Virus record (IMG/VR): IMGVR_UViG_3300038424_000251
Location: 186,001-250,000 of that record
Reading direction: 5' to 3' (one strand)
Length of the DNA stretch: 64,000 nucleotides
The notes below the pieces were generated by a model. It ran no database searches. It saw only the letters and a list, made by a program, of their open reading frames with translations, and had not been told where the DNA came from. This document shows positions 1-64,000 of the stretch, piece by piece (positions within the stretch are counted from its first letter, which is position 1; every line of letters begins with the position of its first letter). The position numbers and the translations under genes are program-made.

Positions 1-1
1 A

Positions 2-1015
2 ACCAACACACCCGCAGCAGCCGCCTCGTTCATCAAAGGAACGATGAATATTACCTTCAACACCCATCAGAATCCGCCGGGAACGAAGGGCATCCAAGAC
101 GTTTATGATATTAATATCAACGTCGCAAACAGCGCCGTATTCCACGGCAAAATGACTGACCGCCCGCAGATTATTGAGGGTATGTTCAGCAAGGCCATCA
201 CTCAACCCCGTTCGTTGAAGTATGACGTTGCTTGTGACGTTGTGAATCCAAAGAATCCAGCACAGACGAAAAATATTGGCCGCATGTATGGTATGGTGCC
301 GATTTCATCCGATGGTGTGTATAACTACGACAAAAGTTCTCTTGTGGTTGACATTCTGCCGATGGGTAACGCTGGTGGTTTTACAAGTAAATTCAGTGGG
401 CAAGCCGCGGGTAAGCCGCTTGTTCGTCCCTCAAATTGGACTGATACCATTCGTGAAACAGTCAACATCAGTCGTCTTGTGAATGGTAAACCTATGACCG
501 TCGCATTAAAGCGTTATGACAAGATGGACTTCCGCCAAGTGGTCATCGCCGAAGGACCAGTTCAAATTTATCAACCCGTAACTGTCAATGGTCAAATGTA
601 TTATGATTATGACAAAAATTGTTGGTTCTTCAACAACTTCACCGTTCAGTATGCCGAAGGTGGTATCGTGAAAGTTGACCGTGTTACCGGCACAATTCGT
701 TGGGTTGAAGACCCAAACCGCAAGAGCAACGGTCTTGGCCAATATGAATTCGATGTTCGTGTTAATGAACCGGCACCTGACGCTTCAAGCGCCTTTGCCG
801 CTCCAACTGACGAATCAGCGTTCTTCTCAAGTGATGCTACGGTGCCCGGCTTGAGTGGCACGATGAAATATAAAGACACAATGAATGCAAATGGTGATAC
901 GTTGGCATCGGCTGTGACGATTGACTTGAATGGTAATAACATTACCAAACAGGAAGTCATGGTTCTCGGTAAAGTGATTATCTTCGCCTCGGTAATTCCT
1001 ATGAATTCTGACTAA
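2..1015 (+). CDS. hypothetical, probably secreted/periplasmic protein; 5' end lies outside the window
   Basis: Frame of track ORF 44..1015 stays open to the left edge (TNTPAAAASFIKGTM...); beta-rich, higher GC than neighbours; no family recognised. Confidence 0.6.
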   Translation, partial: TNTPAAAASFIKGTMNITFNTHQNPPGTKGIQDVYDININVANSAVFHGKMTDRPQIIEGMFSKAITQPRSLKYDVACDVVNPKNPAQTKNIGRMYGMVPISSDGVYNYDKSSLVVDILPMGNAGGFTSKFSGQAAGKPLVRPSNWTDTIRETVNISRLVNGKPMTVALKRYDKMDFRQVVIAEGPVQIYQPVTVNGQMYYDYDKNCWFFNNFTVQYAEGGIVKVDRVTGTIRWVEDPNRKSNGLGQYEFDVRVNEPAPDASSAFAAPTDESAFFSSDATVPGLSGTMKYKDTMNANGDTLASAVTIDLNGNNITKQEVMVLGKVIIFASVIPMNSD

Positions 1016-1077
1016 TAACAATAATCAATCAAAACAACAAACAATACAACAAATAGTTAATACAACAAACTAAATAT

Positions 1078-1641
1078 ATGAAACAAACAATTGTTACATT
1101 CGCAGTTCTTACATTGGCTATTATTGGCCTCAACGCTGCTCAAACAAATCCTGTGAGCACCAATGACGCCACTACTACTCCAAAACTCAACACCAACTCT
1201 TTGAGCATGAAGGATGATGCTACTCCGAAAGAGTCTTACGAACTTACTATTGGTGGTGGTGGATTCGTTAATCCTACGACAAGTCAAACTCAATTTGGCT
1301 TGGATACTACCTTTTCTACAGACCCTATTAAGAAGTATCCCAATGTCTGGTTTGGAGTGGAGCAAGTTTTGTCTTGGCAACCTTCTGTTGCTGGTGAAAC
1401 AGATATTTATCCTGAATATGCATGGGATATTTACAAGGATTTGTGGCTCAACACTGGATGGTATGCTGGATTATCGTATGATTCGGATACTTCGGCTTGG
1501 CATACAGGTCCGGAAGCTTCCTTTGAATATTATGTCGGTGCCAATGCCTTTATCTATATTGGAGCAAGTTATGATGTGCTGAGTCGGGGAGTTGATAATT
1601 CTCAAATCCCATATAGATTTGGTATCGGTATAACGTTCTAA
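1078..1641 (+). CDS. signal-peptide protein, candidate small outer-membrane beta-barrel
   Basis: N-terminal MKQTIVTFAVLTLAIIGLNAAQ, alternating hydrophobic beta-strand pattern, C-terminal YRFGIGITF ending in Phe. Confidence 0.5.
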   Translation: MKQTIVTFAVLTLAIIGLNAAQTNPVSTNDATTTPKLNTNSLSMKDDATPKESYELTIGGGGFVNPTTSQTQFGLDTTFSTDPIKKYPNVWFGVEQVLSWQPSVAGETDIYPEYAWDIYKDLWLNTGWYAGLSYDSDTSAWHTGPEASFEYYVGANAFIYIGASYDVLSRGVDNSQIPYRFGIGITF

Positions 1642-1658
1642 ACAAAAGTAATTCAACC

Positions 1659-2270
1659 GTGACCCAAATAAAACCTGAAATCTACGGGAAAAACGCAAAA
1701 CCGCTGGGTCAGTACCCAGCGGTTGTTTTGGTTAATCCCAAGTATTCTGCTAACGTTGGTGCGGTACTTAGAGCAGCTTCGTGCTTCGGAGCAAAACAAC
1801 TTTGGTGGACAGGAAACCGTGTTAGGTTGGATGATGGGCAACGTCTCCCCCGTGAAGAACGGTTGAAAGGTTATAAGGATGTTGAACTTCGCCAGTTTGA
1901 TTATCCATTTGAACATTTTAAGGGTGAAGGAGTTACGCCAATTGCGATTGAACTATTGCCGGGGTCTGAATGTCTATGTGACTTTATTCATCCTCCTAAA
2001 GCGATTTATGTCTTTGGGCCAGAAGATGGCTCAATAGACCAAGTAACTCGAAGATTTTGTCATAGATTTGTAAGCATACCAACAAAACATTGCACAAATC
2101 TGGCAGCAGCAGTTTATTTAGTTCTCTATGACAGAATGTTTAAACACTGGATGCAAACAGGCGAAAAACCTGAACTTAATGAACAACGTGGATTCATTGG
2201 CGATGATGAACAATCAAACCAAGACGTTTGGAGAGAAGCTGGTTATAGAAATGGAGTAGCATTTATATGA
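1659..2270 (+). CDS. SpoU/TrmH-family (SPOUT) RNA 2'-O-methyltransferase
   Basis: Motifs VVLVNPKYSANVGAVLRAASCFG, YVFGPEDGSI, SIPTKHCTNLAAAVYLVLYDR match SPOUT motifs 1-3. Confidence 0.85.
   Translation: MTQIKPEIYGKNAKPLGQYPAVVLVNPKYSANVGAVLRAASCFGAKQLWWTGNRVRLDDGQRLPREERLKGYKDVELRQFDYPFEHFKGEGVTPIAIELLPGSECLCDFIHPPKAIYVFGPEDGSIDQVTRRFCHRFVSIPTKHCTNLAAAVYLVLYDRMFKHWMQTGEKPELNEQRGFIGDDEQSNQDVWREAGYRNGVAFI
1701..1722 (+). repeat. AGT-loop GC hairpin, member of dispersed family (inside SPOUT CDS)
   Basis: ccgctgggt-cagt-acccagcgg, perfect 9-bp inverted repeat; shares AGTACCC..AGCG with copies at 40524 and 59969. Confidence 0.55.
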
Positions 2271-2971
2271 AATTATGGAATATAGGTTATCTTATTGTTT
2301 TCCTATTACTAATGATAACAGGTCATTGGTTTATAGGTATTGTAGCAGCATTGATTTGGTATATGGGATATAAAATCAAACGTTTCTTTTTTTCTATTGA
2401 TTAATTCACGAATATGGAAAATATAAAAATCATATCATTATACTGTATCGTCATTTTAATTGTTTCAATAACAGCTATATGGTTTTTGAATGGCGTGCAA
2501 GATTTTTTTGAATATCAATCCATTCTTGAAGACAACAATACTTCGTGGAATAGTTGGTATAGCCAAAATTGGTTCTATTCTCCTTACACTAATTTTAGAC
2601 TGTCTCAATATCCATCAACATTTCATATAGCAAAACTAACGGTGATAATAGCCAGATATGGATTGAAAAAGAGAAAAAGGTTGGTAACAAAACATTTTGG
2701 ACTATAGACTATAAAATGGATTTAATAAAACATGAATAATACAAAATACATTTGTAACGCAGCAAAAAATGGATATTGTATTTTTCAAATTTTATTTGCT
2801 GGTCCCAATTCCCGCACATTCTGTTCTGATGCTGTTCCTCATTTAAAAGGAGAAACCAACGATTGTTGCTGTAATAATTTATTAAATCATAATTGTGGAT
2901 GGGCAGCTAAAAGCACAAAAACCAATCCTAAGAAACTTTTTCCATCAGCTAGATGTACAAAAATTAAATAA
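2267..2971 (+). other. cluster of three small hypothetical ORFs (2267..2404 membrane peptide, 2414..2707, 2732..2971 Cys-rich)
   Basis: Tightly packed co-oriented ORFs between SPOUT and ligase genes; 2267..2404 read by eye, below the track cutoff. Confidence 0.55.
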
Positions 2972-2973
2972 TT

Positions 2974-3627
2974 GTGATAGAATATCCAACCATCTTACCA
3001 TCAGCAAGAGCACCGCACGCTCCGTGTGTTGCTTTTGAGAAATATGACGGTTCTAATATCAGAGTAAAATATACTAATAAAAAAGGGTTCTGTCTTTTCG
3101 GTAGTCGCACCCAATTATTCGATAAAGGCCATCCATTTTTAGGAGAAGCTGTAGATATTTTTTACAACAAATATCAAGACAAGTTGATTGACCTTATTGA
3201 AGAAATGTGGCCTCATGAACGTGAAGTAATTGCTTTCCTTGAATTCTTTGGGGATAATTCATTTGCTGGTTATCACGAAAAAGATGACCCGAAAGATTTG
3301 ATACTCTTTGATTTAATGATTGGTCATAAAAACCGAAAATTTCTATTACCTCAAGAATTTGTCAGACTTACAGCCAAAGTCAAAGTTGAAATTCCAACGA
3401 TAATGTATGAAGGCAATTTAAGCGACCAACTTATTTACGATATTCGTGACGGTAAATATGATACATTTAGTAAACGTAAAATATTTGAGGGCGTCGTTTG
3501 TAAAGGAACAGAACGAACCGGTGCTCATCGCGGTAATATTTGGATGGCAAAAATCAAAACACGGAAGTATTTAGATTTACTTAAAGGTAAATTTGGTGAA
3601 GAAGAAGCAAAAAAGTATGGTGAATAA
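2974..3627 (+). CDS. RNA ligase-type nucleotidyltransferase (short, adenylation domain only)
   Basis: Motif I AFEKYDGSN, LILFDL, FEGVVCK, MAKIKT. Confidence 0.75.
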   Translation: MIEYPTILPSARAPHAPCVAFEKYDGSNIRVKYTNKKGFCLFGSRTQLFDKGHPFLGEAVDIFYNKYQDKLIDLIEEMWPHEREVIAFLEFFGDNSFAGYHEKDDPKDLILFDLMIGHKNRKFLLPQEFVRLTAKVKVEIPTIMYEGNLSDQLIYDIRDGKYDTFSKRKIFEGVVCKGTERTGAHRGNIWMAKIKTRKYLDLLKGKFGEEEAKKYGE

Positions 3628-4525
3628 CATGCGAAAAATGCTTAAAGATTTTTTGGATAATTCTTCTCCTGAACAATTAAGAGAAGAACTTAAAAAAGGA
3701 AACCGACCATTTTTTCAAACATTAAAAGACCCCACAATAATTCATATGAAAAATATAAAAGTCAATGTAACATTGGAATTTGAATTTCCATTTAATGAAA
3801 ATGATGAAGTTTATAAAACAGTCTTTGAGAATTTAGTTAACTATGCTCTTTGCGAACATCTTGAAGATGCAAGTTATTGGTTAGCAAAGAGTAAAGGGAA
3901 TAAAAAATCTACCGATTATGAGATTTATGTTCACCATAAACTATGGGCAGATGTATTGACAAAATCAGAACTAAATGTGAACTACGAAGTAATATTCCCC
4001 AAAGAACCAACTAAATCCTACTGGGTAAAAGACGATGGAATACACTGCCCTATCTGTGGTGTTGAAATGGATGGTTGTCATATTGGCTCATTTTGTAGTA
4101 AAGAGAAGGGCGGTTGTGGAAAATGGTGTGATGGACGTGCAGACCTAACAGATGCAGAAGCAGAAAAATTTAAAGAAATAATAATAAGATGAATTCGCTT
4201 ATAACAGAAAAATTTAGAAAGTTAAAATTTCCTCAAAAAAGATTTTATGCTGAAAGACTTTTTTGTTTGGATTACTATGAACGATTAAAATACATTCAGT
4301 ATATGTTGACTATCTTTAAAGAAATTAAAAATTACTATGAAAATTAAACCTGACAAAAATGTTGAAGCTCCTCCAACTGAAATTATAACAGAAGGATACT
4401 ACAAACTTTTATGTGCTATCATTGGACATAAATTCCAATGGAAAACTACACCTAAAAAACATTACCAACAGCAAATATGTGAAGTATGTGGAATGACGGG
4501 TGAAACAAGAAAAAACAGAGCATGA
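3593..4525 (+). other. two hypothetical ORFs (3593..4192 with C-terminal Cys cluster CPICG...CGKWCDG; 4337..4525)
   Basis: ORF track; Cys/His-rich putative zinc ribbons. Confidence 0.55.
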
Positions 4526-4869
4526 AAATTGCTGTAGTTGGTTCACGAACATTTAATGATTATGATTTATTAAAGAAATCATTGGACAACTTGTATCCAA
4601 ACATAAGTCTAATTATTTCTGGTGGTGCTAAGGGTGCGGATTCTCTTGCTGAAAAATATGCTAAGGATGAAGGGATTCCCACCCAAATTTTTAAACCTAA
4701 TTGGAAAAAGTATGGAAAAGCTGCTGGTTTTGTTAGAAACAAAGATATAATTGCTGCTTCAGATATGGTTATTGCATTTTGGGACTGCGTCTCGCATGGA
4801 ACTAAAAACAGCATTGAACACGCTTACACGATGAACAAACCTGTAATTATTGTTCCAGATTTTGTTTAA
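4522..4869 (+). CDS. DUF2493 / SLOG (YspA-like) nucleotide-binding protein
   Basis: KIAVVGSRTFNDY, IISGGAKGADSLAE, PNWKKYGKAAGFVRN, VIAFWD...GTKNSI. Confidence 0.85.
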   Translation: MKIAVVGSRTFNDYDLLKKSLDNLYPNISLIISGGAKGADSLAEKYAKDEGIPTQIFKPNWKKYGKAAGFVRNKDIIAASDMVIAFWDCVSHGTKNSIEHAYTMNKPVIIVPDFV

Positions 4870-5539
4870 CATCACAAGGTATCTTGTCAAATTCCAGATT
4901 ATATTTTTTACACAATGCTAAAGCTTTACGATATGCAAGAAAAGCTTCTTTTTCGTTACCGCTTCGTGATAGGGCTTTCAATTTTTTAATCTTTTTAAAT
5001 TCATCGGTAGTCAAAGAACCATAAATAAATTTACCGATTTCTTCTGGTTCAATAGTAACATCATCAGTAATAACATCCTCAAAAGATACACTATCACCCA
5101 ATTCATCAAGTTTTTGTTCTATTGCTAATGAATGTAGTATTCCTTTGATATACAATTTGGTTTCATCGCTAATCTCAAATCCGAATTCTTCAAGATAGTC
5201 TTTAAGCACTTCTTCAGCGGTTTTAGTAGTCTGCTTTATCTCTTCCTCTCTTAACATAAAATACAAGAAATTAAGAATAGGTGTGTAAATTGTAGGATAA
5301 AAAGTAGTATTACCTTGGAAAACTTCTTCTTCGGTTAATCCCCTCTTTTTCCCATCTGTAAGTAATTTTTGACGTTGCTTAGTTCCTTCAAGAATTTCTG
5401 TTTGATATTTTTTTGTGTATAATTTTGCTGCATCTAAAAGGTTTTGTTTATCCTTCTTGACCGCCTCTTTCTTTTTAGCCAATGCTCTAGCAAAATCTGG
5501 GTCATTTTGAAGAATTCTTACCAATGAATAGTTTTCCAT
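4847..5539 (-). CDS. hypothetical protein with C-terminal DUF2786-like domain
   Basis: KIKKLKALSRSGNEKEAFLAYRKALALCKKYNL. Confidence 0.6.
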   Translation of the reverse strand: MENYSLVRILQNDPDFARALAKKKEAVKKDKQNLLDAAKLYTKKYQTEILEGTKQRQKLLTDGKKRGLTEEEVFQGNTTFYPTIYTPILNFLYFMLREEEIKQTTKTAEEVLKDYLEEFGFEISDETKLYIKGILHSLAIEQKLDELGDSVSFEDVITDDVTIEPEEIGKFIYGSLTTDEFKKIKKLKALSRSGNEKEAFLAYRKALALCKKYNLEFDKIPCDVKQNLEQ

Positions 5540-5627
5540 AATTAATCATATATACATAGATATTTCGGAAAACGCCTTATTTTATAAGGCTTGACAGTAT
5601 ATAGAAAAAGTGATATAGTGCCCTATA

Positions 5628-5972
5628 ATGAAAAAATATACCATCGTTAGTAGGCGTTCCAATTTCGTTATGTGGCGTGTTCCCATTTGGGAGACATTCA
5701 TAACCGGCAAGAAAACCAAAAAGAATCCAAAAGGCATTTATGCAGGTCATCTTATCACAAAAAATTTACTCACTTTTGACTCATACAAAGAAACCAAAGA
5801 AATTGTAAAATGGTTAGATGATGTTAATTTTATATGTCAACATAAAATTGTAAATGTTGATAAAATTGCTGAAATTATAAAAACTACTAAAGGATTTTAC
5901 CCAAAAGGAAGTTATTATTATTGGAAAAAATATCTTCTTGATGATTCTGTATTTAAAAGAAAAAAGAAATAA
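5628..5972 (+). CDS. hypothetical protein, leaderless cassette
   Basis: ATG 8 nt after -10 TATAGT (5614-19). Confidence 0.65.
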   Translation: MKKYTIVSRRSNFVMWRVPIWETFITGKKTKKNPKGIYAGHLITKNLLTFDSYKETKEIVKWLDDVNFICQHKIVNVDKIAEIIKTTKGFYPKGSYYYWKKYLLDDSVFKRKKK

Positions 5973-5973
5973 C

Positions 5974-6459
5974 ATGATTTACTGGCTCATAGGTCAACCC
6001 GGTTGCGGAAAGAGTACTTTGGCAAAGCTTCTACAAGCAAAAATTGAAAAATGTCTGTATTTTGATGGGGATGACTTGCGTAAAATCTTTGGTAACTCAT
6101 ACTCTCCTAAACATTTTACAAGAGAATGGAGAGAAGAACAAACACGAGCTTTACAACGATTGATTACTTATCTTGTTGACCAAGGATTTAACATAATAAT
6201 TGCTACAGTTAATCCTTATAGAAATGTAAGAGAAGAATTCAAAAATTCAAGAATGGATATGAGGGAAATTTATATTCACAAAACTGATGTAAGAGAAAGA
6301 GAAAATTTTGCTGTTTCTGATTATGAGCCTCCTTTAGAAAACTTTATTGATATAAATACCACGGGTCACACTCCCGAAGAATCAGTAGAAGAAATCGTTC
6401 AAAAAGATATTTCATTGGGCATACTTGAACTTATGAAGAAATATCATGACTATAGATAA
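5974..6459 (+). CDS. P-loop nucleotide/polynucleotide kinase (APS-kinase/NMP-kinase fold)
   Basis: WLIGQPGCGKSTLAKLL Walker A, YFDGDDLR, IIIATVNPY; start moved to ATG 5974. Confidence 0.8.
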   Translation: MIYWLIGQPGCGKSTLAKLLQAKIEKCLYFDGDDLRKIFGNSYSPKHFTREWREEQTRALQRLITYLVDQGFNIIIATVNPYRNVREEFKNSRMDMREIYIHKTDVRERENFAVSDYEPPLENFIDINTTGHTPEESVEEIVQKDISLGILELMKKYHDYR

Positions 6460-7215
6460 AGTAACATCATTAGCTGACCTAGCATTCAAAGCTAAAACTA
6501 ATAAGTATTATAAAAAGTTAGCTATTATTGCAGCTGAATATCTCGGCGGTTATTTTGAACAGAAGACATACGAATATGCTATAAATACTTTATATAGAGT
6601 AGCTCGTTTCAATGACCCAAATTCATGTCTATCAGTAGTCAATGCAATAAATAATCTTAGAAATAGAGTAGAAGAAAACCCTGACCCTGTAGTTGAACGA
6701 CTCAAAAATATAAAAAAAGAAGATATGCCTTACAAAGACAACATATCATTTAATGAACGGATAAACGAAGAATGTGAACGCCGCCAAAGGCGACAATGGG
6801 AACAAATGATGGAAAGAGAATATGAAGAACAACATAGGCGATGGAGGTCTTACGATTGGATTCCCTACTATGACGACCATACGTAAATATGAAAAAAATT
6901 ACTTCATTATTTGACTTCTTCCAAAAAGTAAAGACAGACAAAAGGTATGAAGAAGTAGCACGTTATGCTTATACCTATAATATTGGCACATCTCCTACTC
7001 GTTTTAGATATGTGGATGCTGAAAGGTGGATTAAAGAGTGGATAAAAAATAATGAATCGGATACTTGTAAAGCGATGGTTCTTTATTTAAATGAATGTAT
7101 GGTTAAAATTTACCCATCAGAATACGAAGATTTAGAATTATTGAAAAATTTAGTTGAAGAAGATGATTGTGTTGAAGATGATTGTGTTGAAGGAAGCGAA
7201 GAACCCGAAGCCTAA
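6446..7215 (+). other. two hypothetical ORFs (6446..6886, 6889..7215)
   Basis: ORF track, abutting; the second has a 15-nt tandem duplication (EDDCV x2). Confidence 0.6.
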
Positions 7216-7263
7216 TAGTTAATAAACGAGGCTTGACTTATTATAGAATTATGATAGACTTTT

Positions 7264-8361
7264 GTGATGAAAGTTGACCTACAATATATTGACTTGACGC
7301 AATTCATGGTACATGAGCGTATTTTGAATGGTGAAATGGTCTATTTGGTTCAACCTCAACATATTGGCGCAAAATGGGACCATGACAACAAAATTTTCCG
7401 TTCCTCTCTTTGGGATTCCAATGGTGAGCTTATTTCAGCAGGCTTTTACAAATTTACGAATTGGGGTGAATCGCCTGACGTTTTTCCTTTACCCAATTCT
7501 TTAAAAAATTCCACCATCGTTGAAAAAATTGATGGTTCATTACTCATTGTTTCAAAATGGAAAGGTAAATATATTTTAAGAACTCGTGGCACCGTTGACG
7601 CTACTCAACTTGAAAATGGTCATGAGCTTGAAATTTTTAAGCAAACTATTCTTCCGAATATTATAAACAATGATAATACTTGGAATGTCTCTTATTTGTT
7701 TGAATGGGTATCACCTACTCAAAAAATTATTCTTAATTACGGCGACCAACCTGATTGGTATTTAGTAGGTGTTGTAAAACATAATGATTATTCATTAGTT
7801 CCTCAATCAGAATTGGATGAATACGCTTCTTACAATTTTATGAAGCGTCCTACCACCTATACCTTTACCACCATTGAAGACCTTTTGTTGAATGTTGACC
7901 AATGGAAAGACAAAGAAGGCGTTTGTGTTTATTCCGATGGTGGGCAATCAATTCATAAAATTAAATCTACATGGTATCTTACCCTTCATCACATGAAATC
8001 AGAATTGGCTTCATTTGATAAAGTTATTGATGTATGGTTCAACTTTGGAAAACCCACTTACACTGAATTTTATGATAAAGTGTCCACTCAATTTGACCAT
8101 GAATTGGCAACTCAAATCCGTGGTGATATATCCCGTATTTGTGATGGTTGGAAAGAAGTTTTGAAAATTGAGGAAGGTATGGTTAATTTCGTTAAAAACG
8201 AACTTAGCAAATATCCTACTCGTAAATTACAAGCAGTGGTTACATTTCAATCGTATGGAAAAGGAACAAATCGTTCGTCTTATGTTTTTAAGTTATTGGA
8301 TGGTAAAACATTAAGTGATGAAGATTATAAAAAATTACTTTATCAAGTAACAAAAAATTAG
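7264..8361 (+). CDS. T4 Rnl1 (RnlA)-like RNA ligase
   Basis: FYKFTNWGE, motif I VEKIDGSLLIV, YILRTRG, YLFEWVSP, KEGVCV, KIKSTWYLTLH. Confidence 0.8.
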   Translation: MMKVDLQYIDLTQFMVHERILNGEMVYLVQPQHIGAKWDHDNKIFRSSLWDSNGELISAGFYKFTNWGESPDVFPLPNSLKNSTIVEKIDGSLLIVSKWKGKYILRTRGTVDATQLENGHELEIFKQTILPNIINNDNTWNVSYLFEWVSPTQKIILNYGDQPDWYLVGVVKHNDYSLVPQSELDEYASYNFMKRPTTYTFTTIEDLLLNVDQWKDKEGVCVYSDGGQSIHKIKSTWYLTLHHMKSELASFDKVIDVWFNFGKPTYTEFYDKVSTQFDHELATQIRGDISRICDGWKEVLKIEEGMVNFVKNELSKYPTRKLQAVVTFQSYGKGTNRSSYVFKLLDGKTLSDEDYKKLLYQVTKN

Positions 8362-8374
8362 AACATACAAAATT

Positions 8375-8872
8375 ATGATAATTCTAATCATCATATTATC
8401 CCTAATAATTTTGGCACTACTTGTTGTTATTTATTGCCTGAAAAGTGCCTTTGATTTTGAACGACAAAATGCTGAATATTTTCACAAGGAATATCATAGA
8501 AAGCTGAAAGAAATTCAAAATATGATAGACGCTGGTGCTATTAATTTTTCCAAAAAATGGAAAATTGAAGATTAATCTAATATTGTGCAACATACCCTCA
8601 CATCAATGTTTGCAGGAATGCTTCGCAAGCAAGGATATGATGTAATTGAATACGAATGTTTTGAGATTGTAGAATTCTCAAACTTTGTTTTGGAAGGTAT
8701 GATTCAATTTGACAAAGTAAGGAAAGTCCATCGTGTAAGATGGAAGTGTAAAAAAGGTTATTGTATTTTTGATGTTCCTATGGCTCCCGGCTATTCATCT
8801 TCTGAATTCAAACATGTGGGCGATTTGTTGAATTTCTTACAAAGGCGATTAATATGGAAAAGACAATACTAA
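8375..8872 (+). other. two small hypothetical ORFs (8375..8575 with N-terminal TM helix, 8585..8872)
   Basis: ORF track. Confidence 0.55.
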
Positions 8873-9461
8873 GCTTTGGTAATTTTTTGTTTTTCAATAC
8901 CAACCAATTGTTTGTAACATTCTCTGGCCTTTTTAATATCTTCCAATAAAGTAGCTTCGGTTTTACCTTCCTTTGTATAAACTTCAAGTAAGAAAGGAAA
9001 CATATCAGGCATAACAAATGCCCTTAAAGCAACTTTATCATCAATTATCGTTTCTCTTTTCATATCGTTTTAATAGTTTGTAGAAGAGCTTCGGCTCTTT
9101 GAGTAGCAGTAGCGGTGGTAAGTTTAAATAAATCATCTGGAGAACCAACAAATGTTCCATTATTAAATAAGCGTATTCCTAATATTTTACAAAGATGTGT
9201 CCAAAACATCCAATGTGGATAATGTGCAGGATTACTTGATGCCATATTGCCTTCTGGTAACTTTAGTATTGCCTCATTTATTGCATTGAGGTCATAAAAA
9301 TAATCGGGGATTTCTTTTCTAAAAAATTTCTTACCAAATCCTTCAACATCAACAAAGTTTGGAGGAAAACCATCAATACCATCTGCATCGTGATAATGAT
9401 ATTCTTCAATGTCTTTCCATCCACAAAACTTTGCAATCGTAATTCTTTGTTCATAACTCAT
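8869..9461 (-). other. two hypothetical ORFs (8869..9063, 9060..9461)
   Basis: ORF track; ATGA-type overlaps in a minus-strand run. Confidence 0.6.
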
Positions 9462-9471
9462 AAATATCCTT

Positions 9472-9735
9472 TTAATTATTTATTTTATTCTCTTCTATCA
9501 CTACTACCGGTGGTTTAATAGGTTTAGGTAATTCCATCCATGCCTGAACTTTGAAGTTTTTAGCATCGGATTCTGATGCCATTCCGCTAAATATCCAAAC
9601 ATTGTTCCCATCAGGTTCTAAAAGATATGTAGCAATAACTACAACATCGCCATCAGTAACCAAATATCTAGCTCCTGATGCAGGAGGACTTTCCTGAATA
9701 GAAGTCCATTCAGAATTAAATTTATAATTTTCCAT
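9472..9735 (-). CDS. DUF551-like phage protein
   Basis: WTSIQESPP...YLVTDG...VQAWMELPKP pattern. Confidence 0.6.
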   Translation of the reverse strand: MENYKFNSEWTSIQESPPASGARYLVTDGDVVVIATYLLEPDGNNVWIFSGMASESDAKNFKVQAWMELPKPIKPPVVVIEENKINN

Positions 9736-9762
9736 ATTTGTTATCTCCTTTTATAGAACAAA

Positions 9763-10068
9763 TTACTTTGTTAGTTTTTCTGATTCTGTAACTATTGGAG
9801 TAACATACCATTCTTTTTTCTTAAATGTTGGGTCAACCCAAGGTGTTGTATTGGGATTTGTAGTGAGTTGTGAATCCACATACCCGACTTCTGATTTAAA
9901 TTGTCTTAATAAATCATCAAGATATTGTTTAGCAATATTGACATTTTCTTCAACATCTTGAACACGATATTTTTCACCAGTCCACAATTCAATATCCAAT
10001 GAGCGGAAAATACTAAAAAGACTGTCTAGTATTTTTTCACTTGGTCTTTTTTCTCTACTTTCTCCCAT
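9763..10068 (-). CDS. hypothetical protein
   Basis: ORF track, within minus-strand run. Confidence 0.6.
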   Translation of the reverse strand: MGESREKRPSEKILDSLFSIFRSLDIELWTGEKYRVQDVEENVNIAKQYLDDLLRQFKSEVGYVDSQLTTNPNTTPWVDPTFKKKEWYVTPIVTESEKLTK

Positions 10069-10078
10069 AATCTTTTAA

Positions 10079-10606
10079 TTATTGTAATGACTCTTTATAT
10101 AAATAATCCATATTTTCCAAAACCCCCTTTAAAGATATGGTATTAAATCGTTTTTCATCCGCTTTTCGCAGAAAATCGATAATATTTTGCGGAATACATT
10201 TTTTTTCTATATTATCATGAAAACGCTTGGATATTCCTTTATATTGAATAGATTCTTCTGCTTCTTCGGATGTATATCCTTTAGCCAAAAGAATTGCATA
10301 AGCTATGGATGGAGAACGGTTACGTCCAGCATAGCAATGAATTAGAACAGGTTTGTCCCCCTTGTAATATTCATTAACAACTCTCAAAGTTCCAAAGAAA
10401 GGAGAATAATCCCACCTACCTATCTCTTTGATAGGAAACCAAAAGGAAGGAATACCTACTTTTTGATAATTAAAAGTAGCGCCTACACTGTCTGATACAT
10501 TAACAACAGCACAATAATATTGATTAATAAGTTCTGGCTTAACTGATAGAATGTTATCCAATCCTTTTGGGGTTGGAGTTACTACAAATATTTGGGATTT
10601 GTTCAT
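10079..10606 (-). CDS. dual-specificity / tyrosine phosphatase family (CX5R)
   Basis: PVLIHCYAGRNRSPSIAYAILL signature HCxxGxxRS. Confidence 0.85.
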   Translation of the reverse strand: MNKSQIFVVTPTPKGLDNILSVKPELINQYYCAVVNVSDSVGATFNYQKVGIPSFWFPIKEIGRWDYSPFFGTLRVVNEYYKGDKPVLIHCYAGRNRSPSIAYAILLAKGYTSEEAEESIQYKGISKRFHDNIEKKCIPQNIIDFLRKADEKRFNTISLKGVLENMDYLYKESLQ

Positions 10607-11546
10607 CTTTTTCTAAACATTTTATATATGCGTAGTTCCATTCACAATACCAACAAGTATAATAGAATCTTTGAAAAAGACCGTTATCTGTTATATCTGT
10701 AGGTATTGTATTATTAGCACCACACTTACTACATTTTACATTTGTTGTTTTATTTTTCACTTCTTTTTAGATTTGGTATAACAACATCTTCGGCCATTTT
10801 TTGTGCCATAGCAGACACTTGGATTAGTTCTTTAAGAAGATTATTTAGATTACGTTCTTCTGTTTGTTTTTTAACTTCATTCCAAGCTTCATCCAATTCT
10901 TCGAGAATTACAGCATACCCTTCATGGATAGAGAGTATAGGACCATGCTTCCGCCTAGCCCTTTTTAATTCTTCTCTAACTAAATTATTAAACTTCATCA
11001 TATCCCAATAATTTTCCAATTTCTTTTTTTTCAAATGCTATTCTTTGTAAAATATATTCAAGTTGCAGTCTAAGTCTATTCTTTGCATGAGCAGTTTTAC
11101 ACAAATTATATTTATTGATTAGTTGAGTAGCTTCTTTAAGTGCCCATTCACCATTTTGCACATATAAAGCTTCATCATCTCCAATATTGTCATCATATTC
11201 TTCCATATAATAATTAATTTTCTGTTTGATTTGTTGCCGCAATCATTTTTAACTGGTTGAATTTGTTATCCAAAGCCAGTATTTTAGAAGTATCGTGTTC
11301 ACGCATCTTTATCTCATATTCTATTCGTTTTTGCAAGGCAATTATTTGTTTGCTCACTTCTTCTTTCTGGTCATAAAGTAAAGTAGCGTCATTCCATTTT
11401 GACATGAGTTTATCTGACTCTTTTCCTAAGAAATATACCGTTGCCAAATCGAGTTCTAGTTTTTCTTGAAATTCTTGAGCTTCTTTTAAAACTGTCTGTA
11501 GTTCTTTTTCCAAATTTTCTTTTTTCATTGGATAACACTTTATCAT
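10554..11546 (-). other. flanking small hypothetical ORFs (10554..10760 zinc ribbon, 10988..11242, 11214..11546 coiled coil)
   Basis: ORF track; CSKCG...CWYC motif in the first. Confidence 0.5.
10750..11034 (-). CDS. MazG-like nucleotide pyrophosphohydrolase domain protein
   Basis: HEGYAVILEELDEAWNEVK...KELIQVSAMA ExxE helices. Confidence 0.65.
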   Translation of the reverse strand: MKKKKLENYWDMMKFNNLVREELKRARRKHGPILSIHEGYAVILEELDEAWNEVKKQTEERNLNNLLKELIQVSAMAQKMAEDVVIPNLKRSEK

Positions 11547-11640
11547 ACAATCAAAAATTACACAACTTTTTATAATCTAAACGGTTGACACATGTATATA
11601 AAAAATGGACAAATGACCATTTTTACAATAGAATAAAATC

Positions 11641-12184
11641 ATGATTCAGGCGCAAATTATAATAAAAGATGAGCATGGAGAAAGTATCAGAGTATTTAAC
11701 GATGGTTCACCGTATGAAAAATTAAAAGCTGGTGATATTGTAGAAGTAGAAATGTGTGAACATGGAGATTTAAAAGATTATTTAGTTGATGCAACACATT
11801 GGAATTTTGGTCATTTTGGGAATACATTAGTTATACACCTTCAATCAGTCAATCCAAAACCGGAAGTTAAAATGACTGTTCATTTACCGCCTTGGTCATC
11901 GAATATTAGCCACTCCCTCTATCTACCACGCCCTTTATCACGTTTATCAAATATCCATACTTCTTGACATTTGGATTTTTATATGATAGGATATTATTAT
12001 GACACTAAAACTTTACGCAAATAGTAAAAATATTATAAAATTTCTAAATGAAGAAAATTCAATATCAGTAAGTCCTAAACTTGATTATCAATTCAATACT
12101 GAAATTATAATAGATACCAATGACTACCAAATTACTAATTCTGGAAGTTTATTCACAGTTCAGAAGAAAAAGTCAGTGGTCTAA
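11641..12184 (+). other. two hypothetical ORFs (11641..11967, 11999..12184)
   Basis: ORF track; second headed by promoter at about 11965. Confidence 0.55.
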
Positions 12185-12201
12185 CAGACAATATTAAAAG
12201 T

Positions 12202-14136
12202 ATGGACACTGCAACGTTATCTTTAATCAAAAAGAAACAAGAAGAGTTAGATAATTTAAGAATACAGTTAAAAAAGGATTTCATTGGTCTTGATGATGTT
12301 GTTGACCAAGTTATTGAAAGTATAAAAGTTTGGTATATTTTTCCAGAACTACAAATTAGACCCACCATCCTATGCCTATGGGGGCTTACTGGCGTAGGTA
12401 AAACTGATTTGGTTCGTAAAATGGTATCCTACATTCGGATGCAGGATAGATTTCTTGAAATTGAAATGAATGGCAATGATTCTACATCAATTACTATTCA
12501 AGGAAAAATGGAAGAATCTTCACTTTCCCCAGAAGAACCATGTATTCTTTTCTTGGATGAATTTCAAAAATTTAGAACCATTACAGAACAAGGTGAACAA
12601 ATTCCAGAAAACAGAGCTTATTCAGATGTATGGACATTATTAAGTGATGGCAGGTTTCATGCTGATTTAAGCAAGAAAACTGAACTCCTTAGTGAACTTC
12701 TTTACAGTAAATATTATGCTGATTATGAGCGTGTTTACCATGATGAAAAAGAAGATAAAAAGAAAGAAGCTAAAGAAAGTAAAAGAATATACAAAACTGG
12801 CGTTTCTTTGGCTCGTCGCGTAAAACGTCTTTTTAAATTGGAAGATTCTGTTGAAGAAATCATGAAATATAGTGAGGACCAAATTTGTGACCTATACGAA
12901 AGATTTTCTAAAAACCCTACAATTTTTGAGGGTGAAATATACAAAAAACTGCTTATTATAGTTTCAGGTAATTTGGATGAAGCTTATAAAATTGCAAAGG
13001 ATGTTGACGAAGTTGATTTAGATGCTGATTGGTATCATGAATATAGTAAAAGAATTACCGTTTTGGATATTAAAAACGCACTAACCAAGAGATTTCGTCC
13101 CGAACAAATTGCTCGTTTTGGTAATACTCACATTTTGTATCCTTCGTTAAGTAAAAAGAATTATTATCAAATTATTAAGATGAAATGCAACCAAATTGGT
13201 GATTTAGTTACTTCAACCAAAGGTATTAAAATTCAATTTCATGATTCTGTATTTGAGACAATTTATAAGAATGGTGTATTCCCAACACAAGGCGTTAGAC
13301 CATTGCTTTCAACAATTACCAATATTCTTTCATCTGTATTACCTAATTACATTTATAATTGCCTATTGGATGATGCTACTTTATTGAGAGTAACTTGCCA
13401 CGGTAATAAAATGACTGGTATATTTAAGAGGAAAAAAATCGTTATAGAAATTCCTACCGTGCTGGAATCTCTCCGTGAAAAAATTGATGAAGATTCACGC
13501 CATGTTGTGGCAGTTCACGAATTGGGACACGCAGTTGTTTACACTTTATTATTTAATACTGTTCCTGCACAGATTTGCACGGATTCAATCACATCGTATT
13601 CTAATGGATTTATCCTTCGTCATGCAATGATGGAAAACAAAGAAACTCTTTTAAAAAAATTAACGGTAGGAATGGCTGGAAGAGCAGCAGAAGAAATAGT
13701 ATTTGGTGAAACATTTGCTAGTGCAGGTGCTGCAAAAGATATTGAAAATGCAACTAGCGCAGCTTGGAGTTATGTTGGTCGTTATGGATTTGGCGATTTT
13801 TGTGGCGCCATCACATCTAAAAGTAATGACAATGAATTTGAAATTTTTGACCGTGAAAAAATTGGTCAAATTACTGAATCATTGTTAAAAGAAGCAAAAG
13901 AACAAGCAAAAAGCCTTCTTCATACAAATCTCAAATTTTATCAAACTGCTCTTGGAACACTTATGGAAAAAGGTAAAATTTCTCCGAAAGAATTTGAAGA
14001 AATTGCAATGAATTTTGGTATTTCTGTGAAAGAAGTTAAAAGTGGAGAAAAACTAATGCTTGATTATGAAGAGCTTTCAAAGAAATTTCTTAACTCAAAA
14101 AGACTTTCCAAACCACGCAAAAAACACAACGCTTGA
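12202..14136 (+). CDS. AAA+ ATPase (ClpA/B NBD2-like) fused to peptidase M41 (FtsH protease) domain, no transmembrane segment
   Basis: Walker A GLTGVGKT, Walker B ILFLDEFQK, RFRPEQIARF, GVRPL; zinc motif AVHELGHA, MAGRAAEEIVFG, GAAKDIENAT. Confidence 0.8.
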   Translation: MDTATLSLIKKKQEELDNLRIQLKKDFIGLDDVVDQVIESIKVWYIFPELQIRPTILCLWGLTGVGKTDLVRKMVSYIRMQDRFLEIEMNGNDSTSITIQGKMEESSLSPEEPCILFLDEFQKFRTITEQGEQIPENRAYSDVWTLLSDGRFHADLSKKTELLSELLYSKYYADYERVYHDEKEDKKKEAKESKRIYKTGVSLARRVKRLFKLEDSVEEIMKYSEDQICDLYERFSKNPTIFEGEIYKKLLIIVSGNLDEAYKIAKDVDEVDLDADWYHEYSKRITVLDIKNALTKRFRPEQIARFGNTHILYPSLSKKNYYQIIKMKCNQIGDLVTSTKGIKIQFHDSVFETIYKNGVFPTQGVRPLLSTITNILSSVLPNYIYNCLLDDATLLRVTCHGNKMTGIFKRKKIVIEIPTVLESLREKIDEDSRHVVAVHELGHAVVYTLLFNTVPAQICTDSITSYSNGFILRHAMMENKETLLKKLTVGMAGRAAEEIVFGETFASAGAAKDIENATSAAWSYVGRYGFGDFCGAITSKSNDNEFEIFDREKIGQITESLLKEAKEQAKSLLHTNLKFYQTALGTLMEKGKISPKEFEEIAMNFGISVKEVKSGEKLMLDYEELSKKFLNSKRLSKPRKKHNA

Positions 14137-14169
14137 CTTTTTTTATAGTTGTGGTAGAATTCACTAAAT

Positions 14170-15966
14170 ATGCCACAAGAATTACCAATCACAACTTCTA
14201 AGTATAAGTGTCAGCGGACTGAGCCATTTAGATGTGATAATCAGAAGGATAATAAGATATTACATATTTGCACTATTTGTAATCCTAATCATTTGCATTT
14301 AGAATGTGGTATATGTGGGTATCAGTGGAATGAATTTGTTAAAAAGAATCAATGAGAATTAAACTATGAAAAATAACCATATTGGTAGAGGATTAGCCAC
14401 AATTGCTGCAGCGGCGATGTGTAGTGTTATGTTATGGCAGACACAAGGACAATCAGGAATTGGTTGGTTCATTATTGCCTTAATTATTATATGGGGATTA
14501 TAAAATATGAAAAATCTACTAAAAAAATATTACGAACTTACGGTTATTCCCTCTATAGTATTAGGGTGTATTACTACCCTTGGATGGTACGGCTTCCATT
14601 GGGCAAATGAAGGCATAGTCTATGTTACATCGGGTGAAGTGATTTTTGCCTTTCTCTTTTTCCTTATTCTTATGACAATAGAAGATGTTTTTAAAATAGT
14701 CAAACCTTTTGTTACCAATTTTTATAAAAAATATGATGGTAATAATTTTTAAATATTTATTTACATTTGCTTTAGGACTTACTTTTGGTTTCTATTTGCT
14801 TCCTCTGATTGTTGAAGAAATAAAAGAATGTCTCTTATTTACCTCTAACAAAGCTGCATATATTGCTAAAAATGCAGAAAAAGTAGAAAAACAATCAATC
14901 ATCAAATCTAGGGTTTTCAAAGATAGGTTGGAAGAAATTCTAAAAACTATTAAAGAAAGAGCATCAGAAGAACATACCTCCGTTAGAATTACTTTCATTG
15001 ATTCCTGTAAAACTGATAAACAAATCAGAATAGCTCTTAAAAAACGAGGATTTCAGAGTGAAAGAGAGTCTGACAATAGTTTGCTAATTTATTGGTAAAT
15101 TTGTCAAACAAAGTAAGGCTTGACTTTTACCATACTTCGGTTATAATAACAGTAATATGTTCAATACATTTTTCAAAGGCAGTGTGGATGAGCTTTTAAA
15201 TCACGTTGCTACTGCTCCAAAGTCGGAGATTGACAAAGTAGGCAATGGAAATAAACGTGTAAGCAGAGAAGAAGCCATTGAAATGACGATGGATGATTTA
15301 AAAATTCCCCGTGAAAAAGCGGAGAAAATTGTTACAAAAATCCAACTTGAAGAATATCACAAAATTGCTCAAGGTTTAGTTGAAAAGGGGCTTCTTGAAA
15401 TTACTGAATATGATGAAGAATTTCAACCAGTTTATGGTGTCACGGAAGCCGGGAAAAAATTTGCTAGTCTTTCTTAATGATATGTCATGAAAAGACCGAA
15501 AATCAAATATGTATCAATAAAGTTGCCGGCAGATATAAATGCTTATCCTGTTGACAAATCCGGTAGTCCAAAATTACCTAATTATACTTCCAAATATTTG
15601 AGAAATTATGGAAGAAAGCTATTTAATATTCTCCTAAATAAAATTCCATCCAGTATATACACTGAATTGGTTCGTTGTATTAAACAAAAAGAAAAACTTT
15701 GAACGCTTGACTTTTTATAAAACTCTAGTAAACTCTAGTAAACTTTAGCCATTATGAAGAAAAGAACCAACATATCAGTCGCCATAACAGCAGATGAATC
15801 ATATCCTGTTTACAATTTGGAAAAGATAAAAAGAGGCGAAAAACCTTCTGCAAAATTAAAACTTCCAATAAGATTATTTAATGAATATCAATCAGTAACA
15901 AAACGAGTGAATGAATTACACGTTGCCATAAGAACATTAGTTGAACAACAACATTTATCTCCATGA
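14170..15966 (+). other. run of small hypothetical ORFs (14170..14355 zinc finger, 14507..14752, 14709..15098, 15157..15477, 15487..15702, 15754..15966)
   Basis: ORF track; several have their own promoter. Confidence 0.6.
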
Positions 15967-16601
15967 GAATTGCTATTTTAAGTTGGGGTTCGTTAATACA
16001 AACGGGTGTCCAAAGAGGTTTGTTAATTGACGGGGATTGGCATATAGGTGGCCCAATACTTCCCCTTGAATTTTCCCGTATCAGTCAGTCAGGCGAAAGA
16101 GCCGGTTGTCTAACACTTGTCATTGATGAGCAAAACGGTGTAAATGTTCCAACACACTACGCCCTTAGTTCTTATACTAATCTAAACAATGCTATTTTTA
16201 ATCTTAGAACAGTAGAAAGAATTACACTAATATATAGCATAGGATATGTTAATATTACCAATAATACCGAACGTGAGTTTGCACGAAGAAAGCATCCAAT
16301 TGCTTGCAATACTATTAAAGCATGGGCACAAACTAATTGTTTTGATGCAGTTATTTGGACGGGTCTTCTATCAAATTTTGAAGAAAAGACAGGCATACCA
16401 TTTAGTGTAGAAACTGCTGTTCAATATCTTAGTCACTTGAGAGAACCAATAACATCCCGAGCGTTTGAATATATTCGTAATACACCTGCAGAAGTTATAA
16501 CTCCACTTCGCAGAGTTGTAGATGATTCTCTTTCTGTTACCCCTACTCCCATAAGGGATGAAGTACCACCCCCCTTTTCTTTTCATTTTAGGCCATTATA
16601 A
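15963..16601 (+). CDS. gamma-glutamylcyclotransferase-fold-like hypothetical protein
   Basis: N-terminal IAILSWGSLI and LPLEFSRIS resemble the GGCT-like YGSL loop; weak. Confidence 0.4.
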   Translation: MRIAILSWGSLIQTGVQRGLLIDGDWHIGGPILPLEFSRISQSGERAGCLTLVIDEQNGVNVPTHYALSSYTNLNNAIFNLRTVERITLIYSIGYVNITNNTEREFARRKHPIACNTIKAWAQTNCFDAVIWTGLLSNFEEKTGIPFSVETAVQYLSHLREPITSRAFEYIRNTPAEVITPLRRVVDDSLSVTPTPIRDEVPPPFSFHFRPL

Positions 16602-16624
16602 CTTTACATTAAAGCCTAACACGC

Positions 16625-17647
16625 ATGAGAATGTTTAATAAAGAAAGACGTTATCCAATTTCAAAAGAAAACGAAATTGAAACATTTAAGAAAGAGCTTG
16701 AATATTATCGCAACTACAATGTGTATAATATTAGGTTATTCGGGTATAGAATCATTAATATCTACAAAAACATAAATGTTCAAGTTGTCATTAGTAAAAA
16801 TTGTAATTATTCTTGCCCATTTTGTATAGAAAACGACCATACTATCAATGAGGAAATTGAATCTCCTATAGGCAAAATTTTTGATTCTATTATTGACCAA
16901 TATACTGGCCAAGGAATTACACCCAGCGTATCAATTACAGGCGGCGAGCCCACTTTATTTCCTGAAAGATTAAGAGAGATTTACCAAATTGCTATTAAAA
17001 GATGGGGCCTCTCGCGTGTCAATATAAATACCAACGGAGTTAACCCTGATATTCTTGAAGAAATGAAAGGTATCAGGGTTAATCTTTCACGTCATCATTA
17101 TTGTGAAACAAAAGCTGACATGATTTTTGGTAAGAAGTCTGATTATGTCATTGGCAGTAATATCACAATGCAATGTGTAATGATGAAAGGTTTTATTGAT
17201 TCCGTTGCTGAAATAAAGAAATATATGGATTTCTTCATAGCAATGAGAGCTGATGGATTTTCTTTCCGTGGAATGTCAAAACTCGACGCCAGCAAAGAAT
17301 ATGTCAGAGAAATTGATTTTAGCACCACTCATGCCATTGACTTCTTTTCTATTGTAAATGAAGTATCAAATGACCCGGCTTTTGAATTTGTTCAACAAAA
17401 AATTGGCGACCATTATTTTTATGAGATTTACAAATATAAAGGGAAACCTGTTCGTTTTACTTATTCCAATTTTGAATTTCTAAGAAAAGTTGAAACCGAA
17501 GAACGAAAAAATGGTAAATCCTACAGTCGTGCTACCATTATTTCTCCATCTGGCAAGGTTTACACGGGTTGGACATACAATATCAATGAATTAACAATAC
17601 CATCATCATATCATTTTTTTAGTGGTGCATCTATTTCCATCGCTTGA
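16625..17647 (+). CDS. radical SAM protein
   Basis: CNYSCPFC (CxxxCxxC), SITGGEPTL, INTNG. Confidence 0.85.
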   Translation: MRMFNKERRYPISKENEIETFKKELEYYRNYNVYNIRLFGYRIINIYKNINVQVVISKNCNYSCPFCIENDHTINEEIESPIGKIFDSIIDQYTGQGITPSVSITGGEPTLFPERLREIYQIAIKRWGLSRVNINTNGVNPDILEEMKGIRVNLSRHHYCETKADMIFGKKSDYVIGSNITMQCVMMKGFIDSVAEIKKYMDFFIAMRADGFSFRGMSKLDASKEYVREIDFSTTHAIDFFSIVNEVSNDPAFEFVQQKIGDHYFYEIYKYKGKPVRFTYSNFEFLRKVETEERKNGKSYSRATIISPSGKVYTGWTYNINELTIPSSYHFFSGASISIA

Positions 17648-17680
17648 CAATCAATATGAAGATGATATAATAACTTCATC

Positions 17681-18297
17681 ATGAAAAACATACTAACAAA
17701 ATTAGCCAACAACAAATTTGTTTTATATTCCATTCTTGCCTATTCATTTGCTGCCCGAGTGCTTTTTGAATTTGGGGTGCCTATTGGAGCATTTTTTGTT
17801 TTAAGTTTTAAGACTGCTTCAATTCTTTTTTCTCTCTTAATCCTCTGGCAGTTGGTAAGTTATGTAATTCTTATCAAAGCACAGCAAGAAAATAAGAAGA
17901 AAGTAACCGTTTATTTTGATAATCCCACCGATGCAGGGAAATTTGAGAGCAGACTTAGCCATTTAAGAAATATGCTTCGTTTTGATTTGGGTAGAAATGA
18001 AGATGTTACAGAAACTATTGATGATTTGAAACAAACACTTGAAAAAAGTAAAATGATTCTGAACAGTTAAACAACAAAATTGGAATAAAAATTATGTTAA
18101 GCACAATTTTTTTAATTATTTATTACACTCTATTATTAATCGCATTTGGACTGATTGCCTTTGGAGTTTGGTTTACTATTTGGTTTTTCCGCAAAGAAGC
18201 GCAATATAAGCGAGAAGATGCCGAATCTTTAGATGCTTGGAATAAAATGACATCAGAAGAACGAAAAGCAAGTGGAAGAGCAAATCGTTTTTGTTAA
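17681..18297 (+). other. two small membrane proteins (17681..18070, 18094..18297)
   Basis: ORF track; hydrophobic helices. Confidence 0.6.
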
Positions 18298-18395
18298 TTA
18301 AAATAATGGAGAGCGGTGACGCTTGACTTTCTATAAAAGTATGGTAGAATGTTTGTGTTGTTGAGAGAGAACGCAAACAAATAAGAACGCTAATT

Positions 18396-20741
18396 ATGAT
18401 ACCCGTAAAAGATTGTCCCGATGTAGTTCATCAAACCACTCCTATTGCTCGCATTGACATGGGTAAAATGGATGAAGAATCCATTCGTGTGATGTTGGAG
18501 CAATCACGCGATGGATTTTATTCAAACAAGGAATTGGCTCCCATTAGAGAATATTCAACTAATGCACGGGATGCACACGTTGAATCCAATTGCCATAGCA
18601 GACCAATCGAAGTTACATTACCTTCTCAATTGTCTCCCGAACTTCGTATTCGTGATTTTGGCAAAGGTCTTTCATTTGAAAGATTATGTGACGTTTATTT
18701 TCACTATTGGAAAAGCACAAAACGCGGTTCCAATGATACGAATGGTTGTTTGGGTATAGGTAGCAAATCAGCAATGGCTTATTGTGACGCCTACACCGTC
18801 ATTTCAATTTGTAATGGTGAAAAGATTGTTGCTACAGGTCAGAAAAATGGATATGCTGATGTTATTTTCCGTGGTCAAAAAGATAACAGTGAAGTAGATG
18901 GTATAGAAATTGTTATTCCTATTCAGCAAAAGGACATCGCAAAATTCATTCACGAAGCGATGGAATTCTTCAAATATTGGGATATTCGTCCTGTTTTTCA
19001 TAATATTGAAGAAGATACTTTAAAAGAATCATTCAATATTATGGATACCAAGCCTTTCCTTTCGGGGGAAGGTTGGGCAATTCGCCCTTCTGGTTATGGT
19101 AATAGCGAATCAAAAGCTATTATGGGGTTTGTTCCCTATTCTATTGATTGGGAACAGGTTAAGAATAGTATTCCACCTGAAATTAACCAAAAAATTCATG
19201 GTATATTTGATTTTCTCCAAGAAAATCTTACCACACTTTATTTTAGTAATGGCACCTTGTCGTTTACGCCCAACCGTGAATCACTTCAATACAATGAACC
19301 TACGGTAAAAGCTTTAAGTGAGAAACTTGTATCTATTTATGAGAGCCTTCTAAATCTCATTACTGATAAAATTTCCGATGCTCCGAATATTTGGGAAGCG
19401 AAAATTCGTTACAATCGTATTTTTCGAAGAGAATTAGAGGGATTTGACAAAGAATCAATGTATAGCGGCAACCTCAGCACACTTGAAAGAATCTTAAAAG
19501 GCCGTATTCAATGGAAAGGCATTACTATTGAAAATGGCTTATTTGAAGAATTACATGAGTGGGATAAAAACGATGGTAAATTGGACTCTAATCAATACAG
19601 AAGCAGTAGTGAATCTATGCCTGTATTAAATACTTATGTTAAAGACGATGACAGAACAGGCATTAAATCTTGTAGTAGGAGAAGCCGAAGGCGTTGGAGA
19701 AGCTATAGTAATAATCAAATAATCGCTTCACCAAAATCTGTGGTAATTATTCAAGATACTGATAAAAATTCTTTAGCCAAAGGTCTGGCTCGTTGGTTTC
19801 TTTACAAATCCAACAAAGACGTGTCACAGGTTTATGTTCTTAATTTGTCAAATTCAGCTGTTAAGACAGCTTTCTTCAAACATTTCAATTTTGACACGGT
19901 GCCTGTTTCTTATGTGTCACAAAATGAACCGTTAATCAAATCATATTTGAAAAGTATTAGAGCGCCTCGCGGAAGTGGAACTGGTTCTCCCCGTGAATCC
20001 CAACCTCTTTATTGCCCATTTGTGGAAATAACAAATCGGCGAACTGCAAATTATGTTTCTGAACCATCTTGGAATTATGAAAATGTTAATGCCCGTGGAG
20101 TTGAAGGTGGTGGTTTTTATGTAGTTTATGCAAAAAATTTCTTCACCTACGATGGTAAAGACATTGAACACGGTTCAAGTGGATATTTTTGGCAGGCTAT
20201 CTATGACTTAGCTCTAATAGTTGGTGAAAACATACCAAAAGTTTATGGTATTCATCCAAAAACTGCCAACTCTGTTTGGTTCAAAGAAGCGATTGAAGAA
20301 GGTTGTTGGACAAATCTCTTTGATTGGGTGAAGGAAAATATTGATAAATTACCAAAAGATATTATCAAAAAAGTTTCAGCCTATTGTGATATTGAATATA
20401 ATCGTGTAGGAACTATCCCTGCTGAAACTTTGGCTCTCTTACTGGTTGATGGTAACGGAATTGCAGCTAAATATTTCAAGGAAATTGCCGACTTTGGTAA
20501 ATATTGGAATACTAAAAACATTCCTACATTCCTTAATATTCCGGGTTGGAAATATGATGAAAACAACACAAAATATTTTGAGAAACTAAATGAAGAAATG
20601 AAAAAGAAATATCCTCTTTTGTTCAGAGTAGCTCAAACGTGTGTAATAGGCAATTGTGACCAAAATAGTTGTAATACATTAAATTCTGATTTAGCAAAAG
20701 AATTGGCCAATTATATCAACATGGTTGATGTTTATGCTTGA
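18396..20741 (+). CDS. rIIA: rIIA-like protein (N-terminal GHKL/Hsp90-type ATPase)
   Basis: PIREYSTNARDAH, IRDFGKGLS, GCLGIGSKSA, FTPNRESLQY; lies upstream of rIIB-like gene. Confidence 0.8.
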   Translation: MIPVKDCPDVVHQTTPIARIDMGKMDEESIRVMLEQSRDGFYSNKELAPIREYSTNARDAHVESNCHSRPIEVTLPSQLSPELRIRDFGKGLSFERLCDVYFHYWKSTKRGSNDTNGCLGIGSKSAMAYCDAYTVISICNGEKIVATGQKNGYADVIFRGQKDNSEVDGIEIVIPIQQKDIAKFIHEAMEFFKYWDIRPVFHNIEEDTLKESFNIMDTKPFLSGEGWAIRPSGYGNSESKAIMGFVPYSIDWEQVKNSIPPEINQKIHGIFDFLQENLTTLYFSNGTLSFTPNRESLQYNEPTVKALSEKLVSIYESLLNLITDKISDAPNIWEAKIRYNRIFRRELEGFDKESMYSGNLSTLERILKGRIQWKGITIENGLFEELHEWDKNDGKLDSNQYRSSSESMPVLNTYVKDDDRTGIKSCSRRSRRRWRSYSNNQIIASPKSVVIIQDTDKNSLAKGLARWFLYKSNKDVSQVYVLNLSNSAVKTAFFKHFNFDTVPVSYVSQNEPLIKSYLKSIRAPRGSGTGSPRESQPLYCPFVEITNRRTANYVSEPSWNYENVNARGVEGGGFYVVYAKNFFTYDGKDIEHGSSGYFWQAIYDLALIVGENIPKVYGIHPKTANSVWFKEAIEEGCWTNLFDWVKENIDKLPKDIIKKVSAYCDIEYNRVGTIPAETLALLLVDGNGIAAKYFKEIADFGKYWNTKNIPTFLNIPGWKYDENNTKYFEKLNEEMKKKYPLLFRVAQTCVIGNCDQNSCNTLNSDLAKELANYINMVDVYA

Positions 20742-20771
20742 CAATTTATAAAAATGTGATATACTTCCATT

Positions 20772-21267
20772 ATGAAAAGCAAATCCAAAATACAAGAATT
20801 TTTAGAACGAAATAAAATTGTTTCGTTTGGCGGTCTTTACTTCGGTAAACCCATCATTGGATTGGATTTGTTTGAAAAAGAAATTTGGATTACACAAGAA
20901 TGTGAAACAGGCCACAATATCGGCGTTCACGTTTCTTGTCGTGGCGATGATGAAATCATTGTTGGGTGGTCTGAACTTGGATGGGTGTTATATGGAAAGA
21001 AATTTGTTGAAAAACTCATTAAAGAATTTAAAGAAAGTTTTCCTGAATTCGATGTTCATGAATATGACCATTTGCCTTTTGTCAAAAACTACATCAAATT
21101 TAACAAATAAAAATATGGATAATTTAATTGAAAAACTTTTGTATCAAGATTCTTGGTGGTGTCCAAGAGAATTTAAACCTATTGTATTTTCTGTTGGCAT
21201 CGGCGTAGTCATTGTTATTGGTATTATCATTAGTCTGTTGATGAACCATTCGTCGCTTGACAAATAA
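20772..21267 (+). other. two small hypothetical ORFs between rIIA and rIIB (20772..21110, about 21115..21267)
   Basis: ORF track; leaderless promoter at 20738. Confidence 0.55.
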
Positions 21268-21310
21268 TAACAAAGGTGTATAATAAATACCGTCAACTAA
21301 AAAACCGATT

Positions 21311-22321
21311 ATGAATATTACATTTATCCCGAAAAGGTCTGTAACGCTTGTCACTTCTGACTTCCGCGTTCTTACCGCAACCAAAGATAACCCAAACTGG
21401 CCCAAAATTGAGGCTGCCATCAAAACTAACGATGAACAATCTCTTATTGGCGCCATTTCAATCAAAGAATCAATTCGCCGATTTGGCAGTGGCGTAAAAG
21501 GGTGCGGCGATATTACTATTAAGAACGACAACATTTTTTACCGTGGAGTAAAACTTTTCGGTGAAGATGTGAATCGTATTCTATCTTATCTCCGCGGTGG
21601 TTTTCCTGTGGAAAGCATGATTCTCTTTCTTGAAGCAAAACTTCGTAACAAATACCCCGAATCCGTAGCTTCTTTATACTCATTTTTGGAAAACAAGGGT
21701 ATGCCCCTTACTGACAACGGCACCATTTTGGGATACAAAGGCGTTGGAACTGATTATTTTTCAATTAATACTGGTTCCGAACCTTTAATTGAAGGAATTC
21801 GTAACGAACGTGGCGCTATCCGTAATCAAATTGGCGATACTGTTTGGATGGACAGGTGTTATGTTTGTGCTGATAATTCTCAACCGTGTGGTCCCGGTCT
21901 TCATATTGGTTCAAAGAATTATGCTACAGGTTGGGCTGGTGCTGGGCACGTAATGGTAGCTGAATTCTCACCCGAATATGTTGTTTCGGTTCCTAATTGT
22001 GAGCATGAAAAACTTCGTGCTTCCCGTTATCGTATCGTAGGTGAACTTCGTGGTGACGTTCTTAACGATACTTATGATAGCAATTATGTTCGCCCGGATG
22101 GTGCTACTGACCCCGATACTCTTAATATCGAAGGCGAAACGGATTGGAGTAATCTATATAAAGTTAGTGACTGGTCAAAGGGCAATTCCAAGGGTGTCAA
22201 GGATGGAAGAAGCCATCAAAAACGCCTTTTCTATGAATGTGACAAGGGGCGAACATTCAAGAAATACTCAAATGAATGGATAGACGGTTACTTATCAGGA
22301 TATAGAACTGGTAGAGAATAA
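21311..22321 (+). CDS. rIIB: rIIB-like protein
   Basis: LYSFLENKGMPLTDNGTILGYKGV, CGPGLHIGSKNYA, VVSVPNCEHEKLRASRYRIV. Confidence 0.8.
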   Translation: MNITFIPKRSVTLVTSDFRVLTATKDNPNWPKIEAAIKTNDEQSLIGAISIKESIRRFGSGVKGCGDITIKNDNIFYRGVKLFGEDVNRILSYLRGGFPVESMILFLEAKLRNKYPESVASLYSFLENKGMPLTDNGTILGYKGVGTDYFSINTGSEPLIEGIRNERGAIRNQIGDTVWMDRCYVCADNSQPCGPGLHIGSKNYATGWAGAGHVMVAEFSPEYVVSVPNCEHEKLRASRYRIVGELRGDVLNDTYDSNYVRPDGATDPDTLNIEGETDWSNLYKVSDWSKGNSKGVKDGRSHQKRLFYECDKGRTFKKYSNEWIDGYLSGYRTGRE

Positions 22322-22383
22322 ATTTCCTCTCACAAAAACGACACGTCTAATTAGCGTTCCACGTTGTCGTCGGAAAAAAGCAA

Positions 22384-22420
22384 GAGGCGTTCTATTTCGG
22401 GTGGAACGCCTCCCTTTTGT
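22384..22420 (+). terminator. intrinsic terminator between rIIB and GIY-YIG gene
   Basis: gaggcgttcta-tttcggg-tggaacgcctc followed by ccttttgttt. Confidence 0.7.
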
Positions 22421-22428
22421 TTATCAAT

Positions 22429-23211
22429 ATGCCAGAAACATCTATTATAAAGATAGGAAGAATTTATTTGATAACAAATCTAATAAACAATAAAAAGTAT
22501 ATTGGAATAACTACACGCACCGTAGAAAAAAGGTTTAAAGAACACATCCGAACATCAAATAATGAAAAATATTCTTTCCTCATAAATAAATCCATTAAAA
22601 AATATGGAAAAGAAAATTTTAAAATTGAATTGGTAAAAGAATTGTATGATACTACTGAAAACGAATTGTTGTTTGAAGAGTCGTTTTACATAAATAAATA
22701 CAACACACTAATTGATAATGGTTGTGGTTATAATTTATTAAAATATGATGATGGTCATCTAATTTTCAGTAAGGATATGAGAAAAAGAATGAGTGAATCT
22801 CATAAAGGAGAAAAAAATTATAATTTTGGAAAACATTATACGGAGGAAGAAAAAATCAAACAATCTTTATCACATATAGGAAAACAAATCGGAAAAGATA
22901 ATCCTTTTTTTGGAAAAACTCACACAAAAGAAACCAAAGAACTAATATCGTCAATTCACAAAGGAAAAATAACATCAAAAGAAAGTAGAAAAAAGATGTC
23001 CATTTCTCAAAAGCTAAGATTTGAAAATGTGAATAATTGTTTTAATATTGATTTCACAACAAGGAAATTTAAGAACATTCTTACAGGCGAAGAATTTGTA
23101 GGACTCAGACGCAATTTTAGGAGAAAATATGACTTGAAAAAATGTAGTGTGAATGCCTTAATAAATGGCCGATTAAAAATTCTTAAAGGATGGATTTTAG
23201 TTGAGGCTTGA
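22429..23211 (+). CDS. free-standing GIY-YIG (Seg-like) homing endonuclease with NUMOD3 repeats
   Basis: GRIYLITNLINNKKYIGIT, RFKEH, E...I, N...GYN; GEKNYNFGKH and GKDNPFFGKTH repeats; ATG at 22429. Confidence 0.9.
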   Translation: MPETSIIKIGRIYLITNLINNKKYIGITTRTVEKRFKEHIRTSNNEKYSFLINKSIKKYGKENFKIELVKELYDTTENELLFEESFYINKYNTLIDNGCGYNLLKYDDGHLIFSKDMRKRMSESHKGEKNYNFGKHYTEEEKIKQSLSHIGKQIGKDNPFFGKTHTKETKELISSIHKGKITSKESRKKMSISQKLRFENVNNCFNIDFTTRKFKNILTGEEFVGLRRNFRRKYDLKKCSVNALINGRLKILKGWILVEA

Positions 23212-23248
23212 CTTCTTATAAAATTGTGGTATTATAAATGATAACACT

Positions 23249-24873
23249 ATGAAAAACATTACTGCGAAACAAATCATAGACGCTTTGTTTGAATATATTG
23301 AAATAATGGGGTGTGGAAAAGCTGAAAAGTTAGGTGCCGAAGAAACAGAGTTTATGGCAAATGTTTGCCAATCTGATGAAGGTATAATGTTTGATGGTTT
23401 TGACGGTGATGCCTTCATTGACAGAAAACGATTTACAAAATTTATCAAAGAAAAATTCAGAAACTAATTTTGTGTTACGCAAATTATTCATTTGGCTTTT
23501 CGGTGGTTGTCGCCACAATTGGAGTAAATGGCGTGAAAATTTTGCCGGTTCTTCCTTTCAATGCCGTGAATGTTCAATATGTGGTAAACGTCAGGAAAAA
23601 ATGATATACAGATGGTAAAATTTGAAATTATAGTTCAGCCGTTGATTGCCGCAATGCTCCAAGACAGAATAGTATGCGATGTTACAGAATCTCATATTAT
23701 TCACCCTTTACTTGGAAAAATATCTTCATGGCGTGGTTCTGTTGAAGAAGAATATTTTTCAATTTTGTTTGCAAAAGGGGTTCTCACCGTTTCATTGGTG
23801 GAAAGAGAGTACAACTTGGGAAGTTCTGTTATCAATTATGCTATTTCTGAACATTTATCCAAAATATTAAAGGAAAATAAAGACAATACAGCTTTGAGAA
23901 CGGCAGCCATTCTTGATTACCACACAAGACAAAGCCCAAGAGAACAAAGCGAAGTTTCTTTTATTGATGTAATGGTGATATTGGAATGGCGGTATGCTGA
24001 ACGAGCTAAAATCTATTATAATCCGTTGGACGAATACATTGGACAAATATGAAAAAGAAAATTTTCAGGCAAATGTTGATTTATCGTGGAAACTCTACAA
24101 GTTTTGAATCATTTGTTGTAGCAACCGACTCAAAAGCGCTTACTTGGGAATTGCGTGGGCATGGTGAAACTCCTGCAGAAGCGGCTGAAAATGGATGGAA
24201 CAAATTTAATAGTAACGAAACCACTTGGAAAAATTTTGGTCGCGTAACTTAAATAATATGTTTACATTATCTTCACCATTCATTGAACCTGCTAAGTTCA
24301 ACGACAGAATTCATGGAACTAAATCAGGAGATACTGACTATAAACGTAATACTTACGCATTATGTCAGTGTGTTGATTTAACCAAGTTGAGTATTATTTT
24401 AGAAAAAATGGTTAACGAAGATAAACTCAATCCTCAGATAGCAAATGTTTTTATGACACAAGCAAGAGTATTGTTGGCTTCAATGCTTTCTGAAAATAAT
24501 AGGATTCATGATTTATGAAAAAATATAAATTCAACAATGAAGAAGTAAAGATTGTCGAACCTCTTAATATTAAAGATAAAGATGGAACTTGGGTTCAAAT
24601 CGAATATCTTACAGGTGAGAACAAAGGAGCAAGACAACCAATAACATTGGAAGAATTAATGGAAATTACATGAACAAAGCATTCCCCATGATAGACGGGC
24701 CACCGATTGAATGGGAAGAAGCTGAAAAAATATACAAAATTTATTACTGTTTATTTGGTAACATTCAATCACTTGAAGAAATTGCCAAACGTGGTGGTTT
24801 TAGATATAGTGAAGTCGAATACATGAAAAAAGAATATGAAAATAAAAAATGTAGTTGTAATAAAAATTTATGA
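23249..24873 (+). other. run of small hypothetical ORFs (23249..23467, about 23470..23618, 23612..24052, 24049..24252, about 24258..24518, 24670..24873)
   Basis: ORF track; abutting co-oriented ORFs. Confidence 0.55.
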
Positions 24874-26360
24874 AAAAATTGTTTATCGGAATAATATTCC
24901 AAATAACACTTTTTGGAAGTATTCAGTTCTCCACCGCTCAATTATATAACATTGTAGATTTAGGACCTTGCGCACCATACGCTATTAATAATGAAGGTCA
25001 AATTGTTGGTGAGATGTCTGGTAGTGCTTTTTTAAGATATAGTGATGGCACTATAACTAATTTAGGGAGTCTGCCCGGCAGTCCTTATAGTAGCACAGCA
25101 TGTAGTGTTAATGATAACGGAACGGTGGTTGGTTATAGTTATATACCACCGAACGGCTCTATAACTCATGCCTTCTTATGGAGCAGCAATTCCGGAATGA
25201 TTGATTTGGGAACTTTAGGTGGTTCTGATATGGATAGCCAAGCAGATGGTATTAATAATAGTAACCAAGTGGTCGGCTATTCTCAAATAAGAACAACAAA
25301 TGGTCCCATTTTCATGCGTGCTTTTTTATGGAGTAGTAAAAGCGGGATGATTAATTTAGGACTTATTAATCCCACTGATACTGACAGTAGAGCATATAGT
25401 ATTAATAATAGCGGTAAAATAGTTGGTGAATCCTTTCCTTCAAGTGGAAATTCACATGCATTTTTATCTAATAGTAATAGGATGACAGATTTAAGTTTTC
25501 CTGTCCCTTTTAACGGTAGCACAGCATATAGTATCAATGATGAAAATCAAATTGTTGGTTGTAGTGTTCCTCCCGGCATTTCACATGCTTTGTGGTGGAA
25601 TTCTAATAGTAATAAAATGGTTGATATAGGTACATTAGGTGGATGGGTAAGTATAGCAAATAGTATTAATAACAAAAATCAGATTGTAGGATATTCCTAT
25701 ATAGATCCTATCCCCATATCCGGAGTGACACCTACATCAAGTGCCTTTTTATACAGTGGTAGTGAATTATTTAATCTTAATTCATTAATTTCAACTAATT
25801 CTGGATGGTATTTACACTATGCCATTGCTATCAATGATAATGGACAAATTATCGGCTGGGGCACTAATCCTTCGGGTCAAAGTGACGGATTTTTACTCAA
25901 TTTAGTCTCTTCACCAACTCTTACCATAAATATTTCCAATCATTATATAATTTTGGAGTGGTCAACTAATTTTTCAAATTTCATATTGGAATCCACCACA
26001 AACTTATTGCTTTCACACTGGAACATTGTTTCCAATACTCCAACCATTACTAATGGAAATTATACTGTAATTCTACCAACTGTTAACAAACAAATGTTTT
26101 TTAGATTATATGAGGCAATTCAATATCAACCTGTATTACTAACTCTCAATATTACAAATGTTTCTAATTATGTGATTTTGACATGGGGACCAGCAGCTAA
26201 TGTTTCAAGCAGCTTTATATTGGAATCTACTCCAAGTTTGGCTCCAACTGCAGTATGGAATGTCGTTTCTACTAATTCTCCTGCTATTATTGAAGGTCAA
26301 TATACTGTAACTAATTCTATATCTGGTCCATCTATGTTTTTCCGATTGCGATTAAATTAA
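24870..26360 (+). CDS. secreted HAF-repeat protein with two C-terminal beta-sandwich-type repeats
   Basis: Signal peptide; repeats HAFLWS..GMIDLGTLGG...A.GINN..QVVG; two copies of L.W...FILEST..L...W...N.T......FFRL. Confidence 0.85.
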   Translation: MKKLFIGIIFQITLFGSIQFSTAQLYNIVDLGPCAPYAINNEGQIVGEMSGSAFLRYSDGTITNLGSLPGSPYSSTACSVNDNGTVVGYSYIPPNGSITHAFLWSSNSGMIDLGTLGGSDMDSQADGINNSNQVVGYSQIRTTNGPIFMRAFLWSSKSGMINLGLINPTDTDSRAYSINNSGKIVGESFPSSGNSHAFLSNSNRMTDLSFPVPFNGSTAYSINDENQIVGCSVPPGISHALWWNSNSNKMVDIGTLGGWVSIANSINNKNQIVGYSYIDPIPISGVTPTSSAFLYSGSELFNLNSLISTNSGWYLHYAIAINDNGQIIGWGTNPSGQSDGFLLNLVSSPTLTINISNHYIILEWSTNFSNFILESTTNLLLSHWNIVSNTPTITNGNYTVILPTVNKQMFFRLYEAIQYQPVLLTLNITNVSNYVILTWGPAANVSSSFILESTPSLAPTAVWNVVSTNSPAIIEGQYTVTNSISGPSMFFRLRLN

Positions 26361-26440
26361 TAATTTTCATCATGGATTTGGAAAATAAAAGAATAAAGTA
26401 AGAGGCTTGACTTTTTCTATATTTCTGATAAACTTTAACC

Positions 26441-26689
26441 ATGAACGCAATCACAGACTCAATAGCCATAAATCATAGTGGTTGGGATGATATTGGCGAA
26501 TACGGCGATATTCAACTTTACGATGCTACGTTAGTTGTGGATACACCAAAATTGAAGAAAGGCACAAAAGTTGATGTTGTTGCCTTCTTATTTTCAAAAA
26601 GTCAGTGCGAAATCTACAAGAAACTTGGCAAAGGACCTACATCAGTAGAAATTGTTGATAAATTTCCGCTAAAACTTGTTGTAGCTTAA
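26441..26689 (+). CDS. hypothetical protein, leaderless cassette
   Basis: ATG 6 nt after -10 TAAACT (26429-34). Confidence 0.65.
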   Translation: MNAITDSIAINHSGWDDIGEYGDIQLYDATLVVDTPKLKKGTKVDVVAFLFSKSQCEIYKKLGKGPTSVEIVDKFPLKLVVA

Positions 26690-26695
26690 TGACTT

Positions 26696-27649
26696 ATGGG
26701 TTACGCACATATTGAAAATCTTTACAAGAATCAGTGGATTCTTCTGTTCAAGGAATGTTATGCGCTTGAAAAGATTCACGGAACAAGCGCGCATATCCAT
26801 TTCAATCCACCCGTTACGCCCACTTCAACGGGTCGACTGACCTTTTTCGCTGGTGGTGAGAGCCACAATAAGTTCTTATCACTATTCAACGAGGCAGAAC
26901 TACTGAAAGCCTTTAATAACCTTGGTATTCCTTGTGATAAATCCGTTACTGTTTACGGTGAAGCCTATGGTGGTAAATGTCAAGGAATGTCGCATACTTA
27001 CGGTCCAAATCTCAAATTTATTGTATTTGATGTTCAGATTGGCGATTGTTGGTTGAATGTTCCCGATGCTGAACAGGTTGCTAAGAAATTGGGCCTTGAA
27101 TTTGTTCATTATATCAAAGTTTCTTTGGCAAAAGCTACAATAAATGGCCTTGGTATTTTAATTGTTGAAACATCATTGAGCGGTGTTGACCAACAAAGAG
27201 ATGCATGTAGCGTTCAATCCGTTAGAAACGGTGTTACTACTGCTGAAGATTACATGGCAGGCAAAGGAAAGAAACGTGAAGGCGTTGTTCTTCGGCCTTT
27301 AATTGAACTTACTATGAATAATGGTGAACGAGTAATTTGTAAACACAAAGGCGAAGAGTTTAAGGAAACCGCCACTCCCCGACCTGTCGTTGACCCGTCA
27401 AAACTGAAAATGTTGGAAGACGCAAACGCCATTGCAAATGAGTGGGTAACAGCAACAAGATTACAACACGTTATTGACAAGATTCCCGGTCATTGTATGG
27501 AGAAAATGCGAGAAATTATTTCAGCAATGACCGAAGATGTATTGCGTGAGGCAAAAGGTGAAATTGTAGAATCCGATGCGGTAAAGAAAGCTATTTCTAA
27601 AAAGACTGTAGAAATGTATAAGAATTTTCTTAAATCACAAATGAAATAA
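26696..27649 (+). CDS. Rnl2-family RNA ligase
   Basis: Motif I ALEKIHGTS, VYGEAYGG, FIVFDVQ, REGVVLRP, ICKHKGEEFKE. Confidence 0.85.
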   Translation: MGYAHIENLYKNQWILLFKECYALEKIHGTSAHIHFNPPVTPTSTGRLTFFAGGESHNKFLSLFNEAELLKAFNNLGIPCDKSVTVYGEAYGGKCQGMSHTYGPNLKFIVFDVQIGDCWLNVPDAEQVAKKLGLEFVHYIKVSLAKATINGLGILIVETSLSGVDQQRDACSVQSVRNGVTTAEDYMAGKGKKREGVVLRPLIELTMNNGERVICKHKGEEFKETATPRPVVDPSKLKMLEDANAIANEWVTATRLQHVIDKIPGHCMEKMREIISAMTEDVLREAKGEIVESDAVKKAISKKTVEMYKNFLKSQMK

Positions 27650-27757
27650 TGAAAAATTTCTTTCAATGGTTATGGGCAGCAGTAAGATTTATTCCTGCTG
27701 CTTTAATTCTTACGATGTATAAATCTTTAAAGGAACGTTCAAAGAAAAAATAACAAA

Positions 27758-30700
27758 ATGAACGCTCAAGAAGAAATTTTAGGATTGACTAATCTCTACA
27801 ATAGGTTGGCTTCCTTGATTGGCCGAAAAATCACAAGGGATGAACAGAGGAAACTTTCTGTTATTCATGATGATTGTCTTATTTTTGATAATTTCAGTGT
27901 TTCTCTAAAAACAGGAACATTTTGTTCTTATTTAATTTCTAAAATAGAATGAAATCATCTTATCGCTCTTTCTCTATTCGGAAGCATAATGATGGATATA
28001 ATGCTTTCGTTGGTTTTACTCGTATATTTTCACAAGACCTTCCTAATGTTCACCGCACAAAAATAGCAATAAATTTATGGAGAAAATATCACATGAACTA
28101 TAAACGATTCTGGGGATATTTTAGATTCCTTCTTATTAACCGTTACAATTATAACGGAATATACGGAAAACTTATTCCTATTAAAACATTGGAGAAAACC
28201 AAGTGACGCTTGACATTTTATAAAAGTGTGATAAAATTTTACCATGAAACTATTTGTATTCTTACCATCTAAATTTTGGGGTTATTGCGGCGGCATGGCT
28301 ATTGCCACGGGCAATACGTTTGAAGAAGCTGCAAAATCTATCCAAGACCATGAAGATAAAATTCATGACGCCATGAAATGGGACATAACTCTTATGAAGT
28401 TTCTCCGAAAAGATTTTGAAAAAGAGCCAAGAAGTTGTGAAGAAGTGGACAGTTGGGTATTGTTATATGAAATTACTGTAACTTCTAAGCAGTCTCCCAT
28501 TTGTGAAATCAATTTTAACTATGCTTAACAAATTGGGGTAATGAAAAATAATGAATTCAAAGTTGGTGACAGAGTAAAATCAGCATCCAAAAAAGATGCT
28601 TTCGATATAGCCTGTGGTTTTGCTACTCCAAAGAAAATCACAACTAAAACGGAATTTGAAGTCGCTGTTATTGTTGAGAATGGAATAACTGACGATATGG
28701 GCACAAAACAAAGTGGACTTATTATTATTCCTCTTTATGAAGATAGAAACGAATTTTTCTGGCCGTATGTGTGGAATTTCAAAAAGTTTGTGAAAATTTG
28801 ATTTTATGAAACAAGTTACAGTTAACTTAGATTTTTCCAAAGTCTATGAATCACGCCCGAATGATGGAATGGTTGGTAGTATAATCTTAAAAGCACTAAA
28901 AAGTAAGAAAATTAAAATAATAAAATTTCGTTATACTTATGTCGAATCTAAATATGGGATATCTGAAATGCCACGAGATTTAATTTTAGCATCATTTATA
29001 AATGACCACTATAAAGGATTTGAGTGGTATTTAGATAGATTATCTGGAAAATACACATTTACATTTAAAAATTGACATCAAAGTTGTAAAAATTGTATGA
29101 AACTAAATATCCCTGAAATCTGTGATGAACCGATGGAATACATATACAAAGGATTTGAAGGAATGTTCATTCCCGGCAACAAAGTTCCAACAAATCGTAG
29201 ATTCCAAAAAGCATCATCAGTAATCCTTTTAATTCGTGCATGGAATTATTGTGGAGCGTTTATTAAGACACCCCAAATACCACCACGAAAAGCAACAGAA
29301 AAAGAATACGAACTTATTTACAACGCATTTAATTCTCAAAACAAATAATAATATGGAAAAGCATTACGGAAAAGTAGTAATAAGTAGAAATAAAAAAGGG
29401 CAAAACTACGTTCGTGTAGAAAAACTGGATACAGACCATGTTTATCTTAGTCGTTCGCCTCGTCAGGCAGTTAGTAATTTTGATATTGCCGTTCAAAGAA
29501 ATGATAAATGGTATTTCGTTCAGTGGATTAATCCTCATATTGAAAGTTGTTTGGGCGGAGGCAAATTTGATACTTTGCAAGAATTAATCCAATGTGCAAT
29601 TGATAACGGTGATACTGTTTATGAATTTGAAGAATATGCTTCTGCGGCACATTTAGCTAACAACGGTTAATTTATGAAACAATCTATTACTTATTCTACG
29701 CCACACAGCGTTTATTTCATTTCTGGTGGTGTATATGGTGGAACAATTTCAGCACCTACACGAAAACAATTATTGGAAGAAATAAAGAAATTTTGTGATA
29801 AACACAAAAACGAAGCAGAAGTGATTACATTCGGACCCATTAAAAAGACAGTGGAAACATGGGAAGTTAAAGGAAAGTTCACAATTTTTAGAGAAATCAC
29901 CAATACATTTCTAAACGGTGGTAAAAATTTGAGAAAATTTTACAAAGAAATAAATCTATGAATAAAAAATACCTAATCCTTAGTCGTTGTGAAGATGAAG
30001 TCGGTTACGATGTCGTCACAAAATCAGAATTAAACAAAAAATTACAAAGTGGAGAATATGAAGGATATACTTTTCTTGATGGCACCGAGAAAATTGATTT
30101 AGAATACTTTCCATCCAAGTCCGTTCTGATTATGGCTGGTGAATTTGTTATACCAAAACCGAAAAAAGTTGTCACAGAATGGGAAGTGTGATAACGTGTT
30201 AACGCTTGACTTTTTACAAATTCCTGATAAACTATTCAACATTATGAAAAATCTATCGCTAATTCTATCCATTGTCGGCATTTTAATTTTGAGCTGTGAA
30301 ATTCGATTGGGTATTTTGAGCAGTTACAACTATGAGAAACACTATTCTCAACTGTGGTCATTGGCTGAAAAATCTTCAACGATTCCAGCAAAACAACAAT
30401 ATATTTCCCAATTTCTCAATACTCTAAAACAAGGTAAAACAAATGGAGATTTTGCTGAATACGATGCTCTTTTTCTCAAAACACCAAATAACAATTTTGA
30501 CGCCAATCTGAAAGCTTTGGAAACTCTTTCCGCACGGTTGACCGAAATTCAAAGTATGGATCCTTCGTCTTTTCAATATAACACCGCAATTCAACAGATT
30601 ACCGCACAAGAACAAGGTGAGGCTGGACCAATGTTATCAGTATTTCAAGGATGTTATGATTTGAATAATTATTTCTTTATTTGGAACTGGGTAGGTGGAA

Positions 30701-30771
30701 CGCTTGTCATATCTTCCTTGCTTTTAATCATTGTATTCGGATTGGTAAGACTTATGTGGGATCTAACTTAA
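27758..30771 (+). other. run of small hypothetical ORFs (27758..27952, 27949..28206, 28244..28528, 28541..28801, 28806..29075, 29097..29348, about 29353..29670, 29674..29961, 29958..30191, 30244..30771 membrane)
   Basis: ORF track; abutting, several promoters. Confidence 0.6.
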
Positions 30772-30775
30772 CATT

Positions 30776-31378
30776 ATGAAAATAAAAACACTAATCGTAG
30801 CAACATTCATATCTCTATTCGCATCGGCGATTCCTGTTTTCGCCACTGAAACCAATACTCCGGCTACCAATAATCCATCATTATTGGAGCAGGCAAAAAC
30901 TACAGCGCATACGATTGTAGCAACCAATCTTAATGAAGTTGTTATCAGTATGCTCCAAGGCGTCAAAACCGCCAGTGGTGAAATCTATGACGCTTCCAAA
31001 ACTGCCATTATAAAGTCAGTTGACTTTGCTTCGGAGCAGGCACCGTTGGTGGTAAAAGAATTTCTCCACTGGAAGATGGCACAAGCAGTTATTTATGCTA
31101 TCATTTGGATTATTCCGTCATTAGCTTTCTTCTGGTTTGCTCGGAAAGCTCGTCTTCTTGCTAAATCAGACAAAATTCCCGAAAATGACAAATACACTAC
31201 CGACAAAGGCGATTTGGCAGGGTGGAAGTGGTTTTTCAGAATTGTAGGAATAATTTTATTAATGATTAATCTTTCAATAAATGGTATGACTATTACTCAA
31301 ATTTTGGTGGCACCCCGCGTATATTTGATTGAATACGTGGTTAATAGCATACAAGGTATGCAGCAACACCATAACTAA
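30776..31378 (+). CDS. membrane protein with signal peptide, paralog of 33030..33608
   Basis: Shared TNLN.V...ML.GVK.ASGEIY.ASK.AI.KSVDF..EQAP.V.K.FL.W and APKVY/APRVY blocks. Confidence 0.75.
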   Translation: MKIKTLIVATFISLFASAIPVFATETNTPATNNPSLLEQAKTTAHTIVATNLNEVVISMLQGVKTASGEIYDASKTAIIKSVDFASEQAPLVVKEFLHWKMAQAVIYAIIWIIPSLAFFWFARKARLLAKSDKIPENDKYTTDKGDLAGWKWFFRIVGIILLMINLSINGMTITQILVAPRVYLIEYVVNSIQGMQQHHN

Positions 31379-31554
31379 AATTTTTGTGAAAATAATACGG
31401 TCAATTAATCAATGGTATGACAGAGTAAGAGAGCCATACAGATTTTTACTAGCCATATCAGTCATTACAGGCTTTATTATCTGTTCTTTATATTTTAGAC
31501 CAATGGGTATATTGCTCCTTCTGATTCTTTTAGTATTACGACTATACTATCTTT

Positions 31555-32796
31555 ATGCTTAAATATGCAAACGAATTCACGGTAACAGGTACTGGGCCTG
31601 TTCCCGTGGATATGATGCGATATGACCGATGCACACCATTGACACAAGAAGATGCTGCTTTTGCAGACCGTGAAATACATTGCTTAAATCATTCATCTCT
31701 TCCAGAAATTTCAATACAAATGATTAGGTTCACCGAAGGAAATGGGAAGCACCATGCTGACCATCCAGCAACTGGACGGTGGAATAGCTTTGGTTGGGAC
31801 GTGTCTAATGTAAGTTGGCGAAAATTGGAGTAAGAGAAAACTTGACTTTCTCAAAGAATCGTGATAGACTATTTTCCTAATGAAAAGAACGCTATCAAAA
31901 CAAAAGAGAAATCGGAGAGCACTCCGAAAAAATTCTCCTGCGGAAACTAGAGAAAATAAAGCTACTAAGGCTCTTGAAACTATTCTAGCAATGTCAGAAA
32001 TATATTACAACGATTCTAAATTTATTCTAATATCTAAAATAGCAAGAGAAGGATTGGAATGAAAACTCAAAAATTTCCAATAATCGGTTACATTGCCGTT
32101 TGGCCTTCCAATAGAATTGTCAAGGTAAAGGTTGAACCTTGTAAAAATAATCCTCTGTATCCTTTTGTTCTAATATCTTTGGAAAAAGGTGTGAAGTTAG
32201 GAACATTGCAATCTAACAGATTTCATATCGCTGACCCCTCACTCATTACTCTTTACAAATCACGCAAAGAAGGTGAGAAGGCCGAATTGGAAAAGCTACA
32301 CGACCAATATTTACAAGAAAAGCGAGAATTGAGAAAACAACAAGAAAGAGTAAAATTGGCAAACAAACAAATTGCCGAATACAAAGCATTTGGGCAAATT
32401 CAAACCGTTTATGCGTAATTTATTAAAACTAATAAACGCCTTATCAAATTGTCCAAGAACTGCAGATGGATTAAAAAAAGAAGGCATTGACAACGCTTTG
32501 GAAATTGCCAAAGAATATCCCAATTTGTTCACTGTTTCATTTTTAGTTTCAACACCTATAATTTCTTTACGTTTTATGAATGAAAAATCACAAAGAATAC
32601 AATGTGGAAAAGGTTCAAGACCCCGACCTGTAAAGGGTAATGTTTACCGAGAACGGTTTGATAAAATTTTTGGAAAGAAAAAGAAATCGATTGAAAAAAA
32701 GAAAGAAAAAACATTGTGCCCTCATTGTGCAACACTTAATTTGATTCAGGAATCTCCGTGGATTGAAAAGTGTCTTAAATGTGGTTGGTCAAGATG
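31555..32796 (+). other. small hypothetical ORFs (31555..31833, 31880..32062, 32059..32418, and the C-terminal GKGSRPRP peptide of 32372..32797)
   Basis: ORF track; FTVTGTGPVPVDMMRYD and GKGSRPRP resemble small conserved phage proteins. Confidence 0.55.
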
Positions 32797-33029
32797 AATT
32801 TATTGGATTTGTTGGGAAGAATATCAAAAAGAACTACCTCTCTTGTAGAGATGTGGACGTTAGTTTGATTTTCACTTTCCAATAGATACACGCTACAAAT
32901 TGAGATTTTGGGATTTGGATTATTCAGTAAATCCAAATAATTATCAAGGTTTGTTCTATAAAGCGGTAAGTGGATGTATAGGAACTCCACGCTTGACTTT
33001 TTACAAAACTATTCTAAACTTATCAAACT

Positions 33030-33608
33030 ATGAAATCACTATTCTCAATCGTTGTTATGTCGTTGTTAGCATTGACCGTTCCGGTTTTTGCTCAAACCAA
33101 TACTCCTACTACTTTGGAACAAGTAAAGAATACCGCAACTGCCGTGGTATCAACCAACTTGAACCAAGTTCTTATTGAAATGCTTTCTGGTGTGAAAGAC
33201 GCCAGTGGAGAAATTTATGGAGCTTCCAAACAGGCAATCCACAAATCTGTTGATTTTATTGCCGAACAAGCTCCTGACGTGATTAAACAATTTCTCATGT
33301 GGCGATTGTTCCGCGCAGTAACTTGGGCTTCTATTTTCACATTTATAGCAGGTGTTTGTCTGTTTTTTTCCTATAAACTAAAAAAATATCAATCAAAAGC
33401 GAGCACAGAAAGTTATGGCGACCCATCTGAACACCAAGTAACTACACTTTTCAAGTGGATATTAGCAGTTGTTGCCTGTTTATTTATAACATTTGGTGTT
33501 GGTGCAAATGCATTTGAAATAGTTAAAATCAAAGTGGCACCGAAAGTTTACATTATTGAATATGTAATTGACACTATTCAAGGTCATCAAAATACTAACC
33601 ACCGATAA
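33030..33608 (+). CDS. membrane protein with signal peptide, paralog of 30776..31378
   Basis: Direct pairwise similarity visible by eye. Confidence 0.75.
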   Translation: MKSLFSIVVMSLLALTVPVFAQTNTPTTLEQVKNTATAVVSTNLNQVLIEMLSGVKDASGEIYGASKQAIHKSVDFIAEQAPDVIKQFLMWRLFRAVTWASIFTFIAGVCLFFSYKLKKYQSKASTESYGDPSEHQVTTLFKWILAVVACLFITFGVGANAFEIVKIKVAPKVYIIEYVIDTIQGHQNTNHR

Positions 33609-33639
33609 AATTACCATAATATTCATCATTAATTAGTTT

Positions 33640-36162
33640 ATGAAAACAAGTGAATGGAAAATTGTCATTATTGTATCAATTGTATTTATGGTGGGGTTTT
33701 ATGTAGGATATGAAATTTGTAAAAACAATATGAGATATGATGCCATAAATGCTGGCGTTGCTCACTTTGTCACTATTAATAAAGACAATCCTTATAATGA
33801 ATTTCCTCATAGCGAATTTCAGTGGATTACAAACACTGTTATAAGGAAGTAACGTATGAAGGAAAGCCTTATTACATATTATTAATAATAATATGGCACA
33901 AAAAATAGTTACAAGCACAAGCCCAAGAATCTTTGAAGAAAAAGTTAATCAACTTCTTGAAGATGGATGGAAAGTAGTTCCCGGTTCAATGATTAATTCT
34001 GTTTCTTCTCATTATGATAAAACGTGGAGTAGAAGCGAAGTTAATTATCTTTGTTCGGTTGTATTGGAAAAATCAACTTAAGATTTATGGGAGAATTAAC
34101 CATAGAAGATTACAGAAAACGCCTTGAACAAGCGTATGATATGTGGGATAGTGGTCTTGAAATCCACGATGGAACTAATGGTGATTTAATACCTATCAAA
34201 GATTGGATAGAACAAGTTGAAGGTGTTGGCTTTATTGATTACGATGGCCATGGCGTATTTTCTTTCAAACGGGCTGATGGAGTATGGATAAAAGGTAGAT
34301 TGCATATTCACCCTTCTGACATTACAAAATTTAAAATAACACCGCCTGCGTGGGCAACTCATGTGTTATGGTTTAATAGATAAAATTATGTTAGAATTTG
34401 TTAAAAAATTTTTCAGAAGAAACTTAACTCCTATTGATTATTCAAAAGTTATTGAAGTCGGCGATACTATTGGTTTCACGTATGCTAGTTATTATCACGA
34501 AGGCATAGTTGAAACTATTTTGAATTTAAATGAAAGTAATGATGATGTAAAATATGTCATAAAAATTACACGAGATGATTCTCCTAGATATTTTTCTAAC
34601 TGGATAGGTAGGACTGAAATAATTGATTTAAGTTATACTTATTGGACAATTATTAAAAAATATAATGTTACAGAAATACCAGTTGATGTTTCTTTTAAAA
34701 ATAAATAATATGAACGGTAGTTATTACAAAGAATGGTTAAAAGAACAAAATCCTGAAAATCCAGTGTGTGAAATGTACTCTGGCTTCATTATAATGTTAT
34801 TCTTATTTTGTGGTGGTATTGCTCTTACTTTGTCAGCACATTTATTATGGTGTATAGTTGTAGTGTTATTTTCAATATTAGGAATGTATCATTGGGGAAA
34901 ATTGATAATATAATGGTGGTTTTATAATCATAACATTAAAATACAGAAAGAACTTGAACAAGAACGAAAAGAAGCCGAACAAGAACGGTACAAATATGCT
35001 ATAATTCAACTTAAAGAAATAAAAAAGTTGATAGACGAATTTCTTAAAAAAGGTGAAGAAATACAGCATAGAAATATGAAACAAGTTTCACCCGGTCTTT
35101 GGATTAACAAAGATTCCACGATGGAAGAAGTTCTTAAATGGTTAAATGATATGATTCCCAAAGAAAAGTAAAATATGATGAAAGGCCAACTAGTATATGA
35201 TAAAGAGGGAAAGTTGATTTCCCACAGACGTTGGTTTAAGGTAATATTTAATCCAATTTTGAGAAAATTTGGTTGGCAGATTGTGACTCAAATTGATAAG
35301 AAAGAAAATTTTATCGGGTATATATTAAAGAAATACGAAAATTCCAAAAATCATGAACATAATAATTTTTAGCAAAAAATGCTGTCAGTGGTTTAAGGGC
35401 TGGCGTCAAAAACACAAAAAATTGTATTTTAACTTGATTGTTGCTCTTGTGGTGTTTGGAGGTATGCTTCCTTCCTGCCTTGTATTTTCCGTGTTTGGGA
35501 TGGTTGTGCATCATGTAACTTGGCAAATAAACTTTGCTTTACTAATTGGAGGTTACATACTATTTGTTTTTGGTTCTCTATTAGGTGCTCTTGTGGGATA
35601 TGTAAGCCTTCTTGCGGAAAAATATTATTTTTTAGAAAACTCCGATTCTATTGACAAGATTAAATCTTAACAATTTATCATATACCCTATAGGGATAGTG
35701 GTAGTAGGACTCCCACTAGCGCTTGACTTTTTATAGAAGTATGATAAACTACTATATTGGTTATGAAATTGAAAAACCTAATAGTTTATCCTATTCTTGG
35801 AATAGCCTGTTTGTTGGCTTTATTATCCGTTCCATCTATCTTAATGGTCGGCATTGCTTTTGCCATTGACGGTCAAGAAAATGAAACACTTGGTCAATAT
35901 CTTGAAAGGAAAGAAATTTAAATTTATGAAATGTAAATCTCCACTGACACCGTTGTTCATAGTTTTAACAACTGGCTTTACCGGCATTTTTGCGTTCATA
36001 TCCACTTTAACTTTATGGACACAAAGATTTCCAAAACTTGGAGCAGTGATTAGTATAATCATTGCTATTATTTTTGTCCTACATTGGTATTGCTTTTGTC
36101 GTTTTCATGACGAGTTGAGAAAAGAAGCCGGATGGAAGATTGAACCACCCACTAAAATATGA
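33640..36162 (+). other. run of small hypothetical and membrane ORFs (33640..33852, 33893..34081, 34051..34383, 34361..34708, 34665..34913, 35175..35372, 35353..35670, 35854..36162)
   Basis: ORF track; some starts uncertain. Confidence 0.55.
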
Positions 36163-36536
36163 AAAATAGAATAATTAAATTCAGAGTTTGGGACAAAACC
36201 GAAAAAACCTTTTGGAATACCGATAATGGTCTTTACTTCTGGTTACATGGTGAAAGTGCAAAAGAACTTGCTGGTGGTATTTCTATTGCCTTCTTTATAG
36301 GAAGAAACCAAACCTTTATTGTTCAACAATTTACTGGCTTAAAAGACAAGAATAGCAAAGAGATTTACGAAGGAGATATTGTTGAATTATGTGGAGAAGC
36401 TATAATTGCGTGGGAGGAAAGTATTTTTGAAGTAAAATATTACGCAAACCGATTTACTCCCGAAAATATTTGTAATCCCAATGAAATAAAAGTAATCGGA
36501 AATATTGGTGAGAATAAAGATTTACTCAAAAGATAA
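36159..36536 (+). CDS. YopX-family phage protein
   Basis: IKFRVWDK...QFTGLKDKNSKEIYEGDIV...VIGNIGENKDLL. Confidence 0.9.
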   Translation: MKNRIIKFRVWDKTEKTFWNTDNGLYFWLHGESAKELAGGISIAFFIGRNQTFIVQQFTGLKDKNSKEIYEGDIVELCGEAIIAWEESIFEVKYYANRFTPENICNPNEIKVIGNIGENKDLLKR

Positions 36537-39500
36537 ATGAAACTTTGTCGTCACGAAAATAACGTTTTAGCGTGGAAAGGAGACGCTGCACTTTTATTTG
36601 TCGCTCGGTTGATTCTAACCAAAATATACCCTTCTGAGATACCTATTAAATTTCTGATGGCACGCCAAGAAAGAATCGTTTCCAACCATTCTCTAAGCAA
36701 TTACTGTAAACGTCATAATTTGAAATATGGGTGCAACGTCTTGGAAATCAAGATTGGACAAATGATTTTTGATAATATCAGTGAGGCCGAAGAAATTGTG
36801 AAAGATATTATCAAGAATGATATGGTGATTAGAAAAATGGATGCAGAACAACTTGTTGATGGTAAACTTAACTTGGAATTCTTTAAAAAGAATCAAGTCA
36901 CTGAAAGAATTAGATTGGAAAAAAGGTTGTTCTTCCAGAAAGCAAACGCCTTGAATCTCATTCCTGCAAAAAAACGTTATATTTTTCCTTATTTTAAGAA
37001 AATTTGTAATTTCTGTCTGGCGTGTAAATATTCATTTGACATTTTCACAAGAAAAGATATAATTACTACAACCGAACAATAAAATGCCACCTATCATTTA
37101 TGCCATAAGAGTAAATGAGAATAGAAGTGAAATTTTAAAGGTATTAAAAATCCTTTTTGCTCATGGTTATGTTTTTGATACAAATAAAAGATTAAGAACA
37201 ACAGATTCATTTCTCAAATGGTATGATGGTGATTTTATACATTGGAAGTGGATTGTTCTTAATACTGATTCAACGTGTAAAGCGGTTGTTACCGCATATT
37301 ATGATATACCTTACGGTTTTATAGAAACAACCGCTGAAGCGTTTATTGAATTAAAATTAAAATAAATAAAATGAAAAAAAGAATCTACATAAAAGTGTTT
37401 GGTAAAAAGAAATTAATTCGTATAAATCATGGTTACGGTCAAAGTGGAGTTGGTATTTTACCTGATAGAAGTAACACGTATATTACAAGAGATTTTTGGA
37501 TGGATGGTTACAGTTACTTTGTAGAAGAAACAATAAACATTGGATGGAAATTTGCTGAAGATGGTAATACTTTTATACCTCTTTCTCCATTGCCAGAAAT
37601 TGACAGACGGTGGTTATCCAGAAAATTTGAACAGAAAGTAAAGAGTACCTTGAAATTGTTGAAAAAAGCTTACACCAGAAATATCAAATCTCACAGACAA
37701 GAACAAATGAAACTTTTAGAAGAAATAGGAAAAGTTGGAAAGTTTATAAATGTTCAATCGCCTGTAGTGAATCAACCTTCATGGAATGGTTTGCTTAAAG
37801 ATTTAAAAACGTTCGGTGAGAGTTTTAAGAAGGCAAGAATAAAGGGTCCAATTATCAATGCTGCTGGGGAAAGAATATGAAACTTCAAATATACAAATAT
37901 AGAGGCAGTTGGTCAAGTGGAATAGGTAAATGGTTGTTTGTCAATTTGACAGGGTATTCCAAAGCTAGTGTTAAAGATTACTTTGATAGAATTAATTCCG
38001 ACTGGTCATTTGGTGAACACTATCGCGGTGTGAACTGGAAAAAAGTAAGTAAACCATCAAAGGAATTTCTACAAGAAGAATTGGAACGGTTGGAAGATAA
38101 ACAAGAATCAATTCGTAAAAGAATCAGAAGCGTCCTTGAATACATCCAAGAAAATAACGTGGTTTTCAGTGACGGTGATAAAAAAAAGAAATAATATATG
38201 GCAGAAGTGGTAATCAATGAACCAAGTGTTTGCATATATTGTAGAGGAAACAAACGATACTTTATGGTTAACTCTGATGAACTTGCTTATCTGATAAGAA
38301 CATTTAACAATATATGGTATTGTCAAAAAGCAAAAGAGTATCAAACGATTGATACTTCCGGAGATATTCATTACTTTATATTTGATTACAAATATAATAA
38401 AATACACAAATAAATAAGTATGAAGTATAAAATCCATGTTGGTAGGAATAGAGAAAGAATTGAAAAGGTTCTTACCACGCTTTTTAAATATGGTTATGTA
38501 TTTACAAAAACAAGAAGAATAAGAGATTTCAATATCATAAGAAATGGACACTGGTGGAATGATATGACACGTTATTGGGAGTGGATTATTACAGGTTACG
38601 ATGAGGATTGCAAAATGGTGGTAGGTGCAAGTGATATGACATGGACAGACTTTATGGAAGTTTCATTGGAAGAATTTATTAAATTGAATACGGTAAATAA
38701 GAATAAAACTCAACATACATAAAAATATGATAAACCAAGAAACAAAAGCATTTGCTGAAAGTATTATGAAGAATGTTGGTGAAGAAGCAGACAAGCTTTA
38801 CCATGATGGAATGAGTATTGTTGGGGATAATGTAAATACTGCTATCCATTTTCTTTCACAATCAACGGTATTGTATGCGGTAGGAAAATCAATAGCAAAA
38901 GCAATCGTTGAACATACACCTGTTCCACCAAATCCTGACGGTGAGAAGAAGTGAGGCTTGACTTTTTATAAGCGCATGGTATCATGAAATAATGAAAACT
39001 CCAAAATTCAAGATAAACGATGTAGTCACATTTGACGGCTCACCAAAGAATATAACGGCCATTGCCCGCGTAAGTTACATCATTTACGACAAATTTCTTA
39101 AAAAATTTACATACACTTTGGAAGGATGGTGCTGTAAGTTTGAAGAAGAAGAATTGACTCTTTTTAACGGTTCTGTTGAAGGTTAAAAGATATGAGCAAA
39201 ACAAGACCAGCAGCCAGTTTTGATGCAACGTATTCCACATACGAAAACTCAAAACAAAGGCCATTATCAAAACACTTGGTTGACCTAATTATTGAAAATT
39301 TCATCAAAGTGGAAGTGGGTGGTTGGGGAACAAAAATGAAAATCATTGTCAAACAAGGTGCAAAAGTTAGCACGCGCACCGATGAACACGGAGTAACAAC
39401 CATTTACTGTGAACCACCCAAAGACGTTAAAACGTCTATAATGACTCACGAACAACTTACAGAAACGGTAAAAAAAGTGGTAAATGCTATAGAAGGATAA
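36537..39500 (+). other. run of hypothetical ORFs (36537..37082, 37084..37365, 37371..37880, 37877..38194, 38198..38413, 38420..38722, 38727..38954, 38992..39186, 39192..39500); 37084 and 38420 are paralogs
   Basis: ORF track, abutting. Confidence 0.6.
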
Positions 39501-39508
39501 AAACAGAT

Positions 39509-39913
39509 ATGATTACATTTTTGATGACTTTATCAATAGTTGTGGTAATGCTTCTTATTAAAAAGAAAAGCAGAAAATTCTTTTTCTATGTAATTTTTCC
39601 TCTTTGGTTTGTACTAATTTTCTTTAGTTATTCAGGTGCATGTTCACAAGAGAATTTTTCTTTAATTATACCAACATTTCTGATGGTATCAGGTTGTATG
39701 ATGAACTATTCGGTAATAACGTTGAATAAGGGAAAAATGCCGGTATCAGAGAATTTTGATGGTAACATTGAACCGTATAATTTGTCTCATTGCTTAATAA
39801 ATCCAAAGACAAGATTGAAGTGGTTTGGAGATATTATTGACTTTAGAATTTCATACGTATCCATTGGGGACGTATTGATTACTGTGGGAGCTTTGTTATT
39901 TTTTGTATTGTAA
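39509..39913 (+). CDS. DUF5317-like membrane protein
   Basis: NYSVITLNKGKMPVS...TRLKWFGDII...SIGDVLI. Confidence 0.65.
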   Translation: MITFLMTLSIVVVMLLIKKKSRKFFFYVIFPLWFVLIFFSYSGACSQENFSLIIPTFLMVSGCMMNYSVITLNKGKMPVSENFDGNIEPYNLSHCLINPKTRLKWFGDIIDFRISYVSIGDVLITVGALLFFVL

Positions 39914-40449
39914 AAATGATAAGTGAATTATGAGAAAACTTTTAGAATTTGTAGATAACACGCCACCTTGGGTTTTATTTTTACTGACAGGAATTGCCTT
40001 TCTGCTGACTGCATTAAGTATAATTTTGTAATAAAAACAAAAGATGGTTATAGTATGTTAAAAAAATTCTTTCATAAACTGAAATGGGTGTATGGAACCT
40101 GCACAAGCGGAGAAGATAAACATATACATACACAAACAGCCAGACGAAACCGATTCACTGGCGAAGTGCAGTTCATTCTTTGGCATAAAGGTGAGAAGCA
40201 AGGCGATTATCTTTACACAGAAGATTATTGGCATAATTATAATGAATATTGGTGGCCGAATTTTAGGGAAAATGAATTAAATTTCTCACAATAATTAGCT
40301 GAATACGTATCTAAATTTGTGAAAATAAATGAACAAGTTCCTGAACAGATTTGTCCTGAATGCAAGGGTAAAGGTGAGCTAAGAAGGTTCAAGATATACG
40401 TTGGATGTTACTCTATTGGTTGTTGGAAATGTAAAGGCAAAGGAACCAT

Positions 40450-41000
40450 CCCTATATCCACAGAGGGAGTAGTACCACCCTCACTTGTATAAATATTTAC
40501 ATATCACTCTCTAGCCCTATTGAGGGGTGAGTACCCCCAGCGCTGTTCTCGTCGAAAGCGTTATGTGACTGGTGGATTAAATGAGGCTGAATATCTACAA
40601 TGATTGTTTGTAGAAATAGGATAGTTTAAAGAGCTAGATAGTGTGTGCGTTTTCTTAAAATATTGTAAAAATCAGGCTCTTAAATTTAAGTAATTGTGTG
40701 AATGAATGTCGGTTGGTTACAGCTCTAAGAGCCAGAATTTCCCCATGCTGGTTAGATCATGATTATACTATTATACAGGGCTTTCTAGGTACTTTTTAAA
40801 ATTGTACTTAATATTAATTATAAGTACTTTTAATAATTTAACTAGGTACAGAAGTACTTCTAAGTACTATCATGATCGCCCAAAAAATTATTTTATTTTG
40901 CGTTGTGCGCTTTTAAATTTTATATTCAGAAAGCGCTTAATTCTAAAAAAATTAGGATTTAGCTCTTAAAAATATTTTTTCAGAGAACAGCGCTTTTTAG
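40450..41000. other. long non-coding locus with nested inverted repeats and six GTAC motifs; candidate replication origin or other DNA control site
   Basis: agcgctgttctc 40539-50 / gagaacagcgct 40983-94; gatcatgat 40755-63 / atcatgatc 40869-77; GTAC at 40789, 40804, 40824, 40846, 40854, 40864 in very AT-rich DNA. Confidence 0.45.
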
Positions 41001-41249
41001 GATTCTATAAATAATAGAAAAGGATGGGTTTGGCGAAGTTTATCGTTAACGCTGCGCAAAACGCAGCCAGTTTCATCTTTAACGATAATAATAAGAAATG
41101 ATTTTGAAATGTTTGTATAAACGCCACGGCGCATGGTATTGTGAGATATGGATGCCAATATGGCGAAGAAATTTGAAGAATTGTAGTATCTACCTTCCGG
41201 AGCCCGTAGGTCGCCTCACATAGATATGTTATCAAATGTTTATAGAAAG

Positions 41250-41702
41250 TCAAGCGTTACTGTTATGTTTTACAATATCCACACAAAGATTTATAAAATC
41301 AGGATGTGACATATAGTGTTTAGCAATATTGGCTTCTTTTATGGTCAATCTTATGTTAGAAATATCACTGGTTCCACCATTACGCAAAGGAATAATATGG
41401 TCAGGAGAAACGTTACCACCACTCAATTTACGACCTGTTAATGCGCATATAAGTTTTTGTTGTTTAGCTAATTTCCATATATCCCATCCTGTAATAATTG
41501 ATGTTCTATCTTTTCTCTTTATAGAATAAGCTATTCTTAAACAGGCATGTCGCCAATAATAACGCTTTCTACTTTCATTTACACCGTTTCTTCTTTGAGG
41601 ATTTGTCTTATTTTTCCAATAATTTACTTTCCATTTTTGGCGGTATTGATTGTATTTTTCTGGATTTTCTCTTTTTAATTTTTCAATATAAGTTTCTTTC
41701 AT
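41250..41702 (-). CDS. HNH endonuclease (basic N-terminus), paralog of 60056..60604
   Basis: CALTGRKL...SPDHIIPLRNGGTSDISNIRL...ANIAK; probable ATG at 41702. Confidence 0.85.
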   Translation of the reverse strand: MKETYIEKLKRENPEKYNQYRQKWKVNYWKNKTNPQRRNGVNESRKRYYWRHACLRIAYSIKRKDRTSIITGWDIWKLAKQQKLICALTGRKLSGGNVSPDHIIPLRNGGTSDISNIRLTIKEANIAKHYMSHPDFINLCVDIVKHNSNA

Positions 41703-41900
41703 ACCAATAAATAGAGCGCAATTAATGTTTACGCTCAAATTGATAACATTGTGGTATGCGCCATAAATTACTATACAATTCAGGAATTAGGGGATCTTCG
41801 GTGTGATTTTATTATATCATAGTTTTTATATTTGTCAAGCCTTCAACTGTGTTTTCATGTCAGCGCTTGACTTTTTATAAAGTTTTGATATATTGAACTT

Positions 41901-42694
41901 ATGGCAAAACACTCTGAAAAGTTCTTAAAAACGTTGGATGATGAACTGAATTATTTGATTGAATTACCGCCTGCGGAAATCAAGTGTATTCTAAATTTGG
42001 GGATATACAACAATATACCGGAAAACATTGCTGATATTGTGAATGAAATATGTCAGCGCTTTCACTCACCTACAATTCTAGTGGGAAATGAAGGAAGCAG
42101 AGTAATATATGTCAAAGATTATTCAGGTAATATTACCACAAAGGATTTTGTCTCATTTATGGAAACACTAGCAGGGAAATACAATGCTGATGAATATACA
42201 TTTCGTGGCGATATACCGTTGACATATCGACTTTGGTGGGATTGATTTATGAAAATCGTTTCTGCATACCATTTGGATGCTAACCACAAATACACTGATT
42301 TACCTGAATTGGAAAATAAAGAGGGTAAAAGTTACAATGCTCTTTTTCTTCTCTTAAAAGAGGGCGACCATGCAACTGTTGAAGTTCTGGGCAGAGGATA
42401 TAAGGAAATTTGGATTGAAGATGGTAAGCAGTGGATTCAGAGAAATTTTGCTTACGAATATTAATTTCTTCAATGGAACCGCCAATCTTTGACCATAAAC
42501 TTTGGGCAGATTGCCAATTAAAGGCAACTGGTGCAAATGTTCACAAATTGAAAAACCAGATGTCAATTTACATAAGTGAATTCCAGTTAGTGGAGCAATG
42601 CGGTAAAAGTTGGAATGACCCTTTTGACGGTGGCATACGAGCGGACCTTGTTAAAAAGGTTGAACAGGAGTTGAGGAAAGAACTTAACAAGTGA
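41901..42694 (+). other. small hypothetical ORFs (41901..42245, 42249..42464, about 42473..42694)
   Basis: ORF track. Confidence 0.55.
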
Positions 42695-42734
42695 GGCTTG
42701 ACTTCTATAAAAATTCTGATAAATTAAAACCGTT

Positions 42735-43628
42735 ATGAATAAAACAAACTTAGTTCTTCATTGTGGCGCTCGAGCAATTGACCGCCAAACTCTATCACTC
42801 ATTCCTTGCCCACAGGCAACGGAAACATGGCATCCAATCCCACATATTCGATTGGTGCAAGAAGTTGAACGTTCATTAGCCGCTTCTGGCATGAAAATTG
42901 TCGTTGAAGCTTACGGAGTAACTGAAGGTAACGCTCGAATGTTCGGGTTACTTCAGATTGCCAATGGTCAAGATAGCGTTGACTACGCTTATGTAATTGG
43001 AATTCGCGGGTCCATTGATAAATCACTTTCACGGGGCTTGGCTGTTGGCTCAAGTGTCTTTGTGTGTGATAACTTGGCTTTCAGCTCTGAAATCGTTTTT
43101 CACCGCAAGTCAACCAAGAATATCGAAGAGGATATTCCGCGGATGGTTGACACTGCTATTGGCCAGCTCTCAAAGCGATACAATGACCAAGGCAAACGGA
43201 TTGACACTTACAAGGCTACAGCGCTGAGTGACAAGGATGCTGCTTGGCTGTTAGCAGAAATTGCTGGCGATGTTTTTCCGTGGCAGAAATTTGGGGATAT
43301 TTACAAGGAATTCAAGAATCCCCGCCATCCTGAATTCGGCAAGAAAAATTTGTGGGCGTTGTTCAATTCAGTGACGGAAAATCTCAAGCCCCGTGCTGAG
43401 TCAAAGGCAAGTGGTTTGTGGACACTACCTGCTCGCACTGGCAGACTTCACAAAATTTGTGATGATTATGCCGGCTTGGTAATTGATACCACTGCTGAAG
43501 TGACGCCGGTAACACAAACGGAAGTCGTCGTAGCCGAAGCTCAACCTGCTGTGGTTTTACATGATGAAATAATTACGGCTCCGGCAATTCCGGGCCCCGA
43601 AGCAGCGCATTCTGGTTCTATGGAATAA
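42735..43628 (+). CDS. DUF932-family phage/plasmid protein with Ala/Pro/Thr-rich tail
   Basis: TETWHPIPH...RMFGLL...IRGSIDKS...GSSVFVCDNLAF...LWALFNSVTE. Confidence 0.8.
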   Translation: MNKTNLVLHCGARAIDRQTLSLIPCPQATETWHPIPHIRLVQEVERSLAASGMKIVVEAYGVTEGNARMFGLLQIANGQDSVDYAYVIGIRGSIDKSLSRGLAVGSSVFVCDNLAFSSEIVFHRKSTKNIEEDIPRMVDTAIGQLSKRYNDQGKRIDTYKATALSDKDAAWLLAEIAGDVFPWQKFGDIYKEFKNPRHPEFGKKNLWALFNSVTENLKPRAESKASGLWTLPARTGRLHKICDDYAGLVIDTTAEVTPVTQTEVVVAEAQPAVVLHDEIITAPAIPGPEAAHSGSME

Positions 43629-43885
43629 TTCAAGACCGGTCATAGCCAAGCCCTAGGGGAAACCTTGGGGCTTGACTTTTATAAAAATTTTGGTAAATTA
43701 AAAATATGATTATACTACCATTAGGATTAGCCCTCGGTGTATTTTGTGGAAACTTTGTCATTTACGGAATTTTACAACATAATGTAAAGAAAGGTTTGTT
43801 CATTGGTGGATTAGCCGGTATTCTATCATTTATTCTGTTGTCTCTTTTTAATTGGCTTTTTTAACTATTTAGTATAACAAACAAT

Positions 43886-44131
43886 ATGGAAAAAATACCC
43901 GCAATCGTTGTTAAAGTGGTTCCTTCAAAAATAGAGAAGGATGCTTTTAGCGGTAAACGTTATGAAGTAGGCAACTATGTTCTTGTTCAGGAGATTGCGT
44001 CAGGCGCACTTCATACATTTATCAATGGTTCAATAAACGGAGTGAAGCCTGAATTACGAGTGGTTGACACAGGGGGAAACATTACATGGCAAAGGTCTGC
44101 AAGTTACAATCTTCCTTTCTTCAGCGCTTGA
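43886..44131 (+). CDS. hypothetical protein
   Basis: ORF track; stop overlaps next -35 box. Confidence 0.6.
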   Translation: MEKIPAIVVKVVPSKIEKDAFSGKRYEVGNYVLVQEIASGALHTFINGSINGVKPELRVVDTGGNITWQRSASYNLPFFSA

Positions 44132-44260
44132 CTTTTTCTAAAATGGTGGTAACGTTTCGGTGACCGGCCAGTCGGGGGTTCGTTAGCAAACTACCAAAAA
44201 GCTGACATGGGGGATGGGTAAGTTAGACGGTATTGGCTCCGTGGAAAGCCAAACTCTGGT

Positions 44261-44300
44261 AAAAAGTAACGGCGCTGACGATAGTAAAGTCGGCGCCGTT
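44261..44300 (-). terminator. 12-bp hairpin terminator
   Basis: aacggcgctgac-gatagtaaa-gtcggcgccgtt, with A5 at 44261-65 giving a U-tract on the minus strand. Confidence 0.7.
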
Positions 44301-44381
44301 CACGTGCGTTTATAATAATTATCGATAAAGGAATCATCGCAGGCTCCGGTCCCCTACTCTCTGGAGGTTTATCTCCACAAC
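44261..44381 (-). ncRNA. candidate ~120-nt small RNA carrying the 42-nt motif (copy 1)
   Basis: Promoter TTGACT 44415-10 / TAGACT 44393-88; motif 44320-44361; terminator stem 44268-44300 then U-tract. Confidence 0.55.
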
Positions 44382-44416
44382 GGTAATAGTCTAACAAAGT
44401 TTTTATAAAAGTCAAG

Positions 44417-45112
44417 CTAAATCTTTTGATAGACAAGCCCGCCAGTGGAATCGATGAGTCGTTGCCATCCTTCGGGAGCTTTGCAAGGTTCATCATAATG
44501 GTAAAAATATTTTGGTAAATTTGCCAAAATAATAGTGCCGGGTTTAGCATCTTGAGCGAGTTTCTTTTCTAATTCTATTTCCAGCTCGTTCTTGTGAAGA
44601 GGACAATAGAAATAAAGAATGTCAAATTGATTATATCCTGTATAAGTTAGTGCGTTTCCTTGAATGAAAAAATCACGGTCACAACGGCAAGAACCATATT
44701 GACGAAAAATATAGTCTGCATTTAGCTTACTAAACAACCCTCGTCCAGCTTCAATCAGTTCTTTCCTCAATTCCAAACCGAAAGCGTCAAATCCAAAACA
44801 ACTGGCTAAAAACACTTTTTGCCCAACGCCACAACCAACATCGAGAAATTTTATTTTGGATATTTGTGTAGATGTCAAATGTAACTCTTTGACAACAAAT
44901 TGGAGTTGTTGAATGAAATCGTTTATTCCAAGATGGATGCATTTATATCCACTATCAGCATCCACATGACGCTGATATTTTTGGTCAGCAGTTTCACCGA
45001 TTGTTTCATTGGCTTTTTGTGCTTCAATCTCAAACATCTTGTCAACGAGATTGCGAAAGCATCGGTCCATCAGAGAAGAGTCAGCCCGGTTATAATCGAG
45101 CAAAGAATTCAT
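44417..45112 (-). CDS. class I SAM-dependent methyltransferase
   Basis: KFLDVGCGVGQKV, GLELRKEL, IQGNAL, DILYFYCPL; probable ATG at 45112. Confidence 0.8.
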   Translation of the reverse strand: MNSLLDYNRADSSLMDRCFRNLVDKMFEIEAQKANETIGETADQKYQRHVDADSGYKCIHLGINDFIQQLQFVVKELHLTSTQISKIKFLDVGCGVGQKVFLASCFGFDAFGLELRKELIEAGRGLFSKLNADYIFRQYGSCRCDRDFFIQGNALTYTGYNQFDILYFYCPLHKNELEIELEKKLAQDAKPGTIILANLPKYFYHYDEPCKAPEGWQRLIDSTGGLVYQKI

Positions 45113-45113
45113 G

Positions 45114-45296
45114 CTATTCTCTTTCGTGAAATCCAATTTGGAAAATTTGGGGTTTGCTACCAATAGCAAGGGGAATGAAGTCTATAGCTTCGTGAGTTTC
45201 TTCGTTCCCGTAGTCACGAAGCTGAACGGGTTGCTTCAATTCCAACGGTGACATTTCGTAAAGTTTTTCCAACAGTTCTTGATATGTTAGTGCCAT
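45114..45296 (-). CDS. hypothetical protein
   Basis: ORF track; own promoter. Confidence 0.6.
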   Translation of the reverse strand: MALTYQELLEKLYEMSPLELKQPVQLRDYGNEETHEAIDFIPLAIGSKPQIFQIGFHERE

Positions 45297-45343
45297 ATAA
45301 ATGGTAATTTATCAAAGATATGAAAAGAGTCAAGCGTTGTCAA

Positions 45344-46051
45344 TTAGGATTGGAGTCTGTTACTACCTACCGATACAATGGATGATTTACGAGTCCACCT
45401 TTCGATAAGCTTGAAATAAGCTTCCTGCTCAGTTTTACCGTGACCAAACGGATTTTCTGCTGACGGGCAAATTTCGGATGGTTGAGGACACCAAACCATG
45501 ATGCCGGTTGCATCGTTTATGGCAAGCAATGGATGATTACAAATAGGACACGTTTCTTTCAAGGTGCGGGCATCTTCGACAATCTTTTTGACTTCTACCA
45601 CAGGGTCAATTTTGACTTTCACTGACGGAGTGATACCGGTTGGTTCAACCTTCAAAACTTCCACTACCAAAGGAATTTCAACGGTTGGCGTTGTGTCAGG
45701 TTTCGCTTCCACCTTGGCAGTTTCGGTTGACTCGGATAGTAATTTTGGTGATTCAGCTGCGGGAACAATTACGGGTTCAGTTGGAACAGTTGGCGGAATA
45801 ACGGCTGGTGTTGGTGTTACAGGTGCTGGTGAAGGGGTGACGATAGGAACAGGTTGACCGTCTGCCAATTTCCACAATTTTGACGGTTTTCCTTTTCCGG
45901 CAGATGGCCGGTTTCCGGCAGTCACGATTACGCCACTTTTGATGGCTTCTTGATACCGTATCCAGACTTGCTGGTTGGTTTGATTATTGAACTTCGCTAA
46001 TTCCGTGTGGGTGAAAACTCCACTTGGAAATTTTAATGGTGTTTTATTCAT
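45344..46051 (-). CDS. putative winged-helix DNA-binding protein with Pro/Thr/Val-rich linker and C-terminal Cys motif
   Basis: N-terminal FTHTELAKFN...SGVIV...GKGKPSKLWKL; CPICNHP...WCPQ..ICP. Confidence 0.55.
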   Translation of the reverse strand: MNKTPLKFPSGVFTHTELAKFNNQTNQQVWIRYQEAIKSGVIVTAGNRPSAGKGKPSKLWKLADGQPVPIVTPSPAPVTPTPAVIPPTVPTEPVIVPAAESPKLLSESTETAKVEAKPDTTPTVEIPLVVEVLKVEPTGITPSVKVKIDPVVEVKKIVEDARTLKETCPICNHPLLAINDATGIMVWCPQPSEICPSAENPFGHGKTEQEAYFKLIERWTRKSSIVSVGSNRLQS

Positions 46052-46241
46052 AAAGCTAGTTTATCAGCATTCTATAAAAAGTCAAGCGTTAATTGAATTT
46101 CTCAAATATCGTTAAAGTTTTCAATATTGATATTCTCCAAAGAAGTTTTTACAGGGCTTGACTTCTTATAGAAATGATGTAAAATGTTTTCACAATCGAA
46201 ACAAACATAAAACAAAAACAAATCAAAAACCATAAGTAAAT

Positions 46242-46760
46242 ATGAGTAAAAACGCAAAGAACGCTCGCAAGGGCAAGAGTCAAAAGGGTGAATGGGGCCA
46301 TATTGGAGCACCCCCGAAGAAAACCAACTGGCCCAAACGGCCATTCACGATGGCTACTTTGTTCAGTCGCAATGAGCATCAGTGCGAATTGTCACTCCGA
46401 AACAAGGTGGATGCCGGCGTGAAGGATGGAACAATTCTGGAGCTCCAGTCGAAGAAACAAGCTCACGGTGCGGTTGGCCGCCCGAAGTCTGTTTTCGTAT
46501 TGAAGGAAAACTACGACAAAAGCACCATGACTTTGGCAACCGCCAAGGTGAAGAAAACCAAGGTGGCTCCCGTTTCTACCCCTGTCGCAGCCGCTCCGGC
46601 GTCTGTAGCAGTTGCACCGGCCGCACCCACAACGGCAGCACCCGCCGAAGCTGCTTCTACCACTGCTCCCCCGCCTGCTCAGTCAGCACCCGCAGTGAGT
46701 GAACCAGTTTCCTCTCCGGCAGCTGAAACCGCTCCGGCGATTCAGCCGGCTGTTGGTTAA
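46242..46760 (+). CDS. putative winged-helix DNA-binding protein with Ala/Pro-rich tail, divergent relative of 45344..46051
   Basis: PFTMATLFSRN...DGTILE...GAVGRPKSVFVL. Confidence 0.55.
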   Translation: MSKNAKNARKGKSQKGEWGHIGAPPKKTNWPKRPFTMATLFSRNEHQCELSLRNKVDAGVKDGTILELQSKKQAHGAVGRPKSVFVLKENYDKSTMTLATAKVKKTKVAPVSTPVAAAPASVAVAPAAPTTAAPAEAASTTAPPPAQSAPAVSEPVSSPAAETAPAIQPAVG

Positions 46761-46780
46761 GCTGTTGAAATACAATACAA

Positions 46781-46822
46781 AACGGGGCTCGTGTAGTCAA
46801 TGATACGAGCCCTGTTTCCTTT
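46781..46822 (+). terminator. intrinsic terminator
   Basis: aacggggctcgt...acgagccctgtt followed by tcctttt. Confidence 0.65.
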
Positions 46823-46863
46823 TCAGGGCTTGACATTTTTCAAATGTTTGGTAGAATATTACC

Positions 46864-47595
46864 ATGATGAATTTGTTAGGAATACTTGTAATCGTTTTCA
46901 GTGTACTATTATTTTCATTAATAGTGATGTATTTCCTTTTCTTCCTGCCTGCTTATTTAAAAGCCATAACGGGTGTAAAGCTGACATTATGGCAGAAATT
47001 TTGTTATAGGGGTTATTATTGGTGTCGTCTGGTCTTCGTCATCATTAAAACGATTTTGTCCTAACGCTTGACATTTCTTAAATGTTTGATAAAATACCCA
47101 CATGAAACGGAAAAAGAAAAAGAGTAATGTTATCACAGCTTACCAATACAAGGGCTACACCATTTATATCTGTGATCATAGTGAAGGTTACTATGCTTCC
47201 ATTGCAGATGCAGATGGAGAGTATGTTGACTGTTCTCCGTATCGAAATGACATTCCAAGTGTCAAGGAATGTGCAGAAAACACTATTGACCAACTATGAA
47301 ATTTAATTTAATTGCGTTTCCGAGTGATAGATTCACTTATGATAAGCATACTTTTACCTTCACAAGTGAAGCATCAGATATGGATGACCGCCATCTTCAG
47401 CGCATTTATAACGATGCTTGTGATGTTGGATTTGCGGTTAAATTGTTTACAGATGAAATCGTTACCTTCGTATTATCAAAAGTTGTGAAGGATAAAGGGG
47501 GTGATATTACATCATGGGAATATGTTCTTACTGAGGAAAGTATTCGCCAATATCCCGTATATTCTTCTTTCAAGGCAACGGTATTTAATGATTGA
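46864..47595 (+). other. three small hypothetical ORFs (46864..47064 membrane, 47102..47299, 47296..47595)
   Basis: ORF track; leaderless promoters at 46830 and 47068. Confidence 0.6.
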
Positions 47596-47632
47596 CGCTT
47601 GACTTTCCGTAATTGTTTGGTATAATTCGGTT

Positions 47633-49081
47633 ATGAATTTTGACACAACCGGTTTATTACAGCCGCAATTTAAACATGCTGAATTTCTTGTCAATTCTCT
47701 TGAGCAAAACGGTATTGCATGGGATGGTTCCGCAACTGGCACAGGTAAAACTTATGCAGCTTGTGCTATCCTTCGTCATCTTAAATGTAAGTTCGTAGTT
47801 ATCTGTCCTAAACTTGGTATTCCTACATGGAAGTTAGTGCTTGAATCCTTTGGTCTAAAACCTGAATTCATCATTAATTATGAGAAATTAGCCCGTGGTA
47901 ACACTTCATTTTACAAAAGAATTTCTCAAAAGAAGTATAAGAAACTCTACAACATTGGCAAGGATATTGAAGTCCCTGAATTTCTTCGGGCAATGTTCAA
48001 GATTCCAAAAGACTGGCTAATTGTATTGGATGAGAGTCATAAGATGAAGGGCGTTGACTCTTTGAATGCTGGAATTCTTTTTAATATTAAGATGCAAGGA
48101 TATAAATGTCACTTAATGTCAGCGACACAAGCAACGTCTCCGCTGGACATGAGAGCATTCGGTTTTGCAATGAACCTTCACAATGGTCAAATGAAGGAAT
48201 TTAAGAAGTTTGCTGAATCTGCTGGTGCGCAGTGGATTGGTAAATGGGGACGACAATATTTTGATTCGGAAAATACAGAATCAATGGCAAAAATTCAAGC
48301 TGTTCGTGAACATCTTTATAATTTCAGAAAAGTAGGGTCGCGTCTCACTCGAAGGGACATGAAGGATATTTTTCCGCCTACACAAGTTGTGGCTGAAGCT
48401 TATGACATGGGCACCGCATCCGATAAGATTCAGGAAGTTTATGATGAAATGGAATCAGAATTAGATTTACTGGAGAAACGGTGTGAATCTTACAAAGACC
48501 ATGTTCTTGCTGCCATCATAAAGGCAAGACGAAAAGCTGAAATGTTAAAAGTTCCTACTATCGTTGAAATGGTGGCAGACTATAATACAGAAGGCCGTTC
48601 AGCAGTTATTTTTGTTAATTTTACTGATACCATTGAAGCAATCGTTTTACGCCTTGGGAAAGAATTTAATCCTGCTTTGGTCGGAAAAATTTACGGTGAA
48701 CAATCGATGAAGCAACGGCTTCAAGACATAGACGAGTTTCAAGCTGACAAAAAACATTTCATGGTGGCAAATCTTGCTGCTGGTGGCCAATGTATTAATT
48801 TGCATGATATTTTGGGCAATCGCCCGCGTTCATCGGTCATCAATCCATCATGGTCAGCAATTGCTGTTCTCCAGTCAGCCGGACGAATTGATAGAGCTTA
48901 TGCTCTTTCGGATGTTTATCAAAGATTCTTATACGCAGCGAGAACGATTGAAGAAAATGTTTGCAGACGGTTTAATGATAGAAACCGTTTTGTTACTGCT
49001 CTGAATGACGGCACCTTATCGGATGCTGATTTAATCCCTACGGAAAGATTATTCAGATTTGCCAAAGGAATGAATATCTGA
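47633..49081 (+). CDS. superfamily 2 (SNF2/SWI2-like) helicase/translocase
   Basis: SATGTGKT, INYEKL, LDESH, SAT, VIFVNF, RLQDIDEFQ, AGGQCINL, QSAGRIDR. Confidence 0.85.
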   Translation: MNFDTTGLLQPQFKHAEFLVNSLEQNGIAWDGSATGTGKTYAACAILRHLKCKFVVICPKLGIPTWKLVLESFGLKPEFIINYEKLARGNTSFYKRISQKKYKKLYNIGKDIEVPEFLRAMFKIPKDWLIVLDESHKMKGVDSLNAGILFNIKMQGYKCHLMSATQATSPLDMRAFGFAMNLHNGQMKEFKKFAESAGAQWIGKWGRQYFDSENTESMAKIQAVREHLYNFRKVGSRLTRRDMKDIFPPTQVVAEAYDMGTASDKIQEVYDEMESELDLLEKRCESYKDHVLAAIIKARRKAEMLKVPTIVEMVADYNTEGRSAVIFVNFTDTIEAIVLRLGKEFNPALVGKIYGEQSMKQRLQDIDEFQADKKHFMVANLAAGGQCINLHDILGNRPRSSVINPSWSAIAVLQSAGRIDRAYALSDVYQRFLYAARTIEENVCRRFNDRNRFVTALNDGTLSDADLIPTERLFRFAKGMNI

Positions 49082-49499
49082 TAAGGTATTTATTTCGCAT
49101 GGGTGCCAAATATTATTTTAAGAAATGTTTGATATGTGGTCGACCAGTGAATGGAGCAGACCAACCTTATATCTGTAATCGTTGCACTGCGGAAGGATGG
49201 ATAAAATCACCTGACCCTGACCCCGAAAAAAAGTTTGGTCTTTGGAAATCATTATGGTATCTTATAACATATAAACCATATATGAAAGTTTCGAGAGGCT
49301 TGACGAAAAAGTAATTCATGGTAGTATTTATTTGTGAACATTCCACAAATGAAAGTGAAGTGTAAGAATGGACATGAATGGTTTATTATGTTACCGCCTT
49401 GGTGGGCAGATTTACATTCAATTCACATGAATTGCCAAAAGTGCGGTGAAAGGCCTGACAGTTTTATGGTAGGGCCTTATCATGTCATTCCCGATGAAC

Positions 49500-49576
49500 G
49501 CAGGAGTAGCTCAACTGGATAGAGCATCTGCCTTCTAAGCAGATGGTTCCGGGTTCAAGTCCCGGCTCCTGTACCA
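49500..49576 (+). tRNA. tRNA-Arg(TCT)
   Basis: Cloverleaf: gcaggag/ctcctgt, anticodon stem tctgc-cttctaa-gcaga, T-arm ccggg-ttcaagt-cccgg, encoded CCA. Confidence 0.95.
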
Positions 49577-49582
49577 AAATTT

Positions 49583-49798
49583 ATGATTTTACAAACAGCT
49601 AATGATTTGTTGCTCTGTGAAATGGAAAAAAGTCATGGATTGAGACAATCCCTAGACGAAGCACATCAAATAATTGATGAACAAGATGAATCAATCTGGA
49701 AGTTGCAACAAACAATTTTTGCTTTACAATATCCCGAATTATGGGCAAGAATTAAAGCAAACGCAGTATCTCCTTTAAGGGAACTGATAACAATATAA
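49583..49798 (+). CDS. hypothetical coiled-coil protein
   Basis: ORF track. Confidence 0.55.
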   Translation: MILQTANDLLLCEMEKSHGLRQSLDEAHQIIDEQDESIWKLQQTIFALQYPELWARIKANAVSPLRELITI

Positions 49799-50022
49799 GA
49801 TTTTATGAAGAATGTGCCTGAACATGAAAAGATATTTGTAGTATTTCCGTCATTTGGTTACTGGGAAATTGACGGTAAGCCAGTTTCTTCGAGAGAAGCT
49901 TTCGCTAATTATTCAAAGGCTGTTTGGAAGCCATCGGAGATTGCTCTTCATCCTGAACGGTATTATTAAATAATAACTTCATCGCTTGACAAAATATAAA
50001 AACTGTGTAAAATCATAACATT

Positions 50023-50409
50023 ATGAAAAAAGCATTCACGTTGATTGAGTTAATGATTGTTGTTGCAATCCTTGGTCTTTTGGCTGCTATTGTTGTTGGT
50101 GGTAGCGGCGGTTGTAGTGTCAGTGATGGAACAAGAACAGGCACCATTTCAAAATTCAGTAACAAAGGCATCTTTGTCAAATCGCATGAGGGTGAATTGA
50201 TTTTGGGCGGTGTTATTCAAGGTAAGTCAGCATCGGCTAACGTTTGGGAATTCAGTTGCTTAAATCAGTCATTGGTCCCTGCTCTTGAGTCTGCGGTGGA
50301 TAATGGTAACATGGTTTCTTTGAAATATCATCAAACACTTTTGTATAATCCATTCCGAAGAAACACAAGTTATTTGATTACCAGTGTCACGGTGGTAACA
50401 AACAGGTAA
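50023..50409 (+). CDS. protein with type IV prepilin-type N-terminal cleavage/methylation motif
   Basis: MKKA-FTLIELMIVVAILGLLAAIV; C-terminal SDGTRTGTISKFSNKGIFVKSHEGEL domain. Confidence 0.8.
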   Translation: MKKAFTLIELMIVVAILGLLAAIVVGGSGGCSVSDGTRTGTISKFSNKGIFVKSHEGELILGGVIQGKSASANVWEFSCLNQSLVPALESAVDNGNMVSLKYHQTLLYNPFRRNTSYLITSVTVVTNR

Positions 50410-50492
50410 AATTTTATTCCCTTGTCTGATAGGGTTATTGAAAGACCGGACTTTCACAATTTTTTGCCGATACTAAAGATTGAAGATTAGTT

Positions 50493-50684
50493 ATGCCAGA
50501 TAATTTCATAAGAAACCGCGAAGGTAAAATCATTGGTCGCCAAGATGGCAATTGGCTTCGTGATGGTAGTGGAAAGCTTGTTGCTAGACATGATAAGGGT
50601 GATAATCGAACCAGAACGCGTGAAGGTAAAATTGTAGGTTCTGGTGACCAGAGATTGAGGGAATTAGGAAAATCAGAGGCTTGA
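50493..50684 (+). CDS. small repeat protein (R.REGKIIG / RDGSGKLVA / RTREGKIVG)
   Basis: ORF track; three internal beta-hairpin-like repeats. Confidence 0.65.
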   Translation: MPDNFIRNREGKIIGRQDGNWLRDGSGKLVARHDKGDNRTRTREGKIVGSGDQRLRELGKSEA

Positions 50685-50713
50685 CATTTTTTGGTTCTTT
50701 GATACTATTTATT

Positions 50714-51128
50714 CGTTGTCCAGTGGTAAAAGTCGCCGGTGAGCGATGTTCCCATTGGAATTAGCCAAAGCTGGGAGATGACTAGAACGTGACAGTAAAG
50801 CGTTCTTAGCTTAAATAAAAGCGCCGGGAACAAATACCGAAACACCGGAGACAGTTGAAACCCAATTGTTAGGAAAAGAGAGTAAGAAGATTACTCGTGG
50901 CCGCTAAGCGACCCGAAGGTTGAGACTACAACGTATCGGCGTAATGCTGATGGTAATGTGGAAAGAAATGAATGCTCCGAAAGGGGCCGTCTGGAGTCGG
51001 CTAAGTAAGAAACTTGGTCCATGCCGGTCTAAGTTTCTGAGGATGACCAGATGAAATTGTAGAGGCTGTATTGCCGATTGGCTGAAAGCGGCAACTTTCA
51101 TAACCAATCATCCAGCCCATGAATTTTT
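50714..51128 (+). ncRNA. candidate large structured ncRNA (~410 nt), family not recognised
   Basis: Own promoter (TTGACA 50681 / TACTAT 50703); no sense ORF; at least 10 helices; two pseudoknot-type pairings near 3' end; ends in U-tract. Confidence 0.65.
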
Positions 51129-51215
51129 TGTTGGCATATAGGTTCCTGAATAAGGACATTTAGGTTGGCTCAAACCCTTAAAGATTCCTACCTGCTACCG
51201 TGAACCACCAACAAA
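51127..51215 (+). ncRNA. candidate ~90-nt structured RNA
   Basis: Closing stem tttgttgg/ccaacaaa plus ggttc/gaacc; internal hairpins. Confidence 0.35.
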
Positions 51216-51249
51216 GCTTGATAATCTATTAAGTTGTGATAAGATAATT

Positions 51250-51329
51250 TTTTGTTGGTGAAAACAGTAAGCTGCTGCGAGGGTAATGCAAGACGATATT
51301 GTTTCCTCTAAAACTCTCCATCAATAAAA
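51250..51329 (+). ncRNA. candidate ~80-nt structured RNA
   Basis: Preceded by TTGATA-N16-TAAGAT; closing stem ttttgttggtg/catcaataaaa with GU pairs. Confidence 0.3.
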
Positions 51330-51351
51330 GACGTTCTTTGAATAATTTTGT

Positions 51352-51592
51352 GTTCCGTGACTGAGTAACTGCTACCGTTAGCAGTAAAGTAACATGAAGG
51401 TGAAGAATCTTTATGGATACGAAAGTAGCCGGAGTAAGTAAGGTAAAGGATGACTAAGTAGGCCAACTGAAAAATCCTTTGTAATCACGCTAATAAGCCA
51501 TAACGGCGTGGTTTAGGAATCGACGGGTTCCAACTGACTGAATAACTGAAAGGTAAGAATAGTCGAAGGTAACAAGCGAATCCTTCCGGAAC
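51352..51592 (+). ncRNA. candidate ~240-nt structured ncRNA immediately 5' of tRNA-Met
   Basis: Closing stem gttccg/cggaac; helices actgcta/tagcagt, aaaggat/atccttt, atcacgct/ggcgtggt, gaagg/ccttc; no ORF. Confidence 0.5.
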
Positions 51593-51602
51593 GCATTTGA
51601 AT

Positions 51603-51679
51603 AGCGGGGTGGAGCAGCTCGGTAGCTCGTCACGCTCATAACGTGAAGGTCGCTGGTTCAAATCCAGCCCCCGCAACCA
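51603..51679 (+). tRNA. tRNA-Met(CAT), initiator-like body with atypical anticodon stem
   Basis: agcgggg/ccccgca with 1:72 mismatch, tggagcagctcggtagctcg D-arm as in tRNA-fMet, anticodon stem tcacg-ctcataa-cgtga, CCA encoded. Confidence 0.9.
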
Positions 51680-51684
51680 ATTTT

Positions 51685-51750
51685 GTCGGTGATAGGTAGA
51701 AGCAGCAGTCGGTGTTAGTTATTTGCGCTCCCTATCACCGGCGCCCTTTT
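51685..51750 (+). terminator. 12-bp stem hairpin after tRNA-Met (terminator or small RNA)
   Basis: gtcggtgatagg 51685-96 / cctatcaccggc 51731-42, 34-nt inner region, then ccctttt. Confidence 0.45.
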
Positions 51751-51751
51751 T

Positions 51752-51937
51752 ATGGGATTATTCGGAAAATTATTAAAAACCGGCTTCGATGTGGTAACAG
51801 CGCCCATTGAAGTTGCGAAAGATGCAGTAACTCTTGGTGGGTTGTGCACCGATGAAGAAGAGACTTATACGAGTCAACGATTGAAACGTCTTCAAAAGGA
51901 TAGCGAAGAAATTCGAGAAGAAATTGACGAGCTGTAA
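51752..51937 (+). CDS. small hypothetical protein within tRNA cluster
   Basis: ORF track MGLFGKLLKTGFDVVTAP... Confidence 0.65.
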   Translation: MGLFGKLLKTGFDVVTAPIEVAKDAVTLGGLCTDEEETYTSQRLKRLQKDSEEIREEIDEL

Positions 51938-51987
51938 CTCATTAAAATTTTTGTAGTTTTCATCTTCCGGGGACTACTTATTCATGT

Positions 51988-52060
51988 GCGGACTTGGTGT
52001 TCTGGAGCACGGCAGGCTTCCAGCTTGCAGGGAAAGGTTCGATTCCTTTAGTTCGCTCCA
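51988..52060 (+). tRNA. tRNA-Gly(TCC)
   Basis: gcggact/agttcgc, U73 discriminator, anticodon stem gcagg-cttccag-cttgc, T-arm aaagg-ttcgatt-ccttt, CCA. Confidence 0.9.
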
Positions 52061-52064
52061 CAAT

Positions 52065-52143
52065 GGCCCTATATAGACTAATTGGATAGGTCGCAAGCCC
52101 TTCAAGCTTGAGAACGTGGGTTCAAATCCCCGTGGGGCTACCA
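52065..52143 (+). tRNA. atypical tRNA-Glu(TTC)
   Basis: ggcccta/tggggct, D-stem gact/ggtc, anticodon stem caagc-ccttcaa-gcttg, T-loop ttcaaat, CCA; C33, 4-nt acceptor-D linker, irregular T-stem. Confidence 0.7.
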
Positions 52144-52177
52144 CCCTATACTACGGGTGCCCCACATTAATTTTGTT

Positions 52178-53100
52178 TTAGGCTGGTGGGTTGTAAGATT
52201 CAAGTTGAATTGCTCCTGAACTGGAGATGCGATTGCGTAGGAATTTCTTGAATTGATAACTATACTTACCGTTATCTTCTTCAGTCCGCTCCAATCCAAC
52301 CAGATATTTTTCATTCAATGAAATAACTTGAACAATACGGAACTTGTCCCAATCTCCACGGTGAGGATAACGAAATGATACAATTACAATTGGTTTTTTT
52401 GTTGCATCGGGTTTGGTAGTGATTACTGCTCTTGAAACTGATTGCTTCGTATGGCGTCTGCGGAAGAAAATATAATTAGTATAATGGCGGACTGGTTTTC
52501 CAATGGAGTTATGAGTCTTCGCGATTATTGAAGGATTGATTATGTTTTGATAAATGTCACCTTCACGAATTATTTCATCCGATTTAAGTTTTCGATAGTT
52601 ATCTGGAATTTTCATATTTTTGTTATTTTACCGAAATTTTTACAAAAGTCAAGCCTTTATATGGTAGAGGGTAGTACTACCACCCCTTAGTCTCCCCAAG
52701 TCTTGAGATTAAGAGCCTTCTGTTTTGCTTCCAAATCTTTGTAAAGAATGCGTTTACGATTTTCACCCTTGGCAAAACGGCGCTGGACTTTCTTGATAAT
52801 CTGATTGGCGACTTCGGGAATATTGACGCCTCCAATGAATGGCGCAACGGCAACTAAAATTTCACAACCCGATACGTGAATTAATTCCGAAGGCCCGGTA
52901 AAATCATTATCACGCGTTTTTATAACATTTGGAGTGTCCGCAATAGCATCCATTAACTCACAGACTTTTGGAGATGCTTTTTCCCGAAGAATTCCACTTC
53001 GGTAAACACTGTTGCCGGAAAGAACACGGTCAAAAACCAGTTTAACATAGTGAGCGCTGCCACCACCCTGAATTTCATAACGGTATGTGTAATTCATCAT
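52178..53100 (-). other. two hypothetical ORFs, each with own promoter (52178..52615, 52687..53100)
   Basis: ORF track. Confidence 0.65.
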
Positions 53101-53169
53101 AAATTTATTTTAACAAAATTTTTATAAATGTCAAGCCTTATACGGTGGGGAGTAGTACTCCCCGAGCAC

Positions 53170-54039
53170 TTACGAAAAGTAGCCAGTCTTGACACTTACA
53201 GTTTTGGACCCCATTCGAATAATTTTCTGTTTACCATAACCGCCCATGCCTATATCTATAAGTTTTTTCCACGCTTTGGCAAAGAAACTGCCTTCCGGCT
53301 GTGTTCCGTGAAGTAACAGTGCGAAGTTGCCACCGTTACCGTAAGCGTGGCTATCGTCATGGTCTATTGGTAAACGAAGTTTTTTTGCTTCTTCTAATGA
53401 AGAAACGACTACCGAATAGCGAAGCTTATATTTTTTGATTAAATCATCATGCGTGCCACCATAAGAAGCTGTTAATTTGAAATTTTTCGGTATGGTTTTG
53501 AGTCGTTTAATCCAAAATGGCAACGCCTTTGTGTAAGCGTAGAATAAACGATTTGGATGGCGTCTTGCAATTTCCATCCATGCATCAAAATAAGTTTGAT
53601 TGAAAAAATCTCCCGCAACGTGTGCGCGGGTTGGTCTGCCCCATTTTGCCGGTGGTAACGATGCTTCTATTAATCTAACCACTGCGGACTTACTTTTTCG
53701 GCACGCAGCCAAAAGTAAAAAGAAGTTATGCCACCGTGCAAGTCTGACGTTAGGCCGCAACACTTCATCGATGGCGGTGAAACAACGGTATTTCGTTTCC
53801 GGACCGTCTTGAATAATGTATTTGCGTCTGTCGCCAACATCGTGACGTTTTCGGGGATTATGAATGGCGCAACTCCGGCAATCTTTTGCAAAGGGACAAC
53901 TATGACCTGCCGGAAGTGAAAGAGTGATAACGTCATCCAGTTTTAGATTGCGTTCGCCGAATTTCAGTGTATCTTTGTCTGCATTGAAACCGTTGCGGTT
54001 TAATACTGACTCCATAAATGATTTCATTGATTCAATCAT
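53170..54039 (-). CDS. GP88-family phage protein (radical-SAM-like fold)
   Basis: TLSLPAGHSCPFA, YRCF, RAHVAGDFFNQTYFDAWMEIAR, FYAYTK, SYGG; probable ATG at 54039. Confidence 0.8.
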   Translation of the reverse strand: MIESMKSFMESVLNRNGFNADKDTLKFGERNLKLDDVITLSLPAGHSCPFAKDCRSCAIHNPRKRHDVGDRRKYIIQDGPETKYRCFTAIDEVLRPNVRLARWHNFFLLLAACRKSKSAVVRLIEASLPPAKWGRPTRAHVAGDFFNQTYFDAWMEIARRHPNRLFYAYTKALPFWIKRLKTIPKNFKLTASYGGTHDDLIKKYKLRYSVVVSSLEEAKKLRLPIDHDDSHAYGNGGNFALLLHGTQPEGSFFAKAWKKLIDIGMGGYGKQKIIRMGSKTVSVKTGYFS

Positions 54040-54073
54040 TGTGGATGATAACTTAACAGAATTTTTATAGAAG

Positions 54074-54334
54074 TCAAGCGCTGGAAAGTTGACTATTGAG
54101 TTTTGCAACCAAAGTTCGCTTACGTTTGAATTCTACAAGAATTTGTGACCGAGTGACTTGATAATCTTCCAGTTCACATTTTATTCTCCAGTTAAGTAGA
54201 AATTCCTTTGAAGTAACATACATGCCATTAAATTTAGTCCAGATGCCATAATCTCCATCCTTCAATTCACCGTCATAAATTGAGGAAGTTACATTATCAT
54301 TTTCATCAAAATGATAAATAATTTTACCTGACAT
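54074..54334 (-). CDS. hypothetical protein
   Basis: ORF track; stop overlaps -35 box. Confidence 0.6.
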   Translation of the reverse strand: MSGKIIYHFDENDNVTSSIYDGELKDGDYGIWTKFNGMYVTSKEFLLNWRIKCELEDYQVTRSQILVEFKRKRTLVAKLNSQLSSA

Positions 54335-54371
54335 GCGGATAATTTATCAAAGAAATTGGATTTGTCAAGCG

Positions 54372-54453
54372 TTGATAATTTTATAACGATAAAGTAATTT
54401 AAAGATCCTCCGGTCCCCCACTCTCCGGCGTTTTTCAGCCACATCTTTACTAT
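54372..54453 (-). ncRNA. ORF-less promoter cassette carrying the 42-nt motif (copy 2)
   Basis: Promoter gcttgacatttcttaaaacaatggtaatat (54460-54489); motif 54384-54425. Confidence 0.5.
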
Positions 54454-54483
54454 GGGGAAATATTACCATTGTTTTAAGAAATG

Positions 54484-54690
54484 TCAAGCGTTGCTTCTTG
54501 ACTTTGGTGGAGTGCGGTGCTGGATAATCTGATATGCTTGTTTGCAACGCCACGCAAGAGCTGGGTAATTTATATCTTTGCCCCTATTGCAACGAAAATT
54601 ATCAGCAAGACAAACAAACATTTGTTCCAGTTGGTCTGGTTTAAGTTTGAAAATTTTGCTTAAGAATTCGGAAAATTCTTTTTCATCCAT
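54484..54690 (-). CDS. hypothetical protein
   Basis: ORF track; stop overlaps -35 box. Confidence 0.55.
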   Translation of the reverse strand: MDEKEFSEFLSKIFKLKPDQLEQMFVCLADNFRCNRGKDINYPALAWRCKQAYQIIQHRTPPKSRSNA

Positions 54691-55081
54691 ATACAGTTTT
54701 TATATTATCAGAAGGTTTTAGTTTGGCAAGCACTTCACGAACGGTGGATAATGGTTTAATAATCTTCGGTTTACCACGGGGAGATAAGGAAAATCCCTGA
54801 CTTCGTTTTAAGATTTCAGCACGAGATAAAGAAAGGGTTTCTCTTACAGACCTGTTATGATTACACTCAAAACATGCCAACACTTTGCGTTTTTGACTTC
54901 TCTTTTTTTTCTTTACCCATCGATGGACATTATAACGGGAAACCACATGGTCAATTGTTGCCATGAGTGGGTCAGGCTGCCCCTTTATTGTAGGTTCACA
55001 TATAAGTTTTGTGACTCTTCTGCACCAATGACAACGGGGGTCTTTTTTGTGTAATTCCTCTTTGAGTGTTCGATTACTCAC
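54683..55081 (-). CDS. HNH endonuclease (McrA-type, zinc-binding)
   Basis: CHWC...ATIDHVVSR...VLACFECNHNRS. Confidence 0.8.
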   Translation of the reverse strand: MSNRTLKEELHKKDPRCHWCRRVTKLICEPTIKGQPDPLMATIDHVVSRYNVHRWVKKKKRSQKRKVLACFECNHNRSVRETLSLSRAEILKRSQGFSLSPRGKPKIIKPLSTVREVLAKLKPSDNIKTVYG

Positions 55082-56608
55082 TGATTTTGGAAATCGGTTA
55101 ATTCTTTAACCAAAGTTGATGGGTCAATCCGTTCGATGAAAATTGCTTTTCTTCCTTTATGAGCAACAATACTGAAATTATGAATTCTAACTCTGCGGAG
55201 AAATGATATAGTATCATCAATTGAGCAATAACGAGTGTAAACTTCTGCTGATTTATTCAGAACCAAAATTTCCAATCTGTTCATGATAATAATTATATCG
55301 GATGTTTAGATTTTGTCAAGCTTTATTGGATAAAACCTTCTCTTAATGCTTTGTAGAAGAAACTGGAAACTTGATAAGGTTTGGGTGCTTTACAAGTGTT
55401 GATTAAATTAAGACGAAATTTAACCCATATTCTTTTCAGTATTTTTGGATTTAATTTAATCATACTGTGGTATCTTTCTTTTTGAAAAGAATTTCCATTT
55501 TTTCGTCCCAATCTATTGACCGTTGAGCAACAGGACGGGGAAGGCAAAGGTGCCCTCTTTCGTCTTGATATATTCCGTTGAAGTGATAACCGTCAAGAAT
55601 GGGAACATGAACAACGTGAACAATGTTTTTTAGAACTTTTGTGACGATACAATTTGCGTAACCATCTGCAACTTGGAATTTGATATGGCGTCCGGGGTTT
55701 AGACCGGGACGGTTTGCCATATCTAAAGTTGCCAGTCGATTTTCCAGTAATGTCAATTCTTCACGCCATTTAATTCCATCACCATAAGAAAGTTTACCGT
55801 GAGTTTCAGCATCGGCCACAATTTGTTTAATGGCTTTATCAATTGTTTGTTTTAAACTCATAACGGTAATTTACTAAAATTTTGTAGAAAGTCAAGCGTT
55901 CTCAAAGGTAAAACCGAATTCAGACATCATTCCCGTAATCATGTAGATTTTCACATCGCGGGGAAGTTTTGTGTCTCGAAGAGCCTGAATTGCGTATTTT
56001 TCACCTTCTCGTAATTGATTTGTTCGGTCAACTACTTGCCAAGGGCGAAGGTCACGGCGAAGATTATTGAGAATGTTGGAAACTTTTCGCCACAAAATCT
56101 TATCATCCTTGACTCTAAGGATTAAAAGTTTGTAATGACGAATAGAGCCAAAAGATTCCAAGTTGGTCATACAACTCTATTTTAGTGTTCAAAAGTAATA
56201 CCATCAATTATGGTAGCCACAAGAATTACAACAACTAACGGCCCAACCCATAATGGAAATGTAATACAAAGAAATACAAATCCAACTAATTTTAGAATGT
56301 TCATGGTATTCTTATACCACACTTTTTATAGAAGTCAAGCCTTAGTCCCGGCCCCAAGGAATATCATCGGTTCCAAAAGTATCAGGATTTCGTTTTTTTC
56401 CACCAACTTTGAGGCTGGTTACTTGAACATTGATAGAATTAGGTGAAGTCTCATTTTTATCACCAACGATAGTCAGACCATCAAATCTCTCAGCTATGGT
56501 TTCCATTCCTTGATTGATCAATCCTTTAATTGAATTTTCGTCCAGAAATCCGCTTTTTTCATCGGAATGAACTATAACTTTTAGAGTGACTTCAAAGGTG
56601 TTTATCAT
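55078..56608 (-). other. run of small hypothetical cassettes (55078..55284, 55460..55861, 55892..56170, 56342..56608)
   Basis: ORF track; each with own minus-strand promoter. Confidence 0.6.
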
Positions 56609-56648
56609 GGCGGTAATTTATCAAAGATTTTATAGAAGTCAAGCCTTT

Positions 56649-56795
56649 CTACGAACCACCTTCAAAATTAGGATACTGTCGGGGGTCATCATCAACAAAA
56701 GGTTGAAGTTTCAATTTGTTTGATTTACGAGACTTTTGCTGTTTGGCTTTGCGCCAACGTTCATTCTTACTGTCATGTCTGTAACTTTTACCCAT
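56649..56795 (-). CDS. 48-aa basic peptide MGKSYRHDSKNERWRKAKQQKSRKSNKLKLQPFVDDDPRQYPNFEGGS
   Basis: Read by eye (below track cutoff); ATG 8 nt after structured RNA element. Confidence 0.55.
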   Translation of the reverse strand: MGKSYRHDSKNERWRKAKQQKSRKSNKLKLQPFVDDDPRQYPNFEGGS

Positions 56796-56802
56796 AAATT
56801 GG

Positions 56803-56909
56803 TGGCCAGTCTGGGTCTTCTCCAGTTACCAACGCCTCTTGGTCAATCGTAGTCAAATCCAAGCACTCCCTACGATTTAGTCAGCATCCGCCTTTTACGG
56901 CTCTGGCCA
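56803..56909 (-). ncRNA. candidate five-way-junction structured RNA (107 nt)
   Basis: P1 tggccag/ctggcca; gcc/ggc; aatcgtag/ctacgatt; accaa/ttggt; ctgg/ccag. Confidence 0.55.
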
Positions 56910-56997
56910 TTAAATTGACGGGGTTCCTACTACACGAAGCTTATGGGCCTTCGCCGCCACTCAAACTTTATACTGTTCGGTTACCCCGTTTAAAATC

Positions 56998-57297
56998 TTA
57001 TGACCTGCTTGGCCGCTTTGTTTTAGCAGCTCTTACCACTTCGGACTTTGATGTCCGCCTTGGTGACGTTTCTTTTTCAGTCACCGTTGCTACTGGTGCT
57101 TGAGCAGGTTGCTTTTCCTTCAATTGTATAAGCCGAGCAAGTTCTCGTTGACTTCCACCACGGTTGGTAACAAGAGTAATTTTGTCTGCTCGTGATAGTC
57201 TGTTATATTTGAGTTGCCGAGTTTCGGCTTCTTCCCGTTTCCGAGCCTTGCGAACATCGGCCTTTTTGTGTGAGTAACCTTTTTCTTTTCTTGCCAT
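56998..57297 (-). CDS. highly basic hypothetical protein
   Basis: ORF track, K/R-rich; own promoter. Confidence 0.65.
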   Translation of the reverse strand: MARKEKGYSHKKADVRKARKREEAETRQLKYNRLSRADKITLVTNRGGSQRELARLIQLKEKQPAQAPVATVTEKETSPRRTSKSEVVRAAKTKRPSRS

Positions 57298-57337
57298 AAT
57301 GATGATATTTTATATCTTTTTATAGAATTGTCAAGCG

Positions 57338-57991
57338 TTAGTTGGTTCTATATGAAAATCTGAAAAATTCAATAGGGGGATAACCGGGTCCAATAGGTGC
57401 GTTTACACTTGCAAGTGGAGTATTATTATGATTACTTGCATAAATAGACCATAATGGATTACCAAGATTGGTTGAAGCCCACAATGTCCACGATGTTGCA
57501 TTTGTTGGTATCCACGGTAATGAAATAGTTAAATTAGTTATTGGATAATTTGTCCATGTATATCCTACTGGTATGTAAAATATATTAGTTCTATGTAAAA
57601 CAGGACTATAATTAGTTTGCCAGTAGCCTACTAAATTTGTTGTTATATTAACTCGAAGATTTGGTGTAGATAACAATTGAAAATCTGTTGAATAATGTAT
57701 TGTTGGTGAAAATGAACCTTCAAGTTTATTTATATCATAAGAACTGATTACAAAATAATAAACTGTTTTTGGTAATAAATTAGAAATTGTTTGGTTTGTT
57801 ATACTTGCGTTACTATTAGTGATAACACTTGTATAAATTCCTAAAATAGTACCGTAATAAACTTTATAACCAGCTACAGCTGGATTTACACTTTTGTTCC
57901 ATCCTACGGTAAGAGTAGCACTTTCAGTGGTTGAAGTTAGAACTATTACTAATGATAGAAGAGTTCCTAAAAATTTTGATAAATGTTTCAT
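57338..57991 (-). CDS. secreted fibronectin type III domain protein
   Basis: Signal peptide; TLTVGWNKS...VAGYKVYYG...TISNLLPKTVYYFVISSYD; C-terminal W.L.ASTNL...W...FFR. Confidence 0.8.
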   Translation of the reverse strand: MKHLSKFLGTLLSLVIVLTSTTESATLTVGWNKSVNPAVAGYKVYYGTILGIYTSVITNSNASITNQTISNLLPKTVYYFVISSYDINKLEGSFSPTIHYSTDFQLLSTPNLRVNITTNLVGYWQTNYSPVLHRTNIFYIPVGYTWTNYPITNLTISLPWIPTNATSWTLWASTNLGNPLWSIYASNHNNTPLASVNAPIGPGYPPIEFFRFSYRTN

Positions 57992-58025
57992 GTTGAATGA
58001 TATTTTACACGTTTTTATAAAATTG

Positions 58026-58910
58026 TCAAATGTTTTGAATCACTTCAAATGAAGTTTTTGGAACATCCAATAAAACAGAATCGTTTTCCAGCCAAATGTC
58101 AACGAAACTTCGTCCCTGAGTTTCTTCTATGGAATAAACGTCAATGGTATCATTCGGGTAAAAGGTTTTTTCACCCGGCATATCGTTACCTTCATCATAG
58201 TCAACCGTGGTCAACTTTAAAAATTTCACTTTTTTCATATCATCCATAACTATAGAAGGATATGAAAAAAAGTCAAGCGCTTATTGATGACTTAATTAGG
58301 CTGAAGTTCGTTGAATGGCAACCCTTTAGCTTGTTCCTTGAAATAATCTGGGTTATCTGTAATATTCACGAAAAGTTTCGGGTCAATATTTGATGCGGTT
58401 GCTAACCGTTCACCCGTTTTAGGGTCAATAAGAATTAGCACTTTTGGATTCAATGGTAACGGTGTCATATTTTATATCTTACTGTGGAATTAGAAAAAGT
58501 CAAGCCTTTTGACGAAGAATAAGAATTATGACTACAATACCAAATCCAGCTAAAACAACGGTATAAGGTTCCATATTTTATGTATCACCGTATGTTAATG
58601 ATTCATCATTGCGTTCACGAAGGAATTCTCGATAAGCAGGTAATTTGTTAAGTTCTTCTAATACTTCTACAGAATCAGGAAGTCGTTCCTCTTCTATGTC
58701 AATTTCTTCTGAATCTGATTTCATTATTTATTCCAATAAATTAACTTGGTCAGGGTCACAATCAAAACAATCTCCCTTTTGGTCCTCAACTGTGATTAAA
58801 AGGCCATCGTGACGGATTATTTTCACCGTTCCCAAAAACTCATGCCAATCATCTTCGGCTTTTGGAGTAACCATAACTGCTTCACCAACTTCAAAACGAT
58901 TTTTAATCAT
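58026..58910 (-). other. small hypothetical cassettes (58026..58247, a 58-aa ORF MTPLPLNPK..., a 48-aa acidic ORF MKSDSEE..., 58728..58910)
   Basis: ORF track plus two short ORFs read by eye. Confidence 0.55.
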
Positions 58911-58990
58911 GGCGTTACGTTATCACGATTCTATAAAATGTCAAGCGTTTGGATGCTTGACATTTAAAAAATCTATGGTAAATTGATATT

Positions 58991-59819
58991 GTGAATGTAG
59001 AATTAATGGAACATGAGTTGAATTTACTCAATGGTAAAACCATTGTTATTGTTCGGGATGGATTTGGAACGCAAAGTGATTCATGGGTTGGTCAGTTAAC
59101 GGTATTGCCTGAAAAATATCCTCTTGGTTTTCATTTTCAAAGTACAGATTTTGCAATATATTTCACCGCAGATGATGTTCTTAAACTTGATGACTCAATT
59201 GACAAAATAACTGCAAAAATTATTCGTCTAAAAGGACCAAACGATTATGCCCAAGTCTATCAAATCTCACATTGACCGCCATACCCAAGCTGCATCAGTA
59301 GTAGCTTCTCACAGTTATTTTGTCATTGCTGAGATTTCTAGTAATGAGAACCCCGGTTTACTGGTGGGAACAGAAGTAAGGAAATATAAAGACCCCGAAG
59401 CCGCTCCCAGTCGATTTTGGAATGGATTATATTGGACATCTTTTGTTCTTTGCCCGAATGGTGAAATACGAAAAGTTTGTTGTGATGTTCTGAAACCAAG
59501 GAATACTGATACATACTTTAAACGTCAACAAAAGATTTTTCCTCAAATCGCCGCTTGACATTTTCTAAAAGTTTCGTATATTTAAGCCATTATGAACAAT
59601 ATGGCATTGGAACGAGCCCAGAAATGGTTTACGGAACTTGAAGTCCGAACCGAAGCTCGCCAGAATTGTCTTTTGGTCAATCGTGACGATATCGATAAAC
59701 TATTCGGTATTGGTGTTATTTATGATACTGTTTTGGTGGAACTTAAAACTGGGTTGAATTACAGTCGTTACTATTGGACAAAGAAAGACCGTGAATGGCT
59801 TTATCTTGAAACACTTTAA
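58991..59819 (+). other. three hypothetical ORFs (58991..59275, 59247..59558, 59592..59819)
   Basis: ORF track; promoters at about 58958 and 59555. Confidence 0.6.
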
Positions 59820-60055
59820 TTTTGTGAAAATGGTATTAAAGAAACCTACAAGACCATTCAGAGTAGTATTGAAGTATTGGTTTCCAAGAAGACTTACACT
59901 AGCTTGTAATCCAAGAATTCATGCTTGGCTTTGGTGGAATTTTTAACTCCATTAACCCTATAGTGGGCGGGATAGTACCCCCAGCGGAAAATAAAATTAA
60001 GGACCCCCCGCGCTATTTTTCTGCGTTTTGGTGCCGCAAAAGATATTTATGGGGT

Positions 60056-60604
60056 ATGAGGAAAGAGTTAAAAGAAAAACTGAAACAAGACTCAAAACGG
60101 TATAAACACTACAAACAGAAGCGTAAAGAAGCATATAAACGAAAAATAAAAAGAATTAGGAATGACCCTATTCGTTATGAAAAATTAAGAAAAAAATGGA
60201 AGCGCTACTATGAAAAAATTACAGTAATATCAAGAGAAAAGAAAATGGAGAGGCGCAGTAAATCTCCCTATTGGCAAAAGAAGATGGGTTATCAAAGATA
60301 TAAATGTCATACATTTCAACTAATGGCTAGACATACTAACCGATTATGTAAGATTGGTAAGATAACTGCTTTAGACTTATGGAGCCTCGCAAAAAAACAG
60401 GGACTGCGCTGCCCAATTTCTGGAGAAAAATTAACCATTGAAAACATTTCGGTTGACCACATTATACCACGAAGCAAGGGCGGCACCAATATATTAGAAA
60501 ATCTAAGATTGGTGACAAGAGCCGTTAATACAGCAAAACACACTATGTCCGATGCTGAATTTTTCTCATTCTGTCAAAATATAGTCAATCATCATATCGC
60601 ATAA
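60056..60604 (+). CDS. HNH endonuclease (basic N-terminus), paralog of 41250..41702
   Basis: CPISGEKL...SVDHIIPRSKGGTNILENLRL...VNTAK; probable ATG at 60056. Confidence 0.85.
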   Translation: MRKELKEKLKQDSKRYKHYKQKRKEAYKRKIKRIRNDPIRYEKLRKKWKRYYEKITVISREKKMERRSKSPYWQKKMGYQRYKCHTFQLMARHTNRLCKIGKITALDLWSLAKKQGLRCPISGEKLTIENISVDHIIPRSKGGTNILENLRLVTRAVNTAKHTMSDAEFFSFCQNIVNHHIA

Positions 60605-60675
60605 TATCACCTATTTTTGAGCACACTACTTTACGCTTACCACGAATTTAACATAAAATTCAATTATTGTCAAGC

Positions 60676-60780
60676 GTGACCATTAACGTTAAAGGAATCA
60701 TCGCAGGCTCCGGTCCCCTACCCTTCGCTTTCTTCGCTAGTCTGGCTTTCGGTGTCGCCGCCAACCCATTCCCAATTTCT
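60676..60780 (-). ncRNA. ORF-less promoter cassette carrying the 42-nt motif (copy 3)
   Basis: Promoter gcttgacatttcttaaaacaatggtaaaat (60787-60816); motif 60684-60725. Confidence 0.55.
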
Positions 60781-60868
60781 GAAAACATTTTACCATTGTT
60801 TTAAGAAATGTCAAGCGCCACCGCAACGCTTGACTTTCTAAAAGAAATTGATAAAGTGGTATCACAAT

Positions 60869-61366
60869 ATGAGCAACATTTCAACAAGTTATCTGGATGT
60901 CGCATTGGACCCGAAAAAGTCTCACGCGACAATTGACGGAGTAATCAAATTAATTGAATTGTCTAAAATTGAATTTGATACTATTGTTTTTCGGGGAATG
61001 TCGGGTGCTCTTATGGCTCCGATAGTTGCTCATCAACTTGAAAAATTTGTCACCATTTGCAGAAAACCTTCTGATGATTCTCACGCCGGTTGCGGCCGTC
61101 TCGAAGGCCATGTTGGAATGAAAAAATATATCATTTTTGATGATTTTATTTCTTCCGGCAAAACGATTCAATCAATACTGGATACTATTAAAGACCATTA
61201 TGAATTTGAGAATGAAACCGAACCAAACTGTGTTGGTATATTTCTTTACAGGTCGGAACGGTCTATGCCTTTTTCTGGCAAAAATAATAGAGACGATATA
61301 CCTGTTTTTTCACATACCCTTGGCATGGGAAATAAACCAATATTCACTGGCGTTAAAGAGGCTTGA
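60869..61366 (+). CDS. type I phosphoribosyltransferase-fold protein
   Basis: IVFRGMSGALMAPIVA...ICRK...YIIFDDFISSGKTI PRPP-binding loop. Confidence 0.8.
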   Translation: MSNISTSYLDVALDPKKSHATIDGVIKLIELSKIEFDTIVFRGMSGALMAPIVAHQLEKFVTICRKPSDDSHAGCGRLEGHVGMKKYIIFDDFISSGKTIQSILDTIKDHYEFENETEPNCVGIFLYRSERSMPFSGKNNRDDIPVFSHTLGMGNKPIFTGVKEA

Positions 61367-61396
61367 CAGTTTCAACTTTTTTGGTAAATTATTGTT

Positions 61397-62327
61397 ATGA
61401 AAAATCTTTGTGGTAAGACGCGACCAAAGGACAAACCTTACGAAGTATGGCGTTCATTTGATGGAACATGGACGTGGAATGTTCTGAAAAAATGGCAGGC
61501 AGACGATAACAAACCTTATGCACGGTGGTTTTGTAATGTTGTCACTCCCATTTGTCCCAATGGTGAAATGGGCGACGTTTATGTTGCTGAAATCAAAGCC
61601 AATGCCGTGAAAGTGGCTTGACATTTTATAAACATTGTATAAACTTCAATCACAATATGAAAACACACTTTAAGCTTCCGATAACGAAAATGTGTATTGT
61701 TGTGTGGTATCGCAACAATGTAAAACACGAGCAACTGATTGCTACTCCTGCTAACAATGACCGGCTTGTGAATACTATGCTAATGGACCACAAGGTTGGT
61801 TATTCCGAAATTCGTGCTGTTAAACCCGTTGAAGCACAAGGTTTAATTGGTCAACGTTTCTAATAACAATTAACGTTATGAAAATTGAAATTCCTGACAA
61901 ATTGATTGAACGCATTCAACGTCAAGTTGGAATCAGTGGTTACGATGAACCTACTACGGAAAAAGAATTAACAGATTTTATTGTTTCTTCCGTGGAAGAA
62001 AATTTGACAAGGGATTTTGGCCGTGATGAGTGAAGCTTGACATTTCTCAAAACAAATGTAAACTGATTTTACAATATGAAAAAAGTTTACGTTGTAGCAT
62101 GGGAAAGCAGGGACGGTAACGGGGTTGAATGGTATCATACACCCGAAGCTGCTGACAAAGCTTTTCACGAAGAAAAGAAAAATTGTGAAATTTTCCGCAG
62201 TCGTAATTGGGCAGCTTATCGTTTTGATTTTCCAACAATAATGTCATGTCGCCGGATGATTTCCCATGATGTTGAATGTAACTATCTTAACCATTTGATG
62301 TTACCGACAACGATTAAATACCCCTAA
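61397..62327 (+). other. small hypothetical cassettes (61397..61621, about 61657..61863, 62076..62327)
   Basis: ORF track; each with own promoter. Confidence 0.6.
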
Positions 62328-62372
62328 CAAAGCTTGACATTTGTTAAAACAATTGTATCATGTCATCACAAT

Positions 62373-62810
62373 ATGACAAACACAATTGAATTAAACAAAA
62401 ATTTCTTCTTCGGTGGTAACGCAACTTTCACTGTTGAATCAGACGTGACTCACGCGTGGCGAACGTATAAAATTCGCCGCTTCAAGAAAACCGAACGGTT
62501 TCATAATCCTTCTTATGGTGTCTTTTTGTTGGCCGGTCCTGACAACGAAAATAGTTACGCGTATATCGGAATGGTTGACAAGGCCACCGGTTTCTTCCGC
62601 CTGACATCCAAAAGCAAACGAAATGAAAATTCCTCCGATGTCATTATCTTTAAGTGGGTTATGCAAGGTGTATTTAACGGAATGACGTTAAAAAATGGAA
62701 CGATTCACCATGAAGGGAAATGTGGCTGCTGTGGCCGCACTCTAACAGTCCCGGAATCAATTCGCCGTGGTATCGGACCAGAATGTTGGTCAAGGATTTA
62801 CGGGGCTTGA
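62373..62810 (+). CDS. phage protein with C-terminal DUF6011-type zinc motif
   Basis: CGCCGRTLTVPESIRRGIGPECW; probable ATG at 62373. Confidence 0.75.
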   Translation: MTNTIELNKNFFFGGNATFTVESDVTHAWRTYKIRRFKKTERFHNPSYGVFLLAGPDNENSYAYIGMVDKATGFFRLTSKSKRNENSSDVIIFKWVMQGVFNGMTLKNGTIHHEGKCGCCGRTLTVPESIRRGIGPECWSRIYGA

Positions 62811-62849
62811 CAGAAACAATTTTTTTGGTAAATTGATATTAAATAAAAT

Positions 62850-63249
62850 TATGGGTAAAATCATTGTTACAAATCCGTTTAATCAAATTGACGAAATGTT
62901 TAAGGATTATGTTCGCCCAGCGGAATATAATCAGCCGTTTGATTACTTAATGGCTGTTTGTGGTCGTATTGATTCACCCGGTCCACGGGATGAACGGTGG
63001 GAATACATTCGTGACGCAGGAATGGGATTGATTGAAAGAGTGTTGAAACGTCAACCGATTGGTGCAGGACCACATTATTTTGTTTTTCCTGACCGTTGGA
63101 TGGTACCCGGAGAAGCAATGGAGTTTGAATGTGCATTGCAGGAAAATCCCGACGCGAAAAAGTTCAAACGTGTTTATGTTGTGACGCATCAACCTTATCT
63201 TGTTAGTGGATGTTTACGAGAACAATGTCGAATTGTTCGGAAGGCTTGA
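62850..63249 (+). CDS. hypothetical protein
   Basis: Downstream part of track ORF 62767..63249 (MGKIIVTNP...); stop overlaps -35 box. Confidence 0.6.
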
Positions 63250-63284
63250 CATTTCTAAAAAGAAATATAAACTACCATCACAAT

Positions 63285-63593
63285 ATGATTAACGTCACTC
63301 TTGAAACGCCCGAATTCAAATCATGGATGCAGGGCATCATCGATAAAAACAGGGCCTACATGGCCGCAAGTTTTCCATCATTGGATGTGCCCACAATAAC
63401 GGCTACCGAAGGCAGTCGATATATTCGTGTCATGCGAGACAATTCCGCTCATGCTTTCATTGACCGCACCAACGGCGACGTGCTTAAACCGGCATCATGG
63501 AAAGCACCCGCCAAACACGCAAGAGGCAACATTTTTGATACTTTTAACGGATTGGGCAGCATGGGACCTTATGGACCGGCGTATCTTCGTTGA
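63285..63593 (+). CDS. conserved phage hypothetical protein
   Basis: AHAFIDRTNGDVLKPASWKAPAKHARGNIFD, a motif common in large phages. Confidence 0.7.
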   Translation: MINVTLETPEFKSWMQGIIDKNRAYMAASFPSLDVPTITATEGSRYIRVMRDNSAHAFIDRTNGDVLKPASWKAPAKHARGNIFDTFNGLGSMGPYGPAYLR

Positions 63594-63637
63594 AAGACGA
63601 AGGCTTGACATTTCTTAAAACAATGGTAAAATTTTCT

Positions 63638-63720
63638 TACAATAAAGTTTGAGGCCGACTGAAAAGCGCCAAGAGTAAGGGACCAGAGAGTGCGTTGATT
63701 ACTTTATCGTTAAAAAGTGA
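63638..63720 (+). ncRNA. ORF-less promoter cassette carrying the 42-nt motif (copy 4)
   Basis: Promoter gcttgacatttcttaaaacaatggtaaaat (63603-63632); motif 63671-63712. Confidence 0.55.
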
Positions 63721-63762
63721 CGCTTGACATTTTCTAAAACTAATATAAATTGTTACTACAAT

Positions 63763-63951
63763 ATGAAAAAACACAAATATTTTGTTCTCGTTGAGGAATC
63801 TGAGTCAATTCCTTCTCCCAAAATTTACGAAATTACAAGCAACGTTCCTCTTATAGAAGAACAAATTGAAAACGTCTTAGTTGATAACAACATTTCTTTT
63901 GTTGACAGCACTTTTCAAATTGTTGACGCCCCAATAAAAATTGAGGCTTGA
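63763..63951 (+). CDS. hypothetical protein
   Basis: ATG at 63763 after promoter 63724; stop overlaps next -35 box. Confidence 0.6.
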   Translation: MKKHKYFVLVEESESIPSPKIYEITSNVPLIEEQIENVLVDNNISFVDSTFQIVDAPIKIEA

Positions 63952-64000
63952 CATTTCTTAAAAGTAATATAAACTACCGGCACGATATGACAAAAACATA

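What the first reader, a model, noticed from the sequence alone, without database searches (positions are those of the whole stretch)
1701..59986. Strand-polar family of GC-rich hairpins with an AGT(AC) loop core
Seen on the + strand: 1701 ccgctgggt-cagt-acccagcgg (inside SPOUT CDS); 16548 cccataagggatgaagtaccaccccc; 35685 ccctatagggatagtggtagtaggactcccactagc (variant, AGG loop); 40450 ccctatatccacagagggagtagtaccaccctc; 40516 ccctattgaggggtgagtacccccagcg; 52654 cctttatatggtagagggtagtactaccacccc; 53136 ccttatacggtggggagtagtactccccgagc; 59956 ccctatagtgggcgggatagtacccccagcgg. Rough consensus CCYTATA-Nx-GGG-N1-4-AGTAC-N0-2-CCC(CAGCG). The asymmetric AGTACC copies all face the same strand. The 52.6k and 53.1k copies keep the same upstream TATA-like flank on + although neighbouring genes run on -. 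None has a U-tract. Inference: a DNA-level signal such as a cruciform or ssDNA hairpin promoter (as for N4 virion RNA polymerase), a primosome/ssi site, a nicking or packaging site, or a protein-binding site, rather than an ordinary terminator.
Basis: partly seen in the sequence, partly recalled or inferred. Interest (0 to 1): 0.6.

Follow-up and report, generated by a model that had tools for sequence, protein, structure and literature searches.

The report
Strand-polar GTAC motif beside phage promoters
A small, conserved GC-rich motif with a GTAC at its centre sits at the ends of early genes, next to host-type promoters, in an uncultivated T4-like giant phage and its relatives, always in the same DNA orientation; it most resembles the stem-loop half of the known PeSL promoter-terminator cassettes, and its exact job is still open.

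Summary
All eight sites exist, one of them a base off. The family is far above chance: 6 GGG..GTAC..CCC sites in the window against 0.29 in simulations. It is conserved, with 22 copies in five related phage contigs from peat and wetland metagenomes. Several copies lie at orthologous positions.

The unit is C-run, (T)ATA(C), G-run, apex GTAC, C-run, AGCG. It lies at or just after a stop codon. Its left end is often fused to a leftward sigma70-like early promoter, and its right end to a rightward one.

Every copy in a contig has the same orientation, the rIIA coding strand in the three large contigs. This holds inside an inverted gene block, so the polarity is real. It rests on about ten independent loci.

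Most copies are not good hairpins. Only w1701 folds better than shuffles, and it is an outlier in the 5' end of the SpoU coding region. Five of the five scanned lack a T-tract, but w1701 and w16548 have T-rich tails.

The closest known thing is the Gn-loop-Cn stem-loop of PeSL cassettes in T4-like phages. My best reading is a PeSL-type 3'-end or attenuator and recombination-linker module. A DNA-level, GTAC-centred protein site is a serious rival. An N4-type hairpin promoter is not supported.

The parts
1701..1722 (+). Perfect 11-bp-stem hairpin with loop CAGT and flanks CCGCT / AGCGG. An outlier of the family: it has no TATA flank and lies in codons 15-22 of the SpoU-methylase ORF (GTG 1659).
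   Evidence: 20 bits, weakest hit; SpoU domain starts at residue 22; z -5.2 / -5.9
16548..16574 (+). Element copy: C-run, ATAA, G-run, apex AAGTAC, C-run, followed by a T-rich run. It overlaps the last 17 codons of ORF 15963-16601, about 50 nt before the radical-SAM gene. Ortholog in G001 at 60247.
35685..35722 (+). Variant copy with apex GTAG: CCCTATAGGG palindrome plus a second stem, ending in AGCGC. It lies 15 nt after the stop of ORF 35353-35670 and is fused to the -35 of a rightward early promoter.
   Evidence: (promoter score 36.9)
35723..35750 (+). Rightward sigma70-like early promoter (TTGACT, 16 nt, TAAACT with TG) abutting the element.
40450..40482 (+). First copy of a tandem pair. 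It overlaps the last 14 codons of a small CxxCxGxG zinc-finger ORF (40319-40492). Ortholog in G001 (38503-38548).
40515..40543 (+). Second copy of the tandem pair, ending GTACCCCCAGCGC. A decayed leftward promoter lies between the two copies. Ortholog in G001 (38446-38491).
52654..52686 (+). Copy inside the minus-strand gene block. Its right end touches the stop of ORF 52687-53100(-). Its left end (CCTTTATAT) is fused to the -35 of a minus-strand promoter. The apex is palindromic, and the bottom-strand RNA gives an 8-bp stem with G-U pairs.
52625..52652 (-). Leftward early promoter (TTGACT, 16 nt, TAAAAT) driving ORF 52178-52615(-).
   Evidence: (32.7)
53136..53167 (+). Copy inside the minus-strand block: a 7-bp stem with an AGT triloop, 6 nt from the stop of the GP88-like gene 53170-54108(-). 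The left end is fused to a minus-strand promoter. Orthologs lie after the same gene in G001 and G002.
53107..53134 (-). Leftward early promoter (TTGACA, 16 nt, TAAAAT, TG) driving ORF 52687-53100(-).
   Evidence: (33.5)
59956..60013 (+). Copy (59956-59987) plus a 'tail' holding a second half-copy (GGACCCCCC GCGC). Orthologs in L008, G001 and G002 keep GTACCCCCAGCG unchanged. In those relatives a rightward promoter follows 66-82 nt from the apex; here an HNH gene follows instead.
60056..60604 (+). HNH endonuclease ORF directly downstream of the 59956 element. It is absent at the orthologous place in G001, where other small ORFs take its place.
40789..40867 (.). Array of six GTAC words in 80 nt of AT-rich non-coding DNA, about 250 nt downstream of the tandem pair. 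It is conserved in G001. A possible link to the GTAC apex is not shown.

Best explanation
The elements are the stem-loop component of PeSL-type regulatory cassettes in the early, hyperplastic region of a T4-like jumbo phage.

Each unit has two short GC-rich stem-loops. SL1 is C-run, TATA-like loop, G-run. SL2 is G-run, GTAC apex, C-run. The unit is placed at or right after a stop codon and before the next sigma70-like early promoter.

When transcribed from either strand it puts a GC clamp at the 3' end of the upstream message. I infer that this attenuates read-through or stabilises the 3' end, which insulates the many small early transcription units. Because it is a conserved repeat next to a conserved promoter, it also serves as a homology patch where gene cassettes are swapped.

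Its constant orientation is most simply inherited. The founder unit carried a leftward promoter on its SL1 side and a rightward promoter on its SL2 side. Copies spread by homologous recombination through those oriented promoters, and that process cannot invert them.

Shown: anatomy, position, conservation, polarity, neighbouring indels. Inferred: attenuation or 3'-end function, recombination role, and the neutral origin of the polarity.
For: - Context: the window holds about 70 copies of one early promoter consensus. In the genome there are 124 [GC]CTTGAC[AT] hits, concentrated at 120-280 kb. All elements lie in this promoter-dense zone.
- Position: each copy is at or within about 30 nt of a stop codon, on whichever strand is transcribed. 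The exceptions are w1701 (60 nt past the upstream stop, inside the next CDS) and w59956 (137 nt past the stop).
- Promoter fusion: a leftward promoter sits 18-22 nt from the apex in 5 scored copies, with a decayed one at G1_38517b and one seen by eye at G3_4629. A rightward promoter abuts w35685. In three orthologs of w59956 a rightward promoter lies 66-82 nt away.
- G-run/C-run stems: 72.5% of stem cells pair, and 5 cells show compensatory change (1 of 500 shuffles reach this). Orthologs after the GP88-like gene keep a stem with different sequences.
- Literature: PeSLs are sigma70-like early promoters plus stem-loops that are 'generally GGGG...CCCC'. They sit between stop codon and next gene in hyperplastic regions. 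One such stem-loop terminated as well as rrnB T1, and the cassettes mark indels (PMC2839356, PMC4122927). Phage phi1 has stems such as GGGAGTA...TACTCCC.
- Indels abut the elements in all three orthologous comparisons with G001. The HNH gene is replaced, three genes (39192-40294) are absent, and an extra 500-nt cassette is present.
Against: - Most copies fold no better than their own shuffles (z +0.1 to -2.1), and most lack a U-tract. They would be weak intrinsic terminators.
- Only 3 of the 8 window copies touch an intact promoter.
- Sequence is more conserved than structure. GTAC plus C-run plus AGCG is invariant in four orthologs although their proteins are only about 60-70% identical, while the 5' arm drifts into mismatches.
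- GTAC is kept at every apex in a genome that otherwise avoids it (O/E 0.40).
- In 15 of 20 copies the bottom strand folds better, whichever strand is transcribed.
These points suggest sequence-specific recognition that a plain attenuator does not need.
- No RNA data exist for this phage.
Confidence: 0.45

Rival explanations
1. The elements are DNA-level, strand-specific recognition sites. A phage or host protein such as a site-specific nickase, a recombination protein or a replication protein reads the conserved word GTAC plus C-run plus AGCG on one strand. The weak hairpin is secondary. Localized nicks of T5, phiKMV-like phages and phage tf are the model.
For: - All copies in each of four contigs lie on one strand. 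This includes an inverted gene block and 4 copies not used to train the model.
- A 12-nt invariant core occurs in four orthologs, with a direct half-repeat 24-27 nt downstream.
- Positions are conserved among relatives.
- GTAC is depleted genome-wide (O/E 0.40) but kept at every apex. It is also massed in two AT-rich arrays, one of them conserved in G001.
- Folding is not better than shuffles.
- Known nick sites are 7-19-nt consensus words found on one strand only, and for the tf group at similar positions in related phages (PMC3517423).
- HNH genes lie next to two element loci.
Against: - The copies are confined to the early promoter-dense region and always sit at gene ends or promoters. This points to transcription.
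- Paralogs vary a good deal in the supposedly recognised half.
- Spacing between the flank and the apex varies from 7 to 14 nt.
- Compensatory stem changes exist.
- No nick, end or joint signal could be obtained, because only assembled contigs are public.
- The HNH genes are absent at the orthologous sites.
Confidence: 0.27
2. The elements are relics without a function of their own. They are the GC-rich spacer of an ancestral back-to-back divergent promoter pair, copied around with the promoters by recombination and slowly decaying.
For: - Both ends merge into promoter consensus: CC on the left equals GG before a leftward CTTGAC, and CG is on the right.
- Decayed promoters flank several copies, at w40515, G1_38517b and G2_176770.
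- Other back-to-back promoters in the window form similar inverted repeats, at 58.9k and 60.8k.
- Folding is weak.
Against: - Orthologous copies persist over protein divergence of 60-70% identity with an invariant 12-nt core. At that divergence neutral intergenic DNA should be unrecognisable.
- GTAC is retained despite genome-wide avoidance.
Confidence: 0.12
3. The elements are ordinary bidirectional Rho-independent terminators.
For: - They sit at gene ends and at a convergent junction (tandem pair at 40.4-40.5k).
- The core is palindromic.
- w1701 and w16548 have T-rich tails.
Against: - None of the five copies scanned is called terminator-like.
- The genome does contain canonical A-tract, hairpin, T-tract terminators of a different look, for example at genome 29667, 48770, 119641 and 278072.
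- Z-scores are near zero.
- The flanks are conserved and polar, which a terminator does not need.
Confidence: 0.1
4. The elements are single-stranded-DNA hairpin promoters (N4 virion RNA polymerase type) or primosome/ssi sites.
For: - w53136 and the L008 copies have 6-7-bp stems with a 3-nt loop.
- The polarity is strand-specific.
Against: - No T7-like RNA polymerase domain was found, though the control genomes did not ring either. No Rpb2 domain was found. No ORF exceeds 1620 aa, and the two largest ORFs have no PHROG match.
- Early genes carry sigma70-type promoters.
- The elements lie behind genes rather than in front of transcription units, and in the inverted block they point against the genes.
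Confidence: 0.03

Closest known systems
PeSL (promoter-early stem-loop) cassettes of T4-like phages RB49/phi1, T4/PST, KVP40/nt-1 (Arbiol et al. 2010, PMC2839356; Comeau et al. 2014, PMC4122927)
   Same: - Repeated intergenic modules in the hyperplastic early region.
- Near-consensus sigma70 promoter plus a stem-loop built from a G-run and a C-run.
- Located between the upstream stop codon and the next gene.
- Neighbouring gene cassettes differ between related genomes.
- The authors themselves wondered whether GGGG...CCCC is a protein target.
   Different: - The stem-loop here is a separate, two-part unit upstream of the -35, or even on the far side of a leftward promoter. It does not overlap the -35/-10 boxes as it mostly does in phi1.
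- It has a fixed apex word GTAC and conserved polar flanks.
- Only a minority of the roughly 70 promoters carry it, and several copies have no intact promoter.
- Orientation is fixed on the DNA, not relative to the gene.
- Folding is weak.
- Terminator activity and mini-circles are untested here.
Localized single-strand nick sites of T5, phiKMV-like phages and Pseudomonas phage tf (PMC3517423)
   Same: A short conserved word is present on one DNA strand only, in a handful of copies. In the tf group it lies at similar positions in related phages.
   Different: - No physical nick is shown here.
- The copies are clustered in about 60 kb of a 365-kb genome.
- They are tied to stop codons and promoters.
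- Paralogs vary more than nick consensus sites do.
Rho-independent (intrinsic) terminators
   Same: GC-rich inverted repeat at gene ends. w1701, and to a degree w16548, look like this.
   Different: Most copies have no U-tract, low stability and conserved non-pairing flanks. The same genome holds canonical terminators of another look.
N4 virion-RNA-polymerase hairpin promoters
   Same: Short stem with a 3-nt loop in a few copies, and strand specificity.
   Different: No candidate polymerase, placement at the 3' ends of genes, and sigma70 promoters that already serve the early genes.

Membership tests
PeSL cassette | Contains a sigma70-like early promoter as part of the repeated unit | tested here: inconclusive
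   Three of the 8 window copies abut an intact promoter (w35685, w52654, w53136). Across the scored copies in all genomes, 6 have an intact promoter abutting (1 rightward, 5 leftward), and G3_4629 has one seen by eye. Three more have one 66-82 nt away, and several others show decayed promoters.
PeSL cassette | Stem-loop built from a G-run and a C-run | tested here: met
   The alignment consensus is GGGGGTAGTACCCCC. 72.5% of stem cells pair and 5 cells are compensatory. Stability is not above shuffles for 7 of 8 copies.
PeSL cassette | Intergenic, between the upstream stop codon and the next gene, in a hyperplastic region of small early ORFs | tested here: met
   All copies lie at 187.7-246 kb, where promoter density peaks.
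PeSL cassette | Marks indels or replacements between related genomes | tested here: met
   Three orthologous loci compared with G001 all have a cassette gain, loss or replacement directly beside the element. No control was made for the general indel rate of the region.
PeSL cassette | Stem-loop terminates or attenuates transcription; mini-circles form by recombination between copies | not testable with these tools
   No RNA runs are available. Only assembled contigs could be laid, and the joints seen were cross-alignments of the promoter repeat.
Intrinsic terminator | Stable hairpin followed at once by a U-tract | tested here: not met
   No terminator-like call at w35685, 40450, 40515, 52654 or 53136. 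Z-scores run from +0.1 to -2.1. w1701 is the exception (z -5.2, T-rich tail), and w16548 has a T-rich tail only.
N4-type hairpin promoter | Giant virion RNA polymerase encoded by the phage | tested here: not met
   No PF00940 hit, though the control genomes did not ring, so this is a weak test. The longest ORF is 1620 aa, and it has no PHROG match.
N4-type hairpin promoter | Hairpin lies upstream of, and co-oriented with, the genes it drives | tested here: not met
   The elements follow stop codons. In the inverted block they are anti-oriented to the genes.
Localized nick site (T5 / phiKMV / tf type) | Consensus word present on one strand only, at conserved positions in relatives | tested here: met
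Localized nick site (T5 / phiKMV / tf type) | Physical single-strand interruption in virion DNA | not testable with these tools
   Only Logan contigs of DNA runs are available.
Chi-like polar recombination signal | Genome-wide over-representation and strand skew of the word | tested here: not met
   Counts on + versus - are AGCGG 95 vs 72, CCAGCG 16 vs 25 and GCTGGGGG 0 vs 2. The copies are confined to one region.

The most novel reading that the evidence does not exclude
GTAC is a reserved word in this phage lineage. It is purged from most of the genome and kept only where a phage protein reads it. The polar GC-rich elements would then be strand-specific protein sites, such as localized nick or recombination/replication sites at early cassette borders. 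They would work together with the conserved six-GTAC array 250 nt from the tandem pair, which looks like an iteron or origin. That would be a new kind of DNA-level punctuation of a T4-like jumbo phage genome.
Probability: 0.2. Interest if true: 0.7.

Novelty: new variant of a known kind. Interest (0 to 1): 0.45.

Why it matters
PeSL cassettes were proposed as the linkers that let T4-like phages shuffle small early genes, but they have only been described in a few cultured phages. Here a distant, uncultivated 365-kb relative from peat carries a recognisable version.

This version differs in three ways. It has a separate two-part stem-loop unit, a fixed GTAC apex, and a DNA-fixed orientation kept across relatives whose proteins are only about 60-70% identical.

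If the unit is only an attenuator and linker, this widens the reach of the PeSL idea. If the conserved word is read by a protein, it would identify the long-suspected 'specific DNA-binding protein' of cassette shuffling, or a new nick/origin system. It would also explain why the genome avoids GTAC.

Tried and rejected
- Rfam at gathering thresholds on the whole window found only four tRNAs.
- megablast of 4 kb against GenBank phages gave no match. tblastn of a neighbouring protein found only distant FtsH-like hits.
- A genome-wide local folding scan and a perfect-hairpin scan were too noisy or too strict. The family is not defined by stability.
- A pattern scan of IMG/VR with the 16-base core gave mostly chance hits in GC-rich contigs. 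The useful ones were L008 and a contig identical to the window. A 17-base scan added nothing new.
- Read laying was given 6,000 letters. All 24 runs are DNA metagenomes kept as contigs. The loose ends and joints at 53137 and elsewhere are the 43.6k promoter locus and other promoter copies cross-aligning at 88% likeness. They are not recombinants and there is no verdict.
- Near-identical contigs (100% over 2.7-22 kb) show no indels, so there is no population-level cassette variation to read.
- Coding peptide idea: three copies are read in one frame as P-I...V-P-P at ORF ends. The other frames of the motif hold TAG stops, which explains the shared frame. The ortholog in G001 reads a different peptide, and w40515 has stops. 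Rejected.
- Chi-like signal rejected: no genome-wide skew.
- A larger conserved RNA around w59956 was not supported. RNAalifold finds only the short G/C stem and no covariation. One longer pairing, seen by eye between the G001 and G002 copies only, was left untested.
- Resemblance to CRISPR repeats or host REP elements was considered from memory only and not tested. The one genome-contig scan was judged too unspecific for a 14-16-base GC-rich word.
- The search for homologous proteins, the big representative search, structure prediction and complex prediction were not needed.

Full report
**Where the window lies.** The window is bases 186,001-250,000 of a single 365,299-bp virus record with 33% G+C. 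It encodes T4-type rIIA and rIIB, two RNA ligases, a helicase, a SpoU methylase and tRNAs. A crude gene map puts nearly all genes on the + strand, with a few inverted blocks. One of these blocks is window 52,178-58,910. The DNA occurs in many peat and wetland metagenomes, and no RNA run holds it.

**Checking the observation.** All eight strings are present, and the 40516 copy starts at 40515. I scanned both strands of the whole genome for GGG within 12 nt, then AGTAC, then CCC within 12 nt. This gave seven hits on + and only the two palindromic duplicates on -. Six of the seven lie in the window, and looser cores give the same picture. The window has six GGG..GTAC..CCC sites, against a mean of 0.29 and a maximum of 2 in 100 second-order Markov simulations. 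The family is therefore real.

Several details need correcting:
- w1701 and w16548 are followed by T-rich runs.
- The apex of w52654 and w53136 is the palindrome AGTACT, so only the flanks orient them.
- w1701 lacks the TATA flank and is the weakest model hit. It occupies codons 15-22 of the SpoU ORF, whose domain begins right after it.
- w1701 is the only copy that folds far better than its shuffles (z -5.2 and -5.9). The other seven have z from +0.1 to -2.1 on either strand.

**Anatomy.** Aligning on the apex shows one unit. It reads: C-run, a TATA-like loop often ending in C, G-run, apex GTAC (often AGTAC), C-run, then AGCG followed by C or G. The first three parts can form a small stem-loop (SL1). 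The G-run, apex and C-run form a second (SL2). In the triloop register 72.5% of stem cells pair and five cells show compensatory change, which 1 of 500 shuffles reach. A tetraloop register is no better than chance.

**Context.** The window holds about 70 copies of one sigma70-like early promoter of roughly 30 nt. Genome-wide the -35 word with its GC prefix occurs 124 times and peaks at 200-260 kb. All elements lie in this zone.

Each copy sits at or just after a stop codon. w16548 and w40450 overlap the last 17 and 14 codons of their ORFs. The second of these is a small CxxCxGxG zinc-finger ORF. The remaining copies, w1701 and w59956 aside, lie 0-27 nt past a stop.

A promoter weight matrix shows how the ends join promoters. 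The left end is fused to a leftward promoter, with the TTGAC 18-22 nt from the apex, in w52654, w53136 and three copies in relatives. A decayed one lies at G1_38517b, and one is visible by eye at G3_4629, which had too little flank to score. The right end is fused to a rightward promoter in w35685. In three orthologs of w59956 a rightward promoter follows 66-82 nt from the apex, after a tail that repeats the 3' half of the unit.

**Relatives.** Four routes found related phage contigs:
- a 16-base pattern scan;
- an rIIA search of IMG/VR;
- an rIIA search of metagenomes;
- a covariance model built from 17 copies.

Together they gave 22 copies in five related genomes whose rIIA is 58-69% identical to the window's. 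Orthology is clear in several cases:
- The copy after the GP88-like gene is shared by the window, G001 and G002, whose proteins are 63-71% identical.
- w59956, w16548 and the tandem pair w40450/w40515 have orthologs in G001, flanked by orthologous genes.

In the four orthologs of w59956 the 12 bases GTACCCCCAGCG are invariant while the 5' arm drifts. In all three comparisons with G001 a gene cassette is gained, lost or replaced right beside the element. An HNH gene in the window is replaced by other ORFs, three genes are absent, and one extra cassette is present.

**Polarity.** In every contig all copies share one orientation: 8 on + in the window's genome, 6 on - in G001, 5 on + in G002 and 2 on - in L008. 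In the three large contigs this strand is the rIIA coding strand. Four of these copies were not used to build the model.

Copies inside gene blocks that run the other way are not flipped. These are the GP88 block in three genomes and one of the two L008 copies. Orientation therefore does not follow transcription.

Because many copies are orthologs, the number of independent loci is about ten, and only two or three of them lie in inverted blocks. The polarity is well supported but not overwhelming.

A neutral account exists. The founder unit had a leftward promoter on its SL1 side and a rightward one on its SL2 side. Spread by homologous recombination through these oriented promoters cannot invert it.

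**Comparison with what is known.** PeSL cassettes of T4-like phages are strong sigma70-like early promoters joined to stem-loops that are 'generally GGGG...CCCC'. They sit between a stop codon and the next gene in hyperplastic regions. One such stem-loop terminated as well as rrnB T1. The cassettes mark indels and form mini-circles, and the authors wondered whether the G/C stem is a protein target.

Intergenic gaps of phage phi1 show such stems, some close in sequence to the window's (GGGAGTA...TACTCCC), but mostly inside the promoter. The present elements fit this kind, with several differences:
- a separate two-part unit outside the promoter;
- a fixed GTAC apex;
- polar conserved flanks;
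- DNA-fixed orientation;
- weak folding.

They are not ordinary intrinsic terminators. None of the five copies scanned is called terminator-like. The genome also has canonical A-tract, hairpin, T-tract terminators elsewhere.

An N4-type hairpin promoter is not supported. No single-subunit or multisubunit RNA polymerase domain was found, and no ORF exceeds 1620 aa. The elements also lie behind genes.

**What keeps a DNA-level reading alive.**
- Sequence is conserved more than structure.
- The bottom strand folds better in 15 of 20 copies, whichever strand is transcribed. This may simply reflect the C-rich top strand.
- GTAC is the second most avoided 4-base palindrome in the genome (observed/expected 0.40; GATC 0.07), yet it is kept at every apex.
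- Six GTAC words are packed into 80 nt of AT-rich non-coding DNA about 250 nt from the tandem pair. This array is conserved in G001. A second array lies at genome 25.6 kb.
- Known localized nick sites in T5, phiKMV-like phages and phage tf are likewise short words on one strand only. In the tf group they lie at similar positions in related phages.

None of this could be tested. Public runs are DNA contigs only, and the joints seen when laying them were cross-alignments of the promoter repeat.

**Verdict.** My probabilities are:
- PeSL-type 3'-end or attenuator and recombination-linker module, with polarity inherited: about 0.45.
- Strand-specific protein site centred on GTAC: about 0.27.
- Decaying relic of a divergent promoter spacer: about 0.12.
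- Ordinary bidirectional terminators: about 0.10.
- N4-type hairpin promoter or ssi site: about 0.03.

I rate it a new variant of a known kind, of moderate interest.

Noticed in passing
window 40789-40867 (inside the 955-nt non-coding gap 40295-41249); also genome 25567-25625, outside the window: Six GTAC words lie within 80 nt of AT-rich DNA, bracketed by ATCATGAT words. The same six-GTAC array is conserved in the relative G001. A second array of four GTAC lies elsewhere in the genome. It looks like an iteron/origin or a methylation-controlled site.
   Followed up: partly
whole genome (G000): Two 4-base palindromes are strongly avoided: GATC (observed/expected 0.07) and GTAC (0.40). This suggests pressure from restriction or other word-specific systems.
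   Followed up: partly
window 44319-44360 (-), 60683-60725 (-), 63664-63732 (+), variant near 54420-54460; L008:735-807: A second conserved intergenic repeat of about 40-70 nt contains GGCTCCGGTCCCCTAC. It lies next to early promoters and is also present in a related phage contig.
   Followed up: no
window 50685-51751: A 1,067-nt stretch without a convincing ORF lies just upstream of tRNA-Met. It is relatively GC-rich and has no Rfam family at gathering score.
   Followed up: no
window 60056-60604 (+) and 41250-41738 (-): Two free-standing HNH endonuclease ORFs each lie next to an element locus. The first is missing at the orthologous place in G001.
   Followed up: partly
window 40319-40492 (+): A small unlisted ORF (57 aa) has two CxxCxGxG zinc-finger motifs. 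Its last 14 codons are the element w40450.
   Followed up: partly
window 58930-58965 and 60800-60835: Back-to-back divergent early promoters have -35 regions that form perfect 8-bp inverted repeats separated by 7-9 nt.
   Followed up: no
window 43647-43674 and 46770-46830: Other, unrelated strong stem-loops have a 3' arm that runs into the GGC prefix of an early promoter (-18 and -25 kcal/mol). The phage therefore has several classes of promoter-proximal stem-loops.
   Followed up: no
genome 269,506-269,545 (outside the window): An isolated 3' half of the element (GTACCCCC followed by GACCCCCGC and a TATATAG word) has no upstream G-run.
   Followed up: no

What the first reader, a model, noticed from the sequence alone, without database searches (positions are those of the whole stretch)
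5589..63990. Gene ends are welded to the next promoter: 16 ORFs stop at the TGA inside GCTTGAC, so their proteins end in Ala
Seen: GCT-TGA-C forms both the last codon plus stop of the upstream gene and the -35 box of the next cassette. This occurs for ORFs ending at 14136, 17647, 20741, 23211, 44131, 50684, 59558, 61366, 61621, 62810, 63249 and 63951 (+), and 41250, 54074, 54484 and 55892 (-). C-termini include KHNA, SISIA, VDVYA, LVEA, QIAA, VKEA, VKVA, IYGA and KIEA. Established: T4-type phages such as RB49 shuffle small genes by recombination between repeated early-promoter elements (PeSLs). Inference: GCTTGAC is the crossover junction of an integron-like but recombinase-free cassette array in which incoming genes are trimmed or extended to the promoter's TGA. 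A side effect could be C-terminal Ala degrons.
Basis: partly seen in the sequence, partly recalled or inferred. Interest (0 to 1): 0.65.

Follow-up and report, generated by a model that had tools for sequence, protein, structure and literature searches.

The report
Gene stops built into next promoter
In this 365-kb T4-related phage from a metagenome, about a quarter of the roughly 100 early-type promoters also supply the stop codon of the gene in front. The pattern is real and non-random, and extreme gene packing explains it better than a dedicated cassette-swapping junction.

Summary
GCTTGAC occurs 59 times in the window, against 4.7 expected. It is the extended -35 element of a sigma70-like promoter: RAS-GC-TTGACW, a 16-nt spacer, then TGn-TAnnnT.

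Fifteen of the 16 listed ORFs are credible genes ending GCT-TGA inside that element. One, 54484-54690(-), scores as non-coding.

The overlap exceeds a frame lottery. Of upstream ORFs still open at the motif, 15 of 17 in the window and 26 of 28 in the genome stop at this TGA, where one third is expected. A second peak lies at -4. The same pattern appears in two relatives at about 58-67% protein identity.

The terminal Ala arises because GC is a promoter base pair, equally conserved where nothing is coding.

Ortholog comparisons show the weld is labile and local. The same gene-promoter pair sits in different registers, and some G0 proteins carry 10-13 extra residues running up to the TGA.

Cassette indels between relatives are only sometimes bounded by promoters, and promoters show no concerted evolution. 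My reading is therefore stop-codon capture under compaction, with selection against translating across the promoter. Promoter-mediated shuffling of the PeSL kind remains possible for a few cassettes and for homing endonuclease genes, but it is not shown.

The parts
5589..63975 (.). Array of 59 GCTTGAC promoters (41 on +, 18 on -). Consensus: RAS-GC-TTGACW, 16-nt AT-rich spacer, TGn-TAnnnT. The next ATG most often lies 36 nt after the G.
12202..14137 (+). FtsH-like AAA/M41 protease gene (644 aa) ending GCT-TGA in the promoter at 14131. It carries a 13-residue tail beyond the end of its G2 ortholog.
16625..17648 (+). Radical SAM gene (340 aa) welded at 17642. The G1 ortholog reads through the same promoter in another frame and stops at +31.
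18396..20742 (+). 781-aa gene welded at 20736. The G2 ortholog ends with the same DVYA residues but with GCT-TAA and no promoter.
22429..23212 (+). GIY-YIG/NUMOD3 homing endonuclease gene (260 aa) welded at 23206. All copies in relatives are welded as well.
41249..41702 (-). HNH endonuclease gene (150 aa) welded at the minus-strand promoter 41249-41255.
43886..44132 (+). 81-aa gene welded at 44126.
50493..50685 (+). 63-aa gene welded at 50679. The G2 ortholog stops at -7 before its promoter.
54073..54334 (-). 86-aa gene welded at 54073-54079. The weld is conserved in G1.
54483..54690 (-). 68-codon ORF ending in the promoter at 54483-54489. Its coding score is about 1, so it is a doubtful gene.
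55891..56161 (-). 89-aa gene welded at 55891-55897. The G1 ortholog ends one codon earlier with TAA and has no promoter.
59247..59559 (+). 103-aa gene welded at 59553. The weld is conserved in G1.
60869..61367 (+). 165-aa phosphoribosyltransferase-like gene welded at 61361.
61397..61622 (+). 74-aa gene welded at 61616.
62373..62811 (+). 145-aa DUF6011 gene welded at 62805. The G1 ortholog keeps the terminal GA residues but stops at TAG, at -4.
62851..63250 (+). 132-aa cassette welded at 63244. In G1 it is translocated and inverted, with homology running from its own -10 region to about +19 of the next promoter.
63763..63952 (+). 62-aa gene welded at 63946.
28204..28214 (+). Example of the second class, with the stop TGA at -4 directly before S-GCTTGAC. 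Other window cases are at the motifs 38956, 42696, 47066, 47597, 55321(-), 56340(-), 57336(-) and 62035.

Best explanation
The weld is stop-codon capture by a promoter in a tightly packed genome.

Shown: the early region carries about 100 copies of one promoter. Its conserved part runs from -3 to +29 relative to the G of GCTTGAC. It holds a complete TGA in one reading frame, and two thirds of a stop (the RA of T-R-A at -4) in a second frame.

Inferred: small deletions, frameshifts or loss of the native stop push a gene end up against the promoter. The ORF then ends at the first stop the promoter offers, which is the -35 TGA (adding Ala from the conserved GC) or the -4 position. ORFs that would run on through the spacer, the -10 element and the next start codon are removed by selection. 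Likely costs are longer, hydrophobic tails, overlap with the next start, and double constraint on promoter bases.

The result is a floor state in which exactly 30 nt separate the stop from the next ATG. That ATG sits at the predicted transcription start, so the downstream mRNA is predicted to be leaderless. Recombination is not needed to make the weld.
For: - The GC and the RAS upstream of TTGAC are promoter bases. GC is present in 129-133 of 142 promoters whose upstream side is non-coding, the same proportion as in coding context. Conservation starts sharply at -3.
- Stop positions peak at +3 and -4 in three diverged phages. At unconstrained upstream positions the three frames are about equal.
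- Reading beyond the -35 is about four-fold depleted against a frame lottery (14 of 102 against 56% expected), while +3 and -4 are enriched.
- Orthologs keep the same gene-promoter adjacency in different registers. The FtsH-like and 696-aa proteins have 13- and 10-residue tails reaching the TGA, where the G2 orthologs stop earlier.
- The genome is compact. Promoterless co-directional junctions have a median gap of 10 nt and a quarter of them overlap. Promoter junctions have a hard minimum of 30 nt, and 30 of 74 lie within 30-45 nt.
- TGA is an ordinary stop elsewhere (98 of 478 non-welded genes), and C-terminal Ala is 3.8% in non-welded genes.
Against: - Two cases fit a junction placed exactly at the gene end better than a drifting register. 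The 781-aa protein ends DVYA both in G0 (welded) and in G2 (GCT-TAA, no promoter). An 86/84-aa pair has its TGA at the same codon with and without a promoter.
- Homing endonuclease copies are welded in four different contexts.
- The selective cost of reading through the promoter is inferred, not measured.
- Transcription starts are predicted from spacing only.
- Events are not all independent. At least four welds are shared by orthologs.
Confidence: 0.6

Rival explanations
1. The promoter acts as a PeSL-like recombination site, cassettes are exchanged by crossovers at GCTTGAC, and the weld is the scar of that exchange, with incoming genes trimmed or extended to the TGA.
For: - Four insertions between relatives are exactly promoter-gene-promoter units.
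- The 132-aa cassette at 62851-63249 has moved and inverted in G1. Its homology starts near its own -10 and ends about 19 nt into the next promoter.
- GIY-YIG and HNH endonuclease genes are welded to promoters in several unrelated contexts.
- The 781-aa gene has the same terminal GCT with and without a promoter.
- The phage belongs to the T4 superfamily, in which PeSL shuffling was described (PMC2839356, PMC4122927).
Against: - In moved units the ORF end and the -35 stay together, so the crossover is not at GCTTGAC.
- Most simple indels are not promoter-bounded, and about eight involve no promoter.
- Synteny breaks are not enriched for promoters (odds ratios 1.5-2.4, p 0.13 or higher).
- There is no concerted evolution of promoters.
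- Orthologous pairs differ by register, not by partner.
- Five near-identical assemblies show no cassette polymorphism.
- Homologous exchange between two promoters would not trim or extend anything.
Confidence: 0.17
2. The stop inside the -35 is positively selected for expression. The proposed benefit is that ribosomes on read-through transcripts terminate 30 nt before the next AUG. Either they could then re-initiate on an ORF that has no Shine-Dalgarno sequence, or translation would not interfere with the downstream start.
For: - There is no Shine-Dalgarno signal anywhere in the genome.
- The ATG lies at a fixed +36, in the same frame as the welded stop.
- There is no excess of terminators between cassettes, so read-through transcripts are likely.
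- ORFs running over the next start are strongly depleted.
Against: - The weld is evolutionarily labile. Eleven of 19 orthologs of welded genes have no adjacent promoter, and five have another register.
- Stops at -4, -7 and further upstream are also common.
- A stop at +13 would lie closer to the next AUG, yet it is rare.
- There are no expression data.
Confidence: 0.15
3. The overlaps are chance or an artefact of ORF calling. Any TTGAC holds a TGA, and an AT-rich genome has many short ORFs.
For: One of the 16 ORFs, and one further candidate, score as non-coding.
Against: - Fifteen have coding scores of 15-400, and 11 have homologues in relatives.
- The frame tests give p=4.5e-6 for the window and 7e-11 for the genome.
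- The pattern is replicated in two diverged genomes.
Confidence: 0.03

Closest known systems
PeSLs (promoter-early stem-loops) of T4-type phages RB49, phi1, nt-1 and PST (PMC2839356, PMC4122927)
   Same: Both are many copies of a strong sigma70-like early promoter flanking small, mostly orphan genes in plastic regions of a T4-superfamily genome. In both, the upstream stop codon lies next to the element, and some gene-content differences are promoter-to-promoter units.
   Different: - No stem-loop or terminator component here.
- No AT-rich tract upstream of the -35. Instead there is a conserved RAS-GC.
- The stop lies inside the -35 rather than upstream of it.
- The ATG is at the predicted transcription start.
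- Breakpoints could not be mapped to the element, and most indels are not bounded by it.
Stop/start overlaps of compact prokaryotic and phage genomes (ATGA, TAATG)
   Same: In both, one stretch of DNA serves two signals, and the arrangement arises when intergenic DNA shrinks to its floor. Here a quarter of the promoterless junctions overlap in this way.
   Different: Here the second signal is a promoter -35 hexamer rather than a start codon. This fixes the last codon (GCT, Ala) and biases the one before it towards N, K, E or D.
Integron cassette arrays
   Same: Both are a linear series of small single-gene units separated by a repeated sequence.
   Different: There is no tyrosine recombinase and no attC-like imperfect inverted repeat. 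Every unit carries its own promoter, whereas integron cassettes are promoterless.
Free-standing homing endonuclease genes of T4 (seg and mob genes)
   Same: GIY-YIG/NUMOD3 and HNH genes sit between unrelated genes at positions that vary among relatives.
   Different: Here each copy ends in the -35 of the next gene's promoter. I know of no description of this for seg or mob genes (from my own knowledge, not tested).
Leaderless mRNAs (for example lambda cI from PRM)
   Same: The start codon lies 6 nt after the -10 hexamer, where transcription is expected to begin.
   Different: Here this is predicted for dozens of genes in one phage, and it is not verified by any 5'-end data.

Membership tests
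PeSL regulatory cassettes | Repeated sigma70-like early promoter concentrated in plastic regions | tested here: met
   There are 95 GCTTGAC-N17-TAnnnT sites, almost all between 120 and 278 kb, and none in the reversed-sequence control.
PeSL regulatory cassettes | Adjacent stable stem-loop acting as a terminator | tested here: not met
   Terminator-like sites number 19 against 16.7 +/- 4.4 in shuffles. There is no conserved sequence outside -3..+29 and the ATG, and a 30-nt junction leaves no room.
PeSL regulatory cassettes | AT-rich tract upstream of the -35 holding the upstream stop codon | tested here: not met
   Positions -30..-4 have background composition, and -3..+1 are RAS-GC.
PeSL regulatory cassettes | Indel and replacement breakpoints between relatives map inside the element | tested here: inconclusive
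   Only relatives at 58-67% protein identity, or fully identical ones, were found. Four insertions and one translocation fit the feature, but most do not.
PeSL regulatory cassettes | Excised mini-circles formed between flanking elements | not testable with these tools
   This needs inverse PCR or reads from infected cells.
Integron | Tyrosine recombinase (IntI) | tested here: not met
   PF00589 has no match in the 365-kb record, while the control rings in 14 of 14 genomes.
Integron | Promoterless cassettes expressed from one common promoter | tested here: not met
   Cassettes are each preceded by their own promoter.
T4 superfamily (context for the PeSL comparison) | gp23-type major capsid protein and gp20-type portal | tested here: met
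   PF07068 gives E=1.3e-59 and PF07230 gives E=3.5e-69. The nearest capsids are in an uncultured 484-kb phage and in Microcystis, Flavobacterium and Rhodothermus phages.
T4 middle (MotA/AsiA) promoters | MotA and AsiA proteins, with a MotA box replacing the -35 | tested here: inconclusive
   PF09114 and PF09010 gave no match, but those controls rang nowhere, so absence is not shown. The TTGAC lies at canonical -35 spacing.
Leaderless mRNA | Transcript 5' end at the A of the start codon | not testable with these tools
   Only the spacing is known. The ATG is at +36 in 26 of 95, 18 of 63 and 41 of 113 promoters, and no RNA run was listed.

The most novel reading that the evidence does not exclude
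The 33-nt promoter is a self-sufficient docking module, in effect a stem-loop-free counterpart of PeSLs. Any ORF placed between two copies would be transcribed as a leaderless mRNA and terminated by the next -35. Under this reading, the short promoter homology is what lets cassettes and the GIY-YIG and HNH homing endonuclease genes move to new sites, which would explain why endonuclease copies are welded to promoters in four different contexts.
Probability: 0.18. Interest if true: 0.65.

Novelty: new variant of a known kind. Interest (0 to 1): 0.4.

Why it matters
The finding shows how far signal overlap can go in a phage. One 33-nt element acts as the promoter, as the stop codon of the upstream gene and, by prediction, as the entire 5' end of the next message. 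It thereby fixes the last residue of about 30 proteins as Ala.

It gives a clean natural data set on which frames tolerate a promoter inside a coding end. It also defines an unusual extended -35 (RAS-GC-TTGAC) shared by a lineage of uncultured T4-related phages, of which the one complete genome is 365 kb. Finally, it sets a concrete and testable limit on how much of the gene shuffling in such genomes can be credited to promoter repeats. For annotation, it warns that short C-terminal tails and terminal Ala residues in these phages are by-products of promoter sequence.

Tried and rejected
- Alternative genetic code (TGA read as sense). Rejected: table 11 gives 91% coding density and 102 ORFs of 300 aa or more, and TGA ends 98 non-welded genes.
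- C-terminal Ala degron. Rejected: the penultimate residues are polar, and AA occurs in 2 of 63 welded proteins.
- Search for closer relatives to map breakpoints. Two IMG/VR scans and one metagenome scan returned only identical contigs or the two distant lineages G1 and G2.
- Junction-by-junction Fisher tests of promoter against synteny break. Too few conserved junctions (14-17), and not significant.
- Expression data. No RNA run was listed.
- Rfam. Only four tRNAs were found.
- Phage sigma factor, MotA, AsiA and integrase. There were no convincing matches.
- The same promoter in the nearest capsid relatives. It is absent from Flavobacterium phage immuto and from uncultured phage LR756508.
- Literature search for stop-in--35 overlaps or leaderless genes in jumbo phages. 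Nothing directly relevant turned up.
- My first gene call missed a few promoter-proximal ORFs, for example 46864-47064. I re-ran it with a bonus for promoter-proximal starts.


Full report
Context. The window is bases 186,001-250,000 of a 365,299-bp IMG/VR virus record that CheckV rates complete. The record has a gp23-type capsid gene and a gp20-type portal gene. Its nearest capsid relatives are an uncultured 484-kb phage and phages of Microcystis, Flavobacterium and Rhodothermus. No cultured phage matches at the DNA level. It is therefore a distant, uncultured member of the T4 superfamily, and the host is unknown.

The motif. GCTTGAC occurs 59 times in the window against 4.7 expected. Genome-wide there are 115 copies, nearly all between 120 and 278 kb. 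Aligning the 95 copies that are followed by TAnnnT gives a sharp logo. It reads R-A-S at -3..-1, then GC, TTGAC, W, a 16-nt AT-rich spacer, TG at the extended -10 position, and TAnnnT at +24..+29. Nothing is conserved upstream of -3.

A weight matrix built without the GC finds 93 strong sites, of which 81 carry GC, and none in the reversed-sequence control. GC and RAS are as conserved where the upstream side is non-coding (129-133 of 142) as where it is coding. They are therefore promoter bases, not codon relics.

The next ATG lies at +36 in 26 of 95 promoters, and at +39 or +41 in most of the others. Position +36 is six bases after the -10 hexamer, where a sigma70-type polymerase is expected to start, so these messages are predicted to be leaderless. 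The genome shows no Shine-Dalgarno signal at all. No sigma70, MotA or AsiA homologue was detected, although the MotA and AsiA controls rang nowhere. Terminator-like hairpins are not enriched.

The claimed overlaps. All 16 ORF ends are present, and the quoted C-termini are right. Fifteen are credible genes. They include an FtsH-like protease, a radical SAM enzyme, a 781-aa protein, a GIY-YIG/NUMOD3 homing endonuclease, an HNH endonuclease, a DUF6011 protein and a phosphoribosyltransferase-like protein. ORF 54484-54690(-) has a coding score near 1 and lies beside a repeated non-coding element, so I regard it as doubtful.

Is it more than chance? I called genes with a hexamer model trained on the genome's long ORFs. 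I then measured where the co-directional upstream gene stops relative to the G of the motif.

- In the window, 17 genes are still open at -1 and 15 of them stop at +3 (binomial against 1/3, p=4.5e-6). In the genome the figures are 26 of 28 (p=7e-11).
- A second peak lies at -4. It is formed by a T followed by the conserved R-A.
- At unconstrained upstream positions the three frames are about equally used.
- The same two peaks occur in two related phages: G1 (63-kb contig, about 67% protein identity) and G2 (215-kb contig, about 58%).
- Pooling the three genomes, a frame lottery run on real promoter sequences predicts that 56% of 102 nearby gene ends would read past the -35. Only 14 do (p=5e-19). 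Ends at +3 number 53 against 34 expected, and ends at -4 number 28 against 7.6 expected.

The overlap is thus real and non-random. The strongest signal is avoidance of translation through the promoter.

How the weld evolves. Reciprocal-best-hit orthologs among the three genomes show that it is labile. Of 19 pairs in which the gene listed first is welded, three are welded in the partner too, five have the promoter in another register, and eleven have no adjacent promoter.

Examples of register changes:
- The FtsH-like gene is at +3 here and at -10 in G2, with 13 extra residues here.
- The 696-aa gene has ten extra residues here.
- The radical SAM gene is at +3 here. In G1 it reads through the same promoter and stops at +31.
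- The DUF6011 gene is at +3 here and at -4 in G1, where it ends GCG-TAG-G before the motif.
- A 114-aa gene is at +3 here and at +13 in G2, where it ends in the residues LDFI.

These are small local changes at a gene-promoter junction that has otherwise stayed together.

Two cases point the other way. The 781-aa protein ends DVYA both here and in G2, where GCT is followed by TAA and no promoter. An 86/84-aa pair has its TGA at the same codon with and without a promoter.

Compaction. Promoterless co-directional junctions have a median gap of 10 nt, and a quarter of them overlap. Promoter junctions never fall below 30 nt, which is the distance from a stop at +3 to an ATG at +36, and 30 of 74 lie within 30-45 nt. 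The weld is the tightest packing this promoter allows.

Test of the recombination reading. PeSLs are defined by a sigma70-like promoter, a stem-loop terminator, an AT-rich upstream tract, breakpoints inside the element, and mini-circles (PMC2839356, PMC4122927). Only the first of these is met here.

- Among 33 simple insertion comparisons between relatives (some the same event seen from both sides), four have promoters on both sides. About eight involve no promoter, several are promoter-led blocks at promoterless junctions, and five are promoterless genes inserted upstream of a promoter.
- Promoters are not significantly enriched at synteny breaks, though few conserved junctions exist.
- At variable promoter positions, orthologous promoters are 55% identical, neighbours within 3 kb 48%, and distant ones 45%. 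Promoters are therefore inherited with their genes rather than homogenised.
- Near-identical assemblies from other samples match over their fetched stretches at 99.97-100% identity, with a single gap. In the 189-kb assembly every promoter keeps its spacing, with cumulative shifts of only 1, 3 and 9 nt.

In favour of some promoter-linked mobility, the 132-aa cassette at 62851-63249 is translocated and inverted in G1. It retains 83% nucleotide identity, running from about its own -10 region to about +19 of the next promoter. The GIY-YIG gene is welded to a promoter in G0, in two G1 copies, and as a 49-codon remnant in G2, in four different contexts. In both cases the ORF end and the -35 move together, so GCTTGAC is inside the unit and not at its edge.

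Conclusion. The most likely mechanism is stop capture under compaction, with selection against reading through the promoter (confidence about 0.6). Promoter-mediated shuffling may contribute to gene turnover, but it is neither required for the weld nor shown by the data. The Ala-degron idea is not supported.

Limits.
- Gene calls are my own.
- Transcription starts are predicted only; no RNA run was listed.
- The relatives are too distant for base-level breakpoints.
- Several welds are shared by descent, so the counts overstate the number of independent events.

Noticed in passing
window-wide; for example the promoters at 20736, 26405, 28208, 38956, 47066, 55897(-) and 61361: The start codon sits exactly 36 nt after the G of GCTTGAC, six bases after the -10 hexamer, in 26 of 95 promoters here and in 18 of 63 and 41 of 113 in two relatives. 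A second class has its ATG at +41, preceded by CACAAT. Dozens of early genes are therefore predicted to be leaderless or nearly so, and the genome has no Shine-Dalgarno signal.
   Followed up: partly
window 44318-44360, 54382-54424 and 60682-60724 (transcribed on the minus strand from the promoters at 44417, 54489 and 60816): There are three copies of a conserved element of about 43 nt, with a GGGGACCGGAG core, each directly downstream of a promoter that has no ATG at +36. They are candidate promoter-driven small RNAs without an Rfam match. The promoters at 41255(-), 44126(+), 50679(+) and 63603(+) are likewise followed by GC-rich sequence rather than by an ORF.
   Followed up: partly
window 22429-23211; L011 7652-8428 and 12884-13468; L013 9786-9935: A GIY-YIG/NUMOD3 homing endonuclease family varies in copy number and position among the three phages. 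Every copy, including a 49-codon C-terminal remnant, ends in the -35 of the next promoter. A window HNH gene (41250-41702, minus strand) and a distant (30% identical) G1 homologue at another locus both end ...SNA at a promoter.
   Followed up: partly
window 22322-22428: A conserved non-coding stretch of about 100 nt lies between the 336-aa gene and the endonuclease gene. It ends in a GC-rich hairpin followed by a T-run, which looks like a terminator, and it is also present before the G1 copy.
   Followed up: no
window 41834-41871, 46081-46162, 58940-58961 and 60810-60834: Back-to-back divergent promoter pairs are found here. In two of them the two -35 regions lie 9-12 nt apart and form a near-perfect palindrome of GTCAAGCG...CGCTTGAC type.
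   Followed up: no
window 49500-52143: Four tRNA genes (Arg-TCT, Met, Gly-TCC, Glu-TTC) sit inside the promoter-dense region.
   Followed up: no
window 12202-14136 and 16625-17647: The phage encodes an FtsH-like AAA/M41 protease and a radical SAM enzyme in its early region. Weak FtsH-like matches occur in PA5oct-type Pseudomonas jumbo phages.
   Followed up: no
G000 254,000-270,000, compared with the identical assemblies: The only differences between this record and the near-identical assemblies checked are cumulative shifts of 1, 3 and 9 nt in promoter spacing, a single gap and a single mismatch. This indicates a very homogeneous population across samples.
   Followed up: partly

What the first reader, a model, noticed from the sequence alone, without database searches (positions are those of the whole stretch)
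44261..63720. Four dispersed ORF-less promoter cassettes share an ungapped 42-nt motif: candidate new small-RNA or cis-element family
Seen: in the transcribed sense, copy 44361-44320(-) gagagtaggggaccggagcctgcgatgattcctttatcgata; 54425-54384(-) gagagtgggggaccggaggatctttaaattactttatcgtta; 60725-60684(-) aagggtaggggaccggagcctgcgatgattcctttaacgtta; 63671-63712(+) aagagtaagggaccagagagtgcgttgattactttatcgtta. They align without gaps: RAGRGTRRGGGACCRGAG-N9-ATTMCTTTAWCGWTA, ending in a near-palindrome TAWCGWTA. Each lies about 20-55 nt downstream of the predicted start of its own sigma70 promoter, after a small GC hairpin, in a cassette with no convincing ORF. Copies at 54k, 60k and 63k carry the same 30-bp promoter (gcttgacatttcttaaaacaatggtaa[a/t]at, 29-30/30 identical), so promoter and motif travel as a unit. 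The 44k copy ends at a 12-bp terminator, defining a ~120-nt RNA; the others run into the next promoter. Two copies lie within ~300 bp of HNH genes. Inference: a multicopy early sRNA (protein sponge or anti-defence decoy), a promoter-proximal antitermination RNA of the HK022 put/lambda nut kind, or a DNA operator decoy. I do not recognise a described family.
Basis: partly seen in the sequence, partly recalled or inferred. Interest (0 to 1): 0.85.

Follow-up and report, generated by a model that had tools for sequence, protein, structure and literature searches.

The report
New multicopy phage small-RNA family
Four promoter-driven cassettes without genes in this huge uncultivated phage are copies of an undescribed small non-coding RNA family that recurs, in several conserved versions, in related phages; its function is still unknown.

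Summary
The 42-nt motif occurs exactly four times in the window (0 expected), always on the transcribed strand about 20-55 nt after a strong sigma70-type promoter, and three copies share an identical 30-bp promoter. It is not a window-specific oddity. With patterns, an HMM and a covariance model I collected 38 distinct copies from about 20 viral or metagenomic contigs. Each phage has 2-5 copies, and a fifth copy of this phage lies just beyond the window end.

All copies share one layout:
- a promoter;
- a variable 5' hairpin (P1) whose stem shows compensatory changes;
- a linker, RAGRGU;
- a possible 5-bp hairpin, GUAGG/CCUGC, with the conserved loop GGACCRGAG;
- a conserved tail, UUMCUUUANCGNUA.

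No Rfam family matches. No reading frame is conserved. Apparent resemblances to 16S helix 45, the sarcin-ricin loop, 5S rRNA and boxA are at chance level.

About a third of copies are followed by a strong hairpin, giving discrete RNAs of roughly 95-130 nt. About a third run straight into the next promoter. The five versions in this phage each have closer counterparts in other phages than in their own genome.

Verdict: a genuine new phage non-coding RNA family. It most likely acts as an abundant early small RNA that presents an invariant docking sequence. The mechanism is unproven.

The parts
44388..44415 (-). Promoter of the 44k cassette (TTGACT, 16 nt, TAGACT with TG upstream)
   Evidence: Read; same architecture as the 46 gene promoters tabulated.
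44363..44376 (-). P1 hairpin of the 44k copy (GGAG / 6-nt A-rich loop / CUCC)
   Evidence: Folds. The P1 stem covaries across the family.
44320..44361 (-). 42-nt motif, copy 1. Possible P2 hairpin at 44357-44339 (GUAGG, loop GGACCGGAG, CCUGC), then the conserved tail.
   Evidence: 74.6 bits, E 9e-15.
44261..44301 (-). Intrinsic terminator of the 44k RNA (long GC stem plus U5). It is shared back-to-back with a convergent ORF-less transcript that starts at the 44127(+) promoter.
54460..54489 (-). Shared 30-bp promoter, 54k cassette
54427..54440 (-). P1 hairpin of the 54k copy (GGC / UGAAAAAC / GCC)
54384..54425 (-). 42-nt motif, copy 2. This is the most divergent copy; its 9-nt variable part is GAUCUUUAA.
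   Evidence: 35 bits, E 2e-5. Its closest counterpart is L103:4697-4765.
54341..54368 (-). Next promoter, 15 bp after copy 2. It drives the leaderless 86-aa gene 54074-54334.
60787..60816 (-). Shared 30-bp promoter, 60k cassette. It lies back-to-back with the divergent promoter at 60830(+).
60726..60766 (-). Extra 5' domain (GGCGGCGACAC...GCC) plus a short P1 in the 60k copy. This long subtype is also seen in L116, L038, L136 and L138.
60684..60725 (-). 42-nt motif, copy 3
   Evidence: 77.5 bits, E 2e-15.
60605..60673 (-). Second ORF-less promoter cassette directly after copy 3. Its transcript runs antisense into the 3' end of the HNH gene at 59921-60604(+). The same arrangement is conserved in L116 and L103.
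63603..63632 (+). Shared 30-bp promoter, 63k cassette
63653..63670 (+). P1 hairpin of the 63k copy (long type with a GAAA tetraloop)
63671..63712 (+). 42-nt motif, copy 4
   Evidence: 51.2 bits, E 3e-9.
63724..63751 (+). Next promoter, 11 bp after copy 4. It drives the gene that starts at 63763.

Best explanation
The four sites are paralogous genes, or 5' modules, of an undescribed family of short non-coding RNAs. The family is carried by a clade of uncultivated, mostly large phages.

Shown:
- Each copy sits on the transcribed strand 27-67 nt after a strong sigma70-type early promoter.
- The transcript begins with a hairpin (P1) whose sequence varies but whose pairing is kept by compensatory changes.
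- P1 is followed by an almost invariant module of about 42 nt. The module can form a 5-bp hairpin with the conserved loop GGACCRGAG, and it ends in a conserved tail, UUMCUUUANCGNUA, for which no consistent pairing is found.
- The family is multicopy in every genome that carries it.
- Its versions, distinguished by the type of P1, are conserved between phages.

Inferred: it acts as RNA. Most probably it is an abundant early small RNA of about 75-130 nt whose invariant module is read sequence-specifically by a protein, either host or phage. That would make it a decoy, a sponge or a ribonucleoprotein scaffold. The 5' hairpin would stabilise the RNA and distinguish the isoforms.

The confidence given is for this trans-acting, factor-docking reading. 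That it is a real, selected non-coding RNA family I rate at about 0.85.
For: - Non-random and oriented: 4 copies against 0 expected. All 38 distinct copies lie downstream of a promoter on the same strand; 33 of 38 are caught by a simple promoter pattern.
- Found in relatives from independent samples.
- P1: 3 of 4 pairs show changes on both sides, in 20 cells. 0 of 500 shuffles reach this, and slid controls drop from 82% paired to 27-42%. A hairpin is predicted in all 34 copies tested.
- Non-coding: every frame has stops in some copies. The start codon is not conserved. The third codon positions of the only plausible frame are invariant while the first positions vary (alignment A1).
- Stand-alone units: about 12 copies are followed within 6-26 nt by a hairpin of -9 to -21 kcal/mol. 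The window's 44k copy has such a hairpin with a U5 tract.
- The genes downstream are unrelated between loci, so the element is not the leader of one particular gene.
- Isoforms are conserved: the 5' parts are 0.89-1.0 identical to counterparts in other phages for four of the five versions, against 0.33-0.63 to most paralogues in the same genome. For the 60k version the ungapped comparison was uninformative (best 0.52), and its counterparts rest on the shared extra 5' domain. The 54k and 65k versions share a P1 type (0.85).
- The module has no consensus secondary structure. Three of the four window RNAs fold no better than shuffles. This fits a sequence that is read as a single strand.
- The surrounding early genes are leaderless and lack Shine-Dalgarno sequences: 46 of 46, with the ATG 6-12 nt after the -10 box in all but a few. 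Cassettes without a 5' ATG are therefore clear exceptions.
Against: - No transcript data exist, and the host is unknown.
- About 13 of 38 copies, including three of the four in the window, have no terminator and run into the next promoter within 35 nt. There the module would be the 5' part of a longer read-through RNA, which fits a cis role equally well.
- In several relatives a gene without its own promoter follows the hairpin directly (L052, L062, L005, L132). There the RNA is formally a leader.
- P2 has no compensatory changes, and its inner pair is formed in only about half of the copies.
- No binding partner has been identified.
- The box TANCGNTA extends into a longer palindrome more often than base composition predicts. 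This could point to a DNA-binding dimer.
Confidence: 0.4

Rival explanations
1. Cis-acting promoter-proximal leader. The nascent P1-P2-tail RNA stays with, or recruits factors to, the transcribing host RNA polymerase (as with nut, put or the rrn leader), or it sets the stability or translation of the read-through transcript. Transcription from these promoters would then continue through downstream hairpins and promoters into the next genes.
For: - The position is always promoter-proximal, and there are two successive hairpins.
- About a third of copies feed directly into the next gene.
- In L052, L062, L005/L119 and L132 a GC hairpin and then an ATG follow with no promoter in between.
- P1 loops are A-rich, like boxB loops. 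Some tails contain CUUUAAC, the central part of the real E. coli boxA at L141:29-40.
- Canonical terminators are not enriched in this region: 19 found against 17.6 expected.
Against: - The boxA-defining GCUC is absent, and the aligned positions vary (UUCC, UUAC, UCAC, UACC).
- The 44k and 60k copies face convergent genes, where read-through would only produce antisense RNA, and the 44k copy ends at a strong terminator.
- Nearly every gene already has its own promoter, so processive antitermination has little to do.
- Downstream genes are unrelated.
Confidence: 0.25
2. DNA-level element. The conserved box (C)TTTANCGNTA(AAG), with or without the GGGACC box two helical turns upstream, is an operator for a dimeric phage or host DNA-binding protein. 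It would act as a roadblock or as a regulator of the adjacent downstream promoter.
For: - TANCGNTA is palindromic, with positions 3 and 6 free.
- The palindrome extends to 5 or more bp per arm in 23 of 35 copies and to 7 or more in 5 copies.
- Box-like sequences also occur away from the motif: at 41040-41088 as the arms of an inverted repeat, at 46107-46117 between divergent promoters, and downstream in L136, L038 and L116.
- A -35 box follows 10-15 or 23 bp later in many copies.
Against: - The orientation relative to the upstream promoter is strictly kept in 38 of 38 copies, which a palindromic operator does not need.
- The left arm is invariant while the right arm decays. This is asymmetric, unlike sites for dimers.
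- P1 covariation indicates selection on a single-stranded fold.
- A third of the copies have no promoter downstream.
Confidence: 0.12
3. Translation-linked element. A tiny 5' ORF that spans P1 ends at the UAG or UAA inside GUAGGGG, and the GGAG-N6-NUG that follows mimics a ribosome-binding site. The module would then work by engaging ribosomes, for example as a ribosome or 30S decoy or as a termination-reinitiation switch.
For: - In most copies an ATG, GTG or TTG just before or within P1 is in frame with the T[AG][AG] triplet. The distances are 15, 24, 27, 30 and 33 nt across different P1 types, and indels are compensated in L074 and L130.
- Copies with UGG instead of a stop never have G at the NUG position: 0 of about 8, against 15 of about 26 for UAG/UAA copies (pair counts).
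- GGAG here is the only Shine-Dalgarno-like sequence found after any promoter in the window.
Against: - About a third of copies, including 44k and 60k, have no such ORF.
- The peptides are unrelated between P1 types. UGG variants abolish the stop, and internal stops occur in L052, L082 and L132.
- Translation in this phage appears to start at 5'-terminal AUGs. These RNAs lack one.
- The codon pattern is anti-coding.
Confidence: 0.08
4. Selfish or neutral repeat. The unit of promoter, hairpin and motif is a mobile or recombination-spread cassette, comparable to the promoter/stem-loop cassettes of T4-type phages. It would have no function of its own beyond supplying promoters or recombination homology.
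For: - Identical 30-bp promoters occur in three copies.
- The 44k copy and L004 share promoter, P1 and motif but have different flanking genes.
- One copy is associated with a homing HNH gene in three phages.
Against: - Across phages the promoter and P1 diverge while the 42-nt module stays nearly invariant, and P1 keeps its pairing. That is purifying selection on the transcript, not on the ends of a mobile unit.
- There are no terminal repeats or target duplications.
- The isoforms are old and orthologous between phages.
Confidence: 0.1

Closest known systems
lambda nut sites and the rrn leader (boxB hairpin plus boxA), which give Nus-factor-dependent processive antitermination
   Same: Promoter-proximal and transcribed. 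A small hairpin with an A-rich loop is followed by a conserved single-stranded U-rich element. Part of the copies contain CUUUAAC, as does the real E. coli rrnH boxA (L141:29-40).
   Different: The boxA core GCUC is missing, and those positions vary. A second hairpin with the conserved loop GGACCRGAG lies between the two elements. There are 2-5 copies per genome. Some copies end at terminators or face convergent genes. No N-like gene has been identified.
HK022 put RNA, a cis-acting two-hairpin RNA that makes RNA polymerase resistant to termination (from my own knowledge)
   Same: A promoter-proximal RNA of about 70 nt with two hairpins, and no protein cofactor is needed in principle.
   Different: put is defined by structure. 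Here the strongest conservation is in primary sequence outside the proven helix. No sequence comparison was possible with these tools. The 44k copy is followed by a functional-looking terminator.
Protein-sponge small RNAs (CsrB/RsmZ type, 6S RNA) and phage RNA decoys (from my own knowledge)
   Same: Highly expressed, multicopy or multi-site, with conserved short motifs displayed in loops. The P2 loop carries two GGA triplets.
   Different: The conserved part is far longer than a GGA site. Each RNA has one module rather than many. No partner is known. Whether the host has CsrA is unknown.
T4-type promoter/stem-loop cassettes (PeSL) and the T4 stable RNAs of unknown function in its tRNA cluster (from my own knowledge)
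   Same: Repeated early promoter plus hairpin units between small early genes of a large lytic phage. They lie near a tRNA cluster (tRNAs at 49.5-52.1 kb).
   Different: PeSLs have no long invariant transcribed module. Here selection is on the 42-nt RNA sequence and on P1 pairing.
Rfam DUF805b motif (RF02914)
   Same: A hairpin followed by AAGAGUAGG. This is the only Rfam model that aligns to the element at all.
   Different: Scores are 11.1 and 9.8 bits against a gathering score of 35.6, with E 0.7-1.9 on 101-nt queries. The match covers only P1 and the first 9 nt of the motif.

Membership tests
Any Rfam 15 family | Covariance-model score at or above the family's gathering threshold | tested here: not met
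   At gathering threshold only four tRNAs were found in the window. Nothing was found at the four sites at E<=5 over 23.5 kb. On 101-nt queries the best hit is DUF805b at 11.1 and 9.8 bits against 35.6. Nothing was found on seven relatives' loci.
boxA/boxB (nut, rrn leader) antitermination element | boxA core GCUCUUU(A) recognised by NusB-NusE (8 nt; PMC3177189) | tested here: not met
   The real boxA GCTCTTTAACAA is at L141:29-40. The phage tails read UUCC, UUAC, UCAC or UACC followed by UUUA, never GCUC.
boxA/boxB (nut, rrn leader) antitermination element | boxB-type hairpin next to boxA, with an N-like protein or Nus-factor dependence | tested here: inconclusive
   The P1 hairpin has an A-rich or GNRA loop and covaries. 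However, it is separated from the tail by about 40 nt that include P2. Protein dependence cannot be tested.
HK022 put-type RNA | Two conserved stem-loops that act in cis on RNA polymerase | tested here: inconclusive
   P1 is supported. P2 is 79% paired but has no compensatory change. Cis action cannot be tested in silico.
Short protein-coding gene or leader peptide | An open frame with a conserved start, and variation concentrated at synonymous positions | tested here: not met
   All three frames are closed in some copies. The candidate start is ATG, TTG, CTG, TAA, CAT or CAA in different copies. Third codon positions are invariant while first positions vary.
rRNA mimic (16S helix 45 plus 3' tail, 23S sarcin-ricin loop, 5S loop E) | Similarity to real rRNA beyond chance | tested here: not met
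   Against E. coli rrnH (L141), nhmmer gives only E 0.7-2.4 for 10-13-nt matches. The best local alignment scores are reached by 34 to 281 of 300 shuffled queries.
Mimic of a host-encoded RNA repeat (CRISPR repeat decoy, type III antitoxin repeat) | The same sequence present in bacterial genomes, in tandem arrays next to cas or toxin genes | tested here: not met
   A pattern scan of 185,579 species' genomes found only 3 loci on three small MAG contigs (1.2-15 kb); the two examined (L131, L132) have the same promoter-per-gene layout, and no arrays were found. Phage copies are dispersed, each with its own promoter.
CsrA/RsmA sponge RNA | Multiple GGA motifs displayed in hairpin loops | tested here: inconclusive
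   Two GGA triplets lie in the 9-nt P2 loop, but only one such loop per RNA, and P2 is unproven. Host and CsrA status are unknown.
Palindromic operator for a dimeric DNA-binding protein | Symmetric conservation of both half-sites, independent of transcription direction | tested here: not met
   The left arm is invariant. The right arm is conserved for 4 bp in all copies, 5 bp in 23 of 35 and 7 or more bp in 5 of 35. The orientation relative to the promoter is fixed in all 38 copies.

The most novel reading that the evidence does not exclude
The RNAs are a set of at least five conserved isoforms of one ribonucleoprotein scaffold or decoy. In this reading the invariant 42-nt module captures a host factor, such as a defence nuclease, a translation or RNA-decay component, or RNA polymerase, early in infection of a host whose phage genes are translated without leaders. 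The isoform-specific 5' hairpins would tune the target or the timing. This would be a new class of phage RNA-based host takeover or anti-defence tool.
Probability: 0.15. Interest if true: 0.85.

Novelty: new variant of a known kind. Interest (0 to 1): 0.6.

Why it matters
Non-coding RNAs of phages are poorly catalogued, and huge uncultivated phages have almost no functional RNA annotation.

Here is a family with clear purifying selection and strong early promoters. It has several copies per genome and isoforms kept across phages from different samples. It sits in a genome whose early genes are all leaderless.

If it titrates or redirects a host factor, it would be a compact RNA tool for host takeover or counter-defence. 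If it acts in cis, it would be a new promoter-proximal control element. Either way it gives a defined 70-nt object that can be tested in vitro. It can also be added to RNA family databases, so that these cassettes stop being annotated as empty intergenic DNA or as spurious small ORFs.

Tried and rejected
1. Known RNA family. Rfam was searched at gathering threshold and at permissive E-values, on the window, on 101-nt stretches and on seven relatives' loci. Only sub-threshold DUF805b matches appeared.
2. Close cultured relatives. Megablast and blastn against GenBank phages found nothing except tRNA matches. tblastn with the helicase found one uncultured 484-kb phage at 22% identity.
3. Peptide reading. 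All three frames, a mini-ORF before the motif and an SD-like GGAG-N6-NUG ORF after it were examined. None is conserved.
4. 16S helix 45 and anti-SD tail mimic, sarcin-ricin loop and 5S loop E resemblances. These were attractive by eye, but they are at chance level against real E. coli rRNA.
5. boxA. The defining GCUC is absent.
6. Consensus structure of the 42-nt module. RNAalifold gives none. Mutual information finds no Watson-Crick covarying pair inside it. A candidate third hairpin (GWUGA/UUAWC) and a loop-tail pseudoknot (AAAG/CUUU) fail in about half of the copies (by inspection).
7. Antisense targets in the window. No complementarity longer than 10-13 nt was found.
8. Replication-origin reading. 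GC skew only follows gene orientation.
9. Host-encoded counterpart. The scan of bacterial genomes returned only phage-like MAG contigs.
10. Literature. Searches for similar phage RNAs and for DUF805b gave nothing relevant.

Full report
**1. The observation**

None of 100 dinucleotide-preserving shuffles gave a match, even with up to three mismatches allowed.

The 30-bp promoter is present three times, 29-30/30 identical. The consensus scan rates these three as 10-11/12 sigma70 matches with an extended -10. The 44k promoter is a weaker variant of the same type.

The 44k cassette ends in a long GC hairpin followed by U5 at 44301-44261. The other three are followed after 10-15 bp by the next -35 box. 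A covariance model built later finds these four copies and no others in the window.

**2. Genomic setting**

The window is part of IMG/VR contig 3300038424_000251 (365 kb). A near-identical 189-kb contig from another sample also exists. No cultured relative is detectable at the DNA level. The helicase's only phage match is an uncultured 484-kb phage at 22% identity.

The region is an early-gene block of many small genes with a tRNA cluster at 49.5-52.1 kb.

Nearly every gene has its own GCTTGAC-16-TAnAnT promoter. In 46 promoter-driven genes the ATG starts 6-12 nt after the -10 hexamer in all but a few, with a mode of 6, which places it at the transcription start. None of the 46 has a Shine-Dalgarno-like sequence. 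Promoter-like sites are twice as frequent as expected (119 against 52), while terminator-like sites are not enriched (19 against 17.6).

Against this leaderless background, the cassettes that lack a 5' ATG stand out as non-coding.

**3. The family outside the window**

I ran pattern scans of the viral, metagenome and genome collections. An HMM and a covariance model followed. Together they gave 38 distinct copies on about 20 contigs with G+C from 36 to 50%.

Every phage that carries the element has several copies within a few kb to 20 kb. This phage has a fifth copy about 1.2 kb beyond the window end, on the minus strand (L005:2406-2474).

The only hits in 185,579 bacterial and archaeal species genomes are three small MAG contigs; the two examined have the same promoter-per-gene layout and are probably mis-binned phage DNA. 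Two belong to an Ignavibacteriaceae MAG. So the sequence is phage-specific, not a copy of a host RNA.

**4. Anatomy**

All copies share one layout:
- A sigma70-type promoter 27-67 nt upstream, recognised by a simple pattern in 33 of 38 copies.
- In a subset, including the 60k copy, an extra 5' domain (GGCGGCGACAC...GCC).
- A hairpin, P1. It is either 3-4 bp with a 6-8-nt A-rich loop, or a longer form capped by a GNRA tetraloop.
- The linker RAGRGU.
- GUAGG, the loop GGACCRGAG, and CCUGC, forming a possible hairpin P2. Five copies have a 6-bp stem with a 7-nt loop instead.
- The tail G.UGAUUMCUUUANCGNUA.

On the model-based alignment, P1 has changes on both sides at 3 of its 4 pairs, in 20 cells. 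None of 500 shuffles reaches that. Sliding the partner strand drops pairing from 82% to 27-42%. A hairpin is predicted in each of the 34 copies folded.

P2 is 79% paired but shows only one-sided changes, and its innermost pair forms in about half of the copies. It is compatible with the data but unproven.

The 42-nt module has no consensus structure by RNAalifold and no Watson-Crick covarying pair by mutual information. Three of the four window RNAs fold no better than shuffled sequence. The strongest conservation is therefore in primary sequence.

**5. It is not coding**

- Each of the three frames through the module is closed in some copies.
- The candidate start after GGAG is ATG, TTG, CTG, TAA, CAT or CAA in different copies.
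- In that frame the third codon positions are invariant and the first positions vary. This is the opposite of coding selection.

One pattern remains curious. Many copies have an ATG, GTG or TTG just before or within P1 that is in frame with the T[AG][AG] triplet at the start of the module. The distances are 15, 24, 27, 30 or 33 nt, depending on the P1 type. Copies with TGG there never have G at the later NUG position.

However, a third of the copies lack this mini-ORF, and the peptides are unrelated between P1 types. These RNAs also lack the 5'-terminal AUG that this phage's genes use. I keep this as a low-probability rival.

**6. What follows the module**

About 12 copies are followed within 6-26 nt by a strong hairpin (-9 to -21 kcal/mol). 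In the 44k copy and several relatives the hairpin has a U-rich tail, which gives discrete units of roughly 95-130 nt.

About 13 copies run into the next promoter within 35 nt.

In a few relatives a gene without a promoter of its own starts directly after the hairpin.

The downstream genes are unrelated between loci.

The 44k and 60k copies point towards convergent genes, so read-through there could only give antisense RNA.

**7. Isoforms**

The five copies of this phage differ in P1 and in the 9-nt variable part.

For four of them, the 5' part is 0.89-1.0 identical to a counterpart in another phage. The same comparison with paralogues in the own genome gives 0.33-0.63 (0.85 between the 54k and 65k copies, which share a P1 type).

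For the 60k copy the ungapped comparison was uninformative. Its counterparts are recognised by the shared extra 5' domain.

The paralogues are therefore old and individually maintained. This argues against a merely redundant or selfish repeat.

**8. Comparisons with known elements**

*Rfam.* Nothing reaches threshold. The only alignment is DUF805b at 11.1 and 9.8 bits against a gathering score of 35.6. It reflects a hairpin followed by AAGAGUAGG.

*rRNA.* From memory, the module looked like 16S helix 45 plus its 3' tail. nhmmer also picked up 10-13-nt identities to the sarcin-ricin loop and to 5S rRNA. Against the real E. coli rrnH operon these matches have E 0.7-2.4, and shuffled queries score as high in 34-281 of 300 trials. 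I reject all three.

*boxA.* The tail shares CUUUAAC with the real rrn boxA in part of the copies. It lacks the GCUC that NusB reads (PMC3177189), and those positions vary.

*Palindrome.* The box TANCGNTA is palindromic and tends to extend: 5 or more bp per arm in 23 of 35 copies. Box-like sequences also occur elsewhere. But only the left arm is invariant, and the orientation relative to the promoter is fixed. That fits an RNA better than a dimer operator.

**9. Interpretation**

Shown:
- This is a selected, transcribed-strand, non-coding, multicopy family.
- It has a covarying 5' hairpin and an invariant 42-nt module.
- It is specific to a clade of uncultivated phages and absent from Rfam.

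Inferred, with probability about 0.4: an abundant early small RNA whose invariant module is a sequence-specific docking site for a protein. It would act as a decoy, a sponge or a ribonucleoprotein scaffold. P1 would stabilise the 5' end and mark the isoforms.

Rivals:
- A cis-acting promoter-proximal leader of the nut or put kind (0.25).
- A DNA operator (0.12).
- A selfish promoter cassette (0.10).
- A ribosome-engaging element (0.08).

None can be excluded without transcript or binding data.

**10. Verdict**

Its general interpretation, a new small-RNA or cis-element family, is supported. The specific mechanisms it listed remain open, and the HNH association holds for only one copy.

The finding is a real and fairly interesting new non-coding RNA family. 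It is a new variant of the known kind "phage early non-coding RNA or leader element" and not, on present evidence, a new kind of system.

Noticed in passing
window 5591-63975 (whole window): Almost every gene has its own GCTTGAC-16-TAnAnT promoter. In 46 of 46 promoter-driven genes the ATG begins soon after the -10 box (6-12 nt in all but a few, mode 6) with no Shine-Dalgarno-like sequence. The early genes are therefore leaderless or have leaders of 5 nt or less. This is unusual for a whole phage gene block and hints at a host that translates leaderless mRNA efficiently.
   Followed up: partly
L005:2406-2474 (= about 65.2 kb in window coordinates, minus strand, outside the window): A fifth copy of the RNA in the same phage, of the GGCUGAAAGAUGCC P1 type. 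It is followed by a GC hairpin and then directly by a gene start, with no promoter in between.
   Followed up: partly
window 60605-60673 (-); also L116:10190-10330 and L103:4560-4700: A second ORF-less promoter cassette lies directly after the 60k copy. Its transcript runs antisense into the 3' end of the HNH gene at 59921-60604. The pair of cassettes plus the convergent HNH-like gene is conserved in two other phages. It may be an antisense regulator of the homing endonuclease.
   Followed up: partly
window 44127-44300 (+): Another ORF-less promoter cassette converges on the 44k copy and shares its hairpin as a two-way terminator. The RNA of about 150 nt contains a GGGGGUUCG stretch. It has no Rfam or tRNA match.
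   Followed up: no
window 41040-41254 (-): The promoter at 41254 overlaps the end of the HNH gene at 41250-41738 and gives a leader of about 95 nt with a long hairpin before a small ORF. Further on, TTATCGTTAA and TTAACGATAA form the arms of an inverted repeat around a GC hairpin. These are the same box sequences as the motif's tail.
   Followed up: partly
window 46158-46240 (+), 18323-18395 (+), 50681-50790 (+): These are other promoters not followed by an immediate ATG. One is a 56-nt A-rich leader before the 172-aa gene, one is a 45-nt leader before the 781-aa gene, and one is an ORF-less transcript upstream of the tRNA-Met/Gly/Glu genes.
   Followed up: no
L004:242-300: A 59-nt tRNA-like gene has acceptor, D and T arms, but only 5 nt where the anticodon arm should be (Rfam tRNA 39 bits). 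It lies 480 nt upstream of that phage's counterpart of the 44k copy.
   Followed up: no
L062:3170-3255 and L103:10380-10463 (opposite strand to the copy): A convergent partial copy comprises a P1 of the GAUGAGGCC type plus AAGAGUAGGG, without the rest of the module. It overlaps the 3' flank of a full copy, so the 5' half can occur on its own.
   Followed up: no
family alignment: Two unexplained correlations. First, G at the third base of GU[R]GGGG never co-occurs with G four bases before UUMC. Second, in several genomes the boxes of two paralogues are exact reverse complements (TATCGTTA with TAACGATA; TAACGGTA with TACCGTTA). This could allow RNA-RNA pairing between isoforms.
   Followed up: partly
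L131, L132 (contigs of an Ignavibacteriaceae MAG): Four copies lie on two small contigs binned with an Ignavibacteriaceae genome. The contigs have the phage-like promoter-per-gene layout. This is a weak hint at the host group.
   Followed up: no

What the first reader, a model, noticed from the sequence alone, without database searches (positions are those of the whole stretch)
50714..51128. ~410-nt promoter-driven, densely helical RNA with a double-pseudoknot 3' domain, upstream of the tRNA cluster
Seen: dedicated promoter (50681/50703), no sense ORF, GC above the window average. Nested helices ccggtg 50736/caccgg 50843, tgttccc 50747/gggaaca 50826, agaacg/cgttct, acagttg/caattgt, gagtaa/ttactc, cgacc-cgaa-ggttg, atcggc/gctgat, gctcc-gaaa-ggggc, agaaactt/aagtttct. 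The 3' domain has atgaaa 51051/tttcat 51096 enclosing ttgccg/cggcaa. The loop gattgg (51076-81) matches ccaatc (51104-09), and the internal-loop ggctg (51064-68) matches cagcc (51113-17), giving two pseudoknots, then a U-run. Established: large ornate ncRNAs such as GOLLD and ROOL occur in phages and prophages, often near tRNA genes. Inference: a member of such a class or a new large ncRNA.
Basis: partly seen in the sequence, partly recalled or inferred. Interest (0 to 1): 0.75.

Follow-up and report, generated by a model that had tools for sequence, protein, structure and literature searches.

The report
New folded RNA gene in jumbo phage
A roughly 410-base, promoter-driven stretch with no protein-coding frame in a 365-kb peat/wetland phage genome is a real folded RNA gene of a family not described before, lying in a conserved slot just upstream of the phage's initiator-like methionine tRNA; what it does is unknown.

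Summary
Window 50714-51129 is free of ORFs, is richer in G+C than the genome (0.46 against 0.33), and lies behind a promoter of the phage's own recurring type. It folds far better than shuffled sequence (z -4.8). No Rfam 15 family matches it, including GOLLD, ROOL, RNase P, tmRNA and introns, even at E<=10. The same is true of eleven related loci.

I found one diverged homologue: a compact ~240-nt version in a sister phage (L014/15/16). There it is fused directly to an initiator-like tRNA-Met. Over 61 aligned base pairs, 17 are kept through changes on both sides and 4 are broken, so the fold is under selection.

- The 5' end is a small clamp (P1/P2), not the two long-range helices proposed.
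- gattgg/ccaatc and ggctg/cagcc are real but nested.
- atgaaa/tttcat is replaced by a covarying local hairpin.
- ttgccg/cggcaa becomes the single pseudoknot.
- About 200 nt in the middle occur only in this phage.

All relatives carry the same slot: a small beta-flower-like protein gene, a promoter, a variable structured RNA, then tRNA-Met. A second, strongly covarying RNA (51333-51599) lies next door.

Verdict: a real, new, narrowly distributed phage ncRNA. Its function is only inferred.

The parts
50678..50708 (+). Promoter: GGCTTGACA (-35 at 50681-86), 16-nt spacer, TG-extended -10 TACTAT (50703-08). The likely transcription start is about 50711-50716.
   Evidence: Consensus scan. The same extended motif occurs 17 times in the genome, and in most copies an ATG follows shortly after. 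It is conserved in front of the homologous RNAs in L004, L014, L012, L017, L052 and L054.
50720..50758 (+). 5' clamp. P1 is 50720-26 with 50752-58. It encloses hairpin P2, 50732-36 with 50743-47. The conserved strings GUGGUAA(A/G)AG and GGUGUUCCCA flank the helices.
   Evidence: Alignment A9 of the window, L004 and L014: 97% of cells paired, 3 pairs changed on both sides, and slid controls give 34-63% paired. The clamp is also in the MFE.
50767..50965 (+). Expansion specific to this lineage, about 200 nt, inserted in the linker between P1 and Ha. Hairpins: 50784-90/50800-06, 50850-57/50863-70, 50879-84/50890-95, 50909-13/50918-22 (loop CGAA), and 50934-40/50946-52 (loop GUAAU).
   Evidence: It is absent from the L014 homologue. 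No homologue was found with nhmmer --max in 445 kb of related loci. The support is thermodynamic only: z -3.07, with 0 of 200 shuffles as good.
50974..50987 (+). Ha: a hairpin with a conserved GAAA tetraloop.
   Evidence: The stem and the GAAA loop are kept in L014.
50988..51053 (+). Three-way junction. Hb is 50988-94 with 51047-53. Hc is 50997-99 with 51044-46. Hd is a long hairpin, 51008-19 with 51027-38, with a conserved UGCCG loop. The junction strings GGC(U/A)AAGUAA and UGAGGAUGA are conserved.
   Evidence: Between the window and L014, Hb has 1 compensatory pair change and Hd has 6. The loop and junction strings are identical. The independent MFEs of both RNAs give the same helices.
51064..51117 (+). 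Compact 3' domain. He is 51064-68 with 51113-17. Hf is 51076-81 with 51104-09. Hg is a local hairpin, 51083-88 with 51095-100. The pseudoknot pairs 51071-75 with the Hg loop, 51090-94.
   Evidence: He has 2 compensatory changes, Hf is invariant, Hg has 4 compensatory changes, and the pseudoknot keeps 3 of 5 pairs in L014. Model R1, built from the window alone, finds L014 over its full length at 61 bits, E 1e-11.
51124..51129 (+). A run of six U, five bases after He. It may mark the 3' end, or be a weak or leaky terminator.
   Evidence: Read from the sequence. The scan does not call it a terminator. L014 has no such run; there the RNA continues straight into tRNA-Met.
51603..51679 (+). Initiator-like tRNA-Met(CAT), with a 1-72 mismatch and a UUCAAAUCC T-loop. 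This tRNA defines the conserved slot.
   Evidence: ARAGORN and Rfam. The same tRNA follows the structured leader in every relative examined.

Best explanation
Window 50714-51129 is a real, separately promoted gene for a structured non-coding RNA. It belongs to a small family, not described before, found in a clade of peat/wetland jumbo phages.

Shown:
- A phage consensus promoter drives it.
- The RNA folds into a 5' clamp (P1/P2); a three-way junction with a conserved GAAA tetraloop and conserved junction and loop strings; and a compact 3' domain of two nested helices, a hairpin and one loop-to-strand pseudoknot.
- The window copy has an added ~200-nt set of hairpins.
- The gene sits in a slot kept throughout the clade: a small beta-flower-like protein gene, the promoter, a variable structured RNA, then an initiator-like tRNA-Met.
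- In the sister lineage the RNA abuts the tRNA with no promoter between them.

Inferred:
- The RNA is made as part of the phage's tRNA transcription unit and released as a stable molecule. In the fused form, RNase P cutting at the tRNA 5' end would release it. In the window, the U-run or downstream processing would do so.
- The knotted 3' domain shields the new 3' end from exonucleases.
- The RNA acts in trans as a scaffold or decoy connected with the phage's large translation toolkit (53 tRNAs and a tmRNA). This is the situation of other phage RNAs linked to tRNA islands, whose function is still unknown.
For: - Promoter.
- No coding frame.
- Excess folding on the sense strand: z -4.76 against -2.66.
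- The L014/15/16 homologue is found in full by a model built from the window alone: 61 bits, E 1e-11.
- Over 61 aligned pairs, 37 are identical, 17 are kept through changes on both sides, 1 through a change on one side, 4 are broken and 2 are absent. A rough binomial for 18 of 22 changed pairs staying paired gives 3e-5 at p=0.375.
- Loops and junctions are better conserved than stems: 78% identity overall against 67% at paired positions.
- The 5' clamp covaries in three lineages.
- Slot synteny.
- In L014 the only promoter near the tRNA is the one in front of the RNA, and the RNA ends at the base before the tRNA.
- The genome holds 53 tRNAs and a tmRNA.
Against: - Only two distinct sequences of the 3' domain exist, and three of the 5' clamp.
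- The pairwise alignment was fitted by hand to the structure, so the covariation count leans towards it.
- There is no statistical covariation test on a deep alignment.
- No RNA-seq run holding the sequence was listed, so neither the transcript nor its ends have been seen.
- The central 200 nt has no comparative support.
- The function is pure inference. No partner, target or phenotype is known.
- The U-run is not a canonical terminator, so the 3' end in this phage is uncertain.
Confidence: 0.75

Rival explanations
1. It is not an independent RNA but a cis-acting 5' leader of the downstream RNA2/tRNA-Met transcript. In this reading it stabilises, times or attenuates production of the initiator-like tRNA, for example through a regulated weak terminator at the U-run.
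For: It always lies upstream of the same tRNA. It is fused to that tRNA in L014. The U-run follows a structured domain.
Against: In the window, a second promoter of the phage type (51215-45) and a further 470 nt separate it from the tRNA. The RNA bodies in the slot differ entirely between close relatives while the tRNA stays the same, which is odd for a dedicated regulator. The U-run is absent from the homologue.
Confidence: 0.2
2. RNA1 is only the variable 5' half of a larger two-part RNA of about 890 nt (50714-51602). The conserved 3' half is RNA2 (51333-51599). The layout would resemble GOLLD, which has a variable 5' region, a conserved 3' region and linked tRNAs.
For: In L004 an RNA with the same promoter and 5' clamp is followed 25 nt after its U-run by RNA2, with no promoter between them. 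RNA2 is 80-90% identical across phages whose helicases are about 50% identical, and 26 of its 66 predicted pairs covary. [quoted passage not shown]
Against: The window has a good phage promoter between the two parts. The L014 lineage has RNA1 without RNA2, and several lineages have neither. No long-range pairing between the two parts was found. No GOLLD match was found.
Confidence: 0.12
3. It is a highly diverged member of a known family: GOLLD, ROOL, RNase P RNA, tmRNA, or a group I or II intron.
For: It lies beside tRNAs in a phage, as GOLLD and ROOL do. There is a superficial likeness to the RNase P strings AGAUGAAUG and CCGGCUUA. That comparison is from my own memory and is only a lead.
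Against: No such model scores at E<=10 on 3 kb, on 921 nt, or on the compact homologue. Nothing but tRNAs reaches gathering score in 117 kb of related loci. ARAGORN finds no tmRNA here and a proper tmRNA elsewhere in the genome. No P4-type pairing with a bulged U could be drawn. There is no exon context.
Confidence: 0.03
4. There is no function: a chance-folding spacer, a decayed gene remnant, or a small protein gene on either strand.
For: The family is very narrow, with two lineages. Short ORFs exist: 44 aa on the + strand and 67 aa on the - strand. The region is hypervariable between relatives.
Against: The substitutions are compensatory and the indels are not in threes. tblastx and tblastn show no protein-level likeness to the genes that fill the slot in relatives. 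The sequence is identical in four further peat metagenomes, and the L014 form is identical in three independent samples. The promoter is conserved.
Confidence: 0.04

Closest known systems
GOLLD and ROOL (large ornate RNAs of phages and prophages)
   Same: Encoded by a phage, next to tRNA genes (GOLLD env-38 lies beside a Met-tRNA). Several hundred nucleotides long, with many hairpins, GNRA loops and a pseudoknot. Part of the RNA is variable and part conserved. Function unknown (PMC12286853).
   Different: No sequence or structure match to either Rfam model at any threshold tried. It is shorter (about 240-415 nt) and has a different helix plan. It is known from two phage lineages only. Whether it forms oligomers was not tested.
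Phage T4 'species 1' and 'species 2' stable RNAs in the tRNA gene cluster (from my own knowledge, not checked here)
   Same: Small stable RNAs of unknown function encoded among phage tRNA genes and matured from the same precursor as the tRNAs. This is the arrangement inferred here, and it is explicit in the fused L014 form.
   Different: The T4 RNAs are about 140 nt and unrelated in sequence. Here the RNA has its own strong promoter, is larger and is modular.
RNAs whose 3' end is made by RNase P cutting a downstream tRNA or tRNA-like element, such as MALAT1-mascRNA (from my own knowledge)
   Same: In L014 the structured RNA ends at the base before a tRNA, and a compact knotted domain lies 9 nt from that end. 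This fits a 3' end made by RNase P and shielded by structure.
   Different: That is a eukaryotic system with a triple-helix element. Here processing has not been observed, and in the window copy the tRNA is 470 nt away.
Bacterial RNase P RNA
   Same: Similar size, a link to tRNAs, GNRA hairpins, and short strings reminiscent of conserved regions IV and V.
   Different: No covariance-model match. No P4 pseudoknot with a bulged U and no conserved region I could be placed. I treated this as a lead and dropped it.

Membership tests
GOLLD RNA (Rfam) | Match to the family covariance model, which covers the conserved 3' domain | tested here: not met
   No hit at gathering score. No hit at E<=10 on 3 kb or on 921 nt. 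None in related loci.
GOLLD RNA (Rfam) | Phage or prophage location beside tRNA genes, with a variable 5' part and a conserved 3' part | tested here: met
   A jumbo-phage tRNA slot. The middle is variable and the 3' domain conserved. This context is shared with other RNAs and does not define the family.
ROOL RNA (Rfam) | Match to the family covariance model | tested here: not met
   No hit.
GOLLD/ROOL kind (RNA-only cages) | Homo-oligomeric assembly | not testable with these tools
   Needs SEC-MALS or cryo-EM of the transcript.
Bacterial RNase P RNA | Covariance-model match; P4 pseudoknot with a bulged U; conserved regions I-V | tested here: not met
   No RNase P model at E<=10. By inspection, no P4-type pairing is kept in both the window and L014.
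tmRNA | tRNA-like domain plus a tag reading frame | tested here: not met
   ARAGORN finds none in the window. It finds a normal tmRNA at genome 260388-260791. No Rfam match.
Group I / group II introns | Catalytic-core model match and an interrupted host gene | tested here: not met
   No model match. The flanking genes and the tRNA-Met are intact.
Stable RNAs of phage tRNA operons (T4 species 1/2 type) | Encoded within a phage tRNA cluster on the same strand | tested here: met
   It lies between tRNA-Arg at 49500 and tRNA-Met at 51603, all on the + strand. The synteny holds across the clade.
Stable RNAs of phage tRNA operons (T4 species 1/2 type) | Co-transcribed with tRNAs and released by precursor processing | not testable with these tools
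   No RNA run was listed. The fused L014 arrangement, with a single promoter, implies it.
sRNA ended by an intrinsic terminator | G+C-rich hairpin followed directly by a U-run | tested here: not met
   The scan calls no terminator at 51100-51130. The U-run starts 5 nt after helix He and is absent in L014.

The most novel reading that the evidence does not exclude
The slot in front of the phage's initiator-like tRNA-Met is a fast-evolving cassette site. These jumbo phages keep swapping unrelated, individually well-folded RNA modules there: RNA1, RNA2 and at least three or four others. Each module is driven by the same promoter and released by tRNA processing. The modules would be trans-acting effectors, for example decoys for host RNA-targeting defences or for parts of the translation machinery, or self-assembling RNA-only particles like GOLLD and ROOL. 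RNA1 would be one such effector.
Probability: 0.2. Interest if true: 0.85.

Novelty: new variant of a known kind. Interest (0 to 1): 0.6.

Why it matters
Large, elaborately folded RNAs beside phage tRNA islands (GOLLD, ROOL) are among the least understood RNAs in biology.

This locus adds a new family with its own architecture. It also shows that a clade of huge phages keeps one fixed genomic slot, in front of an initiator-like tRNA, and fills it with different structured RNAs in different lineages.

This natural module swapping, together with one lineage where the RNA is fused to the tRNA, gives a concrete and testable model for how such RNAs are made. It also suggests they are accessory, fast-evolving effectors rather than housekeeping RNAs.

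The neighbouring RNA2, which covaries strongly, is a ready candidate for structural work.

Tried and rejected
Searches and ideas that led nowhere:
- Rfam at gathering score and at E<=10 on the window, on a 921-nt slice, on the compact homologue and on 11 related loci gave only tRNAs and chance snoRNA or lncRNA hits.
- blastn against 50,697 GenBank phages gave only tRNA-Met hits.
- BLAST and model R1 against ten whole related virus records and against the phage's own genome found no further copy.
- Pattern scans of IMG/VR gave only the phage itself or chance hits inside coding regions. Three used RNA1 motifs; a fourth used an RNA2 motif.
- The single metagenome scan returned the same phage, the L014-type contig, and 18 chance hits.
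- The genome-collection scan gave two hits inside genes, plus one intergenic look-alike of the 5' motif in a Deltaproteobacteria MAG (L059), which I could not tell from chance.
- Twelve contig look-ups for close helicase relatives turned up many different leader RNAs, but only one lineage with RNA1.
- Microdiversity: four further peat runs carry no substitution in RNA1.
- Expression: no RNA run was listed.
- Decayed-gene idea: tblastx and tblastn against the HNH genes that fill the slot in relatives found nothing.
- RNase P, tmRNA and hammerhead likenesses seen by eye failed against the homologue and the models, and were dropped.
- The MAFFT global alignment of the window against L014 was wrong. 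I replaced it with a local alignment and a model-guided one.

Full report
**Where the window lies**

The window is bases 186001-250000 of a 365,299-bp virus record. The record has 33% G+C and carries 53 tRNA genes and a tmRNA. It is therefore a jumbo phage. Near-identical DNA is present in many peat and wetland metagenomes.

**Checking the observation**

- Between the stop of a 63-aa ORF (50684) and tRNA-Met (51603) there is no credible ORF on either strand.
- The proposed promoter is TTGACA, 16 nt, then TG-extended TACTAT. In its longer form, GGCTTGAC-N17-19-TAnnAT, it occurs 17 times in the genome, and in most copies an ATG follows shortly after. It is the phage's standard promoter.
- G+C rises to 0.46-0.47 over the element.
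- The sense strand folds to -132.9 kcal/mol, with z -4.76 and none of 100 shuffles as good. The antisense strand gives z -2.66.

**Known families**

Rfam 15 gives only the four tRNAs at gathering score. At E<=10 nothing relevant appears on 3 kb or on a 921-nt slice searched with laxer filters. ARAGORN finds no tmRNA in the window, and the phage has a normal tmRNA elsewhere. blastn against GenBank phages finds only tRNA-Met.

**Finding relatives**

The helicase 1.6 kb upstream (47633-49081) has hundreds of metagenomic homologues. I fetched their loci from IMG/VR and from assemblies.

All share the order helicase, tRNA-Arg(TCT), a variable stretch, tRNA-Met(CAT), tRNA-Glu, then a GP88-family gene.

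A plain nhmmer search with RNA1 found nothing. tblastx, however, showed nucleotide-level likeness of the promoter and the first 60 nt to L004. A profile of that segment then found the same promoter and 5' motif in L014/15/16, L012, L017/18, L052 and L054.

Read in full, L014 carries a compact ~240-nt version of RNA1. Its helicase is 75% identical, and the RNA sequence is the same in three independent samples. It has the same 5' clamp, GAAA hairpin, junction strings, UGCCG-loop hairpin, GAGGAUGA, and the CCGAUUGG...AACCAAUCAUCC pair. It lacks window 50767-50965, and it runs straight into tRNA-Met with no promoter between.

A covariance model of the 3' 157 nt, built from the window sequence alone, finds L014 over its full length at 61 bits, E 1e-11. 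It finds nothing else in 350 kb of loci, in the phage's own genome, or in ten related virus records. Pattern scans of IMG/VR, JGI metagenomes and GTDB genomes added no further members.

**Structure from the comparison**

Aligning the helices of the two RNAs gives 61 pairs: 37 identical, 17 kept through changes on both sides, 1 kept through a change on one side, 4 broken and 2 absent. Of the 22 pairs that changed, 18 stay paired. A rough binomial gives 3e-5 for this. The alignment was fitted by hand, so that figure is generous.

Several points support the structure independently:
- The separate MFEs of the two RNAs give the same helices.
- Stems are less conserved than loops (67% against 78% identity).
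- The 5' clamp, checked in three lineages on a MAFFT alignment, is 97% paired against 34-63% when the partners are slid.

The resulting model has four parts:
- The P1/P2 clamp.
- A linker, which holds the 200-nt expansion in the window.
- A GAAA hairpin (Ha) and a three-way junction (Hb, Hc, Hd).
- A 3' domain in which ggctg/cagcc (He) encloses gattgg/ccaatc (Hf). Hf encloses a local hairpin (Hg), and the Hg loop GGCAA pairs back to UUGCC just 5' of Hf.

L004, like the window, does have a GGGAAC downstream of the conserved GUUCCC, so an alternative conformer is not excluded.

The central expansion rests on thermodynamics alone (z -3.07; no homologue).

**The slot**

A 58-63-aa protein with three GK-x-x-G repeats sits immediately before the promoter in most relatives. 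Its nearest Atlas neighbours point to the beta-flower fold, which is only a lead.

Between that promoter and the initiator-like tRNA-Met, every relative has 240-900 nt free of ORFs. The content differs from lineage to lineage:
- RNA1-type in the window and L014.
- A different body in L004 and L050.
- Another in L052 and L017.
- Others in L051/L012, L049 and L063.

None matches Rfam.

In the window, L004, L012 and L055, a second RNA lies just before the tRNA (RNA2, window 51333-51599). It is 80-90% identical between phages whose helicases are about 50% identical, and 26 of its 66 predicted pairs covary. In the window it has its own promoter of the phage type (51215-45). In L004 it follows the RNA1-like unit directly.

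**How it probably works**

Shown: a conserved promoter, a selected fold, a fixed position in front of one tRNA, and fusion to that tRNA in one lineage.

Inferred: the RNA is transcribed with, or next to, the tRNA unit and released as a stable species. RNase P would release it in the fused form; the U-run or later processing would do so here. The compact knotted 3' domain would protect the end, and the RNA would act in trans.

The conserved GAAA loop and the invariant junction strings suggest tertiary contacts or a partner.

The turnover of modules between close relatives suggests an accessory, fast-evolving role rather than a housekeeping one. The report's other fields give the rivals: a cis leader, one half of a two-part RNA with RNA2, a diverged known family, or no function.

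**Limits**

- There are two distinct sequences for most of the fold.
- No expression data exist.
- There is no microdiversity.
- No functional evidence exists.

**Verdict**

This is a real structured RNA gene. It is not GOLLD or ROOL. It is a new narrow family of the known kind 'ornate phage RNAs beside tRNAs', with a corrected structure and a notable genomic context.

Noticed in passing
window 51333-51599 (+); homologues L004 12526-12792, L012 13913-14209, L055 4039-4350: A second structured RNA ('RNA2', about 270 nt) lies directly upstream of tRNA-Met. It is closed by GUUCCG/CGGAAC around about eight hairpins. It is 80-90% identical across phages whose helicases are about 50% identical, and 26 of 66 predicted pairs covary. 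It has no Rfam match. In IMG/VR it is found only in this phage clade.
   Followed up: partly
window 51215-51245 (+): A second promoter of the phage type (GCTTGATA, 16 nt, TG-extended TAAGAT) lies between RNA1 and RNA2. Equivalent promoters sit just before tRNA-Met in L012, L017, L051 and L052, so promoter-plus-RNA units appear to be shuffled as cassettes.
   Followed up: partly
window 50493-50684 (+): A 63-aa protein with three GK-x-x-G repeats has a stop codon that overlaps the RNA1 promoter. Homologues sit in the same place before the RNA promoter in L005-7, L012, L014, L049, L051 and L063. It has no Pfam or PHROG hit. Atlas neighbours suggest a beta-flower fold.
   Followed up: partly
window 51603-51679 (+): The tRNA-Met has initiator-like features: a 1-72 mismatch, a GCGGGG acceptor stem and a UUCAAAUCC T-loop. 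It lacks the three G-C pairs in the anticodon stem. Several relatives carry a second, ordinary tRNA-Met(CAT) next to tRNA-Arg.
   Followed up: no
window 50023-50409 (+): A 128-aa protein has a prepilin-type N-terminal methylation motif (Pfam N_methyl). This pilin-like 'moron' lies in the variable stretch between tRNA-Arg and RNA1. No homologue was found in the related loci.
   Followed up: no
genome outside the window: G000 260388-260791 and 266814-295096: The phage carries a tmRNA and a long island of about 43 tRNAs. One of them has a CTA anticodon (an amber-reading tRNA, which ARAGORN calls 'tRNA-Pyl'). L017 has a tRNA with a TTA anticodon. This may point to stop-codon reassignment in this clade.
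   Followed up: no
genome outside the window: G000 267372-267800 (+): Another consensus promoter is followed by several hundred bases with no long ORF, GNRA-type hairpins, and a string GGCGUAAGUAAAC that recalls RNA1's GGCUAAGUAAGAAAC. It may be a further structured RNA. Model R1 does not hit it.
   Followed up: no
L059 2029-2101 (-), Deltaproteobacteria MAG: An intergenic copy of the 5' motif: GUGGUAAAAG, a perfect hairpin, then GGUGUUCCCAC. It has no phage promoter and no tRNA nearby. I could not tell it from a chance hit; about four were expected for the pattern.
   Followed up: partly
L004 11758-12190 (-), L012 12560-13222 (-), also L020 and L051: HNH-type endonuclease genes occupy the same variable tRNA-Arg to tRNA-Met stretch in relatives. 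This fits a recombination or homing hotspot. The long N-terminal extension of the L004 ORF overlaps the RNA on the other strand and is probably not real.
   Followed up: no
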